Positions 1-64,000 of a stretch of DNA of 64,000 bases are shown here, piece by piece. Numbering within the stretch: the first letter of the stretch is position 1; the number at the start of each line of letters is the position of its first letter. The stretch lies in the IMG/VR virus record IMGVR_UViG_3300028735_000003, positions 186,001-250,000 of that record. The stretch is one strand, 5' to 3'. The notes beneath the pieces are model-generated. The model saw only the letters and a list, made by a program, of their open reading frames with translations, did not search any database and was not told where the DNA came from. The position numbers and the translations under genes are program-made.

Positions 1-3000
1 TCATTAGATATAAATTCAAAAAATCCAGTATTTCCTGTTTTTGAATCAGTCGAATAACTGCTAATAAATATATAGCACCCCATATCTGTATCGTATCCTA
101 AAATTGCGCAGTACAGCCTAATATAATCCTCTATTAATTCAATTTGTAGTTTAATCTCTTCAAGTTGATTCTTAAACAGATCAGATAGGAATTCTGGAAA
201 TACTTGTATTCCCATTTTATCTTTCATATACATCATTCGATAAAATACAGAACTAGGAACCCTATTGTATTGTGGGGGGCGTACCCTTATATGACCTTGC
301 GTATCACAAAATACTTCTAAATTAAGTAAAGAAGCTACTGTTTTGATATTCTCTTTTACATTGACATAACTATTATTATATAATTTTATATTTGAAAGTT
401 CTTTATTATATGCAATAATGTCATAGTCCTTATCGTATTGATCATCCACAATGAATAAATTTTTATCATCATTTGCCCTAACATTGTATGACATTCTTCT
501 TGTAAGATAATTCAGTTGCCTGCGCAATTTCTTTCTCAAGGTATTGCGCTGCGCAACGCCAGTTTCATCTGTCGCAAAATCTGGATCATCCATAATATCA
601 AATTCTACATCATTGCCGGCAATATTATAGATATCCTCATTTTGAACTACTTGTTCATTTACAAGAGTGTTTATCTCCTTTTCTAACTCTTTAGCTTGAG
701 TTTTTAGCAAGTTATACATGCCAGAATCTACATCAGCAAAAATACTGTCTTTACTATCATTTAGAATTTCAGCAACACCAAAAATCTTTAATTTATCATA
801 AATATCTTTAAGTTTATTAAGCTTATCATTTATCTTGTCATTCTGATTTACAATATCAAATTGTCCTTTAAGTCGTTTAGCATATTCTTCTTCATTAACT
901 GATAAACTTTTGAATGGTATAAAGTTACCCCACAACAGATTATTTCTGGATAATGTGGTTCTTAATGATTCGTAGAATGTAGATGCTGCGCTTCTATTAG
1001 CATTCGGATCATTATTATAATTTGGCGAACTAATTGCCTTCCAATATGTTGCAAAATTGTATGGTAATCCAGTTATTAGCAATGATATAACATTCATTAC
1101 ATCTTGACCAGCAAACGGGTCTTTGTAGATATTTGGAAATCCAACCTTATTCGGACCATTTAAGTCAGAAGAACTTCCATATTGAACTTGTACTCCAATA
1201 CCTTCTTTCCATTTATATACAAGACCATCTGGTGCATAAAATGTTCTCGTTAATAAACCAGATAATGGATCTGTACTTTTATCTTGTATTACAGATTTTT
1301 CTGTAACCGGTAAGCCAACACTTGGACCATTTTTATGTTTAACTATCGGCTGCTCACCTTTGCCACCATTAGCTGCCTCTAACAATAACCATTTATTCTC
1401 TTCCAATAATTCAGGATTCTCACTTTTAGCATTTGAATTAATAGTATCAAAATTGGTTTTAAATGGAGTTAATGGGTCAAAAACAGCTCCATTAAATACA
1501 TCAACACCAGGATTAAAATTAACCTTACCCATTTCAAAATACTTGGTATTATCAGTACAACGAACATCTATAATGTATTGCCCGTCACGCCAATTATCCT
1601 GTGAAGAATCTATTAACCCAGCAAATACATGAACTCCTTCATTCTCATTTACAAACTGAGAACGAACCATTTGCCAAAGCCATGTCGGGAATTCTCTTCC
1701 TACAAACGCTGACTTTTCTATTTGAAGATCTATACTACCACCTTGATCACTAAACATAGCATCAAAATTCTGAAATGCGTTCTTTAAATCTGATAGTTGT
1801 TGTGTGGCTTTTTGTAAAAAGCCGCCACCATTGAACATGTTTTGCAATCCACCAAGTAATTGATTATCAAACCTACTTCTAGATGTCATATATACATGTA
1901 CAACATCCATTGGCTGAATTATTAGCTTACCGAGAAAATTAAAACGTAATTTACGTCTCGCATACGTAGTGTTTTGGTTAGCAGTTTGAAATGCATTATG
2001 AGAATTCGCCATTAATGTCAGCTTATCAAAAATAGTCTTTATAAGCCGGCAAAATAATGTTAATTCGGAGTCCGATCCATAATGTCTATTTCCAGATAGA
2101 TTAAAACTATCACTAATAGCAGAAGGTCCACCGTAAGTGTGTTTTTTATTATCTAGACCATCAGAACCAGCAATAGCTCCATCAATTAAATATTCATCAG
2201 GCACTTTTACCCCGAGCGTTTCTCCACCTTTAAATCCAAGTGTTGCTAAAGAACTTAATGCATAATAAGTAAATGGTATTTCTAGAGCTTGTCTATCTAT
2301 AATTGCAGTTACTCTTTTACCTAATAAAGTATCTGGATTTATCTTAAAAGTAATTAAACTGGCGCCACGAACCGATCTATATTGATTTAATCTAGTTTGA
2401 AGTTCATTTATTAATGTATCGGCACTTTCTTTACCTAATTGAAACGTCTTTCTATTATAATACATGTTTGTAGCATCAGCAATAGCCCTTTCAATATCGT
2501 ATTCTGTAATAAACATTGCTCCATATGGATCATATAAAGTAAAACTACACGATCCAGGACTAGCCATATCTATAGAAACACTTGTATTAATACTACTAAA
2601 ATTGGTTAATTCTAACACACCAGTACCAGTTGCATATTGTGATTTCAGTAGATTTGTGCTATCCACAACCCAGTTAGTATACGGGCTAGTAACATTATAT
2701 CCATAAATTCTTTTAAGTCTATCTGCAATTTTTATTAAACTATCCGTTTCGCCACCAGTTGTTAACGAACCCTTATCAAAACTATCGTTAAGAGTATCAG
2801 TAATACTTAATATTACCGGAATCATATAATTATCGATCTGACCAATTATTGATGTTACTCTTTGTATTTTTGAAAGCTTTTCCAGCGCAGCTATTTGATT
2901 GCATTTATTCTGAAATAAAATACGAATTGCTCTATAATATAACTTCTCATCAGCATCCATAAAATCTGGTCTGAAGTTTTCTGCTACAGATGAGAACATT

Positions 3001-3221
3001 CTCTTCTTGACTAAAACCGTAGCATTTGGCTCTTGCGTCAAAATTTCAAATTGTTTTGGAACAATATTATATGGGTCTTGACGAAGATATCCTTCTTCCA
3101 CATACTTACGCTCTGCAGATTGATCAAATTTAAAGTCACCTAAATCCAAAGTTCTCTGCGTATTTTCGCCTAACGAAAACTGATCTGATATCTGGTTAGC
3201 TAAATCTTCCAAAAAACCCAT
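1..3221 (-). CDS. Putative baseplate hub-like protein, >1073 aa, runs off the left window edge (missing from ORF track)
   Basis: ATG at 3221 (MGFLEDLANQISDQF...) after a TAGGA RBS; frame still open at position 1. Contains LEVFCDTQGHIRVRPPQYN, typical of contractile-tail hub proteins. Sits after tape measure and tube-initiator-like gene. Confidence 0.6.
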   Translation of the reverse strand, partial: MGFLEDLANQISDQFSLGENTQRTLDLGDFKFDQSAERKYVEEGYLRQDPYNIVPKQFEILTQEPNATVLVKKRMFSSVAENFRPDFMDADEKLYYRAIRILFQNKCNQIAALEKLSKIQRVTSIIGQIDNYMIPVILSITDTLNDSFDKGSLTTGGETDSLIKIADRLKRIYGYNVTSPYTNWVVDSTNLLKSQYATGTGVLELTNFSSINTSVSIDMASPGSCSFTLYDPYGAMFITEYDIERAIADATNMYYNRKTFQLGKESADTLINELQTRLNQYRSVRGASLITFKINPDTLLGKRVTAIIDRQALEIPFTYYALSSLATLGFKGGETLGVKVPDEYLIDGAIAGSDGLDNKKHTYGGPSAISDSFNLSGNRHYGSDSELTLFCRLIKTIFDKLTLMANSHNAFQTANQNTTYARRKLRFNFLGKLIIQPMDVVHVYMTSRSRFDNQLLGGLQNMFNGGGFLQKATQQLSDLKNAFQNFDAMFSDQGGSIDLQIEKSAFVGREFPTWLWQMVRSQFVNENEGVHVFAGLIDSSQDNWRDGQYIIDVRCTDNTKYFEMGKVNFNPGVDVFNGAVFDPLTPFKTNFDTINSNAKSENPELLEENKWLLLEAANGGKGEQPIVKHKNGPSVGLPVTEKSVIQDKSTDPLSGLLTRTFYAPDGLVYKWKEGIGVQVQYGSSSDLNGPNKVGFPNIYKDPFAGQDVMNVISLLITGLPYNFATYWKAISSPNYNNDPNANRSAASTFYESLRTTLSRNNLLWGNFIPFKSLSVNEEEYAKRLKGQFDIVNQNDKINDKLNKLKDIYDKLKIFGVAEILNDSKDSIFADVDSGMYNLLKTQAKELEKEINTLVNEQVVQNEDIYNIAGNDVEFDIMDDPDFATDETGVAQRNTLRKKLRRQLNYLTRRMSYNVRANDDKNLFIVDDQYDKDYDIIAYNKELSNIKLYNNSYVNVKENIKTVASLLNLEVFCDTQGHIRVRPPQYNRVPSSVFYRMMYMKDKMGIQVFPEFLSDLFKNQLEEIKLQIELIEDYIRLYCAILGYDTDMGCYIFISSYSTDSKTGNTGFFEFISN

Positions 3222-3233
3222 TTTATCCTACAA

Positions 3234-4088
3234 TTATGTAACTCTGCTTCCATCATTAGAAAATGCAGTATCATATCTACTTGGTCCATCTTTGGCACTT
3301 CTATTCCATGGGAAGTAATTCTGTCTATAACCACGTCTTTGTACAGCATTAAATGTTAAAGAATAATCCAATAAAAAATTATCGGCTCTTTCATTAACGG
3401 TCATATTATCAAAATATCCCCTAAATACCCAACCATTATAGTACATCTCTACACCACAAGCCAATTCAGCTAGTGATGTAATATTTTTAGATGCCATAGC
3501 ATTTGCGTTTGGAGAATCAGCTCCTAATAAACCTCCTAAAAGACCACTAGTTAGCCCAGAACTATCGCCTAATAAACCGCCAACAGCGTTTCCTACAGCC
3601 CCAATACCTAGATTTGCTAAATCTGCTGCCGCGGCATTTCCAGCAGCAATAGATAATCCTACAGAATCAAAAGAATATTGCTCAGCACGATAGATTTCGT
3701 ATAGCATATTGATTCCTTCAATGCCAGAGCTTCCAGTAGTCCCTTTAATATCAAGAACGGTTAAATCTTCTCCCCAATATTGAATTGTGTATCCACCTTT
3801 TGTTCTATTCTTAGAAATTAACTTTTTATGTTGATATGTAATTGATTGTGGATTAACATACATACGAACTAAACCAAACTCTGGGACGAACCATGTAATA
3901 ATGTTTCGTTTCATTTGTGTTGGTTTGCCTGTTGGAACTTTAGTATAAGGCAACCCGTTTCCATCTGCAGAAAATGTAGATGGTAGCATAAATCCATCCT
4001 GCTTAAACTGACTTCTTTGTTCTTCAGTTAATGGATTATTCTGATTTAAAAAATCTTGAGCATCATTTAATGCACCCAAAACATCCAT
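3234..4088 (-). CDS. Putative baseplate/tail tube initiator-like protein
   Basis: MYVNPQSI...RTKGG..IQYWGE...I.GTTG and FRGYFDNM..E motifs of tube-fold baseplate proteins; immediately downstream of tape measure. Confidence 0.55.
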   Translation of the reverse strand: MDVLGALNDAQDFLNQNNPLTEEQRSQFKQDGFMLPSTFSADGNGLPYTKVPTGKPTQMKRNIITWFVPEFGLVRMYVNPQSITYQHKKLISKNRTKGGYTIQYWGEDLTVLDIKGTTGSSGIEGINMLYEIYRAEQYSFDSVGLSIAAGNAAAADLANLGIGAVGNAVGGLLGDSSGLTSGLLGGLLGADSPNANAMASKNITSLAELACGVEMYYNGWVFRGYFDNMTVNERADNFLLDYSLTFNAVQRRGYRQNYFPWNRSAKDGPSRYDTAFSNDGSRVT

Positions 4089-4100
4089 GATTGTTCCTTA

Positions 4101-6464
4101 TTATCTAGCAGTTGGTAATCTAGCTGTAGTTTGCTCGCTAGCTCTTATCCTTGCCCCACAACTTGCACAAGTTGTATCAACATGTATATTAATATCGATT
4201 TGTTCATTTGTTGGTCGAACACTTCCATTTGATACATTACCTGGCGCTGAAGTTCCATTTTCTTTATTACTTACACCATCTGATACGTTACTAACAGTAG
4301 CAACAGCATTTGCTACAATTGCGCCTGGAGTTGGAATTGATCGTTCCAATGCCGTACTTACATGTCCATCCAATACGTCTCTTGTACTTGTATTTGGCAT
4401 ATAACTTATTAATTGATTGTTATTACTATTACCTGTACGATATACTTGCATATCATCAATTAATGTTTGCAAACGACCCGCTCGTTCTTCTAAAATTTGT
4501 CTATCTGCGGCATCACTAGTTCGGTTTGCTTCTGCTCTAATAACATCAAGTTTGTGGCGCAGACTTTCCAAATCTCTTTCGTAGTCTTTATTACTTGTGC
4601 TTCCAAACATCACCGCAGCCCTCTCTATTGGAGCATTAATGGCTGATCCTATACCACCAACAAACGACACCCAATCATTTAGACTCTCGGCTGCATATCT
4701 ACCTGTAGGATGTTCTCCAGCTTTATGAGCCATGCCACTATAACCTACATCTATATCTAGCGTTCTGGTGCCGCTACGCGCACTTCCTGTGCTCATAGAA
4801 TTACGAATATACTCGCGCATTCTCTCTTCTGATGGAACAACTACTCCTTCCGCAAATTCAGTAGTCCCTACTCTTGCTGCAGAAAATTGTTGCAAAAGTC
4901 CAAGATCTATTATATTGCTAACTCCACGAGTAGACTCGGCCATGCTCCTTAAAACGCCCAAATGTGTTGCAGATAATTCTTGAAACTTTAATCCCTTATC
5001 CATGGTTTCTTGAAGTATGGTGTCTGATAATTCCTGTTCAGATATTTTGCCTGTAGATCTTGCTTGAAATGCTTCTAGTATCCTAGCTGCATCCTGTTCT
5101 GTTTTAGCAAAACTTCCTAATGGTCCCTGCATTAGCATTTGCCTTTGCATAACAGCACGACTTGCAGCCTCTTCACTCTTACTTGCTTCTTCTACAGAAA
5201 CAATTTTACCAAATTGTCTTTGCATAGTAGATTGAACAATGTGCATCACTTCATCGATATTTCCAGATCGAATCATTTGTTCAATTTGGAAAGCTCCCCT
5301 TAAACCACCAGCACCACCACTTTGTTGAGATAAAAATGCTCTCTGTGCAACATCCAAATTAGCAATTTTATTCGTCATGTCCTGTACGATACTAATTGCC
5401 GAAGCGCCGCTAATTTTGGTGCTTTTCAATGCCCCAACATATTCATTCATAAGCCTAGCTGCTCCTTGAATGATCTTGCCGCTGGACATACCCTCGCCAC
5501 CAAATCTTCTTAGATCTTCTGTCGCTCCTTGCAACGCACGTTGTACTACAAATAATTCAATGCCGAATTTATTTGAAATTTCACCAATTCTTGAGGTAAA
5601 TTGTAATGCATTTTCGCCTTCCATACCCATGTTTTTATATGCTATTTTCAAATCTTCTATTACATCACTATAATTTCTTCCACTACCGATAGCATATTGC
5701 ATAGTTGCAGCCAACATACCAACATTTGTACTACTCTCTCGTGCCGACTTTACTATGCTTTGTAATGCGCCTGGAACCTGACCTAATTTCATGTAATAGT
5801 CCTCTACTACGTCAGCAGGCACCTGCATAGCCTGTCCAACACTAGTAAGCATTGCACTATGAGCAGACGCAATGTCATTCAAATTTTCGAAATTCTCACC
5901 TGCACTTTTAGTTAGTTCATCTAGTTGTCCGGTAGCTGCCGACATCTGAAATAAACCGCTCTCTAATCTTAGAGCGTTATCTGCGCCTTTAGCCATTGCA
6001 AGAGCAAATGCACTAACTGCTTCCTTGGTTTTTGCGATATTTCCTGGAATTTTAATCCCCATGCTTTCAAAACTATCTACAAATGCTCCGACTGGAGCAT
6101 TTTTTGCAGTAAGCACTTCTATAGCACTAGTAATTTGACCAGTAAATGTATTTAATGTTGGTGCCGTTCTTTCAAATTCCTTAAATGATTCTCTTACTCC
6201 TACAAGTGTTGTGCCCAAGGATGAAAAAGCTACTGCTTGTTTCGTACTCAAATTTCCGATTGATCCTAATGCATCTTTAAGTGCAATAACTTTATCTCCC
6301 AAATCCTTGATATTCAATCCCGCTTGTACTCCAATGTTACTGAAATCAACAATAGCATTGGTAGCTTCATCAGCTTTAGTAGTTACATCACTTAATGCTG
6401 TTGCAGTACCTGCAATAACATTTTGGTTTTGTTGATTTGTTAGATCTGGTTGGTCATTTGTCAT
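4101..6464 (-). CDS. Tape measure protein (787 aa)
   Basis: Helical Ala/Gly/Gln-rich protein directly after tube and frameshifted chaperones (canonical synteny). Confidence 0.7.
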   Translation of the reverse strand: MTNDQPDLTNQQNQNVIAGTATALSDVTTKADEATNAIVDFSNIGVQAGLNIKDLGDKVIALKDALGSIGNLSTKQAVAFSSLGTTLVGVRESFKEFERTAPTLNTFTGQITSAIEVLTAKNAPVGAFVDSFESMGIKIPGNIAKTKEAVSAFALAMAKGADNALRLESGLFQMSAATGQLDELTKSAGENFENLNDIASAHSAMLTSVGQAMQVPADVVEDYYMKLGQVPGALQSIVKSARESSTNVGMLAATMQYAIGSGRNYSDVIEDLKIAYKNMGMEGENALQFTSRIGEISNKFGIELFVVQRALQGATEDLRRFGGEGMSSGKIIQGAARLMNEYVGALKSTKISGASAISIVQDMTNKIANLDVAQRAFLSQQSGGAGGLRGAFQIEQMIRSGNIDEVMHIVQSTMQRQFGKIVSVEEASKSEEAASRAVMQRQMLMQGPLGSFAKTEQDAARILEAFQARSTGKISEQELSDTILQETMDKGLKFQELSATHLGVLRSMAESTRGVSNIIDLGLLQQFSAARVGTTEFAEGVVVPSEERMREYIRNSMSTGSARSGTRTLDIDVGYSGMAHKAGEHPTGRYAAESLNDWVSFVGGIGSAINAPIERAAVMFGSTSNKDYERDLESLRHKLDVIRAEANRTSDAADRQILEERAGRLQTLIDDMQVYRTGNSNNNQLISYMPNTSTRDVLDGHVSTALERSIPTPGAIVANAVATVSNVSDGVSNKENGTSAPGNVSNGSVRPTNEQIDINIHVDTTCASCGARIRASEQTTARLPTAR

Positions 6465-6467
6465 TAA

Positions 6468-6821
6468 TTATCCTTGTATTATGCGTCTCTTTTTTCTTCG
6501 TTTATGTTCTGGTGATTTTGCAGATAATTTAGAATTAATTTCTTTTATCATTCTAGTAGATTCTTCAAACTCTTCATCTGTAGATTCATAAACATTTCCT
6601 TTTCCAAGTAACTGTTTAACAGCATCCGGATGAGAAAAGGACGCTAATAGATATGCGTGATTTTTAGCTAGTTCAGCCTTATCATTTTGATCTGCCAGCC
6701 AATTTTCATACATCCATATTTTCTGAACCGGGTCCATATCTACAATAAACGGATCGTCTGGCATTTTTCTATATTGCTTGCACAAATACCAAATGAAACG
6801 ATGCTCCGGTTCAAATGTTAT
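6468..6821 (-). CDS. Tail assembly chaperone, -1 frameshift extension (gpT-like)
   Basis: Frame open from 6821 (ITFEPEHRFIWYLCKQY...), reached by -1 slip at A AAA AAA (6827-6821). Confidence 0.7.
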   Translation of the reverse strand: MTFEPEHRFIWYLCKQYRKMPDDPFIVDMDPVQKIWMYENWLADQNDKAELAKNHAYLLASFSHPDAVKQLLGKGNVYESTDEEFEESTRMIKEINSKLSAKSPEHKRRKKRRIIQG

Positions 6822-7447
6822 TTTTTTAGATCTTCTATAACAACCTTTGCCTCCTCGCTTGTCTTGATTGTAAATTTCTCACGAGCTTCTTTAGCTAATT
6901 TAAGATATTCGTCATATAATCTGTTTAATAAGGCTTCATCTAATTCTTCAATAAAAAATAATTTTGCTTCTAAGGTATCTGAGCCTATGAACTGTGAAAA
7001 ATTCACGCCCGCAATACTAACAATGGAACGAGCCAATAACTGTTTTCTAATTTCAAATGGAAACTGCACACTATTATCGAATTCTGCTGCAGCAACAATA
7101 GCTTCCCTCATCTCTTTAGATTTAAGAGACTGAAAAACAAATTCATTCCCACCTACATCAGCAGTATGTGTAGTGCGTGTCATACCAAGTAGAATTTCTA
7201 TTCTTTTCTTAGCGCTATCACTGAGCCTTTCTTTTCCGGTCCTACGAGCTTCTCTAGCCTGCCTAATTTCACTCTCGATACTAGCCAGGTCTTGTTCTTG
7301 TTGCATTTTCATTTGCGTTTCTTTTATAGAGGGGTCATCAATAACATAATTAACATGTGGAAGATCTCCTTCATCTGGTATTTCTACCTCTCTCATTGGT
7401 TTTCCTGCGAATTGTTTATTACTTATTGGACTGTCGAAACTTGGCAT
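6818..7447 (-). CDS. Tail assembly chaperone (gpG-like)
   Basis: Between tube and tape measure; GGAG RBS before ATG 7447; ends CTA AAA AAA TAA. Confidence 0.7.
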   Translation of the reverse strand: MPSFDSPISNKQFAGKPMREVEIPDEGDLPHVNYVIDDPSIKETQMKMQQEQDLASIESEIRQAREARRTGKERLSDSAKKRIEILLGMTRTTHTADVGGNEFVFQSLKSKEMREAIVAAAEFDNSVQFPFEIRKQLLARSIVSIAGVNFSQFIGSDTLEAKLFFIEELDEALLNRLYDEYLKLAKEAREKFTIKTSEEAKVVIEDLKK

Positions 7448-7533
7448 GTTTAACTCCACAAATTAAAATATTAGTTCTAGATAATTATATATCACCAAAT
7501 CATATATGATTTATGTTGATTAATCGGCACAAA

Positions 7534-7567
7534 TAGAAAAGCGTCTGAGTTTTTATGCTCAGACGCT
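7534..7567 (-). terminator. Rho-independent terminator after tail tube gene
   Basis: Stem AGCGTCTGAG/CTCAGACGCT (7540-7567) followed by TTTCT on the minus strand. Confidence 0.7.
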
Positions 7568-7591
7568 AATATTATTTAATGATGGTTTTAA

Positions 7592-8296
7592 TTAAAACAA
7601 TTCGCCGGAATCACCGATGTCGATAAGTCCTGCTGCATCAAGAGATCCTCTACGACCAGCAAATCCAGTATCAACCAATTGCTCAATATTCTTAATACTT
7701 CCGTCAGTTCCAGAAACAATTTCAAGAACACCATTTGGATTTCCGTTTCCACCCATATGAATAATTCCACGTTCTCCACCAACTGCTACTGGGCTTGCAG
7801 AAGATCCGTTTAGTATGCTATAGATTGTTTCAGCTTCCCAATTCATTGTGTCAGTAATAACCCAATCATTTACCTGATAATTATACTGAATGCTTGAAAT
7901 CCAAACGTTCTTAATAACTGTTGAAATTTGATTTCCAGAATTTTTTTTCTGTTTATCTAATATTACTATATCAAAAGGATATACCTGTGATGCAACGTGG
8001 ATAAATCCTCTACTGAACGCTTCAGCAATACGTAGTCTATCAAAACGAATTCTTTGGCATGATCCGGTTATTTTTGTCGATCCATTTGGTACAGAATCGA
8101 TATGACCATCAGTACCAAGCTCATCAATCATCTTTATAGTTCTTTGTTCATTGACAGACAATGATTGAACGGCGCCAACCGCTTGATTATGCACCATGAT
8201 GATAATGTTCGTGGAAATTGCAGTACTTGTTTTATTTATATTGGCATATGATGGCGTTCCAAATAATGTAGAACCTGTGTTAGATGCGTTAGCCAT
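7592..8296 (-). CDS. Tail tube protein
   Basis: Directly after sheath; VGAVQSLSVNEQR...ELG...VP motif of contractile tail tubes. Confidence 0.75.
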   Translation of the reverse strand: MANASNTGSTLFGTPSYANINKTSTAISTNIIIMVHNQAVGAVQSLSVNEQRTIKMIDELGTDGHIDSVPNGSTKITGSCQRIRFDRLRIAEAFSRGFIHVASQVYPFDIVILDKQKKNSGNQISTVIKNVWISSIQYNYQVNDWVITDTMNWEAETIYSILNGSSASPVAVGGERGIIHMGGNGNPNGVLEIVSGTDGSIKNIEQLVDTGFAGRRGSLDAAGLIDIGDSGELF

Positions 8297-8310
8297 TTAT
8301 ATCTCCCTAA

Positions 8311-11115
8311 TTATAACTGTCCAAGGCTGACTTTAATGTAGATAAAGTTTACTGGGTAAGTTGGCTGAACCCTCACTGTTACGTTCCATTGTGTTGGATT
8401 TGCAGAATCTTTCTGCACTGACAAATCCTTGTATGCAGTGATTAGACCTTGTGAAACCAATGCGTTCAATAAAATGACAGCACGAGTATTCAAAACTGCT
8501 TGTGTTTCCTGATTCTCTGGTAAACCAATGAATGGTGCAAAACCTGCGCGCAGTACCTTTGCTACTCTATCTCTTATGAATACTATAGAAATTTCTTGCT
8601 CTTCAGGATATCCACTTTGAGATGTTGTAATACCCCAAACCACCCTTCCTCCACCGGCTACTGGTTGTAATGTACATACACCGGCTTGTGCCAATTGTTC
8701 AAGTACCAATGAAGAAAATTGCTTATTTCTAAGAATTGTGAAACCTGTCAAAGTCTTGTTTGTCAATGGATTTTCAAGTCTTACATCAGCAGATTCATAA
8801 CCTGCTGCGGCTGCTGCTAAGTAAAATCCGTCAACCAATACGTTGTCTGTTCCAGCTTGAACAACAATTTGATCTGGATAGAAATATACACATCTAAATG
8901 TATTTCCAAATGCATCTGCTACAGAATAATTTGCCAAGTCTTCAATGTTTCCTGACAATACTTCAGTAACGCTGTCTCCTTGAATTCCTTCAAGCACACC
9001 GATATCTTCAACTGCTGCCAACTTTGCTCCAGTAAGATTTTCTGGTGTTAATCCAGAAATTGCTCCGCAGAATAAAACCCTTTCTTTCTTATTTTTAATA
9101 TTACTCATGCTCTTGCAATGTGCTAAAGCATTTTGAAAGATTACCGATATGGTTTGTTTTGGCAATGGGACAACTATATCACATTCTACTGCCTCTAATG
9201 ATTTAAAAGCATTTATCCATCCAGCATCGTAGAAAGATGCATCTTTTTCGTTAATTACAGTGACTCTTAAACGATATCCATTAGGAACAACATTATGATT
9301 CAATACAATATATGAACTTTGATCTGCAAGATCCAAAACTTCATATCTCATATTAGATTCACTGACTACTGCCTTCTTAATTGTTACTTGATTAGAGCCT
9401 ACTGCAATTATATCATATAAACCGTCTTGATTGTTAGCAGAACCATTGATATGTAATCTATAATTTAATTCAATATCAGGAACATTGCTAAAATCTATTG
9501 TAGCGCTATTTAATGTGCCGGTTGCTGTTCCTGCAATTTTTACTAATACACCGTCAGTTCCAGAATAACCATCTAATGGTAATCCACTTGAATTACTGAT
9601 TAATTCAAAAGTAATTGGTGTTTCATTAGTAAAGTCAGAAAAGTATGGGGCTGACAAAGTATGGAATCCCTGTGGGTCATCACTCGTCTTAACTGTTAAT
9701 TTACCATTAGATACTCCAGTAACTTCAAAATAACCGATGTTTGCAGAGTTGATTGCATCGATAAGGCTCAAAGTTTTACCAACATAACTAGAATCAAACC
9801 TAATTGATGAACTAAAAACGCCTCTATTATTAACTGCGGGGTCTCTACCAATATATCCGTCAAAACCTGATGCTAATGTTTCATATCCTAACTTAACTGT
9901 ATAATAATATGAATATCCACCAGGAGCAGGAATATCATCAAAAATGAATTCATTTGTTGTTGGATATCCTGGAGTATCTAGCAAATAATAATCTAATTTA
10001 TTTGGAAGAATCTGTTGTTCTACATTAGTTGTATTATTTGTCACGAAGAAATGGATATTGGAATTGAAATCCAATGTGACACCTGCTGGTAATGGAAAGA
10101 TAAAGTCATCTGGATTAGTAGATGTCGCGGTAACTGAGTCCTCTAAAATATAAGATGTTCTTCTTGGCATTGCTGGAGCGGTTTGTACCGTCAAAATAGC
10201 TGGCGCAGCATTTGCAAATGCTAATTGACACCCTAAACTCAAATTATTATCGATACTTGGGAAACCATGACGAACAGCTACATCTCCTAAGCCTTGCAAT
10301 AATACAGGGTCATTTAGAGTTGCCGTTGGAATATAAGTTGCTGTTAAAGAGTCGTTACGAACTAAAGCCCCGCTATCAACGATAACTGTGAAAGCATCTC
10401 CCTCTCTGAATGGAGTTATTGATACGCCACCAACTTTGGTCTCATAAATTGAAAAACTTAATACACCGTTTGATACAACTTTTCCATTGGCGGTCCAAAT
10501 TATAGGATTACCATTTGCGTCTAACTTTGTTCCAGATACAGATCCAAATGCTATAAACTTTGCGGTATTTTGTATCGGGGCATTTAAGGCGTCTCGAACA
10601 ACCGACACACATCTAATAGACCAGGTTTCTGGAGGCGCATTAGCATCAACTAAGGTCAAAGAGGTAAGATAACCATCACCAACATTTGTCGTAAGTGGTA
10701 CATAATATGCACCACCCTGATCAACTAAATGTGCTCTTTGCAATTCAATTTGACCAGAATTAATATCAATTCTATAATCATACTTATTGCTGAATGGTTT
10801 AGAATCAATTAAGGCTTCTAAACCAACAAGTGGTATACCATTTTTAAACAATTGTGTTCTATTAGAAATTACTGGGTAGTCTCCCAATTTGAAATGTCTA
10901 CCATCTGCACCAGTTGTTGATGTATAGGTTGGGTTTAATCCGTCATTACCACCACCTATTGCTTGAGAAACTAAAGTTTCTTCAGCAGCACCTTCACCCA
11001 TTATAGCCGCGATTCTGGAGCCTCCAGGAATTGAAACCCCGCGAGATTGTGTAACTACATCAGTAAAAACACCTGGTATTGCTGTTGATGCGCCTGGAAT
11101 GTTAGCGTTAGCCAT
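8311..11115 (-). CDS. Contractile tail sheath protein (934 aa)
   Basis: N-terminal PGVF; C-terminal LTNK, GITT, EISIVFIRD and VQPTYPVNFIYIK sheath motifs. Confidence 0.9.
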   Translation of the reverse strand: MANANIPGASTAIPGVFTDVVTQSRGVSIPGGSRIAAIMGEGAAEETLVSQAIGGGNDGLNPTYTSTTGADGRHFKLGDYPVISNRTQLFKNGIPLVGLEALIDSKPFSNKYDYRIDINSGQIELQRAHLVDQGGAYYVPLTTNVGDGYLTSLTLVDANAPPETWSIRCVSVVRDALNAPIQNTAKFIAFGSVSGTKLDANGNPIIWTANGKVVSNGVLSFSIYETKVGGVSITPFREGDAFTVIVDSGALVRNDSLTATYIPTATLNDPVLLQGLGDVAVRHGFPSIDNNLSLGCQLAFANAAPAILTVQTAPAMPRRTSYILEDSVTATSTNPDDFIFPLPAGVTLDFNSNIHFFVTNNTTNVEQQILPNKLDYYLLDTPGYPTTNEFIFDDIPAPGGYSYYYTVKLGYETLASGFDGYIGRDPAVNNRGVFSSSIRFDSSYVGKTLSLIDAINSANIGYFEVTGVSNGKLTVKTSDDPQGFHTLSAPYFSDFTNETPITFELISNSSGLPLDGYSGTDGVLVKIAGTATGTLNSATIDFSNVPDIELNYRLHINGSANNQDGLYDIIAVGSNQVTIKKAVVSESNMRYEVLDLADQSSYIVLNHNVVPNGYRLRVTVINEKDASFYDAGWINAFKSLEAVECDIVVPLPKQTISVIFQNALAHCKSMSNIKNKKERVLFCGAISGLTPENLTGAKLAAVEDIGVLEGIQGDSVTEVLSGNIEDLANYSVADAFGNTFRCVYFYPDQIVVQAGTDNVLVDGFYLAAAAAGYESADVRLENPLTNKTLTGFTILRNKQFSSLVLEQLAQAGVCTLQPVAGGGRVVWGITTSQSGYPEEQEISIVFIRDRVAKVLRAGFAPFIGLPENQETQAVLNTRAVILLNALVSQGLITAYKDLSVQKDSANPTQWNVTVRVQPTYPVNFIYIKVSLGQL

Positions 11116-11245
11116 ATTTGAATCCTTATCACTCAGTTATGTAGCTTGTATCATTAAAATGTATTAATATTACTATTCCTGGTGATATATTAATATATTT
11201 TATTGTCTTGCCCGTCTTTTCATTCGCTACTTAGAACCTGTTAAT

Positions 11246-12070
11246 TTACAAGTTTAGTAGCATGTCTAACAGATTTACTTCCGTATTGATAGTAATATTT
11301 GGTGAAACTGGTGTATTCGGGTTTGACAAATCTTCAAAAGATGCACTAAAAAATATTGCATCTATAATGTTTCCTATAGGTATTTCTCTTCTCCACTCTG
11401 TCCTTATATCTAATGTGATAGTTTGCCTAAACAATTTGTCATTTCTATCATCGATCTCAGATGGTGCCCCAATACTTGGGGGCTTCACAATTATACCAAT
11501 ATCATAAAGAGAATCTACGGTTATTTCTGCAAAACACAAACCAACTAATTCGACCAAATCATCTCTAGATCTTAAACTCCTAGTTATAACATCTATAGCT
11601 ATTTGACCCTCCCAAACTCCAGCCGTAATAAAATATGCTGGATTATGTACTATAGTCTTGTTACCATATCCATCTTCAAAAACAATATCTTCATACTGTA
11701 CCGCCCCCTTTTCTCTATTTATAGAAATAGGAATATACTTGCTACCGCCACTTTTTACTAAAATAGCCGGATAATAAACACCATCGTGTCTATAATTTTC
11801 TCCAATAAATAGCCTAGTACTTAATAAACCATTAATAGATGCTGTAGAGCCATACGCTGTAATTGGCAAATCTGCCCCAGGCGGCATATTTGTATGATCC
11901 GTTGTATTTGGAAACCCCCACTGATCTTTAGAGTAATGGTAAAAATCACTGTGTGAAAAAAAATCACGCAATGTAGATAAAATTATCTCTTTCGGATATA
12001 CAATCATAGAACTTTGAACAAAATTGTGCAAAGAATATAAATTGTCTCTACTAAAATTATTAGTGCCCAT
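11246..12070 (-). CDS. Putative tail terminator/completion protein
   Basis: Directly upstream of sheath; YPAILVK...IDVITRS...RDDLVE pattern of tail terminators. Confidence 0.55.
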   Translation of the reverse strand: MGTNNFSRDNLYSLHNFVQSSMIVYPKEIILSTLRDFFSHSDFYHYSKDQWGFPNTTDHTNMPPGADLPITAYGSTASINGLLSTRLFIGENYRHDGVYYPAILVKSGGSKYIPISINREKGAVQYEDIVFEDGYGNKTIVHNPAYFITAGVWEGQIAIDVITRSLRSRDDLVELVGLCFAEITVDSLYDIGIIVKPPSIGAPSEIDDRNDKLFRQTITLDIRTEWRREIPIGNIIDAIFFSASFEDLSNPNTPVSPNITINTEVNLLDMLLNL

Positions 12071-12404
12071 ATTAATATCCCATTATATGGATAATAATAA
12101 CTAATTATCGGCTGATTTTTAAATGTTAAAATACCAACAAAATTATACCAGTCAATAACATGCTAAATTACAGTTATTTAATAATACAAGATAAAAGAAA
12201 TCTATTTGTATAAATTGCAAACATAGTGACCACGTAGATGGTAATGCATCCTTTTGCATTTTGGGATGTGCAAGATTATGCAACCAATACATATATTGAT
12301 TGGAGGGCGTATTTGCTTCTAATATTATAGATAAGTAATAATTTATAAGGTCCAATCAAACAACATTCGATATGTATCATAAAAATATCGAAATAATCTA
12401 AAAA

Positions 12405-12555
12405 TCTCACGACTTTAATCGTGAAAGTATATCAGAAAACAAAATCATTTTTGATATTTTATACAAAGATGCCACTATATTTTTAAACAGAAAGAGAATG
12501 TTTATAGTAAACTGCTCATCTCATAAAATCAAGAACTTCTTGGATCATCATTAAT
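12405..12555 (+). pseudogene. Remnant of a LAGLIDADG homing endonuclease C-terminus next to a degenerate IS200/IS605-type hairpin
   Basis: From 12435: ENKIIFDILYKDATIFLNRK, matching the LAGLIDADG end motif (cf. DWLYLNSNEDIRLTRK in 31543 ORF). TCACGACTTTAATCGTGA at 12407-12424 resembles the tnpB element end hairpin. Confidence 0.5.
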
Positions 12556-12657
12556 CCAATTAAATAACGGTTTAGCCATTTTCTGCATCACATTTATGCC
12601 TCTACCTAAAGGTAAGTGATTTTTGCTGTATATCAGATTAAATAGATGCCATTTATA

Positions 12658-15600
12658 TTACCACACGTATTTAACTTGTAGTTGATCTATAATGGTTTTC
12701 ATAGTGCTGGAGTCATCTTGTGTCATTACTGTAATATCCGCATAAATATAGCCAATATCACCAGATTGTTTGTTAGTATACAGTAACAAGAATGGGTCGC
12801 TAATTGATAGTGTGCGCTGTCCACCGCCAGATGGTACAATATAAGTGTCTGTTACTTCTATTGGTGCTGAGAAAGGTGCAGGAATATATGTCTGAGCAGT
12901 TAGGATTATACTATAAGCACCAGACGATGAAGGCGGGTCTACGGGCGTTACATCAACACTAAGTTTTCTAATTTTAACGTTTTCGGGTATCATTGTAGAC
13001 AAATCAAGGTGGCTGCTAATATAATACATGGCGCCGCCCGTTATAGAACCGTTATATGTTAATACTAACCTATTTGGTATAGTATGTAGCTTTTCAATTG
13101 ATATTCCTGTTGGGAATCCAATGAAATTTCTATGAGCACCACTTGGGAACGGTAGAAATGAAGACCAAGTAAATTGTCCATAATTGAATGAAAAGTTTCT
13201 TGTAACTGTTTGGTTGATATTTCTCTCTATAATCCACGAAAAAGTATATGGTAAAGCAAATACATCATCAATAGTGTTTGATTTATCTACAAATACAGAA
13301 TCTAAGTAGTTTTCAGTTATTATTCCAGATGAACCAATTAGTCCTAACCATTCTGGGGTTTCACCATTAACCCACCCAATATAGCTTCCAATTCCAGCAC
13401 CATTTCTATAAAGCTGATTATTTGTGCAGGTATTTACCTTGCCACCAATTCCAATCATTGGATATGCATGAATTCCATCTTTATATCCATCAACTCCTTT
13501 AATAATATTATTAGTAATTATGGAAGAAGTTCTACAATATATTCCACCATTGTACAAATCATAATATAAAGTAGTCATATCTGTTGCAGATATCCATCCA
13601 GCATCTATTGTATTCCCAGAAATTAGACAGTTGCCACCATTTCCAAAATTATAAGCAGAGTTATATTTATTGCCAATTACTGTGATGGCATAATTTATCT
13701 TTCCCTCAATATCAGACGCAGATTCACCAAATTGTTCCAAGAATGTTGAATCATATCCAGTTAAATTATTTCCGATAATCTTTAGGAAATTATTTGTCTC
13801 AAACGATAGCCCGGTATGAATCCAATTTGCATGGTTATTACTAATTGTAACTAGTCCACTAACATAAACAGACATATTTGTAGTTATACCGGAAATCTTC
13901 TTAGTAGGAGAAAAATATTTCCCCTTATAATCCATTGATGCAATATAATGACATGTATTACCGTCTATTAGAAGATTTGGACCCTTGTCATTTAATTCAT
14001 TAGTAAATGGAGCAATGTTTAAATACTTGCTCCCCAAACTTGTCCAATAGCCTATAACCCCGCAAATATTGTTAGATATATGGCAATTCTCAGCTTGTAA
14101 ACCTGGAAGTTGCATATATCCGTCTCCATCAGTCTTAGAGGTAACTATAATGGACTGATTCTTGTTACACACATTATCAGTAATTGATATGCCTCTTAAC
14201 ATAGGCTGTGGCAAATAATAACTAGTAACAGCAGGAGCAATATTTACAATTGCTATTACTGCTCTTATAGAGTCTATAGAAGCAGGTATATTTGTATCAT
14301 TAAACCTACAATTATTAATTTTAACATTTTCCAAAACAGATTGATTTGTTGTTAAATCAAAATTGATAAAACTGAATCTATCTGCACTCTCGGAAGTAGG
14401 ACTGTAATTAAATATAGTGTTTTCTATTGTTATATCCTGTAAATTTGTTGCGACAGAAGCTTGAATATATCCAAAACTACCATCTACAACGTTTCCTGCA
14501 TTTACAAAATTAGCAGTATTGTATGATAATATACCTGATGTATATGATGATGGATTGAATGTAGACGTGATTTTACAGTTACTGACTATAGAATCATCAG
14601 ACGTGTCGCTATACTTAATAAGCCTATTGAAATTACCAGTAAATTGAGAATTAATTATTCTGGTCTTAGTAGTAGCGTCAAACGTGAATACATCGCCTGG
14701 ATAATAAACTCCCGCTGTTGGGGCATATACAGCGTTCAATGAACTATTCAAGAATTGAAAATCCGAACAGTTAGTAAAATTAAATACAGTTCCGCCACTA
14801 TCTGTTTGTGTTGGATATATTGCGGTTATAGTACTATCCTTAAATATTACAGATGTTGCGGCATTTAAAAATATCATAGTATTATCTGTACGTGCTGTTG
14901 TTGGAGCAAAAGTAATATTACAATTCTCGAACTTTAAATGGCTACATGCATAATCAAACATGACATAATCTGTGAAATATAGATTTATGTTTTGGAAAGT
15001 TACGTTTGATCCAATAGTAATAGTTCCAGTAAATTCTATACTCGCATCGCCATTACCGTCTATTACTATTGTTCCTCGATCATTTGTGCCTAGCCTCAAA
15101 TCTTCAGACACTATAGGTCCATGAGGCTCTGTTCCAGTTACCATTGCTCCTTTTATAACTACCTGACCATTAAATGAGCTATTATAACTTAACCAGTTAA
15201 ATATGGCAGATACGTTCTTAAAGTTGCTCTGACCATCTCCAGCATTATATCTTAATGGCAGATTTGCATCTACATCTGTAACATATTTCCTTACATCATA
15301 CATTGTCAGCGTAGAAGTAGCTACGCCGCCAACAACTTCAACTTTACTGTGAACAACATATACTAATGTAAGATCTTTTCTGTTATTTACGATATCAGAG
15401 AAGTACTCTGCATCTAAATTATATTTTTGTAGATTTAATGGGTTATATGCTTTGAAAATTCTATCTTCGTTTGGTGTCCCATTGATGGCATCATAATCTA
15501 ATAAAGGAATTGGCTGATACTCGCCCCTATCATTAACACATAACGCCCAGTTTATACCAACCGTATCCCTACCAAAATATTCTTGAATTTTTGGAATTGC

Positions 15601-18567
15601 TACCGTTTCATGATTCTTGTATATTATTTTACCACCTACTAATGCAACGCCACCCTTCATATATATTTGGTTATCATTTGGGTTGGTTCCAACAAGAACG
15701 GTCTGAAGATCAAATCCTTTGATTATTCCATTTTGATGCAATAGCTTATCTGGAAGAGAAATATAATTCAATGCTGAGGTGCTAAATTCTTTTTCACTTA
15801 CATTTCCAAATTGTCTTTCATCACGAAGCTGTGTTAGTTTCCCAGTTACACTATTATGTTGACATGTGGCAATCAACATAATCTCATCATCTGATGCCAA
15901 CGATGGAAATAGTTGAAAATCAATTAGCTGATCAGTAATTGGTAACAAAAACTCAGTATTTGTATCAAACAAAATATCAATATAATCAATATTCGTTTCA
16001 TCATAGAATCTAGTGACTTCACCAATTCGGCCATGTATTGTTGGACCATAATTAGTATAATTACTTCCATCATAAGATACTAAGTATCCAGAGAAATCTC
16101 CAGTTTCTTCGAATGAAAGAATTCTTAATGAAATCTTGGTTACTGATCCAAATTGATATCCTCTTAATTTGGGAGATATTCTAATTATTTCAAGTTTAGC
16201 TAATTCAGAAGTAGATCTTATAGTAACGCCATTTACAGTAGTTCCGCCAGAAATATGTATTCTTCCGCGTTCATGTGTAAACGTATTAGAATTCTCATCA
16301 ATGTAGACCTCAAAATGTCTTTTGAATGATGAATACACATCATTATCTGTTGCTGTCTCATTATTAAACGATACAGAATCAGAATTAAAGTATAACGCAA
16401 ATTGTCCACTATTAGATGATGATGCTGGAGAAAATCCTGCGGCATGAATTGAGTCATAAACAGTTATATCTGTATATACATCTGGAGAGCATCCAAATGA
16501 AATAGATTCTATGATATATCTTCCATAATCTCTAATTGTTCCAGATCCTGCAGATTGAATTACTAATGTTTTACCTTCTTTAAGTTTTGTATGAGAAAGA
16601 TCTACTCCATCAATTCTATAAGTGGTTGCAACTCTAATGCCAGGGGTTGGCACTCTTCCAATTATAGTTGCTAGCCAATAACTATCACCATACCCATCTA
16701 ATAATTGCCCTTCTTCTAATGATAGTTTATCTTTTTCTGTTCCATTAACATAATAATTAGCCCTTGTTACCGGAATAAAGATCTTAGTTGCAATTTGAGC
16801 TGCCTCAGTAGAACCATAAGAAGATTTATATGGTGGGCTAGAAATAGCGGCTCTTGTGCCACCAAATCCTAATGGATCTGGCGGCACCAATGGAGAAGCC
16901 GCAAACATCCCAATTACATTCTTATTGAATGCAATATTTGTTTCTGTTTCATCATAATTTCCATTGTTATCTACTATGGCATCAAGAATAGAAAATGCTG
17001 CATTATTATAGCAGTCTGTCATCATTATACCAAATTCACCTTGGTATGAAAATGCCATAAATCTATAGTTATACCCTGCTTTTCTAAATTGAGCATTTGT
17101 AGCATCTACTACAGATTCCAGAGTATATAGCCCTGGTGTAGCCCCAGCATTTCCTGTTACGTCAATTGGCGGCAATATTACATATCCATCTTCTGGATGT
17201 CCAGTTGGATACAACGCTATATATAGCAAATAATGATCACTATCAAGCAGATCAGGATCAAATCCAATACCCAAAACCATAGCATTACGTGGGCTACCAA
17301 CTATTAAACTTGGCATAATGGATGTCGCCATATTATGATTCACTAATGATGTAGCCAACACACCAAACTTGTTATTATTAAATAGTGGCTTATCAATTCT
17401 AGCAGTTGCATATCCTTCTGGAGAATAATACAAATTCTTTCCTGCAATTCTGATAATGTATTTGCTTGGACTACCAGAAATGAATTTCTTCTCTTTAACT
17501 AAGAATGGAACCTCAACAGCACCATGTCCATTATATGCCTTATATGTAACTCTAATTATATCTCCTGGTTTTACTAAAGAGAATTGAGAATCAAACTTAA
17601 AAGATGCAGTAACTCCAACATCAGGAAAAAATTCTATAATATCGTCACCATAATTGATATTATCAACTGGCGAACTGCTGCTTCCCGTATTTCCTAATAA
17701 ATATGTTTTAACTGAAGTTGTTGGAACAATAGATTGACCAACCGTTTGTGATCCTAACTTAGCAGATCTAGATACTTTAGAAATCCCGTTAGAATATAAA
17801 TTTTGAATTCTTGTTCCATATAAAAATATGCTGGAATCATCTATAAATTGAGCAAAAGTTTGTAAATCTGTTGTGGTTTCTGGTATTACCGCAAATCTAT
17901 TTGTGTTTAGAAAAATACCAGAAGCTGTATGAGCATAATCAGCAGGATAAGAAGCTCCGCTATTAGTAATAACTGTACCGGAAGTAACATGATAACCGTC
18001 TGCAAATTGATGATCTAATAGCTCTGTATTCATACCAGATATTAACTGATATGAATCGGAATTATCACGATATAAACGGTACTTGTTCTTTAGATATTTA
18101 TTTGGATCAGCATTTACATCAATATGAGTCAAGTTATGGCGATAAATAGCGCCACCTATATGTGGTTCTAGTTTCATACCACTGATAGAAACCCAACCAG
18201 CAATAACATCTATGTGATTCGCAGAATCTCGAATGTAATTAAATAAATCTGACGTTCTATAATCTAAAAGAAGTTTCGATTCTGGAATATTTGCATTATC
18301 TGCAATTTGATTGTTTGTTATTGGTAGAGTAACTAATCCCAAACCAGTAAGAGCAGACGGATTTATAGCTCCACTAGGCAATAGAGATATACCTAATCTT
18401 TTTGCTATAGAACCTGCCGTTCCTGATGCGCCTAACCCTATCTCTGTTTCGATGTTAAATATTGCATCGCGAGCAGCATTTATGGCTTCTCCACCAATTT
18501 CAGTTAAATTGTTATTTACAAATGGTAGGGTTGTGTCATCATCAAAGTTTGAAGGAAAATTACTCAT
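12658..18567 (-). CDS. Very large virion structural protein with C-terminal right-handed beta-helix (spike/fibre-like)
   Basis: ~1970 aa; N-terminal SNFPSNFDD; C-terminal third has Asn/Ile-rich parallel beta-helix repeats (ISNN, IIGNN, ITNNII). Probable ATG 18567. Confidence 0.6.
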   Translation of the reverse strand: MSNFPSNFDDDTTLPFVNNNLTEIGGEAINAARDAIFNIETEIGLGASGTAGSIAKRLGISLLPSGAINPSALTGLGLVTLPITNNQIADNANIPESKLLLDYRTSDLFNYIRDSANHIDVIAGWVSISGMKLEPHIGGAIYRHNLTHIDVNADPNKYLKNKYRLYRDNSDSYQLISGMNTELLDHQFADGYHVTSGTVITNSGASYPADYAHTASGIFLNTNRFAVIPETTTDLQTFAQFIDDSSIFLYGTRIQNLYSNGISKVSRSAKLGSQTVGQSIVPTTSVKTYLLGNTGSSSSPVDNINYGDDIIEFFPDVGVTASFKFDSQFSLVKPGDIIRVTYKAYNGHGAVEVPFLVKEKKFISGSPSKYIIRIAGKNLYYSPEGYATARIDKPLFNNNKFGVLATSLVNHNMATSIMPSLIVGSPRNAMVLGIGFDPDLLDSDHYLLYIALYPTGHPEDGYVILPPIDVTGNAGATPGLYTLESVVDATNAQFRKAGYNYRFMAFSYQGEFGIMMTDCYNNAAFSILDAIVDNNGNYDETETNIAFNKNVIGMFAASPLVPPDPLGFGGTRAAISSPPYKSSYGSTEAAQIATKIFIPVTRANYYVNGTEKDKLSLEEGQLLDGYGDSYWLATIIGRVPTPGIRVATTYRIDGVDLSHTKLKEGKTLVIQSAGSGTIRDYGRYIIESISFGCSPDVYTDITVYDSIHAAGFSPASSSNSGQFALYFNSDSVSFNNETATDNDVYSSFKRHFEVYIDENSNTFTHERGRIHISGGTTVNGVTIRSTSELAKLEIIRISPKLRGYQFGSVTKISLRILSFEETGDFSGYLVSYDGSNYTNYGPTIHGRIGEVTRFYDETNIDYIDILFDTNTEFLLPITDQLIDFQLFPSLASDDEIMLIATCQHNSVTGKLTQLRDERQFGNVSEKEFSTSALNYISLPDKLLHQNGIIKGFDLQTVLVGTNPNDNQIYMKGGVALVGGKIIYKNHETVAIPKIQEYFGRDTVGINWALCVNDRGEYQPIPLLDYDAINGTPNEDRIFKAYNPLNLQKYNLDAEYFSDIVNNRKDLTLVYVVHSKVEVVGGVATSTLTMYDVRKYVTDVDANLPLRYNAGDGQSNFKNVSAIFNWLSYNSSFNGQVVIKGAMVTGTEPHGPIVSEDLRLGTNDRGTIVIDGNGDASIEFTGTITIGSNVTFQNINLYFTDYVMFDYACSHLKFENCNITFAPTTARTDNTMIFLNAATSVIFKDSTITAIYPTQTDSGGTVFNFTNCSDFQFLNSSLNAVYAPTAGVYYPGDVFTFDATTKTRIINSQFTGNFNRLIKYSDTSDDSIVSNCKITSTFNPSSYTSGILSYNTANFVNAGNVVDGSFGYIQASVATNLQDITIENTIFNYSPTSESADRFSFINFDLTTNQSVLENVKINNCRFNDTNIPASIDSIRAVIAIVNIAPAVTSYYLPQPMLRGISITDNVCNKNQSIIVTSKTDGDGYMQLPGLQAENCHISNNICGVIGYWTSLGSKYLNIAPFTNELNDKGPNLLIDGNTCHYIASMDYKGKYFSPTKKISGITTNMSVYVSGLVTISNNHANWIHTGLSFETNNFLKIIGNNLTGYDSTFLEQFGESASDIEGKINYAITVIGNKYNSAYNFGNGGNCLISGNTIDAGWISATDMTTLYYDLYNGGIYCRTSSIITNNIIKGVDGYKDGIHAYPMIGIGGKVNTCTNNQLYRNGAGIGSYIGWVNGETPEWLGLIGSSGIITENYLDSVFVDKSNTIDDVFALPYTFSWIIERNINQTVTRNFSFNYGQFTWSSFLPFPSGAHRNFIGFPTGISIEKLHTIPNRLVLTYNGSITGGAMYYISSHLDLSTMIPENVKIRKLSVDVTPVDPPSSSGAYSIILTAQTYIPAPFSAPIEVTDTYIVPSGGGQRTLSISDPFLLLYTNKQSGDIGYIYADITVMTQDDSSTMKTIIDQLQVKYVW

Positions 18568-18616
18568 ATTCCACACCGTTTATCATGGTTATTTCCATTA
18601 ATATATAACCGGAAAA

Positions 18617-19027
18617 TTATTTGGTTTCTGTGTCATCTACTATACCTGCTGATGCACCATCTTCAGGCGAATCGAAAGATCTTTTACCTCCAATGGCTAA
18701 AATTTTTCCTCTTATGATTGCTTTTATCCATCTCCAAGCAAATCCAGACAAAAGTCCTGCAACCAAACCAAATGCAAAACGCCCGCTTGCAGAAGTAATT
18801 TCAACTGGATATGGGTATTGCTTGGCTAACAGAGCGCCAACAGATCCCAGAATAATAGGCAAAAGTGGTAGAATTAGATCTGACCACAGATGGCTTTCCT
18901 TGGCAACATATCCTCTTGCTGCAAAGGCATAATTAACTACTATAGTAACTACATATGTTGATGTAGAAATTGCCAAACAGAATAGTACGAATTGATAACT
19001 TAGAAGCGCTTGTAATGCTGTATCCAT
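18617..19027 (-). CDS. Small multi-pass membrane protein, holin-like
   Basis: 136 aa, three hydrophobic segments, basic then acidic C-tail; AAGGAGG RBS. Confidence 0.5.
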   Translation of the reverse strand: MDTALQALLSYQFVLFCLAISTSTYVVTIVVNYAFAARGYVAKESHLWSDLILPLLPIILGSVGALLAKQYPYPVEITSASGRFAFGLVAGLLSGFAWRWIKAIIRGKILAIGGKRSFDSPEDGASAGIVDDTETK

Positions 19028-19083
19028 AGATTCCTCCTTAGAAGTATACGAAAGAATTAATATATTATATTTGTCGTCTATAT

Positions 19084-20433
19084 TTATGGACGTATTATTT
19101 CAATAATTAACGAAGCCCCACCATACATATACATTGTTCCAGCGTTACTTGAGTCTGTCTTCATAGCAACAGCAGCTTTTATAGTATCTTTGGCAACAAT
19201 CGTATAAATACCCGTCATAGACACTTGAGTCGGAGATGTTGAGCTTAAATATATTTCACACCCTGGCACTAATATGTCACCTAATAGACCACGAATAAAT
19301 AATGCAACATAACCAGATTTGCCGCTACTATTACCGACATATCCGCTGAATGTTATTTTTACTATGTCTCCAGTTTGAGCTTCATAACTATTTGTCGACA
19401 TAACATCGTCATAATTAGTCATTGTTGTACTAAAAAATTCTTTCCATCCATATGTATAACTAGAAATGTTGGGTCGCCACGATGATGATTGGTAAACAAG
19501 TTTACTATTATTGCTGATCTTGAAATTATCTCCACCTGACTCTTTAATCCATAACGCTCCAGAATCTGCATATAATATAGCACCAGATGTTGGGTTAACA
19601 GTAGGCACAGTTGCAGCGTTGCCAATATAAATAACTTTATTCCCAGTCCCAGGTGGCATTTGAGCGCTTGTTATTGGACTACCTCTAACTAAAGAAACAA
19701 CAAAATTACCAGCGACTGGCTCAGCTAGTTCAGCCAGGGTTACTGAGTTGTTTTGCATTTGTAACTTTAATGAACCGTCTCCGGTTACACCAAATCCTGC
19801 AGACATATTGAGGCTACCACCAGTTGATATTGATGATGATTGAGCCGTAATAGTCATATTATGAGCGCTACCAGAAGTGGTTATTGTCTGACCAATTGAT
19901 GGCGTAACTGTCGATAAGAAATTAATATGACCACAACGCATCGTAAAAAAGTCTGCAATACCAGTCGCCCCAGATATCTTAGGATTAAGTGTTGTACAAC
20001 CATCACCACTAATATCGCCTGCTGGTAATGATATTTGTAAAGGTATCGCTGCTGGTTCCCAATATCCAGATCCATTCCACATTAATACATAGCCTGATGT
20101 AGGTGAAGTTGGCAGAACTGGTCTACCCTGTATACCTGATACCTGCACACTAGTTGCAGAACTACCAGCACCAGCCAAATCTCCCCCAGCTAATGTAATC
20201 AGACCTTTAGTTCCGGAAATATCAGCATCCGGAATTGTTGGTGGAGCAAGATATGGTAATGCTGCGGTACAAAATTCTTGTACTGTAGTACGTTCAACGC
20301 TAGATACTGTCAAATGTGGATTTAGTTGTATTACAGTAGCATCATGTTGAAAAGAACTGCCATTAACATGCTTTTCAAAATCATATCTGTCTGTAGCTAA
20401 TCTCCCTACACCCTTAATAAAATTGTCTGCCAT
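19084..20433 (-). CDS. Virion fibre/appendage-like protein
   Basis: Gly/Ser/Thr-rich; GDLAG...VSGIQG and GYVLMWNGS..WEP fibre motifs. Confidence 0.5.
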   Translation of the reverse strand: MADNFIKGVGRLATDRYDFEKHVNGSSFQHDATVIQLNPHLTVSSVERTTVQEFCTAALPYLAPPTIPDADISGTKGLITLAGGDLAGAGSSATSVQVSGIQGRPVLPTSPTSGYVLMWNGSGYWEPAAIPLQISLPAGDISGDGCTTLNPKISGATGIADFFTMRCGHINFLSTVTPSIGQTITTSGSAHNMTITAQSSSISTGGSLNMSAGFGVTGDGSLKLQMQNNSVTLAELAEPVAGNFVVSLVRGSPITSAQMPPGTGNKVIYIGNAATVPTVNPTSGAILYADSGALWIKESGGDNFKISNNSKLVYQSSSWRPNISSYTYGWKEFFSTTMTNYDDVMSTNSYEAQTGDIVKITFSGYVGNSSGKSGYVALFIRGLLGDILVPGCEIYLSSTSPTQVSMTGIYTIVAKDTIKAAVAMKTDSSNAGTMYMYGGASLIIEIIRP

Positions 20434-20444
20434 TGAATTTTTCC

Positions 20445-22013
20445 TTATGGTAATATTATTTGATGTTTATGACCAACAGCTTCTAACACCTGACCATTAA
20501 CTATTGGATGGTTATGCCCCTGAACAACATTTGTGGTTTGATTGATTTGATTTACAGATATGATTTTCTCACTAATTACTATCTTATGAGTATGGGGGGC
20601 TATTCCTGTAGTAAAGCCAATGCTTGTACTGAGCTGAGAAGGGAACATACTTGAATCACTAAAAATACGTATTTGATATGCTGGATCAAACTTTCTAATT
20701 CTTTGAGCTTTAATCTTCTGACCTCCCTGCAAACCCAACACAGTATTATTTCTATTTACTGATAAGACCTCATATCTATATTCTTCATTTCCATCCATAT
20801 CATATAAAACAAGAATATCTCTATCCTTAATAGTAGGAACAGTAAGTGTCCAGAAATCAACGTGGAATTCAGATTCTAGACCTGCTTCTGTCATCTTAAC
20901 ATCTTCATCTGCTGGGCTCTGTCTAACCATAATTCTTCCATCCGAACGTCTTGGATTAAAATATTGTTCATAACCAAAAACGAACTTTGTTCCATAGCAT
21001 AGTGGACATCTATCATCAGGATATTCACTAGAAGGGAGATAACATGAACAAGTTATTCCCGTTCTTACTCTCTTAATCAAAACTGCTGGTTTTCCGGTAA
21101 CGCTCAATCCAATTTCTTGTCTTTGGTTATTGCTATCTTGTAATGAAAATCCTCTTAACATTTGAAAATTGCCATATTGATCTATGCAACCTTGTTCACC
21201 GCCTATATAACTTCCTACACATGTGCCATTAATTATCTGTACAGGATCTGTTCTATGCCATCCAGCATAATCATAAGCAGGGAAATCCACATTATATTGA
21301 TCGCTGGCAGATAAATCAATAGTTAATAAATCTTTAGTTACTTGATGATATCCATCTGCATTAGTCCGCTGAAACTGCGGATACTCAAAACGGCATTGAC
21401 ATTGAAAAACTTGATCCCATCTACGATCTTCACCAATTACAAAGAAATTTACAGTAGGATCCCATGTATTATAACCATCATATCCATCTATATTATGAAT
21501 TCTAGCATTAGTGTTTTTGTATCCTCTTAGATATCCATCTAAATTATTCAATATTGAATCTACTGAAGCATACTCAATAAGTTCAATTCCAATTTTTATT
21601 ATTCCAGATGGAGGAAAACCAAATGTGTCCAATAATGGAATTGTTAAATCAGTAGCAGTAATATTATCTCTCAACAAACTAGACGGTACAATTCTTAAAT
21701 TATCATATGCAACCGGTAATGTAGACAAATCATATACTACAGGATCATATTCTATTGGTCTTACAGAAAAGAAATATAATTGTCCAGGTATCAAATCTAT
21801 GATGTTTGCTTCCAATGAATCGTCGATCGAGATGTATTTTATACCCTCTGTAAATACTGTTTCTTTGACTGTTGAATAGTATATGTTATACGCAATTCTA
21901 TTACCTGGAGAAGTGGTATACGCTTGATGCCACTTCAAATTAATAGTATATCCATCACCCAATGAAGATGTTAAATATAAACCTGATCGTACTGGATTAG
22001 GATAAAATACCAT
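20445..22013 (-). CDS. Putative neck/head-closure protein with N-terminal FN3-like domain, Cys cluster and C-terminal His-rich motif
   Basis: LKW...YNIYYS...DLIPGQLYFFSVR (FN3); TCSC...RCPLCYGT; HTH/HNH/HKH at C-terminus; located between adaptor and tail genes. Confidence 0.55.
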   Translation of the reverse strand: MVFYPNPVRSGLYLTSSLGDGYTINLKWHQAYTTSPGNRIAYNIYYSTVKETVFTEGIKYISIDDSLEANIIDLIPGQLYFFSVRPIEYDPVVYDLSTLPVAYDNLRIVPSSLLRDNITATDLTIPLLDTFGFPPSGIIKIGIELIEYASVDSILNNLDGYLRGYKNTNARIHNIDGYDGYNTWDPTVNFFVIGEDRRWDQVFQCQCRFEYPQFQRTNADGYHQVTKDLLTIDLSASDQYNVDFPAYDYAGWHRTDPVQIINGTCVGSYIGGEQGCIDQYGNFQMLRGFSLQDSNNQRQEIGLSVTGKPAVLIKRVRTGITCSCYLPSSEYPDDRCPLCYGTKFVFGYEQYFNPRRSDGRIMVRQSPADEDVKMTEAGLESEFHVDFWTLTVPTIKDRDILVLYDMDGNEEYRYEVLSVNRNNTVLGLQGGQKIKAQRIRKFDPAYQIRIFSDSSMFPSQLSTSIGFTTGIAPHTHKIVISEKIISVNQINQTTNVVQGHNHPIVNGQVLEAVGHKHQIILP

Positions 22014-22535
22014 TTAGATTTTTCCCATCAAAATATCTTCAAATTTATCTTTTTTCTTTCCATCATTAACATCGTGGTGTTCAAGAAGTCTATTCACATA
22101 AGATTGCGCCTCATTTTCGCCAAATTGTTCAGCTATATATTTAACCTGATTTTGAAACCCCTCCTGTTCAAATGGATTTTCTAAATATTCTCCATCATAC
22201 GAGCTTTTAGTAGGTTTATCTCCAGTGGTCTGTTGTAGCCAGTGTGTCATCTCATGCACACCATATGAGAAATCCTTAAAAAAATCACCATCAGTTAACA
22301 ATTTATAACTGTATGTGATAATTCCATGGTCTGTGTTAGCAGATACGTCAAGATTTCCGAATCTCATAGGAATATAATCTATTTCATCGATATCTACTCC
22401 ATATTCTTTAAACATATCCTGAACTACCGGATCTTCCTTCAGAAATTTCCTCATCTTCTTAAGGAGCCTATTAAGAGTTTTGTATGGAAATTTTTTTACC
22501 ACAGATAGAGGTATCTTTTCTTTTTGCCCAGTCAT
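22014..22535 (-). CDS. Putative zinc metallopeptidase (HExxH)
   Basis: VHEMTHWLQQ followed by YLENPFEQEG. Confidence 0.6.
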   Translation of the reverse strand: MTGQKEKIPLSVVKKFPYKTLNRLLKKMRKFLKEDPVVQDMFKEYGVDIDEIDYIPMRFGNLDVSANTDHGIITYSYKLLTDGDFFKDFSYGVHEMTHWLQQTTGDKPTKSSYDGEYLENPFEQEGFQNQVKYIAEQFGENEAQSYVNRLLEHHDVNDGKKKDKFEDILMGKI

Positions 22536-22867
22536 ACATCAATGAGAAAATAGTCATATTAATATATGTGTCTGCATAATATTCATTGATATTCATTGAT
22601 ATTTATTGGCTATTAATTGATATGAGAGACGACACGAATAACATATTAACTTTTGATTAGCTAGCTAAATTAACCATATTGATACGAATAAAACTTGGAA
22701 GATTATAATTCAAGATATGCAACTGATCATTAATCAAATTTTCGTTTACAGATTATTGAAATGCAATTACTGATAAGGATAAATCAGACAATGTTCGATA
22801 TGTCTTATAAAATTACAGAAGAAATCTAAGAATCGTACAGCTAAAGTTGTTGTAGTATATTACAATA

Positions 22868-23197
22868 TTAGATCATCTTGATAAAAACATTAGTTGGTAG
22901 GGTCATTTCTTTTTCTTTTATTATATTTGCATCTTCATCATAATATCTGACAACACAATTAATAAATTTTCGATTATTTTCAATTGCAATTTCTAAGCGA
23001 TGTCTACCGTCTGCCAAATAAGCTTTATTATCTGGATATACTTCAATTTCTATTGGCTTATTTACCTTATTTTTTCTAAGATAATTAAATGATTCTTGGC
23101 GCATACCCTCTGGATGTACTAAAATCTTTGATAGTTCATCTTCTGCTAATTTGTAAAATTGCTCTATTTGACCGACCAGTCTATAATATCTATTCAT
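22868..23197 (-). CDS. ParB/Srx-like domain protein
   Basis: PIEI...YLADGRHRLEIA core motif; N-terminal leader ending FYKLA. Confidence 0.7.
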   Translation of the reverse strand: MNRYYRLVGQIEQFYKLAEDELSKILVHPEGMRQESFNYLRKNKVNKPIEIEVYPDNKAYLADGRHRLEIAIENNRKFINCVVRYYDEDANIIKEKEMTLPTNVFIKMI

Positions 23198-23376
23198 GAT
23201 TTAATAGAAAAATATTCATACTATATCGTTTTTGCTTTCAGTGTTATTTAATATTTATAAACATTATCATCACAAACTAAACATCCAGCTAATACAATAA
23301 ACTTTAAATTAATTAATTTTCGCGCATCACGATAAGTACATCAACTAATTCAAAATAATCATAAATTCTTGTTTTA

Positions 23377-24276
23377 TCAGTACAATCTGCGGGCTCGAAG
23401 ATGTCTTAGGCGTTGAAATGCTGGATTTATAGCAGAATTCATGCTAAATACACCCAGCCCTGTTGGAGCTGGTCTTAAACTGTTCTTTATGTACTTCAAT
23501 TTTTCCCAATAATGTGTTAACAAAGAGTTATATTGAGTCATCATTAATTCGCTTACTGTGGGCAGATTAAAATTGATTCCATTATCTGTAATTTGGAATT
23601 CTCTTCCGCGTTCAATTAGTGCCTTAGAGGCTAAAGCGTAAAGAGTTGCTCCTTCGACAAGAATTTCTCCAAATTGCTCGACAAAATTATCATCATCAAA
23701 TTGGAAAAATGTAATATATGGAACTTGATTGAAATCCCACAAAGCTGTAGCAATCATTGTGGTTAATGTTTGTATTGAAAAATAAGAACAATCTACATAT
23801 ATTACATTTCCATATGAATCTGTAGCTTTAGCTTTACCATCTGAATTTAATCTTTCTCTCAATGATCTAAGTAATTTATTGATATTTTTAGTTGCGGCTT
23901 GAGAATAATTCAAACCAGGATCATCACCTAAATGAACATATCCATCTGTATTAATGGCAGGAATTTGTGTGTGTAGAACAACAAATCCAAATTCAACTTC
24001 TACTCTAAATCCGTTTACATATCCAGACCATACATCTCTCCATTCTCCATATGGCCCATTGATAGGTATTGTAAATATATAAGAATACTTGCCAACGCCT
24101 ACTTGTGCAACACCAGATGATGTCAGAGCCAAGGCAACTAGACCGTTTGGCTGAATTAAAGAAATTCTTGGAAAAGAGTCAGTGTTTATTGGCTCACCCG
24201 TACTGTCCTTAAATTGTACAGTTAAGTTAACTTGATCAGTTACGTCAATTAGTTCACCACGAGCTTTAATCGCCAT
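23377..24276 (-). CDS. Putative head-tail adaptor/neck protein with N-terminal Ig-like domain
   Basis: GVGKYSY...GEWRDVW Ig-like N-terminus; helical C-terminus with EFQITDNGINF; position in neck module. Confidence 0.5.
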   Translation of the reverse strand: MAIKARGELIDVTDQVNLTVQFKDSTGEPINTDSFPRISLIQPNGLVALALTSSGVAQVGVGKYSYIFTIPINGPYGEWRDVWSGYVNGFRVEVEFGFVVLHTQIPAINTDGYVHLGDDPGLNYSQAATKNINKLLRSLRERLNSDGKAKATDSYGNVIYVDCSYFSIQTLTTMIATALWDFNQVPYITFFQFDDDNFVEQFGEILVEGATLYALASKALIERGREFQITDNGINFNLPTVSELMMTQYNSLLTHYWEKLKYIKNSLRPAPTGLGVFSMNSAINPAFQRLRHLRARRLY

Positions 24277-24287
24277 TATATCTCCAG

Positions 24288-24647
24288 TTAAAATGAGGTT
24301 GCTGAGTACAAACCAAAAGGTGAAGAAACCTGTATTAGATATGGACTTACATTTAAATTACCATATAAATCACGATAATGTATATCTACAAAATAAGTTC
24401 CAACCGAAGACGCACCCGTAGGTAGAATAAATTTATAATAGTAAATACCAGTGTCATATTTTAACATAGGTTGAGGAAAATATCCGTCAGATGTTAAATT
24501 TGGATAAATTATTCTATGAATAACTGGAAGATTATATCCATCAATAGAATAACCATCATAATAACCATCATAATAATTATTATTTGTATCTAAAGTGGTT
24601 AAAAATAAAGTTACAGTTTGTCCAGGAGAATAAGATAAGGTCAACAT
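24288..24647 (-). CDS. Small Ig-like virion protein with DGY repeats
   Basis: TGIYYYKF.LP...GTYFVDI Ig-like pattern, similar to N-terminus of the adjacent gene; YYDGYYDGYSIDGY. Confidence 0.5.
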   Translation of the reverse strand: MLTLSYSPGQTVTLFLTTLDTNNNYYDGYYDGYSIDGYNLPVIHRIIYPNLTSDGYFPQPMLKYDTGIYYYKFILPTGASSVGTYFVDIHYRDLYGNLNVSPYLIQVSSPFGLYSATSF

Positions 24648-24829
24648 TGCAATTATTATGCAATTATATTGGTTATAAATAACAATATTATGAACATGCG
24701 ATACCTCATAATGTTCAATCAGACAATATTAGATATGTCTAATAAGAACACAAAAATAATATAATAACCCAACGATTTTGGCTGATCGAATATATCAGTA
24801 ATATATTAACATACTAATAAGGGTTTGTC

Positions 24830-25222
24830 ATGAATAGAAAAGACTTCTGGGTAACAAACATTTGCAATAGGAATGTTAGCTTGGCAGATTTAAATCTGAC
24901 CATTAATGCTTTTTCGTCGGTTAATCTATTAGATTCAAGACATTATCATTATACGATAGAAGAATTAGAAAGATCAGCTAGTGTGGGATCAATCTTCAAA
25001 AAACGAGATAAAATTGTAAAACGAGAGGTAGCCCCAGAAATTACTAAGATGAATGTTCCTTTTGTGCGAGAAACCTATATTCCTTCAAGGGAAAAATCAA
25101 TATATGAAATCCCACAAGAAAAATATGATGAATTAACAATTTCTGATGAACAATTTGCTGAAGAAAATGCAGATATAGCTGATTTGGATACTAAACCACT
25201 AATTATAAAGGGACCAAATTAA
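24830..25222 (+). CDS. Hypothetical protein
   Basis: 130-aa ORF in a gap with no minus-strand gene; its stop overlaps the next start. Confidence 0.65.
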   Translation: MNRKDFWVTNICNRNVSLADLNLTINAFSSVNLLDSRHYHYTIEELERSASVGSIFKKRDKIVKREVAPEITKMNVPFVRETYIPSREKSIYEIPQEKYDELTISDEQFAEENADIADLDTKPLIIKGPN

Positions 25223-25410
25223 TGTTACCACAAAGGCAACTTAGCAATTTTATTGATACGTTATTACTGGCTTACATTTTAAGCAATAATTACGAAAAAC
25301 AATATGTAAAACATACTATAATTGAAGAGTATAAACAACTTAATGACAAATGTGACTCGATAATTCTAAAAATTAACGAAAGAAAATCTAAAGATCCACC
25401 AATAAAATAA
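25222..25410 (+). CDS. Hypothetical protein
   Basis: TAATG coupling with the upstream gene. Confidence 0.45.
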   Translation: MLPQRQLSNFIDTLLLAYILSNNYEKQYVKHTIIEEYKQLNDKCDSIILKINERKSKDPPIK

Positions 25411-25424
25411 CAATAGGTAATATA

Positions 25425-25730
25425 ATGTCCGATCAAAGAATCTCCAGCCACGACTTGAGTGATCAGCTCAATAAAAGAGACCTAGAGATAATTTTAGAGG
25501 TCAATAAAAAATCTATTGAAATCGAAACATGTGTAGCAGATCAAAATGAAGAAATAATATCTATTATATCTGAGATAAAAGAAAAGCAAAAAGAAATAGA
25601 TGTAAAAGCCGATAAGATCGCCAAACAAAATGACGAACTAAGCAAAGACATTTTTAAACTGCAAGTGCTTTTTGTTACAGGATTAATTAGCCTTGTAATT
25701 CAAGTAATCCAAATTTTCTTAAAACGATGA
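25425..25730 (+). CDS. Coiled-coil protein with C-terminal transmembrane helix
   Basis: Heptad-rich body, hydrophobic LQVLFVTGLISLVIQVIQIFL, terminal KR. Confidence 0.6.
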   Translation: MSDQRISSHDLSDQLNKRDLEIILEVNKKSIEIETCVADQNEEIISIISEIKEKQKEIDVKADKIAKQNDELSKDIFKLQVLFVTGLISLVIQVIQIFLKR

Positions 25731-25731
25731 C

Positions 25732-25965
25732 TTAGTGTTTTAATGTTACAACATCAATGGCTTTAGGATCTCCATTCTTATTAGAACCTATACTAAAAGA
25801 TACTCTTTGTCCTTTGTATAGGGTCTTAAATCCTTCACATTCAATATCAGAAAAATGAACGAATAAGTCTTTTTGCTTTTCTCCATTTTGCGACCATTCA
25901 ATAAATCCGAAACCTCTCTTCGGATCAAACCACACTACATCTCCAATAAATTTAGTATCAGTCAT
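25732..25965 (-). CDS. Cold-shock domain protein
   Basis: G.V.WF, RGFGFI (RNP1), DLFVHFSDI (RNP2), GFKTL..GQRVSF. Confidence 0.95.
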   Translation of the reverse strand: MTDTKFIGDVVWFDPKRGFGFIEWSQNGEKQKDLFVHFSDIECEGFKTLYKGQRVSFSIGSNKNGDPKAIDVVTLKH

Positions 25966-26075
25966 TTTAATTATTTCCTTTATACGTTATGAACGCTTTT
26001 AGCTAAATTATAATGCTTACATGACAATTTTACATTTTACAAAGTATGTAAGCTATCTTTAGATAATATGATATA

Positions 26076-26354
26076 TTAATCATCTTTCGCGACTAACTCG
26101 CCATTTACATATAATTCTCCACCACCACCAAGAAGTCTATATACTTCATATGCCCCAAGTTTAGAAATATCACTTCTTTCCTTTTCGTTAGTGCAATTTC
26201 GTAACAACCTATCATATTTATCAAGTAATAACTTCATATCTCCTTCACATCCAACCAGTCTAGCATGTTTAAGCAATCTTAAACGAGTTTCGTTTTCAGG
26301 TAATATTTTATTGCTTAGATTCTTAGGATCTGTGGCATCAATCTTATAACTCAT
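26076..26354 (-). CDS. Hypothetical protein
   Basis: 92 aa, TGATG-coupled to the upstream HNH gene. Confidence 0.65.
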   Translation of the reverse strand: MSYKIDATDPKNLSNKILPENETRLRLLKHARLVGCEGDMKLLLDKYDRLLRNCTNEKERSDISKLGAYEVYRLLGGGGELYVNGELVAKDD

Positions 26355-26683
26355 CAGTCTTCTCCATTAAAAATCTTGAAAGCATTTGGCTTAAAAACTA
26401 CGATTGGCTCATCAATGTCTTCTATATTTCTCTTTCCATCTAATTCATATACCAATGTTCTTCTATTTGGTAATTGTGTTGATGGAAATACTCCAATAAT
26501 CTTTAGGCGACCGCTGTGCAGATATGCATGGTGATTGGCACATAAAATTGCCAGATTGAAATCGTTATTTGTAGTATTCTCTTCTGTTCTTTCAATAATA
26601 TGATGAAAATGTAACAGATTAGGATCTCTAACTTCACACGATTCTATTTCGCATTTATTCTTAATTAATTTGCTCTTTCTCAT
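26354..26683 (-). CDS. HNH endonuclease-like protein
   Basis: CEIESC...LHFHHII...NLAILCANHHAYLH. Confidence 0.8.
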   Translation of the reverse strand: MRKSKLIKNKCEIESCEVRDPNLLHFHHIIERTEENTTNNDFNLAILCANHHAYLHSGRLKIIGVFPSTQLPNRRTLVYELDGKRNIEDIDEPIVVFKPNAFKIFNGED

Positions 26684-26700
26684 GCACTTAATATATCAAA

Positions 26701-27018
26701 TCATCTGATACCCCAAGCCTCTATTCGCACGGTACCACTTCCTCTAAACCAGATTTTAGAAATAACCCTATTTTCAAACACTAGGCTCTTACTTGAAAGT
26801 GTACTTGTCATATCACCATGCACAGTAATTCCATTAAATGAATATTCTAGTGGTCCACCGCTTTCCAATTGAAAAGTAACAGTATAAGTAGAAAATGGTA
26901 TCAGAATTTGACAATTAGTTGGGAAATATCCATCAGTTATATTAACACTCAATTTATTAAAATAATTGAAGTCTTTACCATAATCTATTGCTGTATAAGG
27001 GCTTGAAAAATCAGACAT
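26701..27018 (-). CDS. Small beta-rich putative virion protein
   Basis: 105 aa, LEYSFNG.TVHG...SKIWFRG; one DGY. Confidence 0.5.
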   Translation of the reverse strand: MSDFSSPYTAIDYGKDFNYFNKLSVNITDGYFPTNCQILIPFSTYTVTFQLESGGPLEYSFNGITVHGDMTSTLSSKSLVFENRVISKIWFRGSGTVRIEAWGIR

Positions 27019-27065
27019 GGTTCCTGCCTTAAGTATGTATAAGTATTACTATTTATTAGCTGATT

Positions 27066-27935
27066 TCACAATATAATCGGATTCAAAGAATCTTCGTACC
27101 CAATTTGTAACAACATCTCAACATTTCTAGGATCAAAATCTAATGAGTTATTTATAAGATTGAAAGGTTTCTGTGGTTCTAACAATCTTATCTTAATGCT
27201 TTTGTACTTGTCATCTAGTTTAGCTAAATCATTCTTAAGACCACATTCCTTCAGATCAGCTCTAATTATTTCATCACCCATAATATCTACAGCTCTCATA
27301 GCATAATAAGGTAATGCATGCTTTTTATCTGTTGACCAATTTTGTGGTAAATCAGGATTACTACACATTATAATGTCAATCTCTGTTGCTCCTAATCTAA
27401 TTGCCTCACCTAATGGAGTTACATTGCGTAATCCACCATCTGACCACATCTTACCATTAATTTCAACAGGTAGTAGAAAGAATGGAAAACTGGAAGATGC
27501 AGCCACCCATTTATCTAGATTAGGGTCATCCTCATGAGCCATATAATATTCACTTGTTTCCCAAGATACCGCCCCAACCCTTAGTTTTCTTCCAGATTCA
27601 ATTATTGCTTGTTTGTTTAGCTCAGAACTAATCCATTTTAATAATGGCGAAGAATCATAAACCGATGGCTTCCATAATGAAGCTAATTTTCCCCAAAATG
27701 TCCAATCTTTTCTGACATTATTGTTATTAACCCTACTCCATAATTTTAATAAGCTAGAAATAGCTGATTCTGGATCTCCAAGTTTTGTTTGACACAAATA
27801 TGCGGTGTTTATTGCGCCAACACTAACACCACACATAATCTCATAGTCAATCTTATCTTCACCCATCCACCTTTTTAAAGCACCAGCTTGATATGCACCT
27901 TTAACTGCCCCACCAGATAATACTAAAGCCCTCAT
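27066..27935 (-). CDS. Patatin-like phospholipase
   Basis: LVLSGGAVKGAYQAG oxyanion loop, GVSVG nucleophile elbow, SDGG catalytic Asp motif. Confidence 0.93.
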   Translation of the reverse strand: MRALVLSGGAVKGAYQAGALKRWMGEDKIDYEIMCGVSVGAINTAYLCQTKLGDPESAISSLLKLWSRVNNNNVRKDWTFWGKLASLWKPSVYDSSPLLKWISSELNKQAIIESGRKLRVGAVSWETSEYYMAHEDDPNLDKWVAASSSFPFFLLPVEINGKMWSDGGLRNVTPLGEAIRLGATEIDIIMCSNPDLPQNWSTDKKHALPYYAMRAVDIMGDEIIRADLKECGLKNDLAKLDDKYKSIKIRLLEPQKPFNLINNSLDFDPRNVEMLLQIGYEDSLNPIIL

Positions 27936-27982
27936 ATGTTCTCACTTTTTATAATCTGTTTCATAATATAATTTATTGCCCA

Positions 27983-29065
27983 TTATTCATTTTCTCTAAT
28001 AAAATAGAATGTTCCAGTGGAAAATGTTCCATTAAATGGAGTATCATGTTGTAAATATATTCTTAGCTCCATTCCATAACTACTTGATAAATCAGTGGTT
28101 GTTTGAAAATCCCAAGAAAATACGCTAATTTGTCTTGGTGATCCTCTCCAACCTGTACCACCTAACGCAGGTATTATTGGATAAGCTTTATTAGAATCAT
28201 TTATAAAATCATATATTGTCTTATATTCATCTGGCGCTGCGACCATAACTTTATTTGGCAAATCATTCGGATTATATGCCCAGACTTCATATACCAATGT
28301 ATCAGTCATTTCAACATCATCAGAAAATTGGCTTTCTGCTCCTTTTAATTTCCAAACTTCGCCGTTATCTGGACTTATAACGAATAGTGAGCCATCTTCA
28401 TAGTAATATGATACTAAAGGATCTTTACCGACAGGGGCGCTTTCCGATAAAGTAATCGTCCCTGTACGATAATTCACTACAAAATCACCTCCAGTCCCAT
28501 AATGTGGATCTTGTTCAGTTAAAGTATATCCGTCCAATGTTACAGCAACTCTCATTGCAGATAAACTGTTTTCTCCAGTCAATTTTCCATGATATACGTC
28601 TATGATTACATCATGAAATAACTTCCACTCTTTACGATATTCGTCTAATACTGTTGGTGTTTCATTTACTACTGGTTTTGCATTATACCACCATGTGGTT
28701 TTATCGCACCAATTCATACTGATCATATTTCTCTTTAGTCCAGATGGAGGTAGAGCTTTTACATTTAATGGTGTAGTTGTATTAATAGGTAATGACACAT
28801 CTGTTGATGTAATTCTTACAGGTAATGTTTCTTCTGGTAATGGTTCACCATTATGTGCAGCAACTAAACCATCTAATACAGCATGTTCTCCGGCAGATAA
28901 ATCAGCCTTAAATAATATATTACAAGCATCGTCGACCGTATTAATAGAGTCTAACGCTATTGTAATGCTATCATTATATATGATTTCTCGATATAATCTA
29001 CTTGGATCTACCTTATGATTAGGAAAATCAATACTTATTGAATAAGTATACGTTACTTTAGCCAT
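27983..29065 (-). CDS. Putative virion structural protein
   Basis: DFVVNYRTGTITLS...VSYYY beta motif typical of tail/baseplate proteins; likely ATG 29065 coupled to the fibre gene stop. Confidence 0.5.
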   Translation of the reverse strand: MAKVTYTYSISIDFPNHKVDPSRLYREIIYNDSITIALDSINTVDDACNILFKADLSAGEHAVLDGLVAAHNGEPLPEETLPVRITSTDVSLPINTTTPLNVKALPPSGLKRNMISMNWCDKTTWWYNAKPVVNETPTVLDEYRKEWKLFHDVIIDVYHGKLTGENSLSAMRVAVTLDGYTLTEQDPHYGTGGDFVVNYRTGTITLSESAPVGKDPLVSYYYEDGSLFVISPDNGEVWKLKGAESQFSDDVEMTDTLVYEVWAYNPNDLPNKVMVAAPDEYKTIYDFINDSNKAYPIIPALGGTGWRGSPRQISVFSWDFQTTTDLSSSYGMELRIYLQHDTPFNGTFSTGTFYFIRENE

Positions 29066-31392
29066 TATGAAACCCTCCAAATTTCCAAATCACAACTTGT
29101 TGTTGCTGCTGTAGTTCCTGCGCTACCTGATGCAAACTGCATAGCTATGGTATGTGTTGCCTCTGAATCGAATTTAACATAAACAAAGCCGCTCTCATTC
29201 ATCCTTTGAGTCGTTGCAGCATCTTCTGGTTCTTCCCGATGAAAATAAATCTCAGTTGTATTATCCAAAAATAACCTGCCTAAATAATTAGTTGTAATAC
29301 TAGTGTAATACCAATTATATCTAAACCCTATTCTATATATTCCTGCTGGAATGATCGATGTAGCCAATATTAAATATGTAGTCCATGAAGTTGAAGTTGT
29401 AGTCATTGTAGTAGAGGCTGTAATTTGTTGCCACTGTGTTCCGAAAACAGTTCCAGGAATTGTAATTGTAGCTACTCCGCTGCCAGCATTTGTTGCAGTT
29501 ACACCATCGCCAACAAAGTTTAATGTGCTATGTGGCGTAGATGTTACCGGAACGCCTTCATCGTATACTGTAATCGTACTACCAGATCCAGTATCTCCTT
29601 TTTGACCGTTCATCCTAAGAACAGTAAATGTAGCATTTGCCTGCATAGTCCCGGATGTAGCAATTTGATTTTGTACAGTTACATAATCGCCGGCAGAAAG
29701 GGCTGCAACTGCGCTAATAGAAATAATATCAGATTCATTAGTATATGTAATTGATCCTTGTGTTGAACCCGATATAACTGTACTATTGTTCTTCAAAACA
29801 CGACCTTCGAATTTACCAGTTGATGTTGGCTGGACTTCAAACTGATACATTACCATATATGTGCCGGTTTCAACTATATTAATTCTATCAGAATTTGATG
29901 AATCATGTACAATTACTGAAGGATTTGTTTCAACATCTACTGTATCGAATCGTATATTATTCCAAGAAGTAGGCATATTAAGAGTCGTTGTCCTTCTCTT
30001 TTGGCAAACCGCTAATGGCGCCCCCTTAAGATTAACACTTTGTACTTTCTTTTTTACTCCCGCCGCTGCAGAATCTTCAATTAATATCAAGTCCGCATCA
30101 GATAACGATGTTTTTTCAGTAAAAGTAGAAAAATCATTGGCTCCACGAGTTAGTCCAGCATGTACGTGGTCTGCTCTAGCAAGACTTGTTGATGAACCTT
30201 CTGTATTTGTTGTTCCAATAGAAGAAACTATAGCTGTTGAAATATCATGCTTATGATCTGCCCTTGCAGCAGTATTTGCAACACCAACTACTGACGCAGA
30301 TTTAGTGACATCCGCTGGCATAGTGCTTGCTAATGGCGTATTAGTTGCCCCTACCGCAATTCCATCTAATTTAGACCCATCAACTGAAACATCTCTTCCG
30401 TCTACTGTTTGTGTAGAATTAAATACAATATTGCCATTTGCATCAACAGCCATTAGTACTGCACCAGAAGAACTTTCCCAATTTTGTAAGTTAGCAGTTT
30501 GTGCTATAATTCCTCTTACACCTAATGAAACTGCATTAGTTTGTTGAGCAGGAATTATTACGCCATATGCTCCAGCAGCACCAATATTTGATGGAGAATA
30601 CTCAACTGTAGATTGTTTATTTCCAACTAATTGCAAACCATACCATGATGTTATAACTGATTGTCCACCACTAACTGCTTGAATAGATAAATCAGAGCCT
30701 TTAACATAAGTATTAGATGCTAATTTACCTGCTGCACTTACATCTCCACCAGCAGATATTGTTAATCTTGCCAAATTGTTTGTAATAATTGCAAGATCAT
30801 AGTTTGTTGTATTTCCAATTGTTCTATTGGTTACTGCTGCATCGCCACAATTCGCAAAATCACCGTGTAATGTAGTCCATGCTGCATTAGTAGAACTAGT
30901 AGCAACGAGTGCTTGACCATTTGACGGAGCCGTAGCACCAGAAATACTAACTATTGTCGTTGCTGTTCTTAGTCCAGATGCTGTTCTATCATTAGATAAT
31001 CTTAAATCATTTCATTGGCAGAATGTTCCGGCTGTTGAACCGAATGCTGGCAATGAATGTCTGTGATCACTTCTTGATAATGAAGTAGAAACACCTTCCA
31101 ATGCAGTGTCTCCTGGCGCTTGAGCCCCTGCTATTGCAGTTGAGATATCATGCTTATGATCTGCTCTAGCTGCTGTTGTTCCAATGCCAACCGCTGCAGT
31201 TTCTTTAGTAACATTAGTAGGTGCTGTACTAGCCAATGGAGTATTCGTAGCTCCAATTTCAATACCATCTAATTTAGCTTTATCTGATCCTGTTAAAAAT
31301 CCAGATGCACCTGATGCTATTGCGGCGGCGTGCAACGCTCCATCAGACTGATATCCATGTGAATGTACGTGGTCTGCCCTGGCTACAGAAGA
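29065..31392 (-). pseudogene. Tail fibre-like gene (ARADHxH repeats, C1q/TNF-like domain) with in-frame TGA and disrupted 5' end; the 29065-30774 part may still be expressed
   Basis: ORFs 31012-31335 and 29065-30774 are one frame separated only by TGA at 31014-31012 (FCQ*NDLRLS). The frame continues upstream as SSVARADHVHSH to a TAG, with no in-frame ATG there. Confidence 0.65.
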
Positions 31393-31542
31393 CTAAGACC
31401 AATTGAACGCTTTCTAGCCTGAACATTTTCAGTTCCTCTAGATATTAATTGATAAAGCTCAGTTATTGTCTCTAGTTTCATGCTATTGCTTTAAAAAGGA
31501 TATTACTTATATTATGTCGTATTATTATCTTGCCTGTTTATT

Positions 31543-33666
31543 TCACTTCTTAAATATATAAATATATTCATTCTTATCTATTCCAGCAGATTTATTTAAA
31601 TGACTCCTTATAGTTCTTAACGAAACCAAATCAATCGGCTCACCAAATTTATCTATTGCCATTTGTAACATCTTATGATAATTTTTTACATTAAGCCCAA
31701 ATAATTTATTTGGTTTTAACATATATTTAATATTATTAAGCGTATTCTCCCAATAAACATTATAAAAATAATCTTGCCCATTATTATATGCTTGAGTTAA
31801 ATCTGAAGAATAATATTCTTGATTAAAATAAGGCGGGCTACTAAAACTAAAATCCACTGTATTTTCATTTAATCTCACATTTTCAGAACCAGATTTAATA
31901 AGTTGTATATTCTTTAATCCTAAAGTATCTGACATTACTTGCAATTCATCAGTTGTTAATGGGTCTACACCAATATATTTCCTATTACAACTGGCTGCCC
32001 CTAGCATTCTTCCTCCCCATCCAGCAGAATAATCATATATAGTATCACCAACTTCACTATATTTCATACACAAATATTTTGCTATATATGGTTTAAAAAT
32101 AGATATGCTTGGCACCAAACGTGAAGAACGCATTCCTTGTATCAACATTCGGAAAGAAATATTAAAAGTTTCTTTATTTTCAGTGCCATACCAATCAAGA
32201 CCCAATCTATTACGTATTAATCGTTTTAATTTAAAATCATCATTAAATATTTCAATCATTGTTGGACAGTCTTTTTCTGTTGCATCATAAAACTTATGAC
32301 AGAAATACTTACAAACATCGGTTGCCAAAGAACCATTATTAAATAATTCATTACTTGATAAATCAGGAACAGTGTTACATAATTTTTCCCAACTTTTATT
32401 TACTTTATCAAAATTATCTGGATATAACCATCCTTGTCTTCGAAAATGTTCAAAAATTGGTTCTATTAAATTTTCCCTTTCATTTCTATTAAGAGTTTTT
32501 ACATATTGTGCAGTAATTAGTTGCCCATTAACCTCTACAATCTTATCATATAAATATTGATAACAATGTTTTAGATAAAAATGTTTTATTTTAGTTACAG
32601 TTCTTGGATGAATGTTATGATTATCAGATATTTGTTTAATAGTATTACCAATAGAAATTTCATTAATAATACTATTTTTTTCTGTCTCTGATACTTTATA
32701 CTCTTTTCTAATAAAAGTCCTTGAATTTTGATGATTAACTAATTCAAGATATTTTTCATATTTCCTTGTTAACCGAATATCTTCATTAGAATTTAAATAC
32801 AACCAATCCATTATTTTTAATATTTTTTCATTTCCGCTTTGTTCTAATTCATAGGTATTATTATTAGTTTTTGATATACTATGAAAATTAACTATAAACC
32901 CTAAATTTGATAATATTATTTTTTGAATAGCGCCACAACATTCATTTGTTGAAACCAAACTCCATTTCCATTCTTTAGAATTTTCCCTATACGAAAGACT
33001 ACCATCACCATCAAACATACCCCTAATAAAGTGTTGATCTAGATTGGTATTTAACCATGCAGGGTATTGTATAATAAAACTTTTAGCACGAGGGCAACCA
33101 TGTTCTATCATTTTTTGACAAACATGTTTGCTATACATTTTTACAGAACAAGATGGATATGTTTTGTCATTTATATTTGATAAATATCTGATAATCTTAG
33201 ATGTTGGCAAATCAATAAAATTACACAATTTTACCAAATGATTATAGTCTTCATCTTTTAACGATAAAGAAAATGTATTAATTTTGTCTGAATTATAAGC
33301 ATCAGCATAAAAAAATCCTAGCCAATAAGCTTTTTCTTTAGTATCAATAACATCAAATATATGTTCATTAAATCTTGTAAATCTCAATGCTTCTAATTTA
33401 TCTCTTAACAGCCCTCGTTCTTCGACCCATTTTTGTATTCTTCTTTTATCTATAGAAAACTTTATACCTAAAGACTTTGCTGATAATCCTTGTTCATATA
33501 AATAGCATATACGATCTATTTTATCTTCATTAAAATCTTCTTTAATAAGTTGCCATTTATTATTTTTTACAACTTCTCTAACATCTTTTTCTGGTAATTG
33601 CAATAATACTGCAATTCTTTTTATTGCAAATCCATCTTCTATCATTTCTTTAATTTTTTCATTCAT
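31543..33666 (-). CDS. HTH-LAGLIDADG endonuclease fused to amino-DNA methyltransferase
   Basis: KAYWLGFFYADA and HFIRGMFDGDG LAGLIDADG motifs; C-terminal IYDYSAGWGGRMLGA (SAM-binding) and FSSPPYFNQEYY (catalytic SPPY). Confidence 0.8.
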   Translation of the reverse strand: MNEKIKEMIEDGFAIKRIAVLLQLPEKDVREVVKNNKWQLIKEDFNEDKIDRICYLYEQGLSAKSLGIKFSIDKRRIQKWVEERGLLRDKLEALRFTRFNEHIFDVIDTKEKAYWLGFFYADAYNSDKINTFSLSLKDEDYNHLVKLCNFIDLPTSKIIRYLSNINDKTYPSCSVKMYSKHVCQKMIEHGCPRAKSFIIQYPAWLNTNLDQHFIRGMFDGDGSLSYRENSKEWKWSLVSTNECCGAIQKIILSNLGFIVNFHSISKTNNNTYELEQSGNEKILKIMDWLYLNSNEDIRLTRKYEKYLELVNHQNSRTFIRKEYKVSETEKNSIINEISIGNTIKQISDNHNIHPRTVTKIKHFYLKHCYQYLYDKIVEVNGQLITAQYVKTLNRNERENLIEPIFEHFRRQGWLYPDNFDKVNKSWEKLCNTVPDLSSNELFNNGSLATDVCKYFCHKFYDATEKDCPTMIEIFNDDFKLKRLIRNRLGLDWYGTENKETFNISFRMLIQGMRSSRLVPSISIFKPYIAKYLCMKYSEVGDTIYDYSAGWGGRMLGAASCNRKYIGVDPLTTDELQVMSDTLGLKNIQLIKSGSENVRLNENTVDFSFSSPPYFNQEYYSSDLTQAYNNGQDYFYNVYWENTLNNIKYMLKPNKLFGLNVKNYHKMLQMAIDKFGEPIDLVSLRTIRSHLNKSAGIDKNEYIYIFKK

Positions 33667-33727
33667 TTGTGCAGCCTCGCAAAACAATATAACATCATAT
33701 TAATAGATTGTCCTGGTTCACATGCAC

Positions 33728-33760
33728 AAAAAGAAAAGCCACTGTTACAGTGGCTTTTCT
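33728..33760 (-). terminator. Rho-independent terminator after major capsid gene
   Basis: Perfect stem AGAAAAGCCACTG-tta-CAGTGGCTTTTCT (33732-33760) followed by a T-run on the minus strand. Confidence 0.85.
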
Positions 33761-33794
33761 AGAAATTACTTAGCGCACTAAGTAGTTGATATTA

Positions 33795-34528
33795 TTAGGC
33801 TCCGACAACAACTGATTTACGTCCTGCAGCGACACCACGTGGGTTGACGATTGCAATTCCGATTATTTCAGATACTACCCAGCCAAGCTTAAGTTGTTTT
33901 GGCTCATCGGCTGGTAGAACTTCAATGTCTTGGCGAATTGGCATAACACCAACGAACTCAGGGTCTGCGGTACCATAGATGGTTCCTGGAGGAACGATCT
34001 TGGAAACCATAATATCAGTTCCCCAAATGTGGGCGTATAGACCAGTTTGTAGAACTTCTCTCATTGTTACAGGATCGAAGTCTCCACCACCTGTACCTTG
34101 ACCACCACCGGATCCCCACTTAAGGATATCAGTGAACTCATTAATGTTCATGAAATACTTGGTTGTTACCAAGTCCCAGCGGTCGATCTGTTGCTTAATC
34201 TCAACAAGGTCTCTCTTCAAAAGACCTGCGTCAGCTATGTCAGTCAATGTATTTTCAACAGAAGCTGCTGCATCTAATGCTGCGAATACGTTTGCATCTT
34301 CTTGTGCCATTATTTCCTGGCGAGCCTTTTGGACTGCACGGTCAATGACATTGAATCTGCGACGTTTTACTTCAGCGATGCGGACGGTTGGGTTTGCGTA
34401 AATCTCAAACTCAGGAACTACAACACGATCACCGAACACACGGGATTCTGGTCCTGTACCATTGCTTGAAATAACAACGGCTGCTACATCGATATCTCTA
34501 TCGTATGTTGGCATAGCACCTTGGGGTA
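33795..34528 (-). CDS. Major capsid protein, exon 2
   Basis: HK97-fold-like: PEFEI..NP, RFNVIDRA...EIMAQED, ends IAIVNPRGVA. Joins exon 1 to give VVDPLPQGAMPTYDRD; 337 aa in total. Confidence 0.9.
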
Positions 34529-35589
34529 CAAGGTTTGTGTTAAGATCAATTTACATTGATCTGATAAGTCATTTCTGCTTATCTCTCCATATCTCTATGA
34601 AGTTCAGACTGTATCACCATTATCTTGCGATAACGATTGGCATTCTAGTCGTTGAGGATCGGCATACAATTTGTATTTCATACATTCAACAAAATATTCT
34701 TCCACTAATTTACTTGTTTTTAATGTATTTTCTTTGTTTAATGATAAGTAACAATATTCTTTGTTGTTTCTAACAAATTTACAAACCTTACTTCTAATAT
34801 CAAATGAAGCTTTTAACATATTTTGCAGTTTTATATTTTCCATTTCTGAAAAACCTTCTGTATGTAGCCTCAAATTAATATTATTTTTTGTTATATTGTT
34901 GCTTCCATCATCCATTATCCAAAAAGCCAAAGATCTTAATGAGAGATAATTTACTAATTCATCTCTGATTATTTTCTTATTATTTTCATAAAATAAGTCA
35001 TAAAAGAATTTAAATTCATTATGAGTTACCGTATTAAAGGTATACATTATTGAATTTTTTCTTTTATCTTTTCTAATATTGATATTATTTACAAAATTAC
35101 CTAAAACTGCTTTTTTGTAAAAAACTAAGTCTTTTTGTTTTTCACAATGCGAGATAATTAATCTATATGTTTTTTTATTTCTGCCATGTGGTGCGATACA
35201 TCCATCACCAAGAAGCGTCCCAATAACCATTTCACGTTGTTCTTTAGCTAACGGGATTCGTTTGATTATTTCAAATTTTCTTTGCTTTGGATTTTTATCG
35301 ATATTATAAAGCTTTAAATATCTAACTACAGTACTTTTATTTACTTGTAAGATATCTGCTATTTCATAAGCTGTTTTTCTTTTTTTAACATATAGCTCTT
35401 GTAAAATATCTCTATCTAAATCTTTGCTTTTCATTCTGCCTTTCCTGCTGATTGTCTATGTCATCTTTAAATTTTCACTTTATTTGTTTGTAAACCAGCT
35501 ACGGTGCTTGGTTTGTATGATCATAAAGTATTAAAGCGTTTAGAGTTCCCAGCATACAGCCAATTTTTACATCCGCTACCCTTAATTTA
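34529..35589 (-). ncRNA. Group I intron (1061 nt) in major capsid gene
   Basis: Exon 1 ends in U (GAUCCGU); intron IGS GGGUAGCGGAU pairs with exon 1 (P1, U.G) and exon 2 UACCC (P10). Core elements UGCUGGGAA, AAUCAGCAGG, UCAACGACUA, GAUACAGUC; terminal G at 34529; splicing restores the frame. Confidence 0.93.
34604..35434 (-). CDS. Intron-encoded LAGLIDADG homing endonuclease with N-terminal HTH
   Basis: IGTLLGDG and LAFWIMDDGS motifs intact; 3' end overlaps the intron core. Confidence 0.9.
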   Translation of the reverse strand: MKSKDLDRDILQELYVKKRKTAYEIADILQVNKSTVVRYLKLYNIDKNPKQRKFEIIKRIPLAKEQREMVIGTLLGDGCIAPHGRNKKTYRLIISHCEKQKDLVFYKKAVLGNFVNNINIRKDKRKNSIMYTFNTVTHNEFKFFYDLFYENNKKIIRDELVNYLSLRSLAFWIMDDGSNNITKNNINLRLHTEGFSEMENIKLQNMLKASFDIRSKVCKFVRNNKEYCYLSLNKENTLKTSKLVEEYFVECMKYKLYADPQRLECQSLSQDNGDTV

Positions 35590-35869
35590 ACGGATCAACT
35601 ACCAATGCTCTACGTGCGATACCGTGGTAGTCTAAGTTTCTACGAATTGGGTTTGCCATAGCCTGAGCTAATGCAATCTTTCCGTCTTGTGTCATAATAG
35701 CACGAGAAATAAGCTCGTCACGTTTTTCGTCGCTAAGAGCCACTTGTCCTGCCATTCCAATATTAGATGGTTGATTCTCTTCAAGAATAGCTGCATACTT
35801 TACTAAAGTCTGCAACGCATCCTTTAAAGATGAGGCGTTCATTGCGCCTTGATTGTTAAACATATTCAT
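35590..35869 (-). CDS. Major capsid protein, exon 1
   Basis: AGGAG RBS; LAQAMANPIRRNLDY.GIARRALVVDP, continued by exon 2. Confidence 0.9.
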
Positions 35870-36002
35870 GGTTTCTCCTATAGGAATTATTTGCCAGTTT
35901 TACCAGCTTTATTGTTATGATTTGAATGGATGAGGGATTCCGTTTTAGGGATTTAGATTTTCATCTGTCCATTCCCTCGACAGACTTAAATTATTTAATA
36001 AA

Positions 36003-36668
36003 TTAGTACTGTGGATTGAAGTGGAATACTGCGAAAGCGTAGTTTCTTGTTCCAAGTGCTGAAGCCAAGTAGTTTGGAGTATTTACCAAAGATCCATTGG
36101 TTTCGAAGCTTACGAAGTGACCAACTACCACTGTGTTACCTGCTGCTGCGGTACTTCCAACTGGAGTCAAACGACCACCAACTGTTGAGCTGGCTGGAAC
36201 GAATGTTAGTGCAGTACCTGTGTTAAGAGAGGCATTTGAAGAAACTAGACCGTCTGCTGCTTGGTCACATGCGCCGTCTAGAGATACTGCATAAAGTCCT
36301 GGCTTGTCCCATAAAGTTACCTTGCCAGAGCTTGTTGCCGTGTGTGGTCCTAGTTTTGTACCACCAGTTGATACTTGACCAACAGTTCCACCGACTACTG
36401 ATCCGAACAAAGTTCCGTATCCTATAATACCTTCGTCTGCTAACATCAACGGACGATCAGTGGTTGCAACGTTACGAGTAACAACAACTCTCTTCAATGA
36501 ATTAACATATCCATCAAATACGTCAAAAGCTGCCTTGTCTGTTGCTGCTGTCGCCAAAATTGACTTGAAAGTAACGACCTCGCCACCCATAAGGGTTAAT
36601 ACTTCCGTATCAAGTCCATCGAATTGACCTAATGGTTGAACACCTGGTTGTAAAAGTTTTAGAGCCAT
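36003..36668 (-). CDS. Putative capsid decoration/cement protein
   Basis: Immediately upstream of capsid; T.SSGKVTLW..PG motif; similar to 44094-44783. Confidence 0.6.
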   Translation of the reverse strand: MALKLLQPGVQPLGQFDGLDTEVLTLMGGEVVTFKSILATAATDKAAFDVFDGYVNSLKRVVVTRNVATTDRPLMLADEGIIGYGTLFGSVVGGTVGQVSTGGTKLGPHTATSSGKVTLWDKPGLYAVSLDGACDQAADGLVSSNASLNTGTALTFVPASSTVGGRLTPVGSTAAAGNTVVVGHFVSFETNGSLVNTPNYLASALGTRNYAFAVFHFNPQY

Positions 36669-37195
36669 TTTGTTTTCCTATTAATCTATAATGCCGTAAT
36701 ATTAAATCGGCATCGTTGCTTACACCTTTATACTTACTTAATATCTTACATATTTTTTTATGCATAGAATAATACACTATTTAGTTAGAAAATTTTGTAT
36801 TGAAAGCCAATGAAACTATGTTGCTTATGATTAAAACGACATATGTAATTGCAAAATCTTTAACTTCTAGTTGTACTCTTAAATATAAAATCTATATATA
36901 TTATATATCTCATAATATTATCGATGCAACATGCAAACCACGCAACTAAAATAGTATGAATATATTAGAGATATATGATGTATTTATTGATCTTATGACA
37001 AGAAACAATCAGACTCATGCTGGTTAATAAAGTACTACCAAGAATATTCACAATAACTTCATCTCTATTACTACTAAAAATCAGAAGGCAGAGCAGGTTT
37101 TATATCAATCAGCCAAATGTCTCGGGAAAACAAAGATAGATACAGATATAGAGACAGAGACAAGCTATCAACCTTATACTGGCTCACACATAGAA

Positions 37196-38578
37196 TTAAT
37201 GTATTCCAATACTATTAAGGTCTTCTTCTAGTTGCCTTGCCATCTCATCCACTTCCTCTGTTCCTCTCCTGGTTTTATGAGTGGAGGGTTGAGCCTTTGG
37301 TTTCGGAGACTCCGGTGAAAAATATGGAGTTGGTGTTTCTGGTCTCGAAGGCTGTGGTGAAAAATATGAAGTTGGTGCTTCTGGTTCCGAAGACTCCGGT
37401 GAAAAATATGGAGTTGATGTTTCTGGTTTCGAAGGCTGCGGTAAAATTTCACTTCTTTTTAAAACTGCCTCTTGCATTCGTTGCCGCGCATTTTCTGCTA
37501 AACTTTGGGATTTAGATAATATATTCAAAATCTCTTGAATTGATTTCTTATATGGAGTGAGGGCTCTCATCACGTCATCAAAATCATCAGCAACTAAACC
37601 ACCATCGCCATGCAAAAATCGAACTCTATCTATCAAATCGTTAATTACTCCCTTTTCCTCTGTTTGTTCAGACTTATATGTTTTTGATCTAAAATTATCA
37701 ATAACCTGTTCAATAGCTGGTAATATTTCTTCTGCTTCCTTAGCAAACATTCGATATGCATTAACTATTGTATCTCCAGGTTGAGATTTGGCTAATTCAA
37801 CTAATTCGCTAGCTGTTCTTGGTTTTTGTAATTCGTTAATAATTGGAAGTACCCGTTGATACGTATTAAAAAAATTCATTAATAATTGTCTGAAATTACG
37901 CATTTGATTCAAAAAATTTTGACTATATGTATTACCAATAAAAAAGCCAGCATTATCATCTAATAAATCATCAATTTCCGCAATTAATTTTTGATGATTC
38001 TTAGTAAAGCCTTCATCAGTAAATGGAAGATGTTGTTGTAAATATACAGCGCCCAAGATCACAGCTACACCAATTAAAATGGGAGTTGCTAATACTGCTG
38101 GTGCTATAGCTTTTTTTGTTATTGTTGTGGCTTGCTCTAAGCATACATCTGCTAAAACACGCAATTTTTCTTTATGTTTATTATCTAAATCATTACCAAT
38201 TCGAACTAAAGATAACAATAGTTGTTGCTCTGCATATTTTCTTTGAGTCAAATGACCATTAGGCGTCTTTTGTACTATATGTCTCAAAATATTTTGTCTC
38301 TCATTTATGTTTTCTACAAGACCATTTAATTTATCATATGAAGGAGAAATAACTACTGGATTTTTGTGTGCATCTTCTATAATATTTCTCTTATACTTCA
38401 TTCCGCTAGGTGCATCTGGTTTTACACCATATAATGCTTCAATAGCAGAAATATCAAGAGAATCCATTCTAGGATTAATCTCCAATTTCTTTTTAATTTC
38501 CTTCGGTGTAGACTTGGAAATTAAGCCATTTTCTTGCGCTATTTTAGCAAATTCATCAAAAATTTCGCTATGTCTCAT
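37196..38578 (-). CDS. Putative head-internal protein with one hydrophobic segment and C-terminal PYFSP repeats
   Basis: KxA motifs (AKIA, RKYA, TKKA); hydrophobic stretch right after KKA. Confidence 0.6.
   Translation of the reverse strand: MRHSEIFDEFAKIAQENGLISKSTPKEIKKKLEINPRMDSLDISAIEALYGVKPDAPSGMKYKRNIIEDAHKNPVVISPSYDKLNGLVENINERQNILRHIVQKTPNGHLTQRKYAEQQLLLSLVRIGNDLDNKHKEKLRVLADVCLEQATTITKKAIAPAVLATPILIGVAVILGAVYLQQHLPFTDEGFTKNHQKLIAEIDDLLDDNAGFFIGNTYSQNFLNQMRNFRQLLMNFFNTYQRVLPIINELQKPRTASELVELAKSQPGDTIVNAYRMFAKEAEEILPAIEQVIDNFRSKTYKSEQTEEKGVINDLIDRVRFLHGDGGLVADDFDDVMRALTPYKKSIQEILNILSKSQSLAENARQRMQEAVLKRSEILPQPSKPETSTPYFSPESSEPEAPTSYFSPQPSRPETPTPYFSPESPKPKAQPSTHKTRRGTEEVDEMARQLEEDLNSIGIH
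37305..37440. repeat. Coding tandem repeat (three ~39-nt units, P-E-T/A-x-T-x-Y-F-S-P)
   Basis: GGTGAAAAATATG occurs three times at ~39-nt spacing. Confidence 0.8.
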
Positions 38579-38627
38579 TATTTAGCTCACATTGGTAATT
38601 TATTTATATGCTTTCATATGCCATTGA

Positions 38628-39731
38628 TTACTGTACTTTTTGTGCCACATCATCAATGAATAAGTCTACAATCTGTTTTTTACTGGTAAACATTTTGGGA
38701 AGATATACTACACTAGAGCCGGTAGCTGTTCTATTAAATTGCTCAATTACTCTAACAACTTCCTGAAAAGTAGGTAATGATCGTATTAAATCCTCTAATC
38801 CATTTAGCCCAGTATATACTTCTTTAGCGAATTGAATTAACATATCGCTAATTCCAGCATAATTATTAACAAACCCTTCTGCCCAAAAAGAATCTCTAGT
38901 ATTATACTTGATATCAGAATATGCCGGATTACGTGGGAATTTAGTTTGCTTTGATACGTATACTGAAGACGGTGTTCCAATTAATGACGATGTAAATCCT
39001 CCTCCAGAAGCACCACTATCAGATGACCCTCCACCAATAAATTTATTGATAACATCACCAGCAACAATAAATCCGGCTGATGCTAAGGCTATTTTTATTA
39101 TTATTCCAAAAAATTTAATCAAGATTGAAATAATCTTTCCTTGTAATAGACCAAATGTTAACCCACCAATCCAGGATGCATTCTTTTCAAGAATACCCTC
39201 TTGAAATTCAATTATAGCTAATTTAACTAGTCTTACATCACGCATTTGTTGTTTTACGTCGTAAGAACCAGATTTATTTCTTCGAATTCTATCCAGAGCT
39301 GCCCTTTCATCATCATCAGTTACAGGTTCTGAATTTGATTTTACAGCATTGCTCACAATATCATCAATATTTTGTGACGTTGTTGGAAACCCACTAGAAA
39401 TAATTCCTTTAACGGATTCATAAATTGACATCAACAAGCCCCCAACATTTACTTTAAATACTTGTTGCGCTAACGCTAATAATCCGCCAATCCATGGATG
39501 ACCTAACGTAGAAAAAAGAACACTTATTGCTCCTGGAGATATTAAGTTAATTACGCTTTCTGCTTTGTTATCTGGATCTATCTTAGAAGCAAAATAGTCT
39601 TTAATCTTTGTCATCAAAGACATAACATTTCCACCAATGCCAGCTTCTTTAATTAAATATGTATTATCGACCAATGATTCTACAATCATCATGTCAACAT
39701 ATAGTTTTATTTCGCTATCATTAATGGACAT
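38628..39731 (-). CDS. Putative head-internal membrane-interacting protein
   Basis: IKEA, VKLA, EKNA motifs; long hydrophobic segments after KNA. Confidence 0.55.
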   Translation of the reverse strand: MSINDSEIKLYVDMMIVESLVDNTYLIKEAGIGGNVMSLMTKIKDYFASKIDPDNKAESVINLISPGAISVLFSTLGHPWIGGLLALAQQVFKVNVGGLLMSIYESVKGIISSGFPTTSQNIDDIVSNAVKSNSEPVTDDDERAALDRIRRNKSGSYDVKQQMRDVRLVKLAIIEFQEGILEKNASWIGGLTFGLLQGKIISILIKFFGIIIKIALASAGFIVAGDVINKFIGGGSSDSGASGGGFTSSLIGTPSSVYVSKQTKFPRNPAYSDIKYNTRDSFWAEGFVNNYAGISDMLIQFAKEVYTGLNGLEDLIRSLPTFQEVVRVIEQFNRTATGSSVVYLPKMFTSKKQIVDLFIDDVAQKVQ

Positions 39732-39739
39732 TATAACCC

Positions 39740-41410
39740 TTATTTATTACGAAGTTTTTTTTCTGTAGCAAGCTCCCATTGATATATTAATTGCCCGTTA
39801 CGTTGTGTGAAATAAGACTGTTGATCAATATTATTTTTATATTTTTTGTTGATATCAATAATGTACCCATATGTTGAATATAGCGTGTTAATTACACTGG
39901 ATGTAGTAGATATTAACGAAAACAAATTCTCACAAAAAGCCATCATGTGACTAAAGCCTTTTTTTAATTTGTAAGAAACTATTTCAGCATTGTCGGTTAG
40001 GTTAATTCTTGTATATGGAATATTCATTATTTGATTTTGTATTGTATCAATAATCCTGCTAGCCTTATCATAAGAAAGCCTGTCCACGTTTGTACTATAT
40101 ACACTTGTATCAAACTTAGCGTAATCTTCCAGGAATTGTTCAATCTTAGTGAAATCGATTGCAGTTTCTTCTAGCGGCAAATGATCAAGCAACGAAGTAA
40201 GAGCCTGTGTCTGTTGAGTATTTAATCTTGTCATTCCTCCACCTGTTGCTCCAGTTGCTCCAGTTGCACTAGTTGCACCAGTTGCACCAGTTGCACTAGT
40301 TGCACCAGTTGCACCAGTTTCACCAGTTGCACCAGCATTAGTAAGTGAACAATTTTGTTGTGTTTTTGGATCTTTAATCTGAGGTCCAAATTCTTTAATT
40401 GCTTCCAAATATCTAGCTGCCATCTTACCATAATTTGGGTTTTTGTCTTCGTAGGAACTAGCCATTTGATTTAAGTAGAGAGCACGGTTATATAACACAC
40501 GAATAACTGAACAAGGGTCTCCTTTATAAGGATCCATAACGCCTATTGCCTCATAAGAATCTGGATCTGCGGCTTTATCCCAAAAAGAGCCTTGTTTTTT
40601 TTGGATTTTCATATCACGTAACCACCCAATTAGATTGCCAAGACTAGATAAATTACCAATTGTTAATTTAATTTTCATATCTCTGAAATCCGGAGCAGAC
40701 TGTACCCCAGCCATATATCTTCCATCAGCACCAGGAATAATTATATCGTCCGGGAATGCATCCACAACGAGATCTGGATTAATATCTGGTGTTGTAATAG
40801 TAGTTGTCTTAACTGGCTGTTGCTGATTTGCTGGAAGATTACGATTTAATTCGCCAATAAGACTCTTTACTGCAATTTCAAACGGTTTATTATCGTCTAC
40901 ACTGGGTACTGCTTCATCTCTAAGATATGATAAATAATTTATCAAGCCATCCTTATCAGCATAAACAATTTCCCTAGTTGGTTGATTAGTGCTATCACGA
41001 TTACTCAGATTTGCATCTAAGCTCTCAAATGACCATGCATTTTGTGGTATAGATTGTTCATTATTTAACCAAGCAATTCTTTTGCCTGCCCATTGTATTT
41101 TATTACGAGCTACCCAATCTAAAAAATGACCCAATGTACGAACATCTTCCATTTTTAAATCAACTGGAGCACTGTTGGCAGTACTTATTGGAGCCACCTT
41201 TTTATCAACGGCAGAATCTCCAAGCTGCCTTTGCATATTGGTTCCTAATGCTTTAGCTAATTCGAATATTCTAGGAAGTTCTTTTGCTTGCTGCGTTGCG
41301 GCGATAGAATTATATGGAGATGGTGAGGTCGGTTGTCTAAATTTTTTATTATAGTCAATTCCTGCTTTTATTAACGAATTAATTAATTCTTTGTCATCAA
41401 AAATAGACAT
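39740..41410 (-). CDS. Hypothetical head-cluster protein (556 aa) with ATG/ATS linker
   Basis: ATG 41410 just after the upstream stop at 41418-41420; the longer ORF call would overlap that gene. Confidence 0.65.
   Translation of the reverse strand: MSIFDDKELINSLIKAGIDYNKKFRQPTSPSPYNSIAATQQAKELPRIFELAKALGTNMQRQLGDSAVDKKVAPISTANSAPVDLKMEDVRTLGHFLDWVARNKIQWAGKRIAWLNNEQSIPQNAWSFESLDANLSNRDSTNQPTREIVYADKDGLINYLSYLRDEAVPSVDDNKPFEIAVKSLIGELNRNLPANQQQPVKTTTITTPDINPDLVVDAFPDDIIIPGADGRYMAGVQSAPDFRDMKIKLTIGNLSSLGNLIGWLRDMKIQKKQGSFWDKAADPDSYEAIGVMDPYKGDPCSVIRVLYNRALYLNQMASSYEDKNPNYGKMAARYLEAIKEFGPQIKDPKTQQNCSLTNAGATGETGATGATSATGATGATSATGATGATGGGMTRLNTQQTQALTSLLDHLPLEETAIDFTKIEQFLEDYAKFDTSVYSTNVDRLSYDKASRIIDTIQNQIMNIPYTRINLTDNAEIVSYKLKKGFSHMMAFCENLFSLISTTSSVINTLYSTYGYIIDINKKYKNNIDQQSYFTQRNGQLIYQWELATEKKLRNK
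40245..40335. repeat. 9-nt coding tandem repeat (CCAGTTGCA) encoding A-T-G/S
   Basis: Seen directly. Confidence 0.85.
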
Positions 41411-41417
41411 ATTGGTC

Positions 41418-42752
41418 TCACTTAGATTGATTTCCAATTGGTGGACGTGGCGCGCTACGATCTCTAAAAACTTTTTCTGCCCAAGTACGTGTATCTGGTC
41501 CAGTAGCCCAACCCCAGGGGTGCCCAGGTTGTATACCTCTGGCAGCATCTTCTTGTCTAATTCTTTCAATATCTTGTTGCTGTACTACATGCGGTGTTAA
41601 TTGTTGGCTGGTCACACCAGGAGCTAAAGGTCCGCCAGTACTAAATTGTTCTTCATATCCAGTTAATGGTTGACCGCCAAAGTATGTACCATATGATATT
41701 GCACTATTAATTTGTTGCATAACATATCTAAGAAAACGTATTTTTGTATTTTTATCAATTTCATTCCTCTGATATCCGCCCCATCTTGTTATCATATCAA
41801 CAAGGACATCCGGTTTGATAAGTGCAGTTAATGGAAATTGATCTATTACTTTTGGAGTTCCATCAACATCGAATATAGTAATACGTGGAAGATACAACTC
41901 ATCAATATTCTTCATTAAATCCTGGTACTCACTAGTATCTCCTGCATCTTTTGTTTGTGTTGGTTGCTGTGTCCACAATGGAGTAGAATCATCAGTGAAT
42001 CTACGATATGCAGGATTTTTCGTTACACTATTTACAAAACCAAGGTAGAACCTTGTTAATTTATTAATGATAATTGTAAGCCTAGTAGCAAGTGAAGTCT
42101 TATCACTTGATGAAAGTTTCTTTAAATCATAGTTAGTAGGAATTAACCCTTTCATCGTTGTAGCATCATCTTTGGTAAAAATGTTTTTTACATAATCGGG
42201 GGCATCAAAATCTTCAGATGCTCTTATGATTGCATCACCAAAAGCATATAAATTACGCAAGGCATTTTGGGTTCTAAATCCCCAGATACCATCTACAAAT
42301 CTTTCTCTACCTCTGCCACCGATCCTAGCTATATTATCAACTACATTTTCCATCTGTATTAACTCATCATCGTACACTGGACTTTTAGTTTCTGCAGTAT
42401 CAGATCCTTTTGTTACAGCCCGCTCATTTCCACGTAAAGGAGAACTATTAAGATAGTGTAATGTTATGAAGTCATTAAATTGACGAAAATCTTGTGATGG
42501 TTGAGGCGTGGTGGGGGGCTGTATAGGTGTTGGTCTATTAATTCTAGGATCTCTTTTTATATGATAGTTAATCGCAGTACTGGCAAAAACCTGAATAGCA
42601 TTTTGCATTTCTTTTACTGCTGTAGTAGAAGGGTCAGCATGATAATTGGTCTTTGCAGAGTATGTTTGTGTAGGTCCAATGATCCTTGTACCACTAGGTG
42701 ATGGAACATCAGCCATCTTAGTAATCATGTCTATAATATCTTTGTGGTTCAT
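41418..42752 (-). CDS. Head-cluster protein with peptidoglycan-binding-like motif
   Basis: VDGIWGFRTQNAL resembles the PG_binding_1 DG.wG..T..AL motif; N-terminal TKMA. Confidence 0.5.
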   Translation of the reverse strand: MNHKDIIDMITKMADVPSPSGTRIIGPTQTYSAKTNYHADPSTTAVKEMQNAIQVFASTAINYHIKRDPRINRPTPIQPPTTPQPSQDFRQFNDFITLHYLNSSPLRGNERAVTKGSDTAETKSPVYDDELIQMENVVDNIARIGGRGRERFVDGIWGFRTQNALRNLYAFGDAIIRASEDFDAPDYVKNIFTKDDATTMKGLIPTNYDLKKLSSSDKTSLATRLTIIINKLTRFYLGFVNSVTKNPAYRRFTDDSTPLWTQQPTQTKDAGDTSEYQDLMKNIDELYLPRITIFDVDGTPKVIDQFPLTALIKPDVLVDMITRWGGYQRNEIDKNTKIRFLRYVMQQINSAISYGTYFGGQPLTGYEEQFSTGGPLAPGVTSQQLTPHVVQQQDIERIRQEDAARGIQPGHPWGWATGPDTRTWAEKVFRDRSAPRPPIGNQSK

Positions 42753-43963
42753 TATCTAATCCATTTGTTATAGAAATCTTTAACGTCGTACTCAATAACA
42801 TTTAGCTCATCGTCAATATCGTCAATTTCTGTATTATTTTGCTGCTTTGCATCCAGTCTTTTATCTAAAAGACTTAACTGACCAATTTTTTCATTAATAA
42901 AGTCGGTGCCAGTAATTATATCTTCTGGTTTCTGATACGTATTAACAGTTGATTTATATGATTTTAATTTGTTTATTAAATCATTAATCTTTTGTTTTAG
43001 TTTATCTTTATTAAGATTAATTTCTTGTTCTGGTAAATCAAATTGTCTTTGTGCAGGTTGAGGAGTAGGTTGAGGAGTAGGTTGAGGAGTAGGTTGAGGA
43101 GTAGGTTGAGGAGTAGGTTGAGAATTAGGTTGAGAATTAGGTTGAGGGTTAGTCACAATACCCAATTCATTATATATATTTTGTTTATCAATCTCATCGA
43201 TTCTTTTCTGTAACACTATGGAATCATCTAGTAAATTCTTGCTAACTTCTGGCAAACTTTGTATTTTCATCCAAGTACTTTCACTAACGCCAAAACCATA
43301 CCATGATGGCTCTGCCGCTTGTTTTAAGTCATCAATTACATCTTTGGCTTGACGCATTCTTTGTATATTTGGATCAGTTAGCAAATCACTAAGATATTTG
43401 GTGCCAATATTTCTTACTAAGTCTTTGTTCGCTTCCTCAACAAATTTTTGCATAATCATAATAACACGCCTTAATTTATTACTAATTTCATTTATCAAAG
43501 CGGTTTTATCATCTTGCCCCAAAGATACTTTTACGGCATTAATAATGCTTCTTGCAGTTGTTAATTTACCAGTAGGCTTTTTATTGACCATTTGCATCAT
43601 CTTAAGATGCTGATCCACGATTGTTTCAATAATGGCATCACCATGTACGCCATCTAATTTATGGCTTCCGTTTGGGTGTGCTTCTTGAACTGCTTTACTA
43701 TCACATTCTATAGCAGCTTTTTTATACAAAATGAAATTATACTCTAATTCTTCAGCATATTTAGCCATCCCAGATTCACGCAATCCAGCACATAATTTCA
43801 TTATATTTTCAGACAAATTTTTGGTTGGTCTCAAATCCAATTTTGGTTTTCTAGTAGCAACTTTCTTTAATGGATCCTCCTTTATTAATCCCTTATCTTT
43901 AGCTAATTTTGCCAAAGAACGCATTGTCTCAGATTCTTCAAAATTTATGTGCTTAAAAGTCAT
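42752..43963 (-). CDS. Head-cluster protein, N-terminal region similar to 37196-38578
   Basis: AKLA, KKVA, AKYA, YKKA; EAHP module; QPTP repeats. Confidence 0.6.
   Translation of the reverse strand: MTFKHINFEESETMRSLAKLAKDKGLIKEDPLKKVATRKPKLDLRPTKNLSENIMKLCAGLRESGMAKYAEELEYNFILYKKAAIECDSKAVQEAHPNGSHKLDGVHGDAIIETIVDQHLKMMQMVNKKPTGKLTTARSIINAVKVSLGQDDKTALINEISNKLRRVIMIMQKFVEEANKDLVRNIGTKYLSDLLTDPNIQRMRQAKDVIDDLKQAAEPSWYGFGVSESTWMKIQSLPEVSKNLLDDSIVLQKRIDEIDKQNIYNELGIVTNPQPNSQPNSQPTPQPTPQPTPQPTPQPTPQPAQRQFDLPEQEINLNKDKLKQKINDLINKLKSYKSTVNTYQKPEDIITGTDFINEKIGQLSLLDKRLDAKQQNNTEIDDIDDELNVIEYDVKDFYNKWIR
43055..43148. repeat. 12-nt coding tandem repeat (AGGTTGAGGAGT) encoding QPTP/QPNS
   Basis: Seen directly. 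Confidence 0.85.
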
Positions 43964-44093
43964 GTTGCCTCGAATACATCAATTTGATCTATAATATGCA
44001 TAATTATAGCATACTTATACTAAATAAAAAGATATGCAATAGTAAAATAAAAATTTATAATATTTATCTACCTGTTAAGTTAAAATTAAAGTT

Positions 44094-44783
44094 TTACCAC
44101 CACAAACATTCTATCATTGGGTTCATAGGAGTAGGTGGGGCAGTAACCATAGCAACAGCAGGATGTATAGCACTTGGTCTTCTAGTAGTTAAAAATCCAA
44201 GCTCACTAACATATAAATTAGCTCTAACTGGATATTGTTGATTAGTCTCATATTGATCTGTTTGAAAAAACATCCTATTAAACCAAACAGTCATTCTACC
44301 AGAACCTTGTGTGCTATCGTCGCCAGGAATATTTGGAACTTGATATGTATAATTTACAATTGTTCTAATAGCATTTGGTGTTCCGCTACCAGTTAAATCA
44401 AAATTCAATGCTGTACCAGCTAAAAATGTGATTATTCCATTTACAGGATTTAATACTACATTGACAGTGGAATTAAAGCTGGACGGTAAAATATTAGGTT
44501 TTTTTAATTCTGCTTTGATATCAATAGGAGTAATTAATTGCCCTCCAGGACCAGGAACTCCTGTAGCCGGAACTATTACCACTTCATTCCATGAAACGTT
44601 TGTAAATGCTTTAGTCTTAATATCATCAATTATTCCAAGTGGAGCAGTACCGTTGCTGACAGTTGCCATAACTTGGTTTCCAATAACTGTTAGTTCTGCA
44701 ATTTGACCTGGCTGAAATTCTGCTGACGGGTCACATATAAACGAAGCTGGTAAAGTATTTCCAACCTGAACAAGTCTTAGCAT
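44094..44783 (-). CDS. Putative capsid decoration-like protein (paralog of 36003-36668)
   Basis: MLRLVQ.G..LP start and DDSTQGSGRMTVW...TDQYET. Confidence 0.55.
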   Translation of the reverse strand: MLRLVQVGNTLPASFICDPSAEFQPGQIAELTVIGNQVMATVSNGTAPLGIIDDIKTKAFTNVSWNEVVIVPATGVPGPGGQLITPIDIKAELKKPNILPSSFNSTVNVVLNPVNGIITFLAGTALNFDLTGSGTPNAIRTIVNYTYQVPNIPGDDSTQGSGRMTVWFNRMFFQTDQYETNQQYPVRANLYVSELGFLTTRRPSAIHPAVAMVTAPPTPMNPMIECLWW

Positions 44784-44863
44784 TGCATTTCCTCTCTAAC
44801 CCCATAATATCTCTTCCATATAACATATAACCTAAATATGAAAGAATGAGTAGAAATGCAGGT

Positions 44864-45283
44864 TTAATCTATTTCATCTTCGAATGTCATTGTGGATTTA
44901 TTATCGATATCCTCAACTTCTAATTCATCTGAAATATCTGTATCTAATAAATCATCGGCAGCATTTCCATCATCGGAGAGATTAAAAACCGTACCATGAT
45001 TCAACAGATTCTTAATCATTTGATCTGAATTTTGCGGCTTATGTCTATCCGGAATAGCTCTAGGATCTCTGGGGCGGTAATGTTTCTTTGCAATTTTCAA
45101 TAATATTGTTAACAATTCATCTGCATTACGATGCATGCCCGTTTCATCTAGAATATCTATTGCAGACCCAATATAATCTACGGCTTTATCCAATGAGTGC
45201 ATACCTTCTTCAACTTCTGCTTCTGCAAGTTTGAGCTGCATGTTATGGATTATCTCATTTTCTGATATAGATTTTTTAATCAT
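44864..45283 (-). CDS. Acidic head-cluster protein
   Basis: Shares KAVDY...A..ILD..G....A motif with the upstream gene; LKIA. Confidence 0.6.
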   Translation of the reverse strand: MIKKSISENEIIHNMQLKLAEAEVEEGMHSLDKAVDYIGSAIDILDETGMHRNADELLTILLKIAKKHYRPRDPRAIPDRHKPQNSDQMIKNLLNHGTVFNLSDDGNAADDLLDTDISDELEVEDIDNKSTMTFEDEID

Positions 45284-46068
45284 TTTTTTAATTTATTTTC
45301 TAGCTTGGCGAGCTCTTTATAATAATCTGACTTGATCTTACCTTTTTGTGATTTTCTGGTTTCAACCATATGATCCATAGCAATTTCTTTGGCTTTTTTA
45401 GGATCAGTAGTATGTTCCATTTCTACTTTTTCACCAGCCTCTAGTTCTTCTGTATCAAATTGATCTGGTCTATAATTATCTGCAACACCGCCAGAAATTT
45501 CATCTTCCCATTCTTCTGATGCAAACTTTGAGAACAAACTAAGTGCTTTCAACGCCGTCATAAGTCGGCTATTAAATTCATTTTTTAAGTGATCTAACAC
45601 TTCAGGATCACGAACATCTATCTTTTTTAACTCATTTTTAAGAGTTTTGAAAAAGCCCTGTTGTTTTGTTCCTTTAGCTAAATCGTATAATTTTCTTAAT
45701 ACAGCAATTTGCACACCTATTGGCGATGACCAAAATACGTTCTCAAGGTCTTTTGAAGTTACATTAGTAGATTTGATCTGTTTAATTATCTCAGAAATAT
45801 TGTCTTCTGATATATAGTCTTCTGACACATAGTCTGATTCTTGAGGATCAGTTTGATCTCCTTCAGGTGATATATCCTCAATAACCTCAGTAACCTCTTC
45901 AGCCTCTTTATATAAACCAACTTGTTCAAATATAGCTGCCGCAGCACTGAGATAATCAATTGCTTTTGCTAATTTATTGAAATTGTATTTATTTTCAATT
46001 TGATTGGAAACAAGCTGCTTTTCCATAGAGTGCATCAATTCACTCTCAATGCTGCCACTCTTGAACAT
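45280..46068 (-). CDS. Head-cluster protein with C-terminal DUF5661-like domain
   Basis: GG.AD...G.KVEMEHT.D...AKEIAMDH..E...YY follows SKFA. Confidence 0.6.
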   Translation of the reverse strand: MFKSGSIESELMHSMEKQLVSNQIENKYNFNKLAKAIDYLSAAAAIFEQVGLYKEAEEVTEVIEDISPEGDQTDPQESDYVSEDYISEDNISEIIKQIKSTNVTSKDLENVFWSSPIGVQIAVLRKLYDLAKGTKQQGFFKTLKNELKKIDVRDPEVLDHLKNEFNSRLMTALKALSLFSKFASEEWEDEISGGVADNYRPDQFDTEELEAGEKVEMEHTTDPKKAKEIAMDHMVETRKSQKGKIKSDYYKELAKLENKLKK

Positions 46069-46082
46069 TTTAATTCCTTAAT

Positions 46083-46826
46083 TTAATATTTCCTTGTTGG
46101 TTTCTTGCTAGAAGAAGTAGATTTGCTTGAATCCGTCTTGCTAAAAGAAGTAGATTTGCTTGAACTAGGCTTGTCAGAAATTGACTTACTATAACCCGGT
46201 TTGCTTGTACTTGTCATCTTCTTATATTTTGCGCTATTTGTATAACTCTTAGATTTATTAGAGTCCTTATTGCAAGGCTTTTTCTTACAATTAGTGTATT
46301 TATTCTTAGCAGTTTGCTTTTCTTTCTTTTTCGTCTTCTTTGCTTCGACGATCAAGGAGGCTAACTTAAGACTTACACTGGAACTCTTTTCCATGCCCAA
46401 TGAATCAAGGGCTGCAGAAGCGGTTAGCAAACTATCAATGGCGATATCATATGCTGCGGAGACATTATATAAACTGTCAATATCGCTTGTACTTGATGTA
46501 TCAGTAGAATCAGAAGTATATTCGTTAGAATCAGAAGTATATTCATCACTATCAAAATCTTCTATATCATTTTCACTACTCATATCACTACTCATATCAC
46601 TACTCATATCACTACTCATATCACCACTGTAATCATCTTCATCACTTGTGTCACTACTAGATACACTAGAGTCATATACTGACATGGAACAACTATCACT
46701 ATCTTCTTTTTCACTCATATCCGATGCAAACTTATATGTTGTGCCGAATAGTTTTTTATGTTGTTGACTTTTTAGTACTGCATCCATTGTTGCAGCAACG
46801 AAATCTGATACGTTTTTGTTATTCAT
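46083..46826 (-). CDS. Ser/Asp-rich then Lys-rich head-cluster protein
   Basis: YKFA followed by an acidic SSDM repeat region; LKLA followed by a basic tail. Confidence 0.6.
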   Translation of the reverse strand: MNNKNVSDFVAATMDAVLKSQQHKKLFGTTYKFASDMSEKEDSDSCSMSVYDSSVSSSDTSDEDDYSGDMSSDMSSDMSSDMSSENDIEDFDSDEYTSDSNEYTSDSTDTSSTSDIDSLYNVSAAYDIAIDSLLTASAALDSLGMEKSSSVSLKLASLIVEAKKTKKKEKQTAKNKYTNCKKKPCNKDSNKSKSYTNSAKYKKMTSTSKPGYSKSISDKPSSSKSTSFSKTDSSKSTSSSKKPTRKY

Positions 46827-46850
46827 AGTATCCTCTATTAGTTAGTTATC

Positions 46851-50504
<3,654 letters not shown>

Positions 50505-50505
50505 C

Positions 50506-50670
50506 TTATCTCCCAGTAGTATCTTCCTGCGACTTAGAACCAAGTTTGCTATTTTCAGAAGACTTTTTTGCCTTCTTAACTAAGTTCTTAAGATTATTCT
50601 TCTGTTCCTCAGTTAATTCATCGTCATCTAGAACAGATACTATTTTGCCATCACCATGTTTTACAAACAT
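50506..50670 (-). CDS. Small unannotated protein (54 aa, MFVKHGDGKIVSVLDDDELTEEQK...)
   Basis: GGAG RBS, ATG 50670; TAA ends 1 nt before the protease ATG. Confidence 0.65.
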   Translation of the reverse strand: MFVKHGDGKIVSVLDDDELTEEQKNNLKNLVKKAKKSSENSKLGSKSQEDTTGR

Positions 50671-50784
50671 TTTATGCTCTCCAATGCGGGAGAATCTACA
50701 TATAGACTACAATCGTAATAAATTATTGCTACTTTTGTAACGCTATATGAATATAACATTATTACCATCTTATTGGCAAAATTA

Positions 50785-51432
50785 TTACGACGACTGCAAT
50801 CTATTCTTTAATTCTTGATTTAATTGTTCTTGCCTTTGGTTAAAAAGATCCACTATTAATGGCGTTTTCTTCTCTATTTTTGTTTGAAGCTCGGAACTAA
50901 TCGAATCAACCCAATTATTAGCTAAAATATTGGTTCTTATATGATCAATGATTCTATCATCGGCAATTTCATCTATTTCTTCACATTGCTTTTGTATCGC
51001 TTCAATAGCAGCAACTACGTTTTTAGAAAAGTCTTGGTCGTCAAGACTATCAAATAATTTAACAAAATCATTTACTTTGTTTTCAAGATCATTTATTGAA
51101 TTTATAAATGATTTCATAAGTTTAATTGTTTGAGTGTCAGACATAAATATCTGCATTGACTTAACGCATTTAAAAGAAGCTATTTTAAAATTGTTGAAAT
51201 TCTTTACAGCCTGGTCTCTAAACCTTCTAACAGCAGCGCGAGCCTTTATGACTGATTCTGGAGTTATATCATTATTTTCTTTGAATGGCGTCTTCATAAT
51301 ATTTAGATGATCAGATGCTAATGCTAAAAGTTTAATAGCAGAATTGAAATATATGATAGCTCTTTCTGCCTCTTGTTTTTCAGCATCAGATACATCATAC
51401 GTCATTTGTACGGAATAAGCTCGTTTAATCAT
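50785..51432 (-). CDS. Helical head-cluster protein
   Basis: 215 aa, begins MIKRA. Confidence 0.65.
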   Translation of the reverse strand: MIKRAYSVQMTYDVSDAEKQEAERAIIYFNSAIKLLALASDHLNIMKTPFKENNDITPESVIKARAAVRRFRDQAVKNFNNFKIASFKCVKSMQIFMSDTQTIKLMKSFINSINDLENKVNDFVKLFDSLDDQDFSKNVVAAIEAIQKQCEEIDEIADDRIIDHIRTNILANNWVDSISSELQTKIEKKTPLIVDLFNQRQEQLNQELKNRLQSS

Positions 51433-51604
51433 AATATACTGCTATCTAAAACTTTTCATAAACCTGATATTTTCTATCCAAATGGAATACCGAATTATTA
51501 TATAATAACTTACAAATTTTTGAAACTATTTGCAATATTTGCAACAATTATCTTATTTCTATCGCTAAAAAGAATATATAGCAGACTATTAATATATAAG
51601 GCTT

Positions 51605-52357
51605 TTATTCGTAAAAGAATCCGTTCATTGATTCGGTGGGACCAAACCCGCGCACACCCGCATCATTATTAAATAAACCAACGAGTGGTACTACATCCTC
51701 TTCTTTTTTATTATATTCTTTTGTTGCCTTATAGTTTTCTCTGGTAGGAGATTGTTCTAAATAAGAGTTGTATACTGAATCATAAGGATATGTCTTTGTT
51801 TGATCCAAATATGGAGCAAAAGAACCTTGAGGTCCACTCTCTAAAATTGAACCACGATTATCATCTATATAATCACGTTCTTGAGACACTATATCAGTAT
51901 TTTCAGAATATTTAATCGGCTTACAGGCTATTATCAAACTTTCATACAGATTAGTTATCATTGGCGGCATACCAAGACCAAATCCTAATGATTTTGCTTC
52001 AGCTATAGCTCTATCTGGATCCTCATTAAAATACTTGCACTTAATTATAGCTGAAACAAGACCAGTTCTATCTTTCCCCTCACGGCAGTGTATAAATGTA
52101 GGTCCACCCTCTAAAAACAACTTTTTGAAATCATGCATAAATAAATTCATTAATGATGCTCTTCCTTCTATTGGCATCATAACATGATTAATGCCAAGAT
52201 GTTTCGCTATGTTATGAATTCTATCACCTGACTCTTTATCTAAACTCACAATTTTATTAATACCCAATTTATTTTTTAAGTTAACAACATCAACCGGAGA
52301 AGGAGCACTTCCCCTATATAAATCTTTGGCTACTTTTCTAAACCTACGTATCATCAC
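51605..52357 (-). CDS. Protein-tyrosine/dual-specificity phosphatase family protein
   Basis: LYRGSAP and FIHCREGKDRTG (HCX5R P-loop). Confidence 0.9.
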   Translation of the reverse strand: MMIRRFRKVAKDLYRGSAPSPVDVVNLKNKLGINKIVSLDKESGDRIHNIAKHLGINHVMMPIEGRASLMNLFMHDFKKLFLEGGPTFIHCREGKDRTGLVSAIIKCKYFNEDPDRAIAEAKSLGFGLGMPPMITNLYESLIIACKPIKYSENTDIVSQERDYIDDNRGSILESGPQGSFAPYLDQTKTYPYDSVYNSYLEQSPTRENYKATKEYNKKEEDVVPLVGLFNNDAGVRGFGPTESMNGFFYE

Positions 52358-53100
52358 AAGTTCCTAACTATATTATTAATTACTTCCCGGATATACATAG
52401 CATTATGATTGAATAATACGTGTTTCACGAACGTTATAGATTGCCCTATAGCCGATGACGGAGGGAGATCTTTAGTTGAAAGATCTGTCTCATTTAGTGC
52501 GTATATTTTTCTTTTAAGACTGTTTATTGCAGAAGGTCTCTTCTCTGGTTCAATTCTGCTCAATGTAAATCTAATGATATCAGCCATATATTTTCCAACT
52601 AACCTTGGATCGCCTAACTCTGTAGCCGCTGCATTTTTTATAAGATCAGGATTCATTTTTATCTTGTGATGTCTATTAAAAATGATTAGCGCATTTTTCA
52701 TAGCTACAGAATCTGCTTTCTGTAGCCCATCTCTGATAGCTTTGTTAAATTGATTGTTGTATATTTGCAAAAATAGACGTACACATTCTTTTGGTGCATT
52801 TTTTCTCAATTGTCTTAGTAATGCAGAATAAGATAATTCATCAACTTCACTTAAATCTATAATTTGTTTAGCCTTTTCTTCAGCTTGGTTGTTGTCGTCT
52901 AAATGTTTGAAGAATTCTACCTGCTTTAATCTCTTTTTTGCAGCATCTTTAGATTTATATGTACCTAAGTTTTTACCCCTTTCAGACATAACACGATATT
53001 TACCGTTCGGTAATTTTCTAATAATAGCTACCTTCATGAAATAATTGGTACATATTTCATCATAATCGCTAGCTAGTTTTATGACATCATCATATGGCAT
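52354..53100 (-). CDS. Head-cluster hypothetical protein
   Basis: IKLA, MKVA, IKNA motifs; small KNLGTY...A.KRL.QVEFFK domain. Confidence 0.65.
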   Translation of the reverse strand: MPYDDVIKLASDYDEICTNYFMKVAIIRKLPNGKYRVMSERGKNLGTYKSKDAAKKRLKQVEFFKHLDDNNQAEEKAKQIIDLSEVDELSYSALLRQLRKNAPKECVRLFLQIYNNQFNKAIRDGLQKADSVAMKNALIIFNRHHKIKMNPDLIKNAAATELGDPRLVGKYMADIIRFTLSRIEPEKRPSAINSLKRKIYALNETDLSTKDLPPSSAIGQSITFVKHVLFNHNAMYIREVINNIVRNL

Positions 53101-53105
53101 TTCTA

Positions 53106-53513
53106 TTATTCTTTGTTAGTTAAGTCTTTAAGTAACTTCGCCTCACGGCTTCTTAAAAAGATATCATCTAAAATACCATTTCCATCAACTTCGCATAATC
53201 CTCTTACAGACCTCTCGCTAATAAAAATCTGTTTTCCAATCTTATGCACATTATTAGTTCTGTCTATATAAGCTCCTTCCATAACTAAACATTCTTTGTA
53301 AGCAGCTATTACTTTACCGGAAAATACAGCAGCATATGGTGTAGAAACCTGCTCTGTACTAACATTCTCATAAGAATCCCCCAAATACACTTCTACATAT
53401 TTGTCTTTGAAAAGCTCATACCAAAACTCTGCCATAGTAGAATAATAGCCCTTTTGTGCATTTTCTGCCTTCAGTTTTTCTATTGCTTTTTCTAGGTCAT
53501 CATGTTTTATCAT
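53106..53513 (-). CDS. Hypothetical protein, tandem paralog B
   Basis: Shares EVYLGD.YE, AVFSGKVI.AY.ECL, GKQIFISER..RGLCEVDGNGI with the neighbour. Confidence 0.75.
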   Translation of the reverse strand: MIKHDDLEKAIEKLKAENAQKGYYSTMAEFWYELFKDKYVEVYLGDSYENVSTEQVSTPYAAVFSGKVIAAYKECLVMEGAYIDRTNNVHKIGKQIFISERSVRGLCEVDGNGILDDIFLRSREAKLLKDLTNKE

Positions 53514-53935
53514 TGTTTATCTCCAGAAGAACCTAAAACTTTTAATGCAATAGTTTCACCACTTCTGATAAAAATATCATCTATAATACCGTTTCCGTCA
53601 ACTTCGCATAACCCCCTAATAGCCCTTTCACTAATAAAAATCTGTTTTCCTGGTTTAAATGACAAATGATTTTCTGTTTTAGTTTGTCTATGGCGTCTAT
53701 CTATATATGATCCTTCAATTATTAAACATTCTCTATATGCCCCAATTACTTTGCCAGAGAACACAGCAGGATAAGTAATAGAAATTTGTTCTACGCGCAC
53801 TTCTTCATACGTATCGCCCAAATAAACCTCAATGAATTTCCCTTTAAATAAGGCATATAAAAATTCTGCGACAGTAGCTTTCCTATCTGTATTCAGATCT
53901 GCAACTACTTTAGTTATTTCTTCACGAGGTATCAT
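53510..53935 (-). CDS. Hypothetical protein, tandem paralog A
   Basis: As above; ATGA overlap. Confidence 0.75.
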   Translation of the reverse strand: MIPREEITKVVADLNTDRKATVAEFLYALFKGKFIEVYLGDTYEEVRVEQISITYPAVFSGKVIGAYRECLIIEGSYIDRRHRQTKTENHLSFKPGKQIFISERAIRGLCEVDGNGIIDDIFIRSGETIALKVLGSSGDKQ

Positions 53936-53944
53936 TTCAATCCC

Positions 53945-55105
53945 TTATTTAGCAAATTTTAACAAAAACTTTCCGTAGTTTATTACGGATGATGTACTTG
54001 TCATTACTGAATAACATGACCTTTTATTAATAACTGCGCCGGCATTTATAGTAATACCGCCTATTTTTGATGTTGCTTGTCTGAAAACGTCAACTAATGA
54101 GCTAGTAAGTTGCTGAATTGTATCTCTACATAAATCTTTGGGACCCTGAATATCGCACTGGACCTCTATATTGGCTGAATCTGTATGTATACTTGCTCTA
54201 GCAACAAGTTCTTCACTTAATGCGGAACACAATATTCTAGCAAATTCTATTGCATCGGTCATGTCTGATGCTTGAATAGGAATAACAAAATGATGAGTTG
54301 GTAATAGAGCCTTATAGAATTGTTTATGATATTTTTCGGAACTTCTTATCTCTTGAAGTAGCTGGTCTACTTCGTCAACTATTGTCTGAATTTGTTTATT
54401 GGATTCTGGTCTAACGTTCGTTTGTGGCTTAATATATTGGGATAACAATTGCTCCCACTCATCTGACTTTTTATCAGGTTGTGTGGTGGAAGCCTGTTGA
54501 ACTTTTTTTGACCATGTTTTCACTCCAGCTAAATAAGATTCTACTGGGGCAGTAAAATATCCATTACGTTTTAGTTCAGTCACAAATCCAGTAATGTCTC
54601 CCTGTGCAGCCTTTTCAACTGCTGCTGGAAACTTCCTTTTCAACAAACTTGCCCAATCAGAAACACCATTATCTAATGTATCATAGGCTCTGAATAGACT
54701 ATTCAACCAATACTTGCGATTAGATTTATCATATTCATGAGCCAATAATATGATAACGTCTCCCTTCCAATATTGATTTGGCGCGCCTTTAGCATTAATA
54801 TTCCCGACGTTATTGTTGTGTAATGATTTAAATCCAGTCTCCATTCCCAATTGCCCCATAAGAATATCAACTGCAACATCAAGATTATTTTGCACACCCA
54901 AAATATTTTTAGCTGCCTTTTCAACGGCAGATCTGATCGTAGTAATGTCTGGAGGGTTTGTAGTTACTTTAACTATATTCCAACCATTTTGGTTTGCACG
55001 ATCAATTGCATCTTGTTCAGTATTTCGCACATCCTTATCAGAAGCGTCTTTAGCGCTTTTTTCAAAACGCTCATTGTAGTATCTTGAAAAATCTAATTTA
55101 GACAT
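53945..55105 (-). CDS. Glucosaminidase/FlgJ-like (GH73-like) peptidoglycan hydrolase domain protein
   Basis: GQLGMETG, NNVGNI, FRAYDT..G..DW..LL, L...GYFTAP motifs; EKSA leader. Confidence 0.75.
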   Translation of the reverse strand: MSKLDFSRYYNERFEKSAKDASDKDVRNTEQDAIDRANQNGWNIVKVTTNPPDITTIRSAVEKAAKNILGVQNNLDVAVDILMGQLGMETGFKSLHNNNVGNINAKGAPNQYWKGDVIILLAHEYDKSNRKYWLNSLFRAYDTLDNGVSDWASLLKRKFPAAVEKAAQGDITGFVTELKRNGYFTAPVESYLAGVKTWSKKVQQASTTQPDKKSDEWEQLLSQYIKPQTNVRPESNKQIQTIVDEVDQLLQEIRSSEKYHKQFYKALLPTHHFVIPIQASDMTDAIEFARILCSALSEELVARASIHTDSANIEVQCDIQGPKDLCRDTIQQLTSSLVDVFRQATSKIGGITINAGAVINKRSCYSVMTSTSSVINYGKFLLKFAK

Positions 55106-55106
55106 A

Positions 55107-56654
55107 TTATACCTTAATAGATTTTACAATATTAACTAGTGTTTTATATGAATCCTGATCGATGTGTTCTATAGACTTAGCATATTTCAAAATGTATTTA
55201 GCTAAAATTATAGGCTCCTCTTTTGATAGTGATTCCAAAGACATTATAAATGGATCGTGTAAACTAGCGCTTCGTTGTGGTTTGCTTGGTGGTGGTTTTA
55301 ATGATTTTCGTGATACAGACTCTTGTAATTTTTTCATTGCAGACTCTTGTCGTTCTCTTGCTTCCCTTAGTGCTTTGTTAGCCGCAGCAATAGCTTCTGG
55401 ACTTGCTTTTGGTGATGATGGTGTATTCCTGGGACGTCTTGCTATTTCCAACTCTTCCTGTGTCATACCAGAAGGTACTTCTGGTCTCACAACGCCCCTT
55501 TGTCTTCCATGTGGTACAACTGGTCTAGTCTGTTCTTGTAATAATTCACTAGTCATTCCTGGCGAAGATTGATTAACTGCTACATTGGACGACAAAATTG
55601 AAGCTGGGGCTGAAGTTCCGCCCTGAGTTTCACCCGAAGTTCCACTCGGAGTTTCACCCGAAGTTCCACTCGGAGTTTCACCCGAAGTTCCACTCGGAGT
55701 TTCACCCGAAGTTCCACTCGGAGTTTCACCCGGAGTTACACCTGGAGTTCCACGCGGAGTTCCACCCGGAGTCCCACCCGCAGTTCCACCCGGAGTTCCG
55801 CTAGAAATATAGGATGTCCCAGTATCACCAGTCGTTTCTGGCTCTGTATTAACTAATAATTCTTGTTGTTCAAGAAACTTCTTGACATTTTTTTCATAGA
55901 AATCTTTAAACAGTTTATCATAAATCTTATAGTCTCTAATTATCTTGCTGGCTTCTTTAGCATAATCATCTACTTGTCTTTCCGCTCTATATATTGCCAT
56001 AGACTTTAAAGATAACAGTGTATTTGCCAGTAACTTATCAGAATTATTCAATAAATGTTCTAATGATTTCTTTAATTCTTTTACTCTTCCTGGATATCTT
56101 TTCTCCCAAGCAGCCAATGCCCTTCCACGAGTTGTGCCTATATTTGTTAAGAAATCCATTATTCCTGCTTCTTTTAGCAACATAGATTGATATGATGCAG
56201 TTTTAGGAGGGCTGAACCTTGTCCTTAAATCTTGCAAATACTGTGCATATTCTTGATCGTATTCTCTGCCACCGGGCGTTACCTTATCAAACAAAAATCT
56301 ATAATGTACTCTATTTAAAGTATATTCAAAAGCCTCCAATATAGAGACTACATGATAAAATTTTTTATGAAATCTGCCCAAATCTGCGACACATTTCATA
56401 TATTCCCGCCTATTAAAATTACTTCTAGCGCTCTTCAATAAATCTTTTAAACTAATGCCATCTGTTTCGGGCGCATTTCTACCAATTGGTTGCCCAGAAA
56501 TAATAGATCTAACAGGGTCATCTGTCATGTCCCTTAACTGATCCATTATCTCTTTGAATTCAGGGTCGAACCACTTCTCAGTAGCAATACCGCCAAGATT
56601 AGTTCTCTCTCTAATTTTATCTAATAAACTTCTTTTTTGAGCAGTCTTTTGCAT
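55107..56654 (-). CDS. Head-cluster protein with PSGTSGET repeats
   Basis: Probable ATG 56654 (MQKTAQ); PKTA, LKEA, AKEA, LKYA. Confidence 0.65.
   Translation of the reverse strand: MQKTAQKRSLLDKIRERTNLGGIATEKWFDPEFKEIMDQLRDMTDDPVRSIISGQPIGRNAPETDGISLKDLLKSARSNFNRREYMKCVADLGRFHKKFYHVVSILEAFEYTLNRVHYRFLFDKVTPGGREYDQEYAQYLQDLRTRFSPPKTASYQSMLLKEAGIMDFLTNIGTTRGRALAAWEKRYPGRVKELKKSLEHLLNNSDKLLANTLLSLKSMAIYRAERQVDDYAKEASKIIRDYKIYDKLFKDFYEKNVKKFLEQQELLVNTEPETTGDTGTSYISSGTPGGTAGGTPGGTPRGTPGVTPGETPSGTSGETPSGTSGETPSGTSGETPSGTSGETQGGTSAPASILSSNVAVNQSSPGMTSELLQEQTRPVVPHGRQRGVVRPEVPSGMTQEELEIARRPRNTPSSPKASPEAIAAANKALREARERQESAMKKLQESVSRKSLKPPPSKPQRSASLHDPFIMSLESLSKEEPIILAKYILKYAKSIEHIDQDSYKTLVNIVKSIKV
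55612..55800. repeat. 24-nt/12-nt coding tandem repeats (TPSGTSGE / TPGG)
   Basis: GAGTTTCACCCGAAGTTCCACTCG repeated head-to-tail. Confidence 0.85.
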
Positions 56655-56705
56655 ATGAATTTCCTTGTTCGTGTACAATCTTAAATAATACAAGATTATA
56701 CATAA

Positions 56706-57289
56706 GTCAATAACCCACGACTAAAGTCGTGGGCTTGCTGCTCAAAACATTAGTTTTGGCTGCGTTTGGCTGATTGACAACAGCCTGCTCGTTATTCTTT
56801 TCAGCTAACGAGAGAAAGTAATTTATCTTAATATTTTTAGCAGCATTAATATCTGCATGTTCTATGTAACCACATTTGCTACAAATATATCTCGACTTAT
56901 TTCTATTAGACTTTTCAATAATTCTACAATTAGAACATTTTTGAGAAGTATATCTTGCATCAACTTTAACTACTTGTTTTCCTAATGCTTTAGCATGAAT
57001 ATCAGGATAAAGAGATAGTAATTTCCCATATAAATCTTGATGAGCTTTAACTTTATTGGTCGATTTATTTTCGAAAGCCCACTCGACATGATGCGAATAG
57101 ATATCTGCACAGGTTTTTAGGAAGTCTAAAAACCCATCAGGAGCGGATAAATAAAAATTATAAATTCTTCGCATCACAGATATGTATATCATTAGTAGTA
57201 GAAAATCAAATAAAATAATAAGCGGATTAACTTTTCTAATCCGCAATTTCTCCCACGGCTAAAGCCGTGGGTCTCCTTGCAAGGTTTTC
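56706..57289 (-). mobile_element. Non-autonomous IS200/IS605-family (tnpB-only) element with internally deleted tnpB
   Basis: Subterminal hairpins CCCACGGCTAAAGCCGTGGG (57252-57271) and CCCACGACTAAAGTCGTGGG (56714-56733); right end ...GGGTTATTGAC; no tnpA. Left boundary approximate. Confidence 0.8.
56707..57174 (-). pseudogene. tnpB: Truncated TnpB (N-terminal ~60 aa joined to zinc ribbon/RuvC-III)
   Basis: VDARYTSQKCSNC...YICSKCG..EHADINAAKNI present; RuvC-I and RuvC-II segments absent. Confidence 0.8.
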
Positions 57290-57320
57290 ATGAATTTTCT
57301 ATTATTTCTTTTTATAGTGA

Positions 57321-60300
57321 TTATAGTGTTGGTGGCGCTCCACCACTGCCCTCACCACCTCCACCTGGCATAGGCGGAGGTGGAGGTGTATTAGGTAAAC
57401 CTTCTAATCCTGGCAAGCCACCGCCTGAAGAAGTTTCACCTGGAAGTGGTGTTCCTTCAGAGGCTGAAGTTGCTCCTTCTTGTTGATTTTTTGCTTCTGG
57501 AATTTCATCTTCTTCATCTAACGCTCTTAAAGCATTAAGTGGCATTTCCTTCAAAGCCGCCTTTTCCTTTTCAAAAATCTCAGCATCTACAATTTCTCTA
57601 CGCATCTTCCTTAATTCATTTTCATATTCAAGACCCATAGATCTGAATAATGTATGTAATGATACCCTCTTTTGAGCGCCATCTCCTTGAGTCAATGTTA
57701 CTAAATTATTAATGTAATCACCAGCATCAAACAATGACATGTGGTTCCAGTCAACATCTGGGACAATTAATTGCTTCTCCCCATTAGAATAATCATAGAA
57801 TCCCTGAATCTTAGATATTGGGGCAAAAATCTTTCTCTTAAGCCATATACTCATCATATTTCTAAATTGCATATAGCGTTGTCTTAATACATCTAATGCT
57901 ACGCCACCGTTAGCATATGTAGTGTCAGCGCCCCCATCCATTAATACTGATGGTACCTGTAAACCTACATATATTTCTTTAATTATTTGCGTAATATCAT
58001 TAGAGATGTCGTAAATTCCTTGATTATACCCAACTTTCTCAACAGTAACACCTTCATGCGTAAAAATCTTGAAATCTTTGTCATATTGCGCGCTATTTCC
58101 TTGAATTGTAATTTTTCCGTTTCTTCTGGTAATAAACAAGCCAGTAGGGACCTCAAAACACCACACTTTGCCATTATATTTTTCTATTTTAACAATATTT
58201 TGCTTTATTTTAGTTTTACTATTTCTTGGTGTTTTATAAACTAAAGGATAATTCCATTTATTAGAATTTGACCACAACACAGTATATAATGGCAATCTTC
58301 TTCCATTAAGATGTTTTTTATTATTTCTGATGGACATACTTGGAACATATCCACATTTATACGCTATTTCATAAATGTCATCAGCTAACTGCTTTGAAGT
58401 AGAACAATAAGCGAATCTATCACTATCTTTTTTGTTATTTTTGTATACAGAACCGCTTCCATCAATTAATGCATTCAAAAGAATATTCAATAGTCTTGGA
58501 GAAAAATCTAATACATTTCTTGGGATTTGTTTAAATTGTGCTTTCGTTTCCACGTTCATATCCCCAATAATATTTTCAAAATAATCATACAGTTCTTTAC
58601 TATAAAATACTGCGGACCATATATATTGTTGATTATTTGTATATTCACTTCTTTTTTCTATTCTTTGAATATATGGAATATTTATACATTTAGAGAAACT
58701 ATCTAAACATTGTCTCATTTTATTATAATTTTTATTAGTTGTTTGAGATATTCCAACGGTATATTGATGTTTATCGTTAATATAAAGACGTCCTTCATTT
58801 AATAAATACCCTAAAAGTTCTAAATATAACTCTACTGGAATTTGTTTCCCGCAAACATCAATAAAAATTACATTATCATTTCCTTGCCAATTTATTTTAG
58901 AACGGAATTTATTGTAATTATTAAGATTTAAGTCTTTTGCTTCAATTTTCTTCCAATCACTCCAAATAGATTTCTTTAAACTACGATTATCATTATAGTC
59001 ATCTATCTTTTCAGAGGTCCACATTTTATGATTAGGAGTAACTTTAATGTCTAATTTTTCATTCTTAAAATGAAACATATTTCCATTATAATTATATACA
59101 CTTGCTCCGGTTGCATAATGATATTCTAATTGTTCATTATTTGAATTAAAGCAGGCAATTTTAACATTTTCTTTAGGAGATATTTTATCTAATTTTTCTG
59201 TATAGTTTATAACCTCATAGAATTTTTTAAATCCGCTATCAGTTAATACTTCAGTTTCTTCATCATAACACTCAAAAACATTTCTCCATGCTTCTAAATC
59301 AGCAAATGTGGGTTTAAAATCAGCAGATCCTATTTTAACTAATGTTAATGGATTAATCATATTATCTGCCTGAGCATACTTAGATTCACGCAATTTATCA
59401 AATAGCATTAATTGTCTAAATATACATACTGGTAAACCTGTTCCCCTAATTTCATAAGGACTGATTCTACGAGCTAAGTGAGATACATGAAAATTATCCA
59501 AAGGAATATTTTCTCCATGCTTTACAGAGTCAATAATATGCTGATTCAATTGTTTGCGCTGCTCAATATCTGACGGTTTATTTGAAAATACGATTTTCTT
59601 CAGATTTTCATCTGGTCTAAGCATAATAATAGGTTCATTAGCAACAACAGTACGTTTAACTAACATATAGTCTGGATTCTGAATAACTAATCTGCTCCAT
59701 TTACCTTTGCTTTCATCAAGCTCAGCATATACGAAAGCTTCTCCCAAAAGCCAAAATTCTTGAGCAATTTGAACACATATGTTCATAAGATCTATTTCTT
59801 CAATCATATCATTAAAGAATTTTTCAATATCCTTATTTGGGCACTTTATATTTAATTTACTAATTGGATATGTACTGTGTAAATTAATCGCGTTATGTAC
59901 GAATGGATTTAATGCATAAAAACTACGGCACCAAGCATTAATAGTAGGTCTATCACGAGGCAAGTTTAAATTGCTATTTAACCATAATGGAGAATATACT
60001 TCTGGCGTTTGTTTTACGACATCACCATTTCCTCCACGATAATTACTACTTCCTGCGCTACTACCGCCACTAACAACCTGCGCGTTTTTAGTAATACCAA
60101 CTAAAGAAGTGACAACAGCATTTGATGTCATTCCATCTTCATTAAATGTCGGTCCAGTACCATCTTTAAATAAACCTTGTTTTACTTCTTCTGTTAGAGC
60201 CTCTCTACGAAATGCTGATACGCTTTTAGCCATCAATGCACTAACTTGTGGAACACCCTGTGACATATGCGCACTGGTATGAGCAATATTCGACTCAATT

Positions 60301-60377
60301 AATCCACTGCCAACTGGTGGAATAGCCCCCCTTTTCTCTAAAAACTGCTCAGACTTAGATTTTCTATAATTAGACAT
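57321..60377 (-). CDS. Portal protein containing one intein (626 aa after splicing)
   Basis: Follows terminase; FY..NP.V.NAI...YP, GEAF, SHLARR.SPYE.RG motifs; Pro/Gly-rich tail. Confidence 0.85.
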   Translation of the reverse strand: MSNYRKSKSEQFLEKRGAIPPVGSGLIESNIAHTSAHMSQGVPQVSALMAKSVSAFRREALTEEVKQGLFKDGTGPTFNEDGMTSNAVVTSLVGITKNAQVVSGGSSAGSSNYRGGNGDVVKQTPEVYSPLWLNSNLNLPRDRPTINAWCRSFYALNPFVHNAINLHSTYPISKLNIKCPNKDIEKFFNDMIEEIDLMNICVQIAQEFWLLGEAFVYAELDESKGKWSRLVIQNPDYMLVKRTVVANEPIIMLRPDENLKKIVFSNKPSDIEQRKQLNQHIIDSVKHGENIPLDNFHVSHLARRISPYEIRGTGLPVCIFRQLMLFDKLRESKYAQADNMINPLTLVKIGSADFKPTFADLEAWRNVFECYDEETEVLTDSGFKKFYEVINYTEKLDKISPKENVKIACFNSNNEQLEYHYATGASVYNYNGNMFHFKNEKLDIKVTPNHKMWTSEKIDDYNDNRSLKKSIWSDWKKIEAKDLNLNNYNKFRSKINWQGNDNVIFIDVCGKQIPVELYLELLGYLLNEGRLYINDKHQYTVGISQTTNKNYNKMRQCLDSFSKCINIPYIQRIEKRSEYTNNQQYIWSAVFYSKELYDYFENIIGDMNVETKAQFKQIPRNVLDFSPRLLNILLNALIDGSGSVYKNNKKDSDRFAYCSTSKQLADDIYEIAYKCGYVPSMSIRNNKKHLNGRRLPLYTVLWSNSNKWNYPLVYKTPRNSKTKIKQNIVKIEKYNGKVWCFEVPTGLFITRRNGKITIQGNSAQYDKDFKIFTHEGVTVEKVGYNQGIYDISNDITQIIKEIYVGLQVPSVLMDGGADTTYANGGVALDVLRQRYMQFRNMMSIWLKRKIFAPISKIQGFYDYSNGEKQLIVPDVDWNHMSLFDAGDYINNLVTLTQGDGAQKRVSLHTLFRSMGLEYENELRKMRREIVDAEIFEKEKAALKEMPLNALRALDEEDEIPEAKNQQEGATSASEGTPLPGETSSGGGLPGLEGLPNTPPPPPMPGGGGEGSGGAPPTL
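58095..59270 (-). other. Intein in portal (392 aa) with LAGLIDADG-like domain
   Basis: VFE|CYDEETEVLT...VTPNHKM...VWCFEVP...IQGN|SAQY. Confidence 0.9.
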
Positions 60378-60452
60378 GAAGCCTCGTTTCCACTATACCA
60401 TCTACTATACACAATAAATAATATATCATCAATAGAAGTGTTTAAAAAATAG

Positions 60453-63400
60453 CTAAAATCTTCTTGGAATAAATCCAGTTACTACTAATGGTTTATTTCC
60501 ATTAGATAGATTCTGCTGCTGAGAAGAAGGATTATTATTGCTAAATCCTTGAGACACTAAAAACTTATATGCCAAATAACCATTTAATAATGCCATAAAC
60601 CCGTCATTAGGTGTGCTTCCCTTAACATAATGTATAACTGGATCCGCTCCAGTCTTAGATATTGATGGTTTTATTTCCATACTAGAACAATGGTCTATTA
60701 ACCAGGCTATTTTTTCATAATCTCCGAAAGGAAATCTAATTTCTCCTTTTTTCATCTTTTCATATAGTTCTCGTATATAGAAATCCCTTTCAAAATCTAT
60801 TTCTTTAGGGAACGAATCTTTTCTAAATAAAACGTAATTATTTACTTTACTTCTAGCACGAGATACCATATAGCGATCTCCATATATGGTATGCAATGTT
60901 TCTGACAAATCTTGTGAAAACCCAATATCTCCAATTGCTAACTGAATACTATATTGTCTCATAATCTGGTCAATAATTCCTTTTTTACTTTCCAAATCAT
61001 TACGTTTGAATTTTGTTGCAAATTCAATAGATAATAATCCAGGTCCTTTGGCTGCCAAAACAACTGCAGTACTATATGATTGCCCAGACACTTTTGAATT
61101 CTCAGGATTAGCTAATTGTTCCACGTCTGCGCGTAACCCATAGTCTAGACCAAGAACTACTAATTGTTCTTCACCAGGATTAATTCTCGCTTTGAATTTC
61201 CTTCCGGCATCTCCACAATTATTAGCAATTTCTTCTGGAGTAATTGGGCTAGTATCACCTTGGAAAAACTCACCAAGAACTTCGGTACGAAAAATCCTTT
61301 CTGTATTAATTGGATGTTTACCTGGTTTTTCATTCTCTATATCTTGTCTTGTAAACATAGGCATGTATAGCTGATTGATATGAAAACCAATCATCTTACA
61401 ATCTTCATCATTATGATCTCTCAAAGCTATCCATTTACCACGTTCAGCAGCATCTCTTTTATCTTGTTCGAATCCACAATGCGGACATTTTACTATAAAA
61501 TCATAAATCCAAATTTTTTCCCAATCGTCAGATTCTGGGGTATATAGTGGAAAGTGTTTCTTGCACTTTTCACAACCAAGATAATAATATTGTTGGGATG
61601 AAGACATCCACATCTTATGAAAATCAGAACCCTTTTTACGAGGTGTTCCAAAATATACCTGTACTCCCTTGCTGGGCTTACCATATTTAGCAGTCGTCAA
61701 GATCTTAAGAGCATTGCCCATTGCTAAACTAGAAGTACGTTGACAATTATGTACAATTGGTCCAGAAATATATTTAGTAAACTTATTATTAGATGATAAA
61801 ATAAAATTATGATTATCTTTAACCTCTAAATCGTAAACATATTCTCTTTTTTCTACGGCACTAACACTATCAACAACAAAATAACAATATGATTTATATT
61901 TATTATTCCATTTATAATTAAAATTATAAAATTCTGGAGCTATTTTTTTTCTCATACTATCATTAAAATATGGAGATATCAATTCGTATAATAACTTTAA
62001 TCCTTTTCTATTAAAAAATAAACAATAATGTCCATTATATTTTTTATAATTACAAGAAATACCTAAATCATTAAATTTCTTTACAAATCTTATATGGCTA
62101 TCTTCGTCGAACGAATAAGTGGAAATTCTACCAGAATAACCTGAAACACCAATATTATTTAAACTACAACTGTCCATAAACCATATTGCAATCCCCCTAG
62201 CATCAATTTCATCTAATATCCACTGTGGGCAAGAAGTTTTTGTTTTAGGAAATTCTTGTTCTAAACCTATAATTTCTGTACAAAAATTAACAGCGGACTT
62301 TTTTGCATAACCTTTATTTCTAACAATATTAGTTTTACAGTTAAATATATTAGCTTTCCATTGGCAATATTCTTTTTGATTAATGCTATGCGTAACCGAT
62401 AATCTAATTTTAGATTTTCCTTCGGTCCTTATATGTCCATTACCTAAAAATGATCCTAATATTAGTTGCTTTTGATCAGAATTAATTGCTTTTACACTTA
62501 AACCTTTATCTATAGAACCTTTTATTAAAGATCCTTTAGATAGTTTAGACGCTTCAACCCACCCATTTGATGTTAAAAATTTATGATTTTCTGTACATTT
62601 TATCTTTCTTCCATTACAACTTATTTGTACTAATTTTTGCTTGCCTTTCTTAAAAATATTAGAAATTTCTTTATATTCAAATGTTTCTGATAACTCATTA
62701 AAACTTAATACTAATGGCATATCATGATTTTTACAAAAATCATGATATAGTCTGCCAATTGATTTAGGTCCATTGTTTGTTACAACTCTTTGTTGATATG
62801 GAAAGCACTCATCAAAAAAGATAACGTCAGCAGTATTATGTGTTGGAATACATTTTCTAGTTACCAAAAATAAATTACTTGGACTATCAACTGTAATACA
62901 GCGCATTGGAACTGGATCAATAGGCTTTACATCAACTATAAATCTATGTGAACTATTTGTTGTATTTTTATTCTTTATATTTATTAATTTTCTTTTTAAT
63001 CTAAAAACTTGTAAATTAGTTGAGAATCTAATTCTATATTGGTCCTGATATCTTTTGTCATATCTGTAATTTTGCCCTTTATAAATATAAGCTTTAATTC
63101 CTAAACCTAATACAAGCTCATATACTTGATAAGCCAATCTCTTATTTATTTGTACGAATTCTATATTACCATTTTTATCACAATGACCGCTGCTATCTAA
63201 AAGCCCTTGCAATAAGGATAATCTCTGTACAAATGAACTTCTCATATAAATATCAGGTATATATTTGTCGTAAGTTACATTAAATTTCTTATAACTACTG
63301 ACTAATAAACCTAATTTGCGTAATTTTGCAGTAAGCCCTAAAATACGATAAGAATTTGATTTTGAAATACCAAAACTTCTATAATTGTTTATTGAAGATG

Positions 63401-64000
63401 GAATAATTCTATGTTTATAATTACTTAATACTTCAGGATCGACGGTATCTATTCGCCCTGAACCATCACCACTTCCTAACCACAATCCTAGCAAATACGG
63501 ATCTACAATTAATTCTTTTTCTGAAAATTGTAATGGTTTACAATTAGGTATAGAATGGTTTGTTTCACCAAAATAATTTAATGTTTGAAATATCTCTTTA
63601 GTATTTTTTATTTGAGGGTTAGGCGCATTTTGCCGTTTACCACATAAAAATTTATTAAGATTAATTCGATCTTTTTGGGTATATGTTTGCCATAAATGGT
63701 CTGCACAGGCATCTATTTCTGTTCCATCATCAAATATAATTCTATATGATTCTGGTTTCAAATCTATAGGATGTAATTTAATCACATGACATATATTACC
63801 ACTTTCATCAAATAATTCATCTCCCTCTTTAAGATTAATTAATTTAACAAAACCATTTGGAGTTGGAATCTCAGTATCTAATGATAACATACGACCCATT
63901 AATCTATCAGCATCAATGCCTGTAGACTCAATCCAAATATGATTACCACCAACGAATTGTTTAAAATGCAAAGAATCATTAGTAGGACTAGTGGGATCTA
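60453..64000 (-). CDS. terL: Large terminase subunit (GpA-like), 5' end outside window, with two inteins
   Basis: Spliced RLMGR-TADVIFFDE-CQ (Walker B), FGTP, CEKC/CPHC zinc site, GKWIA, GFHINQL, nuclease GLDYG and PNDGF; frame open to the window edge. Confidence 0.9.
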   Translation of the reverse strand, partial: DPTSPTNDSLHFKQFVGGNHIWIESTGIDADRLMGRMLSLDTEIPTPNGFVKLINLKEGDELFDESGNICHVIKLHPIDLKPESYRIIFDDGTEIDACADHLWQTYTQKDRINLNKFLCGKRQNAPNPQIKNTKEIFQTLNYFGETNHSIPNCKPLQFSEKELIVDPYLLGLWLGSGDGSGRIDTVDPEVLSNYKHRIIPSSINNYRSFGISKSNSYRILGLTAKLRKLGLLVSSYKKFNVTYDKYIPDIYMRSSFVQRLSLLQGLLDSSGHCDKNGNIEFVQINKRLAYQVYELVLGLGIKAYIYKGQNYRYDKRYQDQYRIRFSTNLQVFRLKRKLINIKNKNTTNSSHRFIVDVKPIDPVPMRCITVDSPSNLFLVTRKCIPTHNTADVIFFDECFPYQQRVVTNNGPKSIGRLYHDFCKNHDMPLVLSFNELSETFEYKEISNIFKKGKQKLVQISCNGRKIKCTENHKFLTSNGWVEASKLSKGSLIKGSIDKGLSVKAINSDQKQLILGSFLGNGHIRTEGKSKIRLSVTHSINQKEYCQWKANIFNCKTNIVRNKGYAKKSAVNFCTEIIGLEQEFPKTKTSCPQWILDEIDARGIAIWFMDSCSLNNIGVSGYSGRISTYSFDEDSHIRFVKKFNDLGISCNYKKYNGHYCLFFNRKGLKLLYELISPYFNDSMRKKIAPEFYNFNYKWNNKYKSYCYFVVDSVSAVEKREYVYDLEVKDNHNFILSSNNKFTKYISGPIVHNCQRTSSLAMGNALKILTTAKYGKPSKGVQVYFGTPRKKGSDFHKMWMSSSQQYYYLGCEKCKKHFPLYTPESDDWEKIWIYDFIVKCPHCGFEQDKRDAAERGKWIALRDHNDEDCKMIGFHINQLYMPMFTRQDIENEKPGKHPINTERIFRTEVLGEFFQGDTSPITPEEIANNCGDAGRKFKARINPGEEQLVVLGLDYGLRADVEQLANPENSKVSGQSYSTAVVLAAKGPGLLSIEFATKFKRNDLESKKGIIDQIMRQYSIQLAIGDIGFSQDLSETLHTIYGDRYMVSRARSKVNNYVLFRKDSFPKEIDFERDFYIRELYEKMKKGEIRFPFGDYEKIAWLIDHCSSMEIKPSISKTGADPVIHYVKGSTPNDGFMALLNGYLAYKFLVSQGFSNNNPSSQQQNLSNGNKPLVVTGFIPRRF
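61746..62807 (-). other. Terminase intein 2 (354 aa, class 1)
   Basis: FFDE|CFPY...CTENHKFL...VYDLEV...IVHN|CQR. Confidence 0.92.
62835..63890 (-). other. Terminase intein 1 (352 aa, class 3-type)
   Basis: GR|MLSLDTEIPTP...ADHLW...MRCITV...PTHN|T; W/C/T class 3 signature. Confidence 0.88.

Follow-up and report, generated by a model that had tools for sequence, protein, structure and literature searches.

A recurrent Asp-Gly-Tyr motif on virion proteins of a giant-phage clade, a possible mark for sugar attachment

A three-residue motif, Asp-Gly-Tyr (DGY), is about ten times too frequent in the tail, neck and decoration proteins of a whole clade of giant phages, is rare in their other proteins, and lies beside a conserved glycosyltransferase gene cluster. 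The motif may therefore mark tyrosines for sugar attachment on the virion surface, a function that is inferred from sequence alone.

Results

DGY is enriched in nine proteins of the window

The window analyzed here is a 64,000-nucleotide stretch of the IMG/VR record IMGVR_UViG_3300028735_000003. It contains 22 in-frame DGY, distributed among nine ORFs exactly as a previous sequence-only reading had listed them (Table 1), and the observation made in that reading is thus confirmed. The nine proteins total 4811 aa, from whose composition 1.3 DGY are expected, and the other 38 ORFs of at least 80 aa have none. Across all 47 ORFs, 22 DGY are observed against 3.24 expected (Poisson p = 6.8e-12), making DGY the most enriched of all 8000 tripeptides; the next is PQP at 3e-7. 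None of 2000 within-protein shuffles reached this value, the best p obtained being 3.8e-7, and a first-order Markov model expects 4.8 DGY for the region. One correction to the earlier account is required, as the motif is not confined to positions 8311–36668: tail proteins encoded just outside the left end of the window also carry it. Of the protein names proposed in that account, only the sheath, the Ig-like fold of the 119-aa protein and the major capsid protein were confirmed, such that most of the others (including terminator, adaptor and FN3 neck protein) remain provisional.

Table 1. DGY-bearing ORFs of the window (all on the minus strand), with DGY counts in homologs given as observed/expected
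Coordinates	Protein	DGY in window (codon positions)	Homologs	Further observations
8311..11115	Tail sheath, 934 aa	3 (10669-10677, 9853-9861, 9565-9573)	51 homologs, 89/7.6	PHROG and Pfam sheath hits cover the conserved C-terminal region (residues 631-932), and all three DGY are N-terminal to it; site 419 is DGY in 46 of 51 homologs; at sites 147 and 515 DGY alternates with VGT/LGT and VGG/TGG
11246..12070	274-aa protein of unknown fold (provisional "terminator")	1 (11666-11674)	56 homologs	DGY at residue 133 kept in 51 of 56 homologs; a profile search found no PDB relative
12658..18576	1972-aa protein	5 (17992-18000, 17182-17190, 16690-16698, 14116-14124, 13483-13491)	26 homologs, 121/10.7	DGY spread over 27 distinct alignment columns; beta-helix or tailspike identity only a weak lead
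20445..22013	522-aa fibre-like protein with Cys pairs and C-terminal HxH repeats	5, including DGYDGY (21948-21956, 21531-21539, 21480-21488, 21471-21479, 21348-21356)	18 homologs, 73/2.8	16 distinct columns; the homolog in locus L014 has an inserted sheath-like domain holding 7 of its 10 DGY; AF2 model poor (pLDDT 48), with DGY20 between two strands of the better-modelled N-terminal domain
23377..24276	299-aa protein (provisional "adaptor")	1 (23938-23946)	13 homologs	DGY at residue 111 invariant in 13 of 13 homologs; no PDB relative
24288..24647	119-aa protein, predicted Ig-like beta-sandwich	4 (24561-24569, 24549-24557, 24534-24542, 24480-24488)	32/0.8	AF2 pLDDT 88.7; DGY 27, 31 and 36 in the long loop 18-41, DGY 54 in loop 48-61; weak Foldseek matches to Ig, Rib and macroglobulin domains; in homologs the loop expands as DGYY(A)DGYY... 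or lacks DGY altogether
26701..27018	105-aa protein	1 (26926-26934)	16 homologs, 15/0.5	
27983..29080	365-aa protein	1 (28526-28534)	3 homologs only, 5/0.3	
36003..36668	221-aa Gly-rich protein	1 (36507-36515)	59 homologs, 77/2.5	Directly upstream of the capsid gene, the position of the decoration gene in phage G; gene order matches phage G gp26/gp27, but no sequence similarity to gp26 was detected

The signal is at the protein level and is chemically specific

The codons of the motif vary, as had been claimed, and the 467 DGY in ORFs of the clade use codons at background frequencies. All 22 Tyr codons in the window are TAT, but TAT accounts for about 87% of Tyr codons in the clade. The DNA pattern GAYGGNTAY occurs 22 times in frame, 3 times in other frames of the coding strand and 2 times on the other strand, and the enrichment holds in genomes from 29 to 45% GC, consistent with selection on the peptide rather than on the DNA.

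In the window region, 22 of 64 DG dipeptides are followed by Y, whereas DGF occurs 2 times, DGW 0 times, NGY and EGY 1 time each, and the other orderings of D, G and Y 2–5 times, none of these being enriched. Among sheath representatives thinned to 50% identity, DGY is observed 89 times against 12.2 expected (7.3×), compared with 1.9× for DGF and 1.3× for NGY; in these representatives both the conserved C-terminal region and the extra domains are enriched, which counts against the sequon reading discussed below. The segments flanking the sites are not homologous, and no shared domain surrounds them.

The distribution among protein families is conserved across the clade

The same partition is observed in about 300 related giant-phage loci. 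Sheath, fibre-like, Ig-like, baseplate and decoration families carry DGY at 10–25 times expectation, and the motif also occurs in a membrane-like protein of the baseplate region. Tube-like, hub-like, capsid and packaging families, in contrast, carry almost none: 0 observed against 2.1 expected for the tube-like family, 0 against 3.8 for a 284-aa family, 0 against 5.0 for the capsid, and about 1 for a 1666-aa family (mean 0.02 against 0.26 expected per homolog, 61 homologs). The motif is probably depleted in head and packaging proteins. In 19 families around the terminase gene, DGY occupies 3 distinct sites against 15.3 expected, the 15th lowest of 4677 tripeptides, although this statistic is inflated by shared ancestry and reaches only about the 0.3rd percentile; DGF has 22 sites and NGY 15 in the same proteins.

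Two distal tail proteins encoded outside the window, of 2387 and 1347 aa, served as an out-of-sample set and carry 6 and at least 3 DGY against 0.63 and 0.21 expected, respectively.

DGY sites turn over in variable loops

When each alignment column is counted once, DGY occupies 86 distinct columns against 27.8 expected. The motif has been gained at equivalent loops in a fibre-borne copy of a sheath domain and in distant sheaths, and expands in tandem in the loop of the Ig-like protein; such repeated gain resembles the behavior of glycosylation sequons. DGY columns lie near indels more often than other columns (76% against 59%, p = 0.002). Where Tyr is lost, it is replaced by V, D, N, T, H or F with no preference for F, which argues against a packing role.

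A glycosyltransferase cassette follows the tail genes

The sequence-only reading had suggested looking elsewhere in the genome for modifying enzymes, and this check gave a positive result. A cassette comprising a GT4, a GT2, a 349-aa ORF of unknown function, a second GT2 and an RmlB-like (dTDP-glucose 4,6-dehydratase-like) gene starts about 0.9 kb after the last tail gene, on the same strand. The GT4 gene was found in 39 related loci, and at least this gene sits at that position in every related locus retrieved; in most of the 39 loci the other four genes follow it. In each of the roughly 30 loci with a full 10 kb upstream of the GT4 gene, that stretch holds 8–16 DGY against 0.5–1.1 expected, and the most distant genomes (49% GT4 identity) hold 15 against 0.95. 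Four loci lack both GT2 genes yet keep DGY-rich tail proteins, so that at most the GT4, the 349-aa ORF and the dehydratase could be essential. This association rests on loci without a negative control from a related clade lacking both motif and cassette, as the only DGY-free relative (L048) is a 21-kb contig of unknown cassette status. No known tyrosine-specific glycosyltransferase family was recognized, and no oligosaccharyltransferase was seen in the roughly 120 kb examined.

Discussion

The results are best explained by DGY being a short linear recognition motif under selection in loops, presumably exposed, of tail, neck, baseplate, fibre and capsid-decoration proteins in a clade of 340–480 kb phages distantly related to Bacillus phage G, with the Asp carboxylate and the Tyr hydroxyl as its functional groups. 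The most likely mechanism, held tentatively, is that DGY acts as a sequon, such that a phage-encoded cytoplasmic glycosyltransferase system, for which the cassette is the candidate, attaches a glycan, probably one containing a deoxyhexose, to the Tyr. The analysis itself establishes the enrichment of the motif, its specificity, its partition among families across the clade, the loop context and turnover of its sites, and the presence and synteny of the cassette. That the tyrosines are modified at all, that Tyr is the acceptor, that the cassette acts on virion proteins, and that DGY is what the enzyme recognizes are inferences.

The earlier interpretation, that DGY is an exposed-loop tag for posttranslational modification or docking, is partly supported, and every indirect test that was run is consistent with it. 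The notion that the motif is confined to outer virion proteins rests mostly on provisional protein identities. Glycosyltransferases are common in giant phages and may serve modification of DNA or of the host surface instead. Many DGY sites are conserved over long distances, as structural residues would be, and about a quarter of the sites are DGYG(N), which resembles the ordinary D-x-Y-G-N-P hairpin of bacterial Ig-like domains. Tail proteins of T4 also show a mild excess of DGY (7 against 2.4 expected), so part of the signal may be a general structural preference.

These last observations favor the strongest alternative, in which DGY is an intrinsic loop element with no trans-acting factor. 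In this view, the motif would form an Asx-type turn followed by Tyr, and would either stabilize fast-evolving beta-sandwich or fibre decorations or itself contact a metal ion or a ligand such as a host or matrix glycan (through Asp hydrogen bonds and Tyr stacking), giving weak multivalent stickiness to the outside of the virion in a microbial mat. The residue at −1 is often hydrophobic or Ser/Thr, sites sit between strands, several sites are near-invariant, the Tyr-, Gly- and Asp-rich expanded loop of the Ig-like protein resembles a binding loop, and the sample is a mat or hot-spring community. However, Asn-Gly, the classic type I′ turn, is not enriched, and Phe and Trp do not substitute for Tyr. 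The tube-like and 1666-aa families have essentially no DGY over 60 or more homologs each, and a purely structural or adhesive role does not predict depletion in head and packaging proteins. A contiguous three-residue motif rarely makes a binding site in unrelated folds, and the outgroup sheath of L048 folds without any DGY. We consider this alternative possible but doubtful.

A docking or sorting tag read by a nonenzymatic partner, such as a repeated decoration or fibre protein, an assembly chaperone or an assembly compartment, would recruit or coat tail and neck proteins and exclude head proteins. It would share the same linear-motif signature of order specificity, many structural contexts, gain and loss, several copies per protein and possible avoidance in other proteins. 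This reading is unlikely, as no candidate reader protein was identified, motif numbers vary widely between close relatives (2 to 10 in one family), which fits poorly with stoichiometric docking, and the adjacent cassette offers a more direct partner. An artefact of composition, of repeats or homologous domains counted several times, or of a nucleotide-level signal such as a DNA motif, codon bias or slippage is largely refuted by the controls above, despite the two tandem cases (DGYDGY and the DGYY repeats of the 119-aa protein) and the uniform TAT codons.

In mycobacteriophages (Freeman et al. 2023, as cited in PMC12619734), phage-encoded glycosyltransferase genes likewise sit next to the virion structural genes, and glycans on the particle surface are the outcome proposed here as well. 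Those glycans are on the C-termini of the capsid and tail-tube subunits, whereas here the capsid and the tube-like protein lack the motif and the candidate sites are internal DGY loops of the sheath, fibre-like, Ig-like and decoration proteins, with Tyr as the putative acceptor. The O-glycosylation motif D-(S/T)-(A/I/L/V/M/T) reported for Bacteroidetes (Fletcher et al. 2009; Coyne et al. 2013) is also a tripeptide that begins with Asp, contains a hydroxyl acceptor and recurs in many unrelated proteins; that system reportedly acts on exported proteins outside the cytoplasm and uses Ser or Thr, whereas the proteins here are cytoplasmic virion components, the hydroxyl residue is Tyr at position 3, and Gly is obligatory.

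Tyrosine O-glycosylation of S-layer proteins in Paenibacillus, Thermoanaerobacter and Thermoanaerobacterium (PMC2943079) shows that bacterial Tyr-linked glycans exist, with rhamnose-containing cores, and the cassette here includes a gene for a dTDP-glucose 4,6-dehydratase-like enzyme, which catalyzes the first step toward dTDP-6-deoxyhexoses. S-layer glycans are transferred outside the membrane by an oligosaccharyltransferase from a lipid carrier. The gain and loss of N-x-S/T sequons on envelope glycoproteins of animal viruses (glycan shields; mentioned in PMC12014285) similarly involves a short motif that accumulates and turns over in exposed variable loops of virion surface proteins, but those viruses use the host secretory pathway and Asn, whereas this is a phage with cytoplasmic assembly. 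Ig-like decoration domains such as T4 Hoc, which reportedly adhere weakly to glycans (Barr et al. 2013), are comparable to the 119-aa protein with its variable, Tyr-rich loop, and other carriers of the motif appear to be surface decorations, although DGY is not tied to one fold.

If DGY does act as a sequon, the result would be a sugar coat on the outer surface of the particle, and proteins that must not be modified (tube, hub, capsid shell, portal, terminase and internal head proteins) would be kept free of the motif.

Genomic setting

The source contig, IMGVR_UViG_3300028735_000003 of IMG/VR, is 353,765 bp long, with the window at positions 186001–250000, and its DNA is found in microbial-mat and hot-spring metagenome runs. 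All long ORFs of the window lie on the minus strand. The genes that could be recognized include a tail sheath, a major capsid protein split into two pieces, a head-maturation protease domain at the N terminus of a long ORF, and a terminase that contains an intein. The capsid protein is 51.5% identical to that of Bacillus phage G, the nearest cultured relative, whereas searches of GenBank phages returned no close relative by DNA or for the 522-aa protein, and for the sheath returned only one distant sheath. The capsid protein is 93–100% identical across 60 relatives, whereas the sheath ranges from 43 to 100% and most tail proteins from 25 to 70%; the capsid shell is evolving unusually slowly.

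Coordinates of features in the window and in related or flanking sequences (L numbers are our labels for retrieved sequences)
Feature	Location	Strand
Tail sheath	window 8311-11115	-
522-aa fibre-like protein	window 20445-22013	-
Patatin-like phospholipase	window 27066-27935	-
569-aa ORF	window 29065-30774	-
107-aa ORF	window 31012-31335	-
714-aa endonuclease and methyltransferase-like ORF	window 31543-33687	
Major capsid protein, 239-aa C-terminal piece	window 33795-34514	-
LAGLIDADG/HNH-type endonuclease ORF between the capsid pieces	window 34604-35434	-
Major capsid protein, 95-aa N-terminal piece	window 35582-35869	-
ORF with N-terminal head-maturation protease domain	window 46851-50543	
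Tyrosine or dual-specificity phosphatase-like protein	window 51605-52357	-
Short ORF with Cas12f1-like TNB domain	window 56707-57246	-
1018-aa ORF with LAGLIDADG_3 segment	window 57321-60377	
Large terminase with intein, 1333 aa, continuing beyond the window end	window 60453-63971; L205:7247-11248	-
Short ORF with Cas12f1-like TNB domain	L205:4328-5071	
Short ORF with Cas12f1-like TNB domain	L292:21629-22096	
TubZ-like gene with intein, left of the window	L294:12064-14868	
IS605 OrfB	L294:16270-17061	
742-aa DGY-carrying protein, left of the window	L082:18341-20566	
522-aa family protein with inserted sheath-like domain, first relative	L014:10001-12007	
522-aa family protein with inserted sheath-like domain, second relative	L015:10001-11962	
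Phage T4 structural genes used as control	L203 (phage T4, 75-125 kb)	

The region carries several insertions and accessory genes. Most relatives have a single 337-aa capsid ORF, so the endonuclease ORF that separates the two capsid pieces represents an intron or a homing-endonuclease insertion, which is shared by the related locus L183. The intein of the large terminase includes a LAGLIDADG endonuclease (Intein_splicing, LAGLIDADG_2), the neighboring 1018-aa ORF also has a LAGLIDADG_3 segment, and the TubZ-like gene left of the window carries an intein too. At least three short ORFs with a Cas12f1-like TNB domain (TnpB-like fragments) are scattered through the genome; one sits between the last tail gene and the glycosyltransferase cassette described below, and an IS605 OrfB lies nearby. 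The patatin-like phospholipase (Pfam 2e-30) is encoded inside the neck and tail gene block and has only 6 homologs among the related loci, so it looks like an accessory gene. The 107-aa ORF is 64% identical over 76 residues to part of the neighboring 569-aa ORF, a partial duplication that lies next to the 714-aa ORF.

DGY enrichment and its specificity

We translated 47 minus-strand ORFs, which contain 22 DGY, distributed over nine proteins exactly as the sequence-only reading states, and none in the other 38 ORFs; the observation made in that reading holds. Per-protein composition predicts 3.24 DGY in total and 1.3 for the nine carrier proteins. DGY is the most enriched of all 8000 tripeptides (p 6.8e-12), the next being PQP at 3e-7, and in 2000 within-protein shuffles the best p-value for any tripeptide was 3.8e-7. 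A first-order Markov model expects 4.8 DGY for the region.

The signal resides in the peptide. The DNA pattern GAYGGNTAY occurs 22 times in frame, 3 times in the other frames of the coding strand, and twice on the opposite strand, a specificity for frame and strand that rules out a DNA-level motif. Across the 467 DGY in ORFs of related loci, codon use matches background (TAT 89% against 87%, GAT 83% against 86%, GGA 48% against 42%), which excludes codon bias or unusual TAT use, and the pattern persists in relatives from 29 to 45% GC.

The motif is also specific in chemistry and order. In the window region, 22 of 64 DG dipeptides are followed by Y, whereas DGF occurs twice, DGW never, NGY and EGY once each, and the five other orderings of D, G, and Y occur 2–5 times. 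Segments of 45 residues on either side of the 22 sites show no significant similarity between proteins, so a shared mobile domain does not explain the count in the window.

Distribution among protein families of the clade

Searches with six virion or packaging proteins retrieved about 300 related loci from IMG/VR, many of them from contigs of 340–480 kb. The motif splits the protein families of these loci into those that carry it and those that do not. In addition to the families tabulated, the 1666-aa protein averages 0.02 DGY per homolog against 0.26 expected, over 61 homologs.

DGY in protein families, summed over homologs (families named by the size of the window ORF)
Family	DGY observed	Expected
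Sheath	89	7.6
274-aa	51	3.3
1972-aa	121	10.7
449-aa	12	1.3
522-aa	73	2.8
299-aa	18	0.8
119-aa	32	0.8
105-aa	15	0.5
221-aa	77	2.5
284-aa	0	3.8
Tube-like 234-aa	0	2.1
213-aa	0	1.0
787-aa	3	2.2
Capsid, two exons	0	5.0
460-aa	0	2.2
367-aa	0	1.7
609-aa	0	1.6

To limit the effect of shared ancestry, we counted each alignment column once. DGY then occupies 86 distinct columns against 27.8 expected, the highest ratio among well-populated tripeptides apart from MMS (15 columns), which is a likely artifact of ORF starts; DGF is at 0.88x and NGY at 0.74x. Among 96 sheath-family representatives clustered at 50% identity, DGY is observed 89 times against 12.2 expected (7.3x), compared with 1.9x for DGF and 1.3x for NGY. 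The enrichment reaches very distant sheaths of 1166–1474 aa, although the contigs that carry distant DGY-rich sheaths were too short for their gene context to be informative, and ordinary sheaths of 450–550 aa mostly have none. When the core and the extra domains of sheaths were separated by a crude envelope definition, both were enriched.

A mild excess is also seen in other phages. T4 structural genes have 7 DGY against 2.4 expected, one site each in gp7, gp8, gp12, gp18, gp27, gp28, and UvsW; a 50-kb stretch of phiKZ has 5 against 2.2; and the head region of phage G has 2 against 1.6, which is no excess. A mild general preference may therefore exist, but nothing comparable to 11–25 fold.

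Outside the carrier families, DGY may be avoided. In 825 unique ORFs around the terminase gene of 80 relatives, DGY occurs 6 times against 44.3 expected, although redundancy makes such ratios noisy, the first percentile of all tripeptides being 0.14. The column-based count, repeated on 19 families from this neighborhood, places DGY at 3 distinct sites against 15.3 expected, the 15th lowest of 4677 tripeptides (about the 0.3rd percentile, with a variance inflated by shared ancestry), whereas DGF has 22 sites and NGY 15 in the same proteins. A 10-kb stretch of replication genes has 1 DGY against 0.65 expected. The terminase-neighborhood counts suggest, but do not prove, selection against DGY outside the carrier families.

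Site turnover and structural context

Some sites are nearly invariant: residue 133 of the 274-aa protein is DGY in 51 of 56 homologs, residue 419 of the sheath in 46 of 51, residue 111 of the 299-aa protein in 13 of 13, and residue 220 of the 522-aa protein in 17 of 17. Others are specific to particular lineages. At two sheath positions DGY alternates with VGT/LGT or VGG/TGG, so that D and Y change together around a fixed Gly. In two relatives, L014 and L015, a domain homologous to sheath residues 126–247 (45–55% identity) is inserted into the fibre-like 522-aa protein, an instance of domain shuffling between the sheath and a fibre; the L014 copy has DGY at seven places where L015 and the sheath have other residues, and a distant sheath subclade has DGY at two of the same loops. 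In the 119-aa protein, one loop reads DGYY(A)DGYY..DGY in some relatives and has no DGY in others.

DGY columns lie near indels more often than other columns do (76% against 59%, odds ratio 2.1, p 0.002). Where Tyr is lost at otherwise conserved sites, it is replaced by V, D, N, T, H, or F with no preference for Phe, whereas a buried packing tyrosine would be expected to favor Phe.

The AF2 model of the 119-aa protein (pLDDT 88.7) is an all-β sandwich in which three DGY lie in the long loop 18–41 and one in loop 48–61. Foldseek matches this model to Ig, Rib, and macroglobulin domains with TM about 0.45 and E about 4e-3, and the assignment of a predicted Ig-like fold, which applies to this protein only, is weakly supported. 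The AF2 model of the 522-aa protein is poor; in its usable N-terminal domain, one DGY lies between two strands and one within a strand. The 522-aa protein has conserved Cys pairs (CxC and CxxC) and three C-terminal HxH motifs, which resemble the metal-binding motifs of T4-type fibre tips. PDB profile searches with the 274-aa and 299-aa families gave no hits, and searches of the ESM Atlas gave only weak leads for the 1972-aa protein.

Distal tail proteins and an adjacent glycosyltransferase cassette

As a test of the pattern on proteins outside the window, we walked along the source contig beyond the left end of the window, where further tail genes follow on the same strand. The 742-aa protein of the baseplate region has a long hydrophobic, membrane-like segment and many conserved cysteines, which is unusual for a tail protein, and the 1347-aa distal tail protein has a dockerin-type repeat (Pfam 1e-8).

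DGY in tail proteins encoded left of the window
Protein	DGY observed	Expected
742-aa (hydrophobic and Cys-rich)	3	0.11
559-aa	0	0.07
143-aa	0	0.01
1365-aa	1	0.21
2387-aa	6	0.63
1347-aa (first 930 aa read)	at least 3	0.21

Directly after the last of these genes come, in order, a TnpB-like fragment, a GT4 glycosyltransferase of 378 aa (Pfam Glyco_transf_4, 32 bits against a cutoff of 28.5), a GT2 of 234 aa, an ORF of 349 aa with no recognizable family and no match in the ESM Atlas, a second GT2 of 275 aa (59 and 52 bits for the two GT2), and a 323-aa enzyme that matches dTDP-glucose 4,6-dehydratase (TIGR01181, 8e-100, just below its cutoff). The TubZ-like gene with an intein and a GH25 lysozyme follow.

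Searching with the GT4 retrieved 39 related loci, many on the same contigs as the DGY-rich tail modules already collected. The GT4 gene lies in the same place relative to the tail genes, and in most loci the rest of the cassette follows it. Each of the roughly 30 loci with a full 10 kb upstream holds 8–16 DGY there against 0.5–1.1 expected, including the most distant genomes, at 49% GT4 identity, with 15 against 0.95. Four loci lack both GT2 genes but keep the GT4, the 349-aa ORF, and the dehydratase, together with DGY-rich neighbors. The candidate glycosyltransferases thus co-occur with the motif, although these loci include no clade lacking both features that could serve as a negative control, and any action of the cassette on virion proteins is inferred.

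To the right of the window, only replication genes were found. No kinase, sulfotransferase, or other glycosyltransferase was recognized in the window. The tyrosine or dual-specificity phosphatase-like protein (Y_phosphatase2, PTP-SAK), which lies among the head genes, has no close relatives in IMG/VR apart from the source contig, so it looks like an accessory gene, and a link to the motif was rejected.

Interpretation of the motif

A contiguous, order-specific tripeptide recurs in many unrelated structural contexts, requires Asp rather than Asn or Glu and Tyr rather than Phe or Trp, is gained repeatedly in variable loops, is abundant in one set of proteins and scarce in another, and sits next to a conserved putative glycosylation cassette. 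This combination is the signature expected of a linear motif read by a trans-acting factor, and glycosylation of the tyrosine hydroxyl is the most economical version, which we hold tentatively. The sequence-only reading had inferred that DGY marks exposed loops for a post-translational modification or for docking, and that interpretation is partly supported. The counts, the specificity of the motif, its distribution among families, and the position of the cassette were observed directly, whereas a covalent glycan on the acceptor residue, the exposure of the sites, and the substrate of the cassette are inferred in the absence of chemical evidence.

In its furthest form, which remains doubtful, DGY would be the sequon of a previously undescribed, phage-encoded, cytoplasmic tyrosine O-glycosylation system comprising the GT4, the 349-aa ORF, and the RmlB-like dehydratase, with or without the GT2 enzymes. 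Such a system would coat the sheath, neck, baseplate, fibres, and capsid decoration of a widespread clade of giant phages with deoxyhexose-containing glycans, while the rest of the proteome would have been purged of the motif.

The main rival, only somewhat less likely than glycosylation but doubtful in its own right, is an intrinsic loop element that stabilizes the loop or contacts a ligand directly. It is favored by the near-invariant sites, by the DGYG(N) hairpin sub-context, and by the mild excess in T4, and it is disfavored by the exclusion of Asn, Phe, and Trp, by the tube-like and 1666-aa families, which are essentially empty of the motif, and by the possible depletion elsewhere. In a purely structural type I′ or Asx-turn β-hairpin, Asn-Gly should be at least as favored as Asp-Gly, the aromatic residue should be interchangeable, and the motif should be spread over all β-rich proteins; with NGY at 0.5–1.3x, DGF at 0.9–1.9x, and DGW at 0, and with the tube-like and 1666-aa families essentially lacking the motif, the generic hairpin was rejected. 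An EF-hand-like or DxDxDG calcium loop, with acidic or amide residues at −2 and −4 and an acidic residue downstream, was likewise rejected, as the flank profile of the 467 sites shows only weak enrichment of D at −4 (1.6x) and none at −2. A nonenzymatic docking tag is possible but unlikely, and artifact explanations are essentially excluded.

Comparison with known systems

Virion glycosylation is known in mycobacteriophages, where it sits at the C termini of the capsid and tube subunits (PMC12619734, citing Freeman et al. 2023). The adjacency of glycosyltransferase genes to virion structural genes is found here as well, but the capsid exons and the tube-like 234-aa family have 0 DGY in 58–66 homologs, and the DGY sites are internal. 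Tripeptide sequons that begin with Asp are present in Bacteroidetes. Tyr-linked, rhamnose-containing glycans are known on S-layer proteins (PMC2943079); the membrane oligosaccharyltransferase that acts outside the cytoplasm in that type of modification was not found among Pfam hits for the ORFs of the window and its flanks, which covered nearly all window ORFs of at least 80 aa and the precomputed hits for the flank genes, about 120 kb in all, with about 230 kb of the genome lying outside the search. A host-enzyme-dependent methylation of a phage tail protein has also been reported (PMC13445384). Literature searches returned no description of a DGY motif in phages and no sequences surrounding the Tyr-glycosylated S-layer sites. 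None of these systems combines a Tyr-containing tripeptide with cytoplasmic phage virion proteins, and it is in this combination that a DGY sequon would be new.

Implications

If the motif turns out to be structural or adhesive, a proteome split into families that favor and families that avoid one tripeptide would still be an unusual and easily testable evolutionary signal. If DGY is a glycosylation sequon, this would be the first sequence-defined modification code for phage particles, and the first tyrosine-directed one, and it would also offer a compact tag-and-enzyme pair for site-specific glycosylation. The substrates could then be read directly from genomes in a clade found in many metagenomes, and the finding would bear on how giant phages move through biofilm matrices, evade recognition, or bind their hosts.

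What the first reader, a model, noticed from the sequence alone, without database searches (positions are those of the whole stretch)
33795..35869. Major capsid gene split by a group I intron with an intact LAGLIDADG homing endonuclease
Splice sites can be read exactly (exon 1 ends 35590, exon 2 starts 34528), with P1/P10 pairings and frame restoration (DPLPQGAM). Phage group I introns are best known in nucleotide-metabolism genes and usually carry HNH or GIY-YIG enzymes. Here production of the most abundant virion protein depends on splicing, and unspliced RNA stops 2 codons into the intron.
Basis: partly seen in the sequence, partly recalled or inferred. Interest (0 to 1): 0.6.

Follow-up and report, generated by a model that had tools for sequence, protein, structure and literature searches.

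The report
Capsid gene split by mobile intron
The major capsid gene of this uncultivated jumbo phage is interrupted by a 1,061-base group I (self-splicing type) intron that carries its own intact LAGLIDADG homing endonuclease gene. The feature is real and well supported, but it is a new example of a kind of element already known in phages.

Summary
Confirmed. On the minus strand the major capsid protein (MCP) gene is split into exon 1 (35869..35590) and exon 2 (34528..33795) by a 1,061-nt insert (35589..34529).

- **Collinearity:** Bacillus phage G gp27 and 77 of the 80 closest environmental MCP genes run straight through this point. The two exon matches are separated by exactly the one Leu codon that the splice rebuilds.
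- **Group I anatomy:** exon 1 ends in U paired to G (P1). P10, the P3/P7 pseudoknot, P4-P5abc, P6, P8, P9, P9.1, P9.2 and a terminal G are all present.
- **Rfam:** only a sub-threshold match (26.8 bits against a cut-off of 50).
- **Covariation:** strong in a family of more than 60 related introns from viral contigs, including compensatory changes in P1 and P10 at this same site.
- **Endonuclease:** a 276-aa I-SceI-like LAGLIDADG enzyme with both catalytic Asp residues is looped out of P6. Its stop codon lies inside the 3' strand of P7.

No RNA data exist, so splicing itself is inferred.

Capsid-gene introns are already published (mycobacteriophage LittleE, lactococcal Tuc2009), so this is a new member of a known kind. 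The added value is that the MCP gene of this widespread phage-G-like clade is an intron hotspot: at least 6 insertion sites and up to 3 introns per gene.

The parts
35590..35869 (-). MCP exon 1 (93 codons plus the first base of the Leu codon). Shine-Dalgarno AGGAG at 35879..35875.
34529..35589 (-). Group I intron, 1,061 nt, GC 0.277 against 0.42-0.46 in the exons. The last base, 34529, is the terminal G.
33795..34528 (-). MCP exon 2 (last two bases of the Leu codon, 243 codons and the stop).
35590..35595 (-). P1 5' strand (end of exon 1, AUCCGU). The U at 35590 forms the U.G wobble at the 5' splice site.
35571..35581 (-). Internal guide sequence. 35581..35577 pairs with the first 5 nt of exon 2 (P10). 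35576..35571 pairs with the end of exon 1 (P1).
   Evidence: covariation at the same site in L071, L072, L085, L156
35559..35564 (-). P3 5' strand. It pairs with 34641..34636 across the ORF.
35447..35553 (-). P4-P5-P5a-P5b-P5c-P4' domain.
   Evidence: z = -4.35
35437..35445 (-). P6 5' strand. It contains the endonuclease's Shine-Dalgarno-like AGGAAAGG and pairs with 34664..34656.
34604..35434 (-). Homing endonuclease ORF, 276 aa: N-terminal HTH plus LAGLIDADG_2. Motifs are GDG at residues 76-78 and DDG at 175-177. The ORF is looped out of P6 and its last ~60 nt also encode P6', P7, P3', P8 and J8/7.
34647..34655 (-). P7 5' strand with two bulged bases. Its 3' partner is 34610..34604, which contains the ORF's UGA stop.
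34636..34641 (-). P3 3' strand.
34618..34635 (-). P8 hairpin.
34585..34602 (-). P9 hairpin with a GAGA loop.
34563..34583 (-). P9.1 hairpin. Its loop sequence is conserved across the family.
34544..34561 (-). P9.2 hairpin (7 bp, GUAA loop), read from the sequence.
   Evidence: sequence only; covariation not tested
33732..33760 (-). Intrinsic-terminator-like hairpin (13-bp stem plus T run) 35 nt after the MCP stop codon.

Best explanation
The MCP gene of a roughly 354-kb phage-G-like jumbo phage carries a mobile group I intron. The pre-mRNA folds into the ribozyme. P1 pairs the last six exon-1 bases with the guide sequence, with a U.G wobble at the cut. P10 aligns exon 2. P3-P9 form the catalytic core, with the guanosine site in P7. 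Two transesterifications then remove bases 35589..34529 and rebuild a Leu codon, giving a continuous capsid protein of about 337 aa. The intron's P6 loop holds a monomeric I-SceI-type LAGLIDADG endonuclease. That enzyme is expected to cut intron-less capsid alleles of co-infecting relatives at the DPL/PQG site, so that repair copies the intron in (homing). The endonuclease's ribosome-binding site lies in the 5' strand of P6 and its stop codon lies in the 3' strand of P7, so folding of the ribozyme and translation of the endonuclease should exclude one another. Shown here: gene anatomy, collinearity, RNA pairings with covariation, protein family and patchy distribution. Inferred: splicing, cleavage, homing and the translation/folding trade-off.
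For: Collinearity comes (77 of 80 relatives uninterrupted, separated by exactly one codon). The Rfam RF00028 match covers J6/7-P7-P3'-P8-J8/7-P7'-P9 at E 4e-5. RNAalifold on 13 ORF-less relatives independently predicts P3, P4, P5, P6, P8 and P9, and 20 of 29 pairs show compensatory changes. Across 57 3' halves, including the window's, 87.4% of cells are paired against 30-38% when partners are slid, with a covariation score of 0.531 against 0.08-0.14. P3 pairs 6/6 and P4 pairs 5/5 in all 15 MCP introns, using 8 different P3 sequences, and P6 duplexes flank every ORF. In 14 introns exon 1 ends in U and the intron ends in G. At this site the P1 pair next to the wobble is G-C, A-U or C-G, following the Pro codon's third base, and P10 changes in step with exon 2. 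The P4-P5abc domain folds with z = -4.35. The endonuclease scores PF03161 at 126 bits and matches I-SceI at 1e-11, and both catalytic Asp residues are present. A second sample carries the same junction.
Against: The Rfam score (26.8 bits) is below the gathering threshold of 50, and nothing was reported when the whole window or a 1.3-kb stretch was searched. No RNA run contains the sequence, so no spliced junction has been seen. No biochemical data exist. The contig in sample X2 has a 1-nt deletion in a homopolymer inside the endonuclease ORF, so the endonuclease may not be intact in every carrier.
Confidence: 0.92

Rival explanations
1. A free-standing homing endonuclease gene has split the capsid gene into two separately translated polypeptides that assemble without RNA splicing, as happens with some split phage genes.
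For: Exon 2 has an in-frame ATG at 34514. Splicing is unproven.
Against: The 230 nt outside the ORF form a complete group I core with covariation. P1 and P10 track exon changes. ORF-less copies of the same element sit in the same gene in L072, L099 and L156. The sequence before the ATG at 34514 is the same coding sequence found in intron-less alleles, so no new ribosome-binding site has appeared.
Confidence: 0.03
2. The intron is a decayed, non-splicing relic, and this capsid allele is a pseudogene in a defective or dying lineage.
For: There is no RNA evidence. The Rfam score is below threshold.
Against: Every core helix is intact in the window copy, with P3 at 6/6, P4 at 5/5 and P7 fully paired. 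The exons are 98% identical in protein to intron-less alleles and carry no stops. The same allele is present in a second sample.
Confidence: 0.03
3. The insert is an assembly chimera or a different element (intein or group II intron).
For: The window is a metagenome assembly.
Against: An independent contig spans the junction. Three other contigs carry homologous inserts at the identical site. In-frame stops two codons into the insert exclude an intein. No Rfam family other than RF00028 gave a meaningful match.
Confidence: 0.01

Closest known systems
Capsid-gene intron of mycobacteriophage LittleE (Cluster J; PMC3706429)
   Same: It is an intron of about 0.8 kb in the major capsid subunit gene, absent from close relatives, with U at the end of exon 1 and G at the end of the intron. 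It carries a LAGLIDADG ORF. Splicing was shown there by RT-PCR and N-terminal sequencing.
   Different: In LittleE the LAGLIDADG ORF lies on the opposite strand and the intron type was only called 'most likely group I'. Here the ORF is on the sense strand inside P6 and overlaps the core, and the group I fold is supported by covariation. The host phages are unrelated (a siphovirus of Mycobacterium against a phage-G-like jumbo phage).
Capsid-gene intron of lactococcal phage Tuc2009 (as cited in PMC3706429)
   Same: A group I intron in a phage capsid subunit gene.
   Different: I did not read the primary paper. No sequence comparison was made.
T4 td intron with I-TevI (from my own knowledge of the T4 introns; general review PMC2988022)
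   Same: It works the same way: a group I intron with the endonuclease ORF looped out of a peripheral helix, and endonuclease translation limited by RNA structure around its ribosome-binding site.
   Different: The td intron sits in a nucleotide-metabolism gene, carries a GIY-YIG enzyme and has the P7.1/P7.2 insertions of subgroup IA2. The window's intron has none between P3' and P8 and has a P5abc-type extension instead.
Staphylococcus phage Twort orf142 with three group I introns (Landthaler and Shub 1999, cited in PMC6669764)
   Same: Several group I introns of one family in a single phage gene, as seen here in the relatives L195 and L156.
   Different: The host gene and phage lineage differ. 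The window itself has only one intron.
I-SceI and other monomeric LAGLIDADG_2 endonucleases (PDB 1r7m, 6x1j)
   Same: Two LAGLIDADG motifs in one chain, both catalytic Asp residues conserved, and matches at E 1e-11 and 4e-16 over about 215 residues.
   Different: The window's enzyme has an extra N-terminal helix-turn-helix of about 45 aa, is encoded by a phage, and has an untested target.
Intron-rich jumbo phages (Jug phages, PMC12880540) and the PhiPA3 gp210 intron endonuclease (PMC11620839)
   Same: [quoted passage not shown] In PhiPA3 an intron endonuclease mediates competition between co-infecting phages.
   Different: Those cases involve terL, nrdD, polymerase or RNAP genes, mostly with HNH enzymes. 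The capsid gene is not reported as a target in the passages I read.

Membership tests
Group I intron (Rfam RF00028 Intron_gpI) | Score at or above Rfam's gathering threshold (50 bits) | tested here: not met
   26.8 bits and E 4e-5 over 34721..34585, with nothing at gathering threshold. The 831-nt ORF in P6 separates the two halves of the core, so only the 3' half is scored properly.
Group I intron (Rfam RF00028 Intron_gpI) | 5' splice site after a U that pairs with G in P1, with the guide sequence inside the intron | tested here: met
   6-bp P1 with a U.G wobble. Three different Watson-Crick pairs occur at the adjacent position among introns at the same site.
Group I intron (Rfam RF00028 Intron_gpI) | The last intron nucleotide is G, and P10 pairs the guide sequence with exon 2 | tested here: met
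   G at 34529 and a 5-bp P10. P10 changes in step with exon 2 in L156 and L072.
Group I intron (Rfam RF00028 Intron_gpI) | Conserved core P3-P4-P5-P6-P7-P8-P9 with a P3/P7 pseudoknot | tested here: met
   Covariation is seen in every helix that varies. P7 is 100% paired in 57 sequences.
Group I intron (Rfam RF00028 Intron_gpI) | Guanosine-dependent self-splicing | not testable with these tools
   No RNA run holds the sequence. This needs an in vitro assay.
LAGLIDADG homing endonuclease (Pfam PF03161, I-SceI type) | Pfam score above the curated cut-off over the full domain | tested here: met
   126.1 bits against a cut-off of 25, covering profile positions 1-164 of 168.
LAGLIDADG homing endonuclease (Pfam PF03161, I-SceI type) | Two LAGLIDADG motifs, each ending in a catalytic acidic residue | tested here: met
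   GDG at residues 76-78 and DDG at 175-177 align to the motifs of 6x1j and I-SceI.
LAGLIDADG homing endonuclease (Pfam PF03161, I-SceI type) | Site-specific cleavage of the intron-less allele | not testable with these tools
   Needs a cleavage assay.
Phage major capsid protein (PHROG 2522, phage G gp27 type) | Full-length collinear match of both exons to the family profile and to an annotated capsid protein | tested here: met
   Exon 1 matches the profile at 12-87 and exon 2 at 88-317. Identity to phage G gp27 'major head protein' is 52-60%.
Mobile (homing) intron | Patchy presence at an identical site among near-identical host genes | tested here: met
   3 of 80 close relatives carry a homologous intron at the same site and 77 lack it. 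The GC content of the insert is far below that of the exons.

The most novel reading that the evidence does not exclude
One family of LAGLIDADG-bearing group I introns has radiated within a single gene, the major capsid gene of a globally widespread uncultivated phage-G-like clade. It occupies at least six sites, with up to three introns per gene separated by internal exons of only 14-34 nt, and copies in one genome exchange segments. Its endonucleases may serve as weapons that cut the capsid gene of co-infecting intron-less relatives, as shown for the PhiPA3 intron endonuclease.
Probability: 0.3. Interest if true: 0.6.

Novelty: new member of a known kind. Interest (0 to 1): 0.4.

Why it matters
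The most abundant virion protein of this phage can be made only if a ribozyme removes about 1 kb from its mRNA, so late-gene output is tied to splicing efficiency. That principle is already documented (LittleE, Tuc2009). What this case adds is a well-resolved, covariation-supported intron family in an uncultivated but very widespread jumbo-phage clade, with the capsid gene as its preferred target. That gives a natural data set for three questions: how group I introns and their LAGLIDADG enzymes move to new sites, how ORF and ribozyme sequences overlap, and whether intron endonucleases shape competition among related phages. There is also a practical consequence. Gene callers will report this capsid gene as two fragments plus an endonuclease, which will mislead MCP-based phage surveys.

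Tried and rejected
- **Rfam:** at gathering threshold on the whole window, and by E-value on 34400..35700, it gave nothing. The match appeared only in a genome-wide single-family search and in a 301-nt search.
- **Megablast of the locus against deposited phage genomes:** no match.
- **Deposited phages generally:** they hold no close relative of the endonuclease (best 24-30% identity). For the intron core they hold only about 50-nt matches.
- **Sequencing runs:** no RNA run exists. The probable source run X1 laid nothing because of the tool's filter. X2-X4 are contigs and cannot show splicing.
- **Upstream ORF 36003..36668:** it sits where phage G has its decoration gene but shows no BLASTP similarity to gp26, so I do not name it.
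- **Intein:** rejected because of in-frame stops.
- **Group II intron:** rejected because nothing matched and the anatomy is group I.
- **Subgroup:** not assigned. The features noted are no P2, no P7.1/P7.2 and a P5abc-type extension.
- I replaced it with a script that reads the same places by coordinates.
- **Spliced mRNA or protein:**, I never built or searched the joined form. Each exon was searched separately by reference, and collinearity was shown by aligning intact homologues to the window.
- **CM of the family:** not built. The ORF would split any hit, and the pair counts already answered the question.

Full report
**Setting.** The window is bases 186001-250000 of a single 353,765-bp viral contig, which CheckV estimates to be 79% complete. 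All large ORFs in the window lie on the minus strand. The nearest named relative of the capsid gene is Bacillus phage G. The contig's sequence occurs in microbial-mat and hot-spring metagenomes.

**The observation.**
- On the minus strand, an ORF from 35869 runs to a stop at 35584-35582.
- An 831-nt ORF occupies 35434..34604.
- A third open frame runs to 33795.
- PHROG 2522 (major head protein) matches the first piece at profile positions 12-87 and the third piece at 88-317.
- tblastn places the first piece on phage G up to base 23447 and the third piece from base 23448, inside the annotated major head protein gp27.
- Aligning gp27 back to the window shows that it reads straight through DPL/PQG.
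- A search of viral contigs with exon 2 found 395 relatives. Among the best 80 (93-99% protein identity), 77 have the two exon matches separated by only the one Leu codon. Three (L071, L072, L085) carry a 1.07-1.8 kb insert with a LAGLIDADG gene.

The split is therefore real, exactly placed and polymorphic. Protein collinearity alone allows three equivalent cut positions. Only 35590/34528 gives a U before the cut and a G as the last intron base.

**The insert is a group I intron.** Rfam reports nothing at its curated threshold. A single-family search of the genome and a 301-nt search both find RF00028 at 34721..34585, with 26.8 bits and E about 4e-5. The alignment covers J6/7, P7, P3', P8, J8/7, P7' and P9. 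The low score is expected, because the ORF separates the 5' and 3' halves of the core.

I then gathered relatives:
- A core-motif scan of viral contigs gave more than 115 stretches.
- Iterated nhmmer with the two intron halves found 67 5' halves and 94 3' halves.
- Thirteen ORF-less members were aligned by reference (A1). RNAalifold predicted P3, P4, P5, P6, P8 and P9 without guidance, and 20 of 29 pairs showed changes on both sides.
- Fifty-seven 3' halves, including the window's, were aligned (A2) and scored against my P7/P8/P9/P9.1 structure:

| Measure | My structure | Partners slid by 1-3 columns | Shuffles |
|---|---|---|---|
| Cells paired | 87.4% | 30-38% | 0 of 500 reach it |
| Covariation score | 0.531 | 0.08-0.14 | 0 of 500 reach it |

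P7 is paired in all 57 sequences, and one of its pairs switches from A-U to G-C.

For the pairs that span the ORF, P3 is 6/6 and P4 is 5/5 in all 15 capsid-gene introns, using eight different P3 sequences. The sequences flanking each ORF form a P6 duplex well below shuffled controls in 14 of 15 cases. The P4-P5abc domain of the window's copy folds as predicted, with z = -4.35.

**Splice-site helices.** In 14 introns whose junctions follow from protein collinearity, exon 1 always ends in U and the intron always ends in G. P1 is 4-9 bp long with the U.G wobble. At the window's site, the Pro codon's third base is G, A or C in different phages, and the guide sequence carries C, U or G opposite it. 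P10 follows exon 2 in the same way, including in L156, where the first exon-2 codon differs.

**The endonuclease.**
- The 276-aa ORF scores 126 bits on LAGLIDADG_2 and has a weak N-terminal helix-turn-helix.
- It matches solved I-SceI-type enzymes at E 4e-16 and E 1e-11.
- Both motifs keep their acidic residues, GDG at 76-78 and DDG at 175-177.
- Its start codon follows the 5' strand of P6, which contains an AGGAAAGG ribosome-binding sequence.
- Its stop codon is the UGA inside the 3' strand of P7, so about 60 nt serve as both coding sequence and ribozyme core.
- Four family members end at that same UGA (the window, L085, L072 and L138). Most of the others stop earlier within the core.

I infer, without a test, that folding of the ribozyme hides the ribosome-binding site and that translating ribosomes would disrupt the core.

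**Mobility.** The intron's GC content is 0.277, against 0.42-0.46 in the exons and 0.34 for the window. Carriers are a small minority among near-identical capsid genes. Against the nearest intron-less allele (L051), four synonymous differences sit within 5 nt of the junction, flanked by 27 and 38 identical bases. That pattern fits co-conversion or selection for P1/P10, but I did not test it statistically. A contig from another study (X2) carries the same exon 1/intron junction, and X3 holds an intron-less relative.

**Wider picture.** Other capsid genes of this clade hold introns of the same family at other sites. Sites are given by the flanking residues:

| Site | Contigs |
|---|---|
| QAM/ANP | L195 |
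| NPI/RKN | L099, L138, L156 |
| DYH/GIA | L072 |
| RAL/IVD | L156 |
| DPL/PQG | the window, L071, L072, L085, L156, L195 |
| KAR/QEI | L195 |
| DPV/TMR | L152, probably L187 |

L195 and L156 each have three introns. L156 has a 14-nt internal exon and L072 has one of 34 nt. In L195, the introns at two different sites share a P4-P6 domain that is 98% identical, while other pairs are 60-90% identical. That points to exchange between copies within one genome.

**Comparison with the literature.**
- Introns in capsid genes are documented. LittleE has splicing proven and a LAGLIDADG ORF on the opposite strand. Tuc2009 is cited in the same paper (PMC3706429).
- Intron-rich jumbo phages are documented, with 18.5 introns per genome in terL, nrdD and polymerase genes (PMC12880540).
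- An intron endonuclease that acts in phage-phage competition is known in PhiPA3 (PMC11620839).

The window's element is therefore a new member of a known kind. The capsid-gene hotspot is an extension worth noting, not a new principle.

**Limits.**
- Splicing, cleavage and homing are all inferred.
- The intron's subgroup was not assigned.
- The joined (spliced) sequence was deliberately never built or searched.

Noticed in passing
L195:2610-6311 (-), L156:3200-5953 (-), L072:2190-3998 (+): Related capsid genes carry two or three introns of the same family. L195 has three, each with a LAGLIDADG ORF. L156 has three, with a 14-nt internal exon. L072 has two, with a 34-nt internal exon.
   Followed up: partly
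L195:4828-4995 and L195:3473-3626 (-): Introns at two different sites of one capsid gene share a P4-P6 domain that is 98% identical. Their guide sequences, P3 helices and endonucleases differ. This suggests recombination or recent site-hopping within one genome.
   Followed up: partly
window 31543..33687 (-): A free-standing 714-aa ORF lies just downstream of the capsid terminator. It combines an N-terminal endonuclease (PHROG 4645 at E 4e-47, LAGLIDADG_3) with a C-terminal part resembling DNA methyltransferase families.
   Followed up: partly
window 60453..63971 (-) and 57321..60377 (-): A 1,172-aa frame combines terminase large-subunit ATPase matches with Intein_splicing, LAGLIDADG_2 and a separate LAGLIDADG_3 match. 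It is probably terL with one or two inteins. The neighbouring 1,018-aa ORF has a weak LAGLIDADG_3 match.
   Followed up: partly
G000:C1:136997-137473 (-), outside the window: A third LAGLIDADG_2 match lies inside a 799-aa open frame. It may be another intein or a fusion.
   Followed up: no
window 35379: The contig from the independent sample X2 lacks one base in an A-run of the endonuclease ORF. This is either a frameshifted endonuclease in that population or an assembly error.
   Followed up: no
window 34569..34577 and alignment A2 columns 101-120: The P9.1 loop sequence (CAGAAAUGA) is nearly invariant in most family members, although its stem covaries freely. It may be a tertiary-contact element. 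This is unexplained.
   Followed up: no
L072:2646-3920 (+): The endonuclease in this intron is 424 aa long. By eye its long N-terminus consists of several repeats of the helix-turn-helix module that occurs once in the window's enzyme.
   Followed up: no
Many of them are jumbo-sized and some hold two to four copies within a few kb.
   Followed up: partly
L001:1-1087 (Bacillus phage G, NC_023719 19865-21534): Phage G's endolysin gene is annotated as joined from two pieces, with another CDS overlapping the start of the same range. Phage G itself may therefore carry an intervening element, though not in its capsid gene.
   Followed up: no
LR745208.1 394688-397134 (-): In a 485-kb uncultured huge phage, a distant homologue of this endonuclease lies about 1.2 kb downstream of the capsid homologue.
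   Followed up: no

What the first reader, a model, noticed from the sequence alone, without database searches (positions are those of the whole stretch)
38145..46445. Second shared leader module: L-x3-A-x2-L(D/E/R)-x2-G-x4-A helical hairpin in five head-cluster genes
Seen: 46083 SLLTASAALDSLGMEKSS; 45280 YLSAAAAIFEQVGLYKEAEEV; 44864 YIGSAIDILDETGMHRNADEL; 42752 NIMKLCAGLRESGMAKYAEEL; 37196 SLVRIGNDLDNKHKEKLRVLAD. It usually ends at or shortly before a KxA. Inference: a modular capsid-targeting propeptide shuffled onto different cargos, functionally analogous to the T4 capsid targeting sequence.
Basis: partly seen in the sequence, partly recalled or inferred. Interest (0 to 1): 0.6.

Follow-up and report, generated by a model that had tools for sequence, protein, structure and literature searches.

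The report
N-terminal docking domain of phage head-core proteins

Summary

Only two carriers are demonstrably homologous: p262 (45280-46068) and p139 (44864-45283), with profile-profile E 9e-23. The hairpin is the back part of a 65-residue N-terminal domain made of an N-helix, a Gly turn and a second helix. It resembles a TPR unit and ends in K-I-A in the p139 type.

A profile of this domain finds 722 protein clusters in metagenomes. In 149 of the best 150 it starts within the first 7 residues.

- **p262 slot:** what follows is absent in most relatives (71-81 aa proteins) or unrelated between relatives (helical, DUF5661, Cys-rich, Lys-rich).
- **p139 slot:** a variable insert comes before a conserved acidic C-terminus.
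- **p247 and p403:** they have similar hairpins, but the statistics are borderline (P 0.001-0.02; genome-wide ranks 8 and 29 of 419).
- **p460:** not supported.

Best reading: a docking domain that builds these proteins, and whatever tail they carry, into the scaffold core. This works like the T4 capsid targeting sequence but is unrelated to it and much larger. Cleavage at KxA and presence in virions could not be tested.

The parts
45089..45283 (-). p139 N-terminal domain (residues 1-65: N-helix, Gly49 turn, second helix, ending K63-I64-A65).
   Evidence: hhalign with the p262 family: 99.5%, E 9e-23. AF2 pLDDT 83.5, helices 4-48 and 51-69. Column statistics.
44864..45088 (-). p139 tail: basic linker, a conserved 'HGTVFN..DD' block, and an acidic C-terminus ending FEDEID.
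   Evidence: Family tails aligned and listed. The C-terminal block is conserved across 57 of 59 p139-slot proteins, by single-linkage BLAST cluster.
45868..46068 (-). p262 N-terminal domain (residues 1-67), a paralog of the p139 domain.
   Evidence: In most relatives this slot encodes only the domain (71-81 aa).
45280..45867 (-). p262 tail: acidic linker, helical region, and a C-terminal DUF5661-like segment (residues about 205-259).
   Evidence: Pfam DUF5661 scores 16.7 bits, below the cut-off of 27, in the window. The same domain scores above the cut-off in relatives P0126, P0147 and L004. The motif VEMEHT occurs only in these slots.
46296..46475 (-). p247 helical hairpin (residues 118-177, turn at G144). 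Possible distant or analogous copy of the domain's hairpin.
   Evidence: AF2 helices 118-142 and 145-177. Strongly conserved in 59 orthologs. hhalign P 0.004-0.04 at this site. Rank 8 of 419.
46743..46826 (-). p247 conserved N-terminal helices (residues 1-28). They weakly resemble the domain's N-helix and are separated from the hairpin by about 85 residues of acidic Ser/Asp-rich low complexity.
   Evidence: P 0.03-0.09; two colinear weak HMM stretches in several orthologs.
43709..43819 (-). p403 hairpin region (residues 49-85), borderline similarity to the domain. It lies inside the N-domain that p403 shares with p460, as an insertion that p460 lacks.
   Evidence: hhalign P 0.001-0.005. Rank 29 of 419 as a single sequence. 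Insertion shown in the p403/p460 alignment.
A conserved helix, but not a copy of the module.
   Evidence: No profile alignment lands here. It has no Gly turn, and it is not colinear with p403.
46851..50543 (-). p1230: prohead protease domain (about residues 47-262) fused to a scaffold-like region of about 950 residues that is helical, repetitive and acidic. Presumed docking partner and processing enzyme.
   Evidence: tblastn to phage G gp19: 34% identity, E 6e-22. PHROG head maturation protease, E 6e-15. Conservation profile.
35579..35869 (-). First part of the major capsid gene (aa 1-97). It includes a 40-residue N-terminal extension, absent from phage G gp27, with a helix that weakly resembles the first hairpin helix.
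   Evidence: tblastn with the unsplit 337-aa MCP of L005. Alignment with phage G gp27. hhalign P 0.035, rank 24 of 419.

Best explanation
The hairpin is part of a 65-residue N-terminal helical domain: an amphipathic N-helix running into a TPR-like helix, a Gly turn, and a second helix. It defines one previously undescribed protein family. The family occupies two adjacent, always co-occurring gene slots (p262 and p139) just downstream of the protease-scaffold fusion gene in a large clade of uncultivated jumbo phages.

Inferred mechanism: the domain is a docking or incorporation domain. By helix-bundle packing with its paralog and/or with the helical scaffold region of p1230, it builds these proteins into the prohead core. 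Whatever follows residue 65 then goes into the capsid with it. That tail can be nothing, a helical domain, DUF5661, Cys-rich or Lys-rich sequence, or the p139-type linker with its acidic C-terminus. The prohead protease may later trim or remove parts.

The hairpins of p247 and p403 are either very distant copies or independent helix-turn-helix elements doing similar packing. The p460 segment is unrelated.

Shown: the homology, the N-terminal position, the sharp boundary, the tail variability, the synteny and the helical fold. Inferred: core docking, pairing of the two paralogs, and any cleavage.
For: - Homology of the p262 and p139 N-termini: E 9e-23, and E about 1e-4 within the genome.
- 722 clusters at E<=1e-3 and 405 at E<=1e-10 among 1.84 billion representatives. 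The domain starts at residues 1-7 in 149 of the top 150, in proteins of 69-390 aa.
- Conservation ends abruptly at residue 65.
- Both slots are present in 74 of 80 related loci, in fixed synteny: protease-scaffold, p247, p262 slot, p139 slot, p229, p403. Divergent-tail members P0002 and P0083 sit in the same p262 slot.
- Tails are unrelated to each other: module-only, a helical domain ending 'AKFFV', DUF5661 at 37-44 bits, Cys-rich and Lys-rich.
- AF2 shows a long helix 4-48 of which only the back half is covered by helix 51-69. The N-helix is left free to pack with a partner.
- Complex prediction for p139 domain x p262 domain: weak support, ipSAE 0.41 against a best control of 0.00. In the tool's calibration, 58 of 80 solved complexes and 2 of 110 mismatched pairs reached the mark, but passes at 0.60 or under are more often wrong than right. 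The runs agree in at least 95% of contacts, and partner pLDDT is at least 64.
- Head context: protease, MCP and portal hits.
- Known precedent: T4 internal proteins keep only a conserved targeting sequence in front of diverse payloads (PMC3012670), and N-terminal propeptides are common in giant-phage head proteins (PMC10052503).
Against: - No experimental or proteomic data exist for this clade, so virion or prohead location is inferred from gene position only.
- Most p262-slot proteins carry no payload. This fits a small scaffold protein as well as, or better than, a delivery leader.
- The complex prediction is only weak support, and no test against the scaffold or the capsid protein was possible.
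- Foldseek finds no significant structural relative, and Pfam and PHROGs give nothing for the domain.
- A helical hairpin is a generic element.
- The nearest cultured relative, phage G, has no detectable copy.
Confidence: 0.5

Rival explanations
1. One reading: one modular capsid-targeting propeptide (the hairpin), shuffled onto five different head-cluster cargos and cut off by the prohead protease at or just after a KxA. It would be functionally equivalent to the T4 capsid targeting sequence.
For: - N-terminal position, sharp boundary and diverse tails in the p262 slot.
- K-I-A is the last conserved triplet of the p139-type domain (94/84/90%).
- [KR][ILMVQ]A is about 2.4 times more frequent in nine head-cluster proteins than in the rest of the genome (0.48 against 0.20 per 100 aa).
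Against: - Only two of the five carriers are statistically secure. p460 is rejected.
- In p247 the hairpin is internal (residues 118-177), not a leader.
- In the profile alignments, the KxA of p247 and p403 does not fall in the column of K63-A65.
- K63 is only 27% in the p262 type.
- Most p262-slot proteins have nothing to deliver.
- The p139 family keeps a conserved C-terminus rather than swapped cargo.
- The KxA enrichment can be explained by Lys/Ala-rich helices.
- Another short motif (DDNDA) is far more specific to core proteins.
Confidence: 0.15
2. The p262-slot and p139-slot proteins are small accessory scaffolding or shape-determining core proteins, in the manner of T4 gp67/gp68 or the helix-loop-helix scaffold gp7 of phi29 (from my own knowledge of those systems). 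The domain itself is the working part, the tails are dispensable decoration, and nothing is delivered. The proteins leave or are degraded at maturation.
For: - The minimal, most common p262-slot form is the domain alone, 71-81 aa, and strongly conserved.
- The two paralogs are always adjacent, next to the protease-scaffold gene.
- The fold is all-helical with a free N-helix.
- There is weak support for pairing of the two domains (0.41 against control 0.00).
- The sizes (about 75 and about 140 aa) recall T4 gp67 and gp68, from memory.
Against: - No sequence similarity to any annotated scaffold or core protein in PHROGs or Pfam.
- Recurrent acquisition of folded tails (DUF5661, Cys-rich) in the same slot suggests the tails matter.
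- This reading cannot be told apart from the best explanation without data on what stays in the virion.
Confidence: 0.25
3. Apart from an ordinary tandem duplication (p262/p139), the shared motif is a chance or generic resemblance between amphipathic TPR-like helix-turn-helix elements. The duplicated proteins could be non-structural, for example an assembly chaperone or regulator.
For: - The domain profile hits a bona fide TPR_12 repeat protein ten times (P0001).
- Several unrelated ORFs score as well as p247 (ranks 3-7).
- p215, upstream of the protease, gives P 0.02 with a helix that has no turn.
- The literal consensus matches nothing.
Against: - The two secure carriers sit in the core of the head block in every one of 74 loci.
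- The p247 hairpin is invariant in its family at the same residues (I130, D131, L133, A136, S137, G144), and nearly all 59 orthologs align to profile columns 28-60.
- The loose pattern occurs in four of five adjacent genes and nowhere else in 419 ORFs.
Confidence: 0.1

Closest known systems
T4 capsid targeting sequence (CTS) of internal proteins IPI-III and Alt
   Same: - A conserved N-terminal element stands in front of highly diverse payloads and is encoded with the head genes.
- It is thought to direct proteins into the scaffolding core (PMC3012670).
- As at the T-even IP loci, variability here concentrates in one syntenic slot.
   Different: - The CTS is a peptide of about 10 residues removed by gp21. 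Here the element is a folded 65-residue helical domain with no sequence similarity to it.
- Cleavage is unproven.
- Most copies have no payload.
- The protease belongs to the phage G/mycobacteriophage type and is fused to the scaffold.
Long N-terminal propeptides of phiKZ/SPN3US-type giant-phage head and ejection proteins
   Same: - These are giant phages in which many head proteins, including paralog families, carry N-terminal regions of 20-254 residues.
- The regions are removed by the prohead protease and may target the proteins to the core (PMC10052503).
   Different: - The lineage and protease are unrelated.
- Those propeptides are defined by mass spectrometry and an A/S/G-X-E type cleavage motif. 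Here nothing has been measured, and the candidate motifs (KIA, DDNDA) are only sequence patterns.
Small helix-loop-helix scaffolding and core proteins (phi29 gp7, P22 gp8 C-terminal helix-turn-helix, T4 gp67/gp68); comparison from my own knowledge
   Same: - They are short, acidic, all-helical proteins encoded beside the capsid and protease genes.
- A helical hairpin is the interaction element.
- Paralogous small core proteins occur next to the major scaffold.
   Different: - There is no detectable sequence or fold match.
- Here the hairpin is N-terminal and frequently carries extra domains. In P22 and 80alpha the hairpin is C-terminal and binds the coat protein.
Tetratricopeptide repeat (TPR_12-like) helix-turn-helix unit
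   Same: - The sequence pattern is a small or hydrophobic ladder, then Gly at the turn, then Ala in the second helix.
- The domain profile matches ten repeats of a TPR_12 protein (108 bits in total).
- One relative (L004) fuses true TPR repeats directly upstream of the hairpin.
   Different: - This is a single unit, not an array.
- Pfam TPR models do not match the domain even at E<=1.
- Foldseek hits to TPR/HAT proteins are not significant (E>4).

Membership tests
T4-type CTS-bearing internal proteins | N-terminal consensus of about 10 residues similar to the T4 CTS | tested here: not met
   No PHROG or Pfam match for any of the five proteins. The conserved element is 65 residues long, with a different sequence.
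T4-type CTS-bearing internal proteins | Conserved leader followed by diverse, unrelated payloads | tested here: met
   p262-slot tails are absent, helical, DUF5661, Cys-rich or Lys-rich at one syntenic position.
T4-type CTS-bearing internal proteins | Leader removed by the prohead protease; payload present in virions and ejected | not testable with these tools
   No proteome exists for this clade. The phage G proteomics paper gives no cleavage sites, and phage G lacks the module.
TPR repeat proteins (Pfam TPR clan) | Match to a Pfam TPR model at the gathering score | tested here: not met
   No TPR family listed for the p139 or p262 domain, or for P0005, even at E<=1.
TPR repeat proteins (Pfam TPR clan) | Tandem array of three or more helix-turn-helix units | tested here: not met
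   AF2 shows one hairpin only. Reciprocal similarity to TPR_12 repeats of P0001 exists, so the unit is TPR-like, not a TPR protein.
New 65-residue N-terminal domain family (p262/p139 type) | Colinear match to the domain profile from residue 1 to about 65, with M15, L19, A34, L38, A41, I44 and G49 | tested here: met
   Met for p262 and p139. Not met for p460. Inconclusive for p247 (split, P 0.004-0.04) and for p403 (P 0.001-0.07).
DUF5661 (PF18905) | Pfam gathering score of 27 bits | tested here: inconclusive
   The window p262 C-terminus scores 16.7 bits. Orthologous-slot relatives score 36.9-44.4 bits and share the VEMEHT core.
Phage scaffolding proteins | Present in proheads, absent from mature heads, and binds the coat protein | not testable with these tools
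   Only gene position and helical character are available.

The most novel reading that the evidence does not exclude
The 65-residue domain is a self-sufficient, transferable capsid-loading tag. Any polypeptide fused behind residue 65 is built into the procapsid core of this jumbo-phage clade. The p262 slot would then be a fast-evolving payload locus, like the T-even internal-protein loci, that delivers host-directed proteins with the DNA. A further speculative layer is that the TPR-like hairpin recognises the EEVD-like acidic C-terminus of the p139 family (FEDExD or FEEEVD), giving a head-to-tail accessory scaffold.
Probability: 0.2. Interest if true: 0.7.

Novelty: new variant of a known kind. 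Interest (0 to 1): 0.45.

Why it matters
If the domain is a folded loading tag for the procapsid core, it would be the first such element defined for the phage G-related jumbo phages. These are abundant in metagenomes (over 700 clusters at 50% identity) but almost entirely uncultivated.

It would mark which genes encode internal or ejected proteins in these genomes. It would identify a hypervariable payload slot likely to be involved in host takeover or counter-defence. It would also offer a handle for packaging foreign proteins, as the T4 CTS did. Even in the more ordinary reading, as accessory scaffold proteins, it gives these unannotated genes a family definition with a clear domain boundary.

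Tried and rejected
- **In-genome HMMs.** They did not recover p247, p403 or p460.
- **Phage G.** Its head-region proteins gp8-gp32 gave only noise against all module profiles.
- **Similar phage records.** Megablast of the region and tblastn of p229 against 50,697 phage records found nothing.
- **Deeper p403 family.** A large-database search returned only relatives with at least 49% identity, so it added no sensitivity.
- **Structure search.** Foldseek against the PDB with the domain model found nothing at E<=0.001.
- **KxA as a cleavage motif.** The 2.4-fold enrichment is real but explicable by composition, and the motif is not in register between families. I left it as unproven.
- **Scaffold similarity.** The module did not align with p1230 (P 0.08-0.4).
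- **p215 (50785-51432).** I considered it as a sixth carrier and rejected it: P 0.02, a helix with no turn.
- **Complex prediction.** The p139 and p262 domains gave only weak support (0.41, best control 0.00). I do not count this as evidence of binding.
- **Side checks.** Rfam found no intron model in the split capsid gene. A literature search on the genome length found no paper.


Full report
**Setting.** The window is bases 186001-250000 of a single 353,765-bp contig with 33% G+C and almost all genes on the minus strand. It has no close match among 50,697 phage records.

The unsplit major capsid protein of its relatives is 53% identical to gp27 of Bacillus phage G. The first 260 residues or so of the 1230-aa ORF at 46851-50543 match phage G gp19 and a PHROG head maturation protease. 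The 1018-aa ORF at 57321-60377 is a portal.

The region of the finding is therefore the head-morphogenesis block of a jumbo phage only distantly related to any cultured one. In transcription order it reads:
- p1230, the protease fused to a scaffold-like region of about 950 residues
- p247 (46083-46826)
- p262 (45280-46068)
- p139 (44864-45283)
- p229 (44094-44783)
- p403 (42752-43963)
- p444, p609 and p367
- p460 (37196-38578)
- p221
- the capsid gene

None of the proteins from p247 to p460 has a meaningful Pfam or PHROG match.

Within the genome, only p262 and p139 recognise each other. phmmer gives E about 1e-4 among 1005 ORFs. Leave-one-out HMMs recover these two but not p247 or p403, and p460 never appears.

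I fetched 80 syntenic loci from IMG/VR using the very conserved neighbour p229 (80-91% identity). From these I built ortholog families for every gene of the block. Profile-profile comparison then gave three results.
- The p262 and p139 families share their first 68 residues, with 99.5% probability and E 9e-23.
- p403 and p460 share a different N-terminal domain (96%, E 2e-9). In that alignment the p403 hairpin is an 18-residue insertion that p460 lacks.

A deeper profile from 150 diverse representatives gave these P values:
- p247: 0.004-0.02
- p403: 0.001-0.003
- p460: 0.03-0.08, at another site
- six control families of the same block: 0.06-0.8

The same profile, ranked against every one of the 419 minus-strand ORFs of the genome as single sequences, gave p262 rank 1, p139 rank 2, p247 rank 8, p403 rank 29 and p460 rank 86. 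The written consensus matches nothing literally. A loosened pattern matches only the four neighbours, but it was derived from them.

So two carriers are secure, two are borderline, and one is rejected.

**What the module is.** The hairpin is not a unit of its own. In both secure families the conserved block runs from residue 1 to residue 65.

Invariant or nearly invariant positions are M15, L19, A34, L38, A41, I44 and G49. In the p139 type the block ends K63-I64-A65 (94, 84 and 90% of 102 representatives), after which no residue exceeds about 20%. The p262 type ends x-L-A.

AlphaFold2 on the 87-sequence alignment gives pLDDT 83.5, with a long helix 4-48, a turn at 49-50 and a helix 51-69. This is a hairpin whose front helix overhangs by about 25 residues. 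Foldseek finds nothing significant.

The profile matches a TPR_12 repeat protein ten times. One relative, L004, carries true TPR repeats fused in front of the hairpin. Pfam TPR models do not match the domain itself. I therefore call it TPR-like, not a TPR protein.

p247 folds as N-terminal helices 6-28, a disordered acidic stretch, and a hairpin of helices 118-142 and 145-177 with the turn at invariant G144, followed by a disordered Lys/Ser-rich tail. Its N-helix weakly resembles that of the domain (P 0.03-0.09). In several orthologs both halves align colinearly. A split, diverged copy is possible but unproven.

**How the family behaves.** A profile search of 1.84 billion representative proteins found 722 clusters at E<=1e-3 and 405 at E<=1e-10. 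In 149 of the best 150 the domain begins within the first 7 residues of proteins 69-390 aa long.

Both slots are present in 74 of 80 loci, in fixed order.

The p262 slot is striking. 38 of 59 distinct proteins are 81 aa or shorter, so they are the domain alone. The rest carry mutually unrelated tails:
- a helical domain of about 95 residues
- DUF5661, at 37-44 bits in relatives and 16.7 bits in the window
- Cys-rich sequence that looks like a zinc ribbon
- Lys-rich sequence
- a weak PG_binding-like piece

Two divergent-tail members that I located sit in the same syntenic slot.

The p139 slot behaves differently. After the domain comes an insert of 0-250 residues. Then follows a conserved block (a basic stretch, 'HTKGLT', 'HGTxFN..DD') and an acidic C-terminus ending FEDExD. 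It is not a shuffled cargo.

**Mechanism.** I commit to the domain being a docking element that builds these proteins into the scaffolding core, by helix packing with the paralog and/or the helical part of p1230, taking any tail along. Five things support this:
- the head-block position
- the strict N-terminal placement
- the sharp boundary
- the free N-helix in the model
- the slot-specific tail turnover, which mirrors T-even internal proteins that keep only a conserved targeting sequence (PMC3012670)

Giant-phage precedent for N-terminal regions that are later removed comes from SPN3US (PMC10052503).

A complex prediction for the two domains reached only weak support. The ipSAE was 0.41 against a best control of 0.00. 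In the tool's calibration, 58 of 80 solved complexes and 2 of 110 mismatched pairs reached the mark, but passes at 0.60 or under are more often wrong than right. The runs agree in at least 95% of contacts, and partner pLDDT is at least 64. I do not lean on it.

Whether the domain is cut off is open. However, KxA is not in register in p247 and p403, it is rare in the p262 type, and its 2.4-fold enrichment in head proteins can be compositional.

A more specific short motif turned up by accident: D-[DEN]-N-D-[AV], usually followed by Lys or Arg. Its counts are:
- 129 occurrences in 57 of 70 p247 orthologs
- one fixed site in 10 of 70 p1230 orthologs, where the DDND core is conserved more widely
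- 4 of 73 p139-slot orthologs
- 2 occurrences in 878 other ORFs of the loci

This motif is a better candidate for a processing site or repeat unit. It is equally unproven.

**Rivals.** The abundance of module-only proteins fits small accessory scaffold proteins (T4 gp67/gp68-like or phi29 gp7-like, from my own knowledge) at least as well as a delivery tag. The two readings differ only in what remains in the virion. A purely generic resemblance explains p460, and possibly p403 and p247, but not p262/p139.

**Comparison and novelty.** The domain works like the T4 capsid targeting sequence in its logic, but it is not a member. It has no sequence similarity, it is six times longer and folded, and the protease is of a different type. 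It is an undescribed family, widespread in metagenomes. I rate it a new variant of a known kind, of moderate interest until a proteome or an assembly assay exists.

Noticed in passing
window 33801-35869: The major capsid gene is split. Residues 1-97 map to 35579-35869 and residues 94-336 to 33801-34529 of the unsplit 337-aa protein of relatives. The 1,049-nt insert (34530-35578) carries a LAGLIDADG_2 homing endonuclease ORF at 34604-35434 (126 bits). Rfam finds no intron model at E<=0.01.
   Followed up: partly
window 60453-63971 and 57321-60377: The terminase-like ORF has an intein (Intein_splicing 67 bits, plus LAGLIDADG_2 and LAGLIDADG_3). The 1018-aa portal has a LAGLIDADG_3 match just under the cut-off and PHROG hits to unrelated families in its middle, suggesting another intein. 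Together with the ORF at 31543-33687 (LAGLIDADG_3 plus HTH, fused to a part resembling Bacteroides phage proteins), the head region is crowded with mobile elements.
   Followed up: partly
loci L001-L080 (p247, p1230 and p139 orthologs); window p1230 residue 963 (about 47655): The pentapeptide D-[DEN]-N-D-[AV], usually followed by Lys or Arg, occurs 129 times in 57 of 70 p247 orthologs. It also occurs in 10 of 70 p1230 orthologs and 4 of 73 p139-slot orthologs, against 2 times in 878 other ORFs. It is a candidate prohead-protease site or repeat unit of the core proteins.
   Followed up: partly
Its 'AHP ... VEN' segment also weakly resembles a conserved piece of the p1230 C-terminal region (P 0.0037).
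   Followed up: partly
window 44864-45088 and p139 orthologs in L001-L080: The p139 family ends in an acidic C-terminus (FEDExD; FEEEVD in L004 and L005) that recalls the EEVD tails bound by TPR clamps. It also keeps a conserved 'HTKGLT..HGTxFN..DD' block. The function is unknown.
   Followed up: no
L004:3791-4939: In one relative the p139-slot gene has true TPR repeats (TPR_2 at 41 bits, TPR_1 at 36 bits) in place of the N-helix. These are followed by the hairpin, DUF5661 (43.5 bits) and the usual C-terminus.
   Followed up: partly
window 44094-44783: p229 is 80-91% identical across 80 metagenomic loci from contigs of up to 480 kb, and it has no Pfam, PHROG or phage-record match. The protein atlas gives only a weak lead (0.82) to lambda gpD-like decoration and capsid cement proteins.
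   Followed up: partly
window 35750-35869 (capsid protein residues 1-40): The capsid protein of this clade has a conserved 40-residue N-terminal extension that phage G gp27 lacks. It starts MNMF like some p262-slot proteins and contains a helix weakly similar to the first hairpin helix (P 0.035). It is a possible propeptide ending near GLAGQ.
   Followed up: partly
window 46851-50543: In this clade the protease is fused to a scaffold-like region of about 950 residues, with an internal duplication (about residues 432-500 and 518-590) and a Pro/Ala-rich linker. In phage G the protease (gp19, 300 aa) is a separate gene.
   Followed up: partly
protein P0164 (homolog of p403): One homolog is deposited as a hypothetical protein of a 'Candidatus Berkiella sp.' metagenome-assembled genome. 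This is either a binning artefact or a hint at the host group.
   Followed up: no
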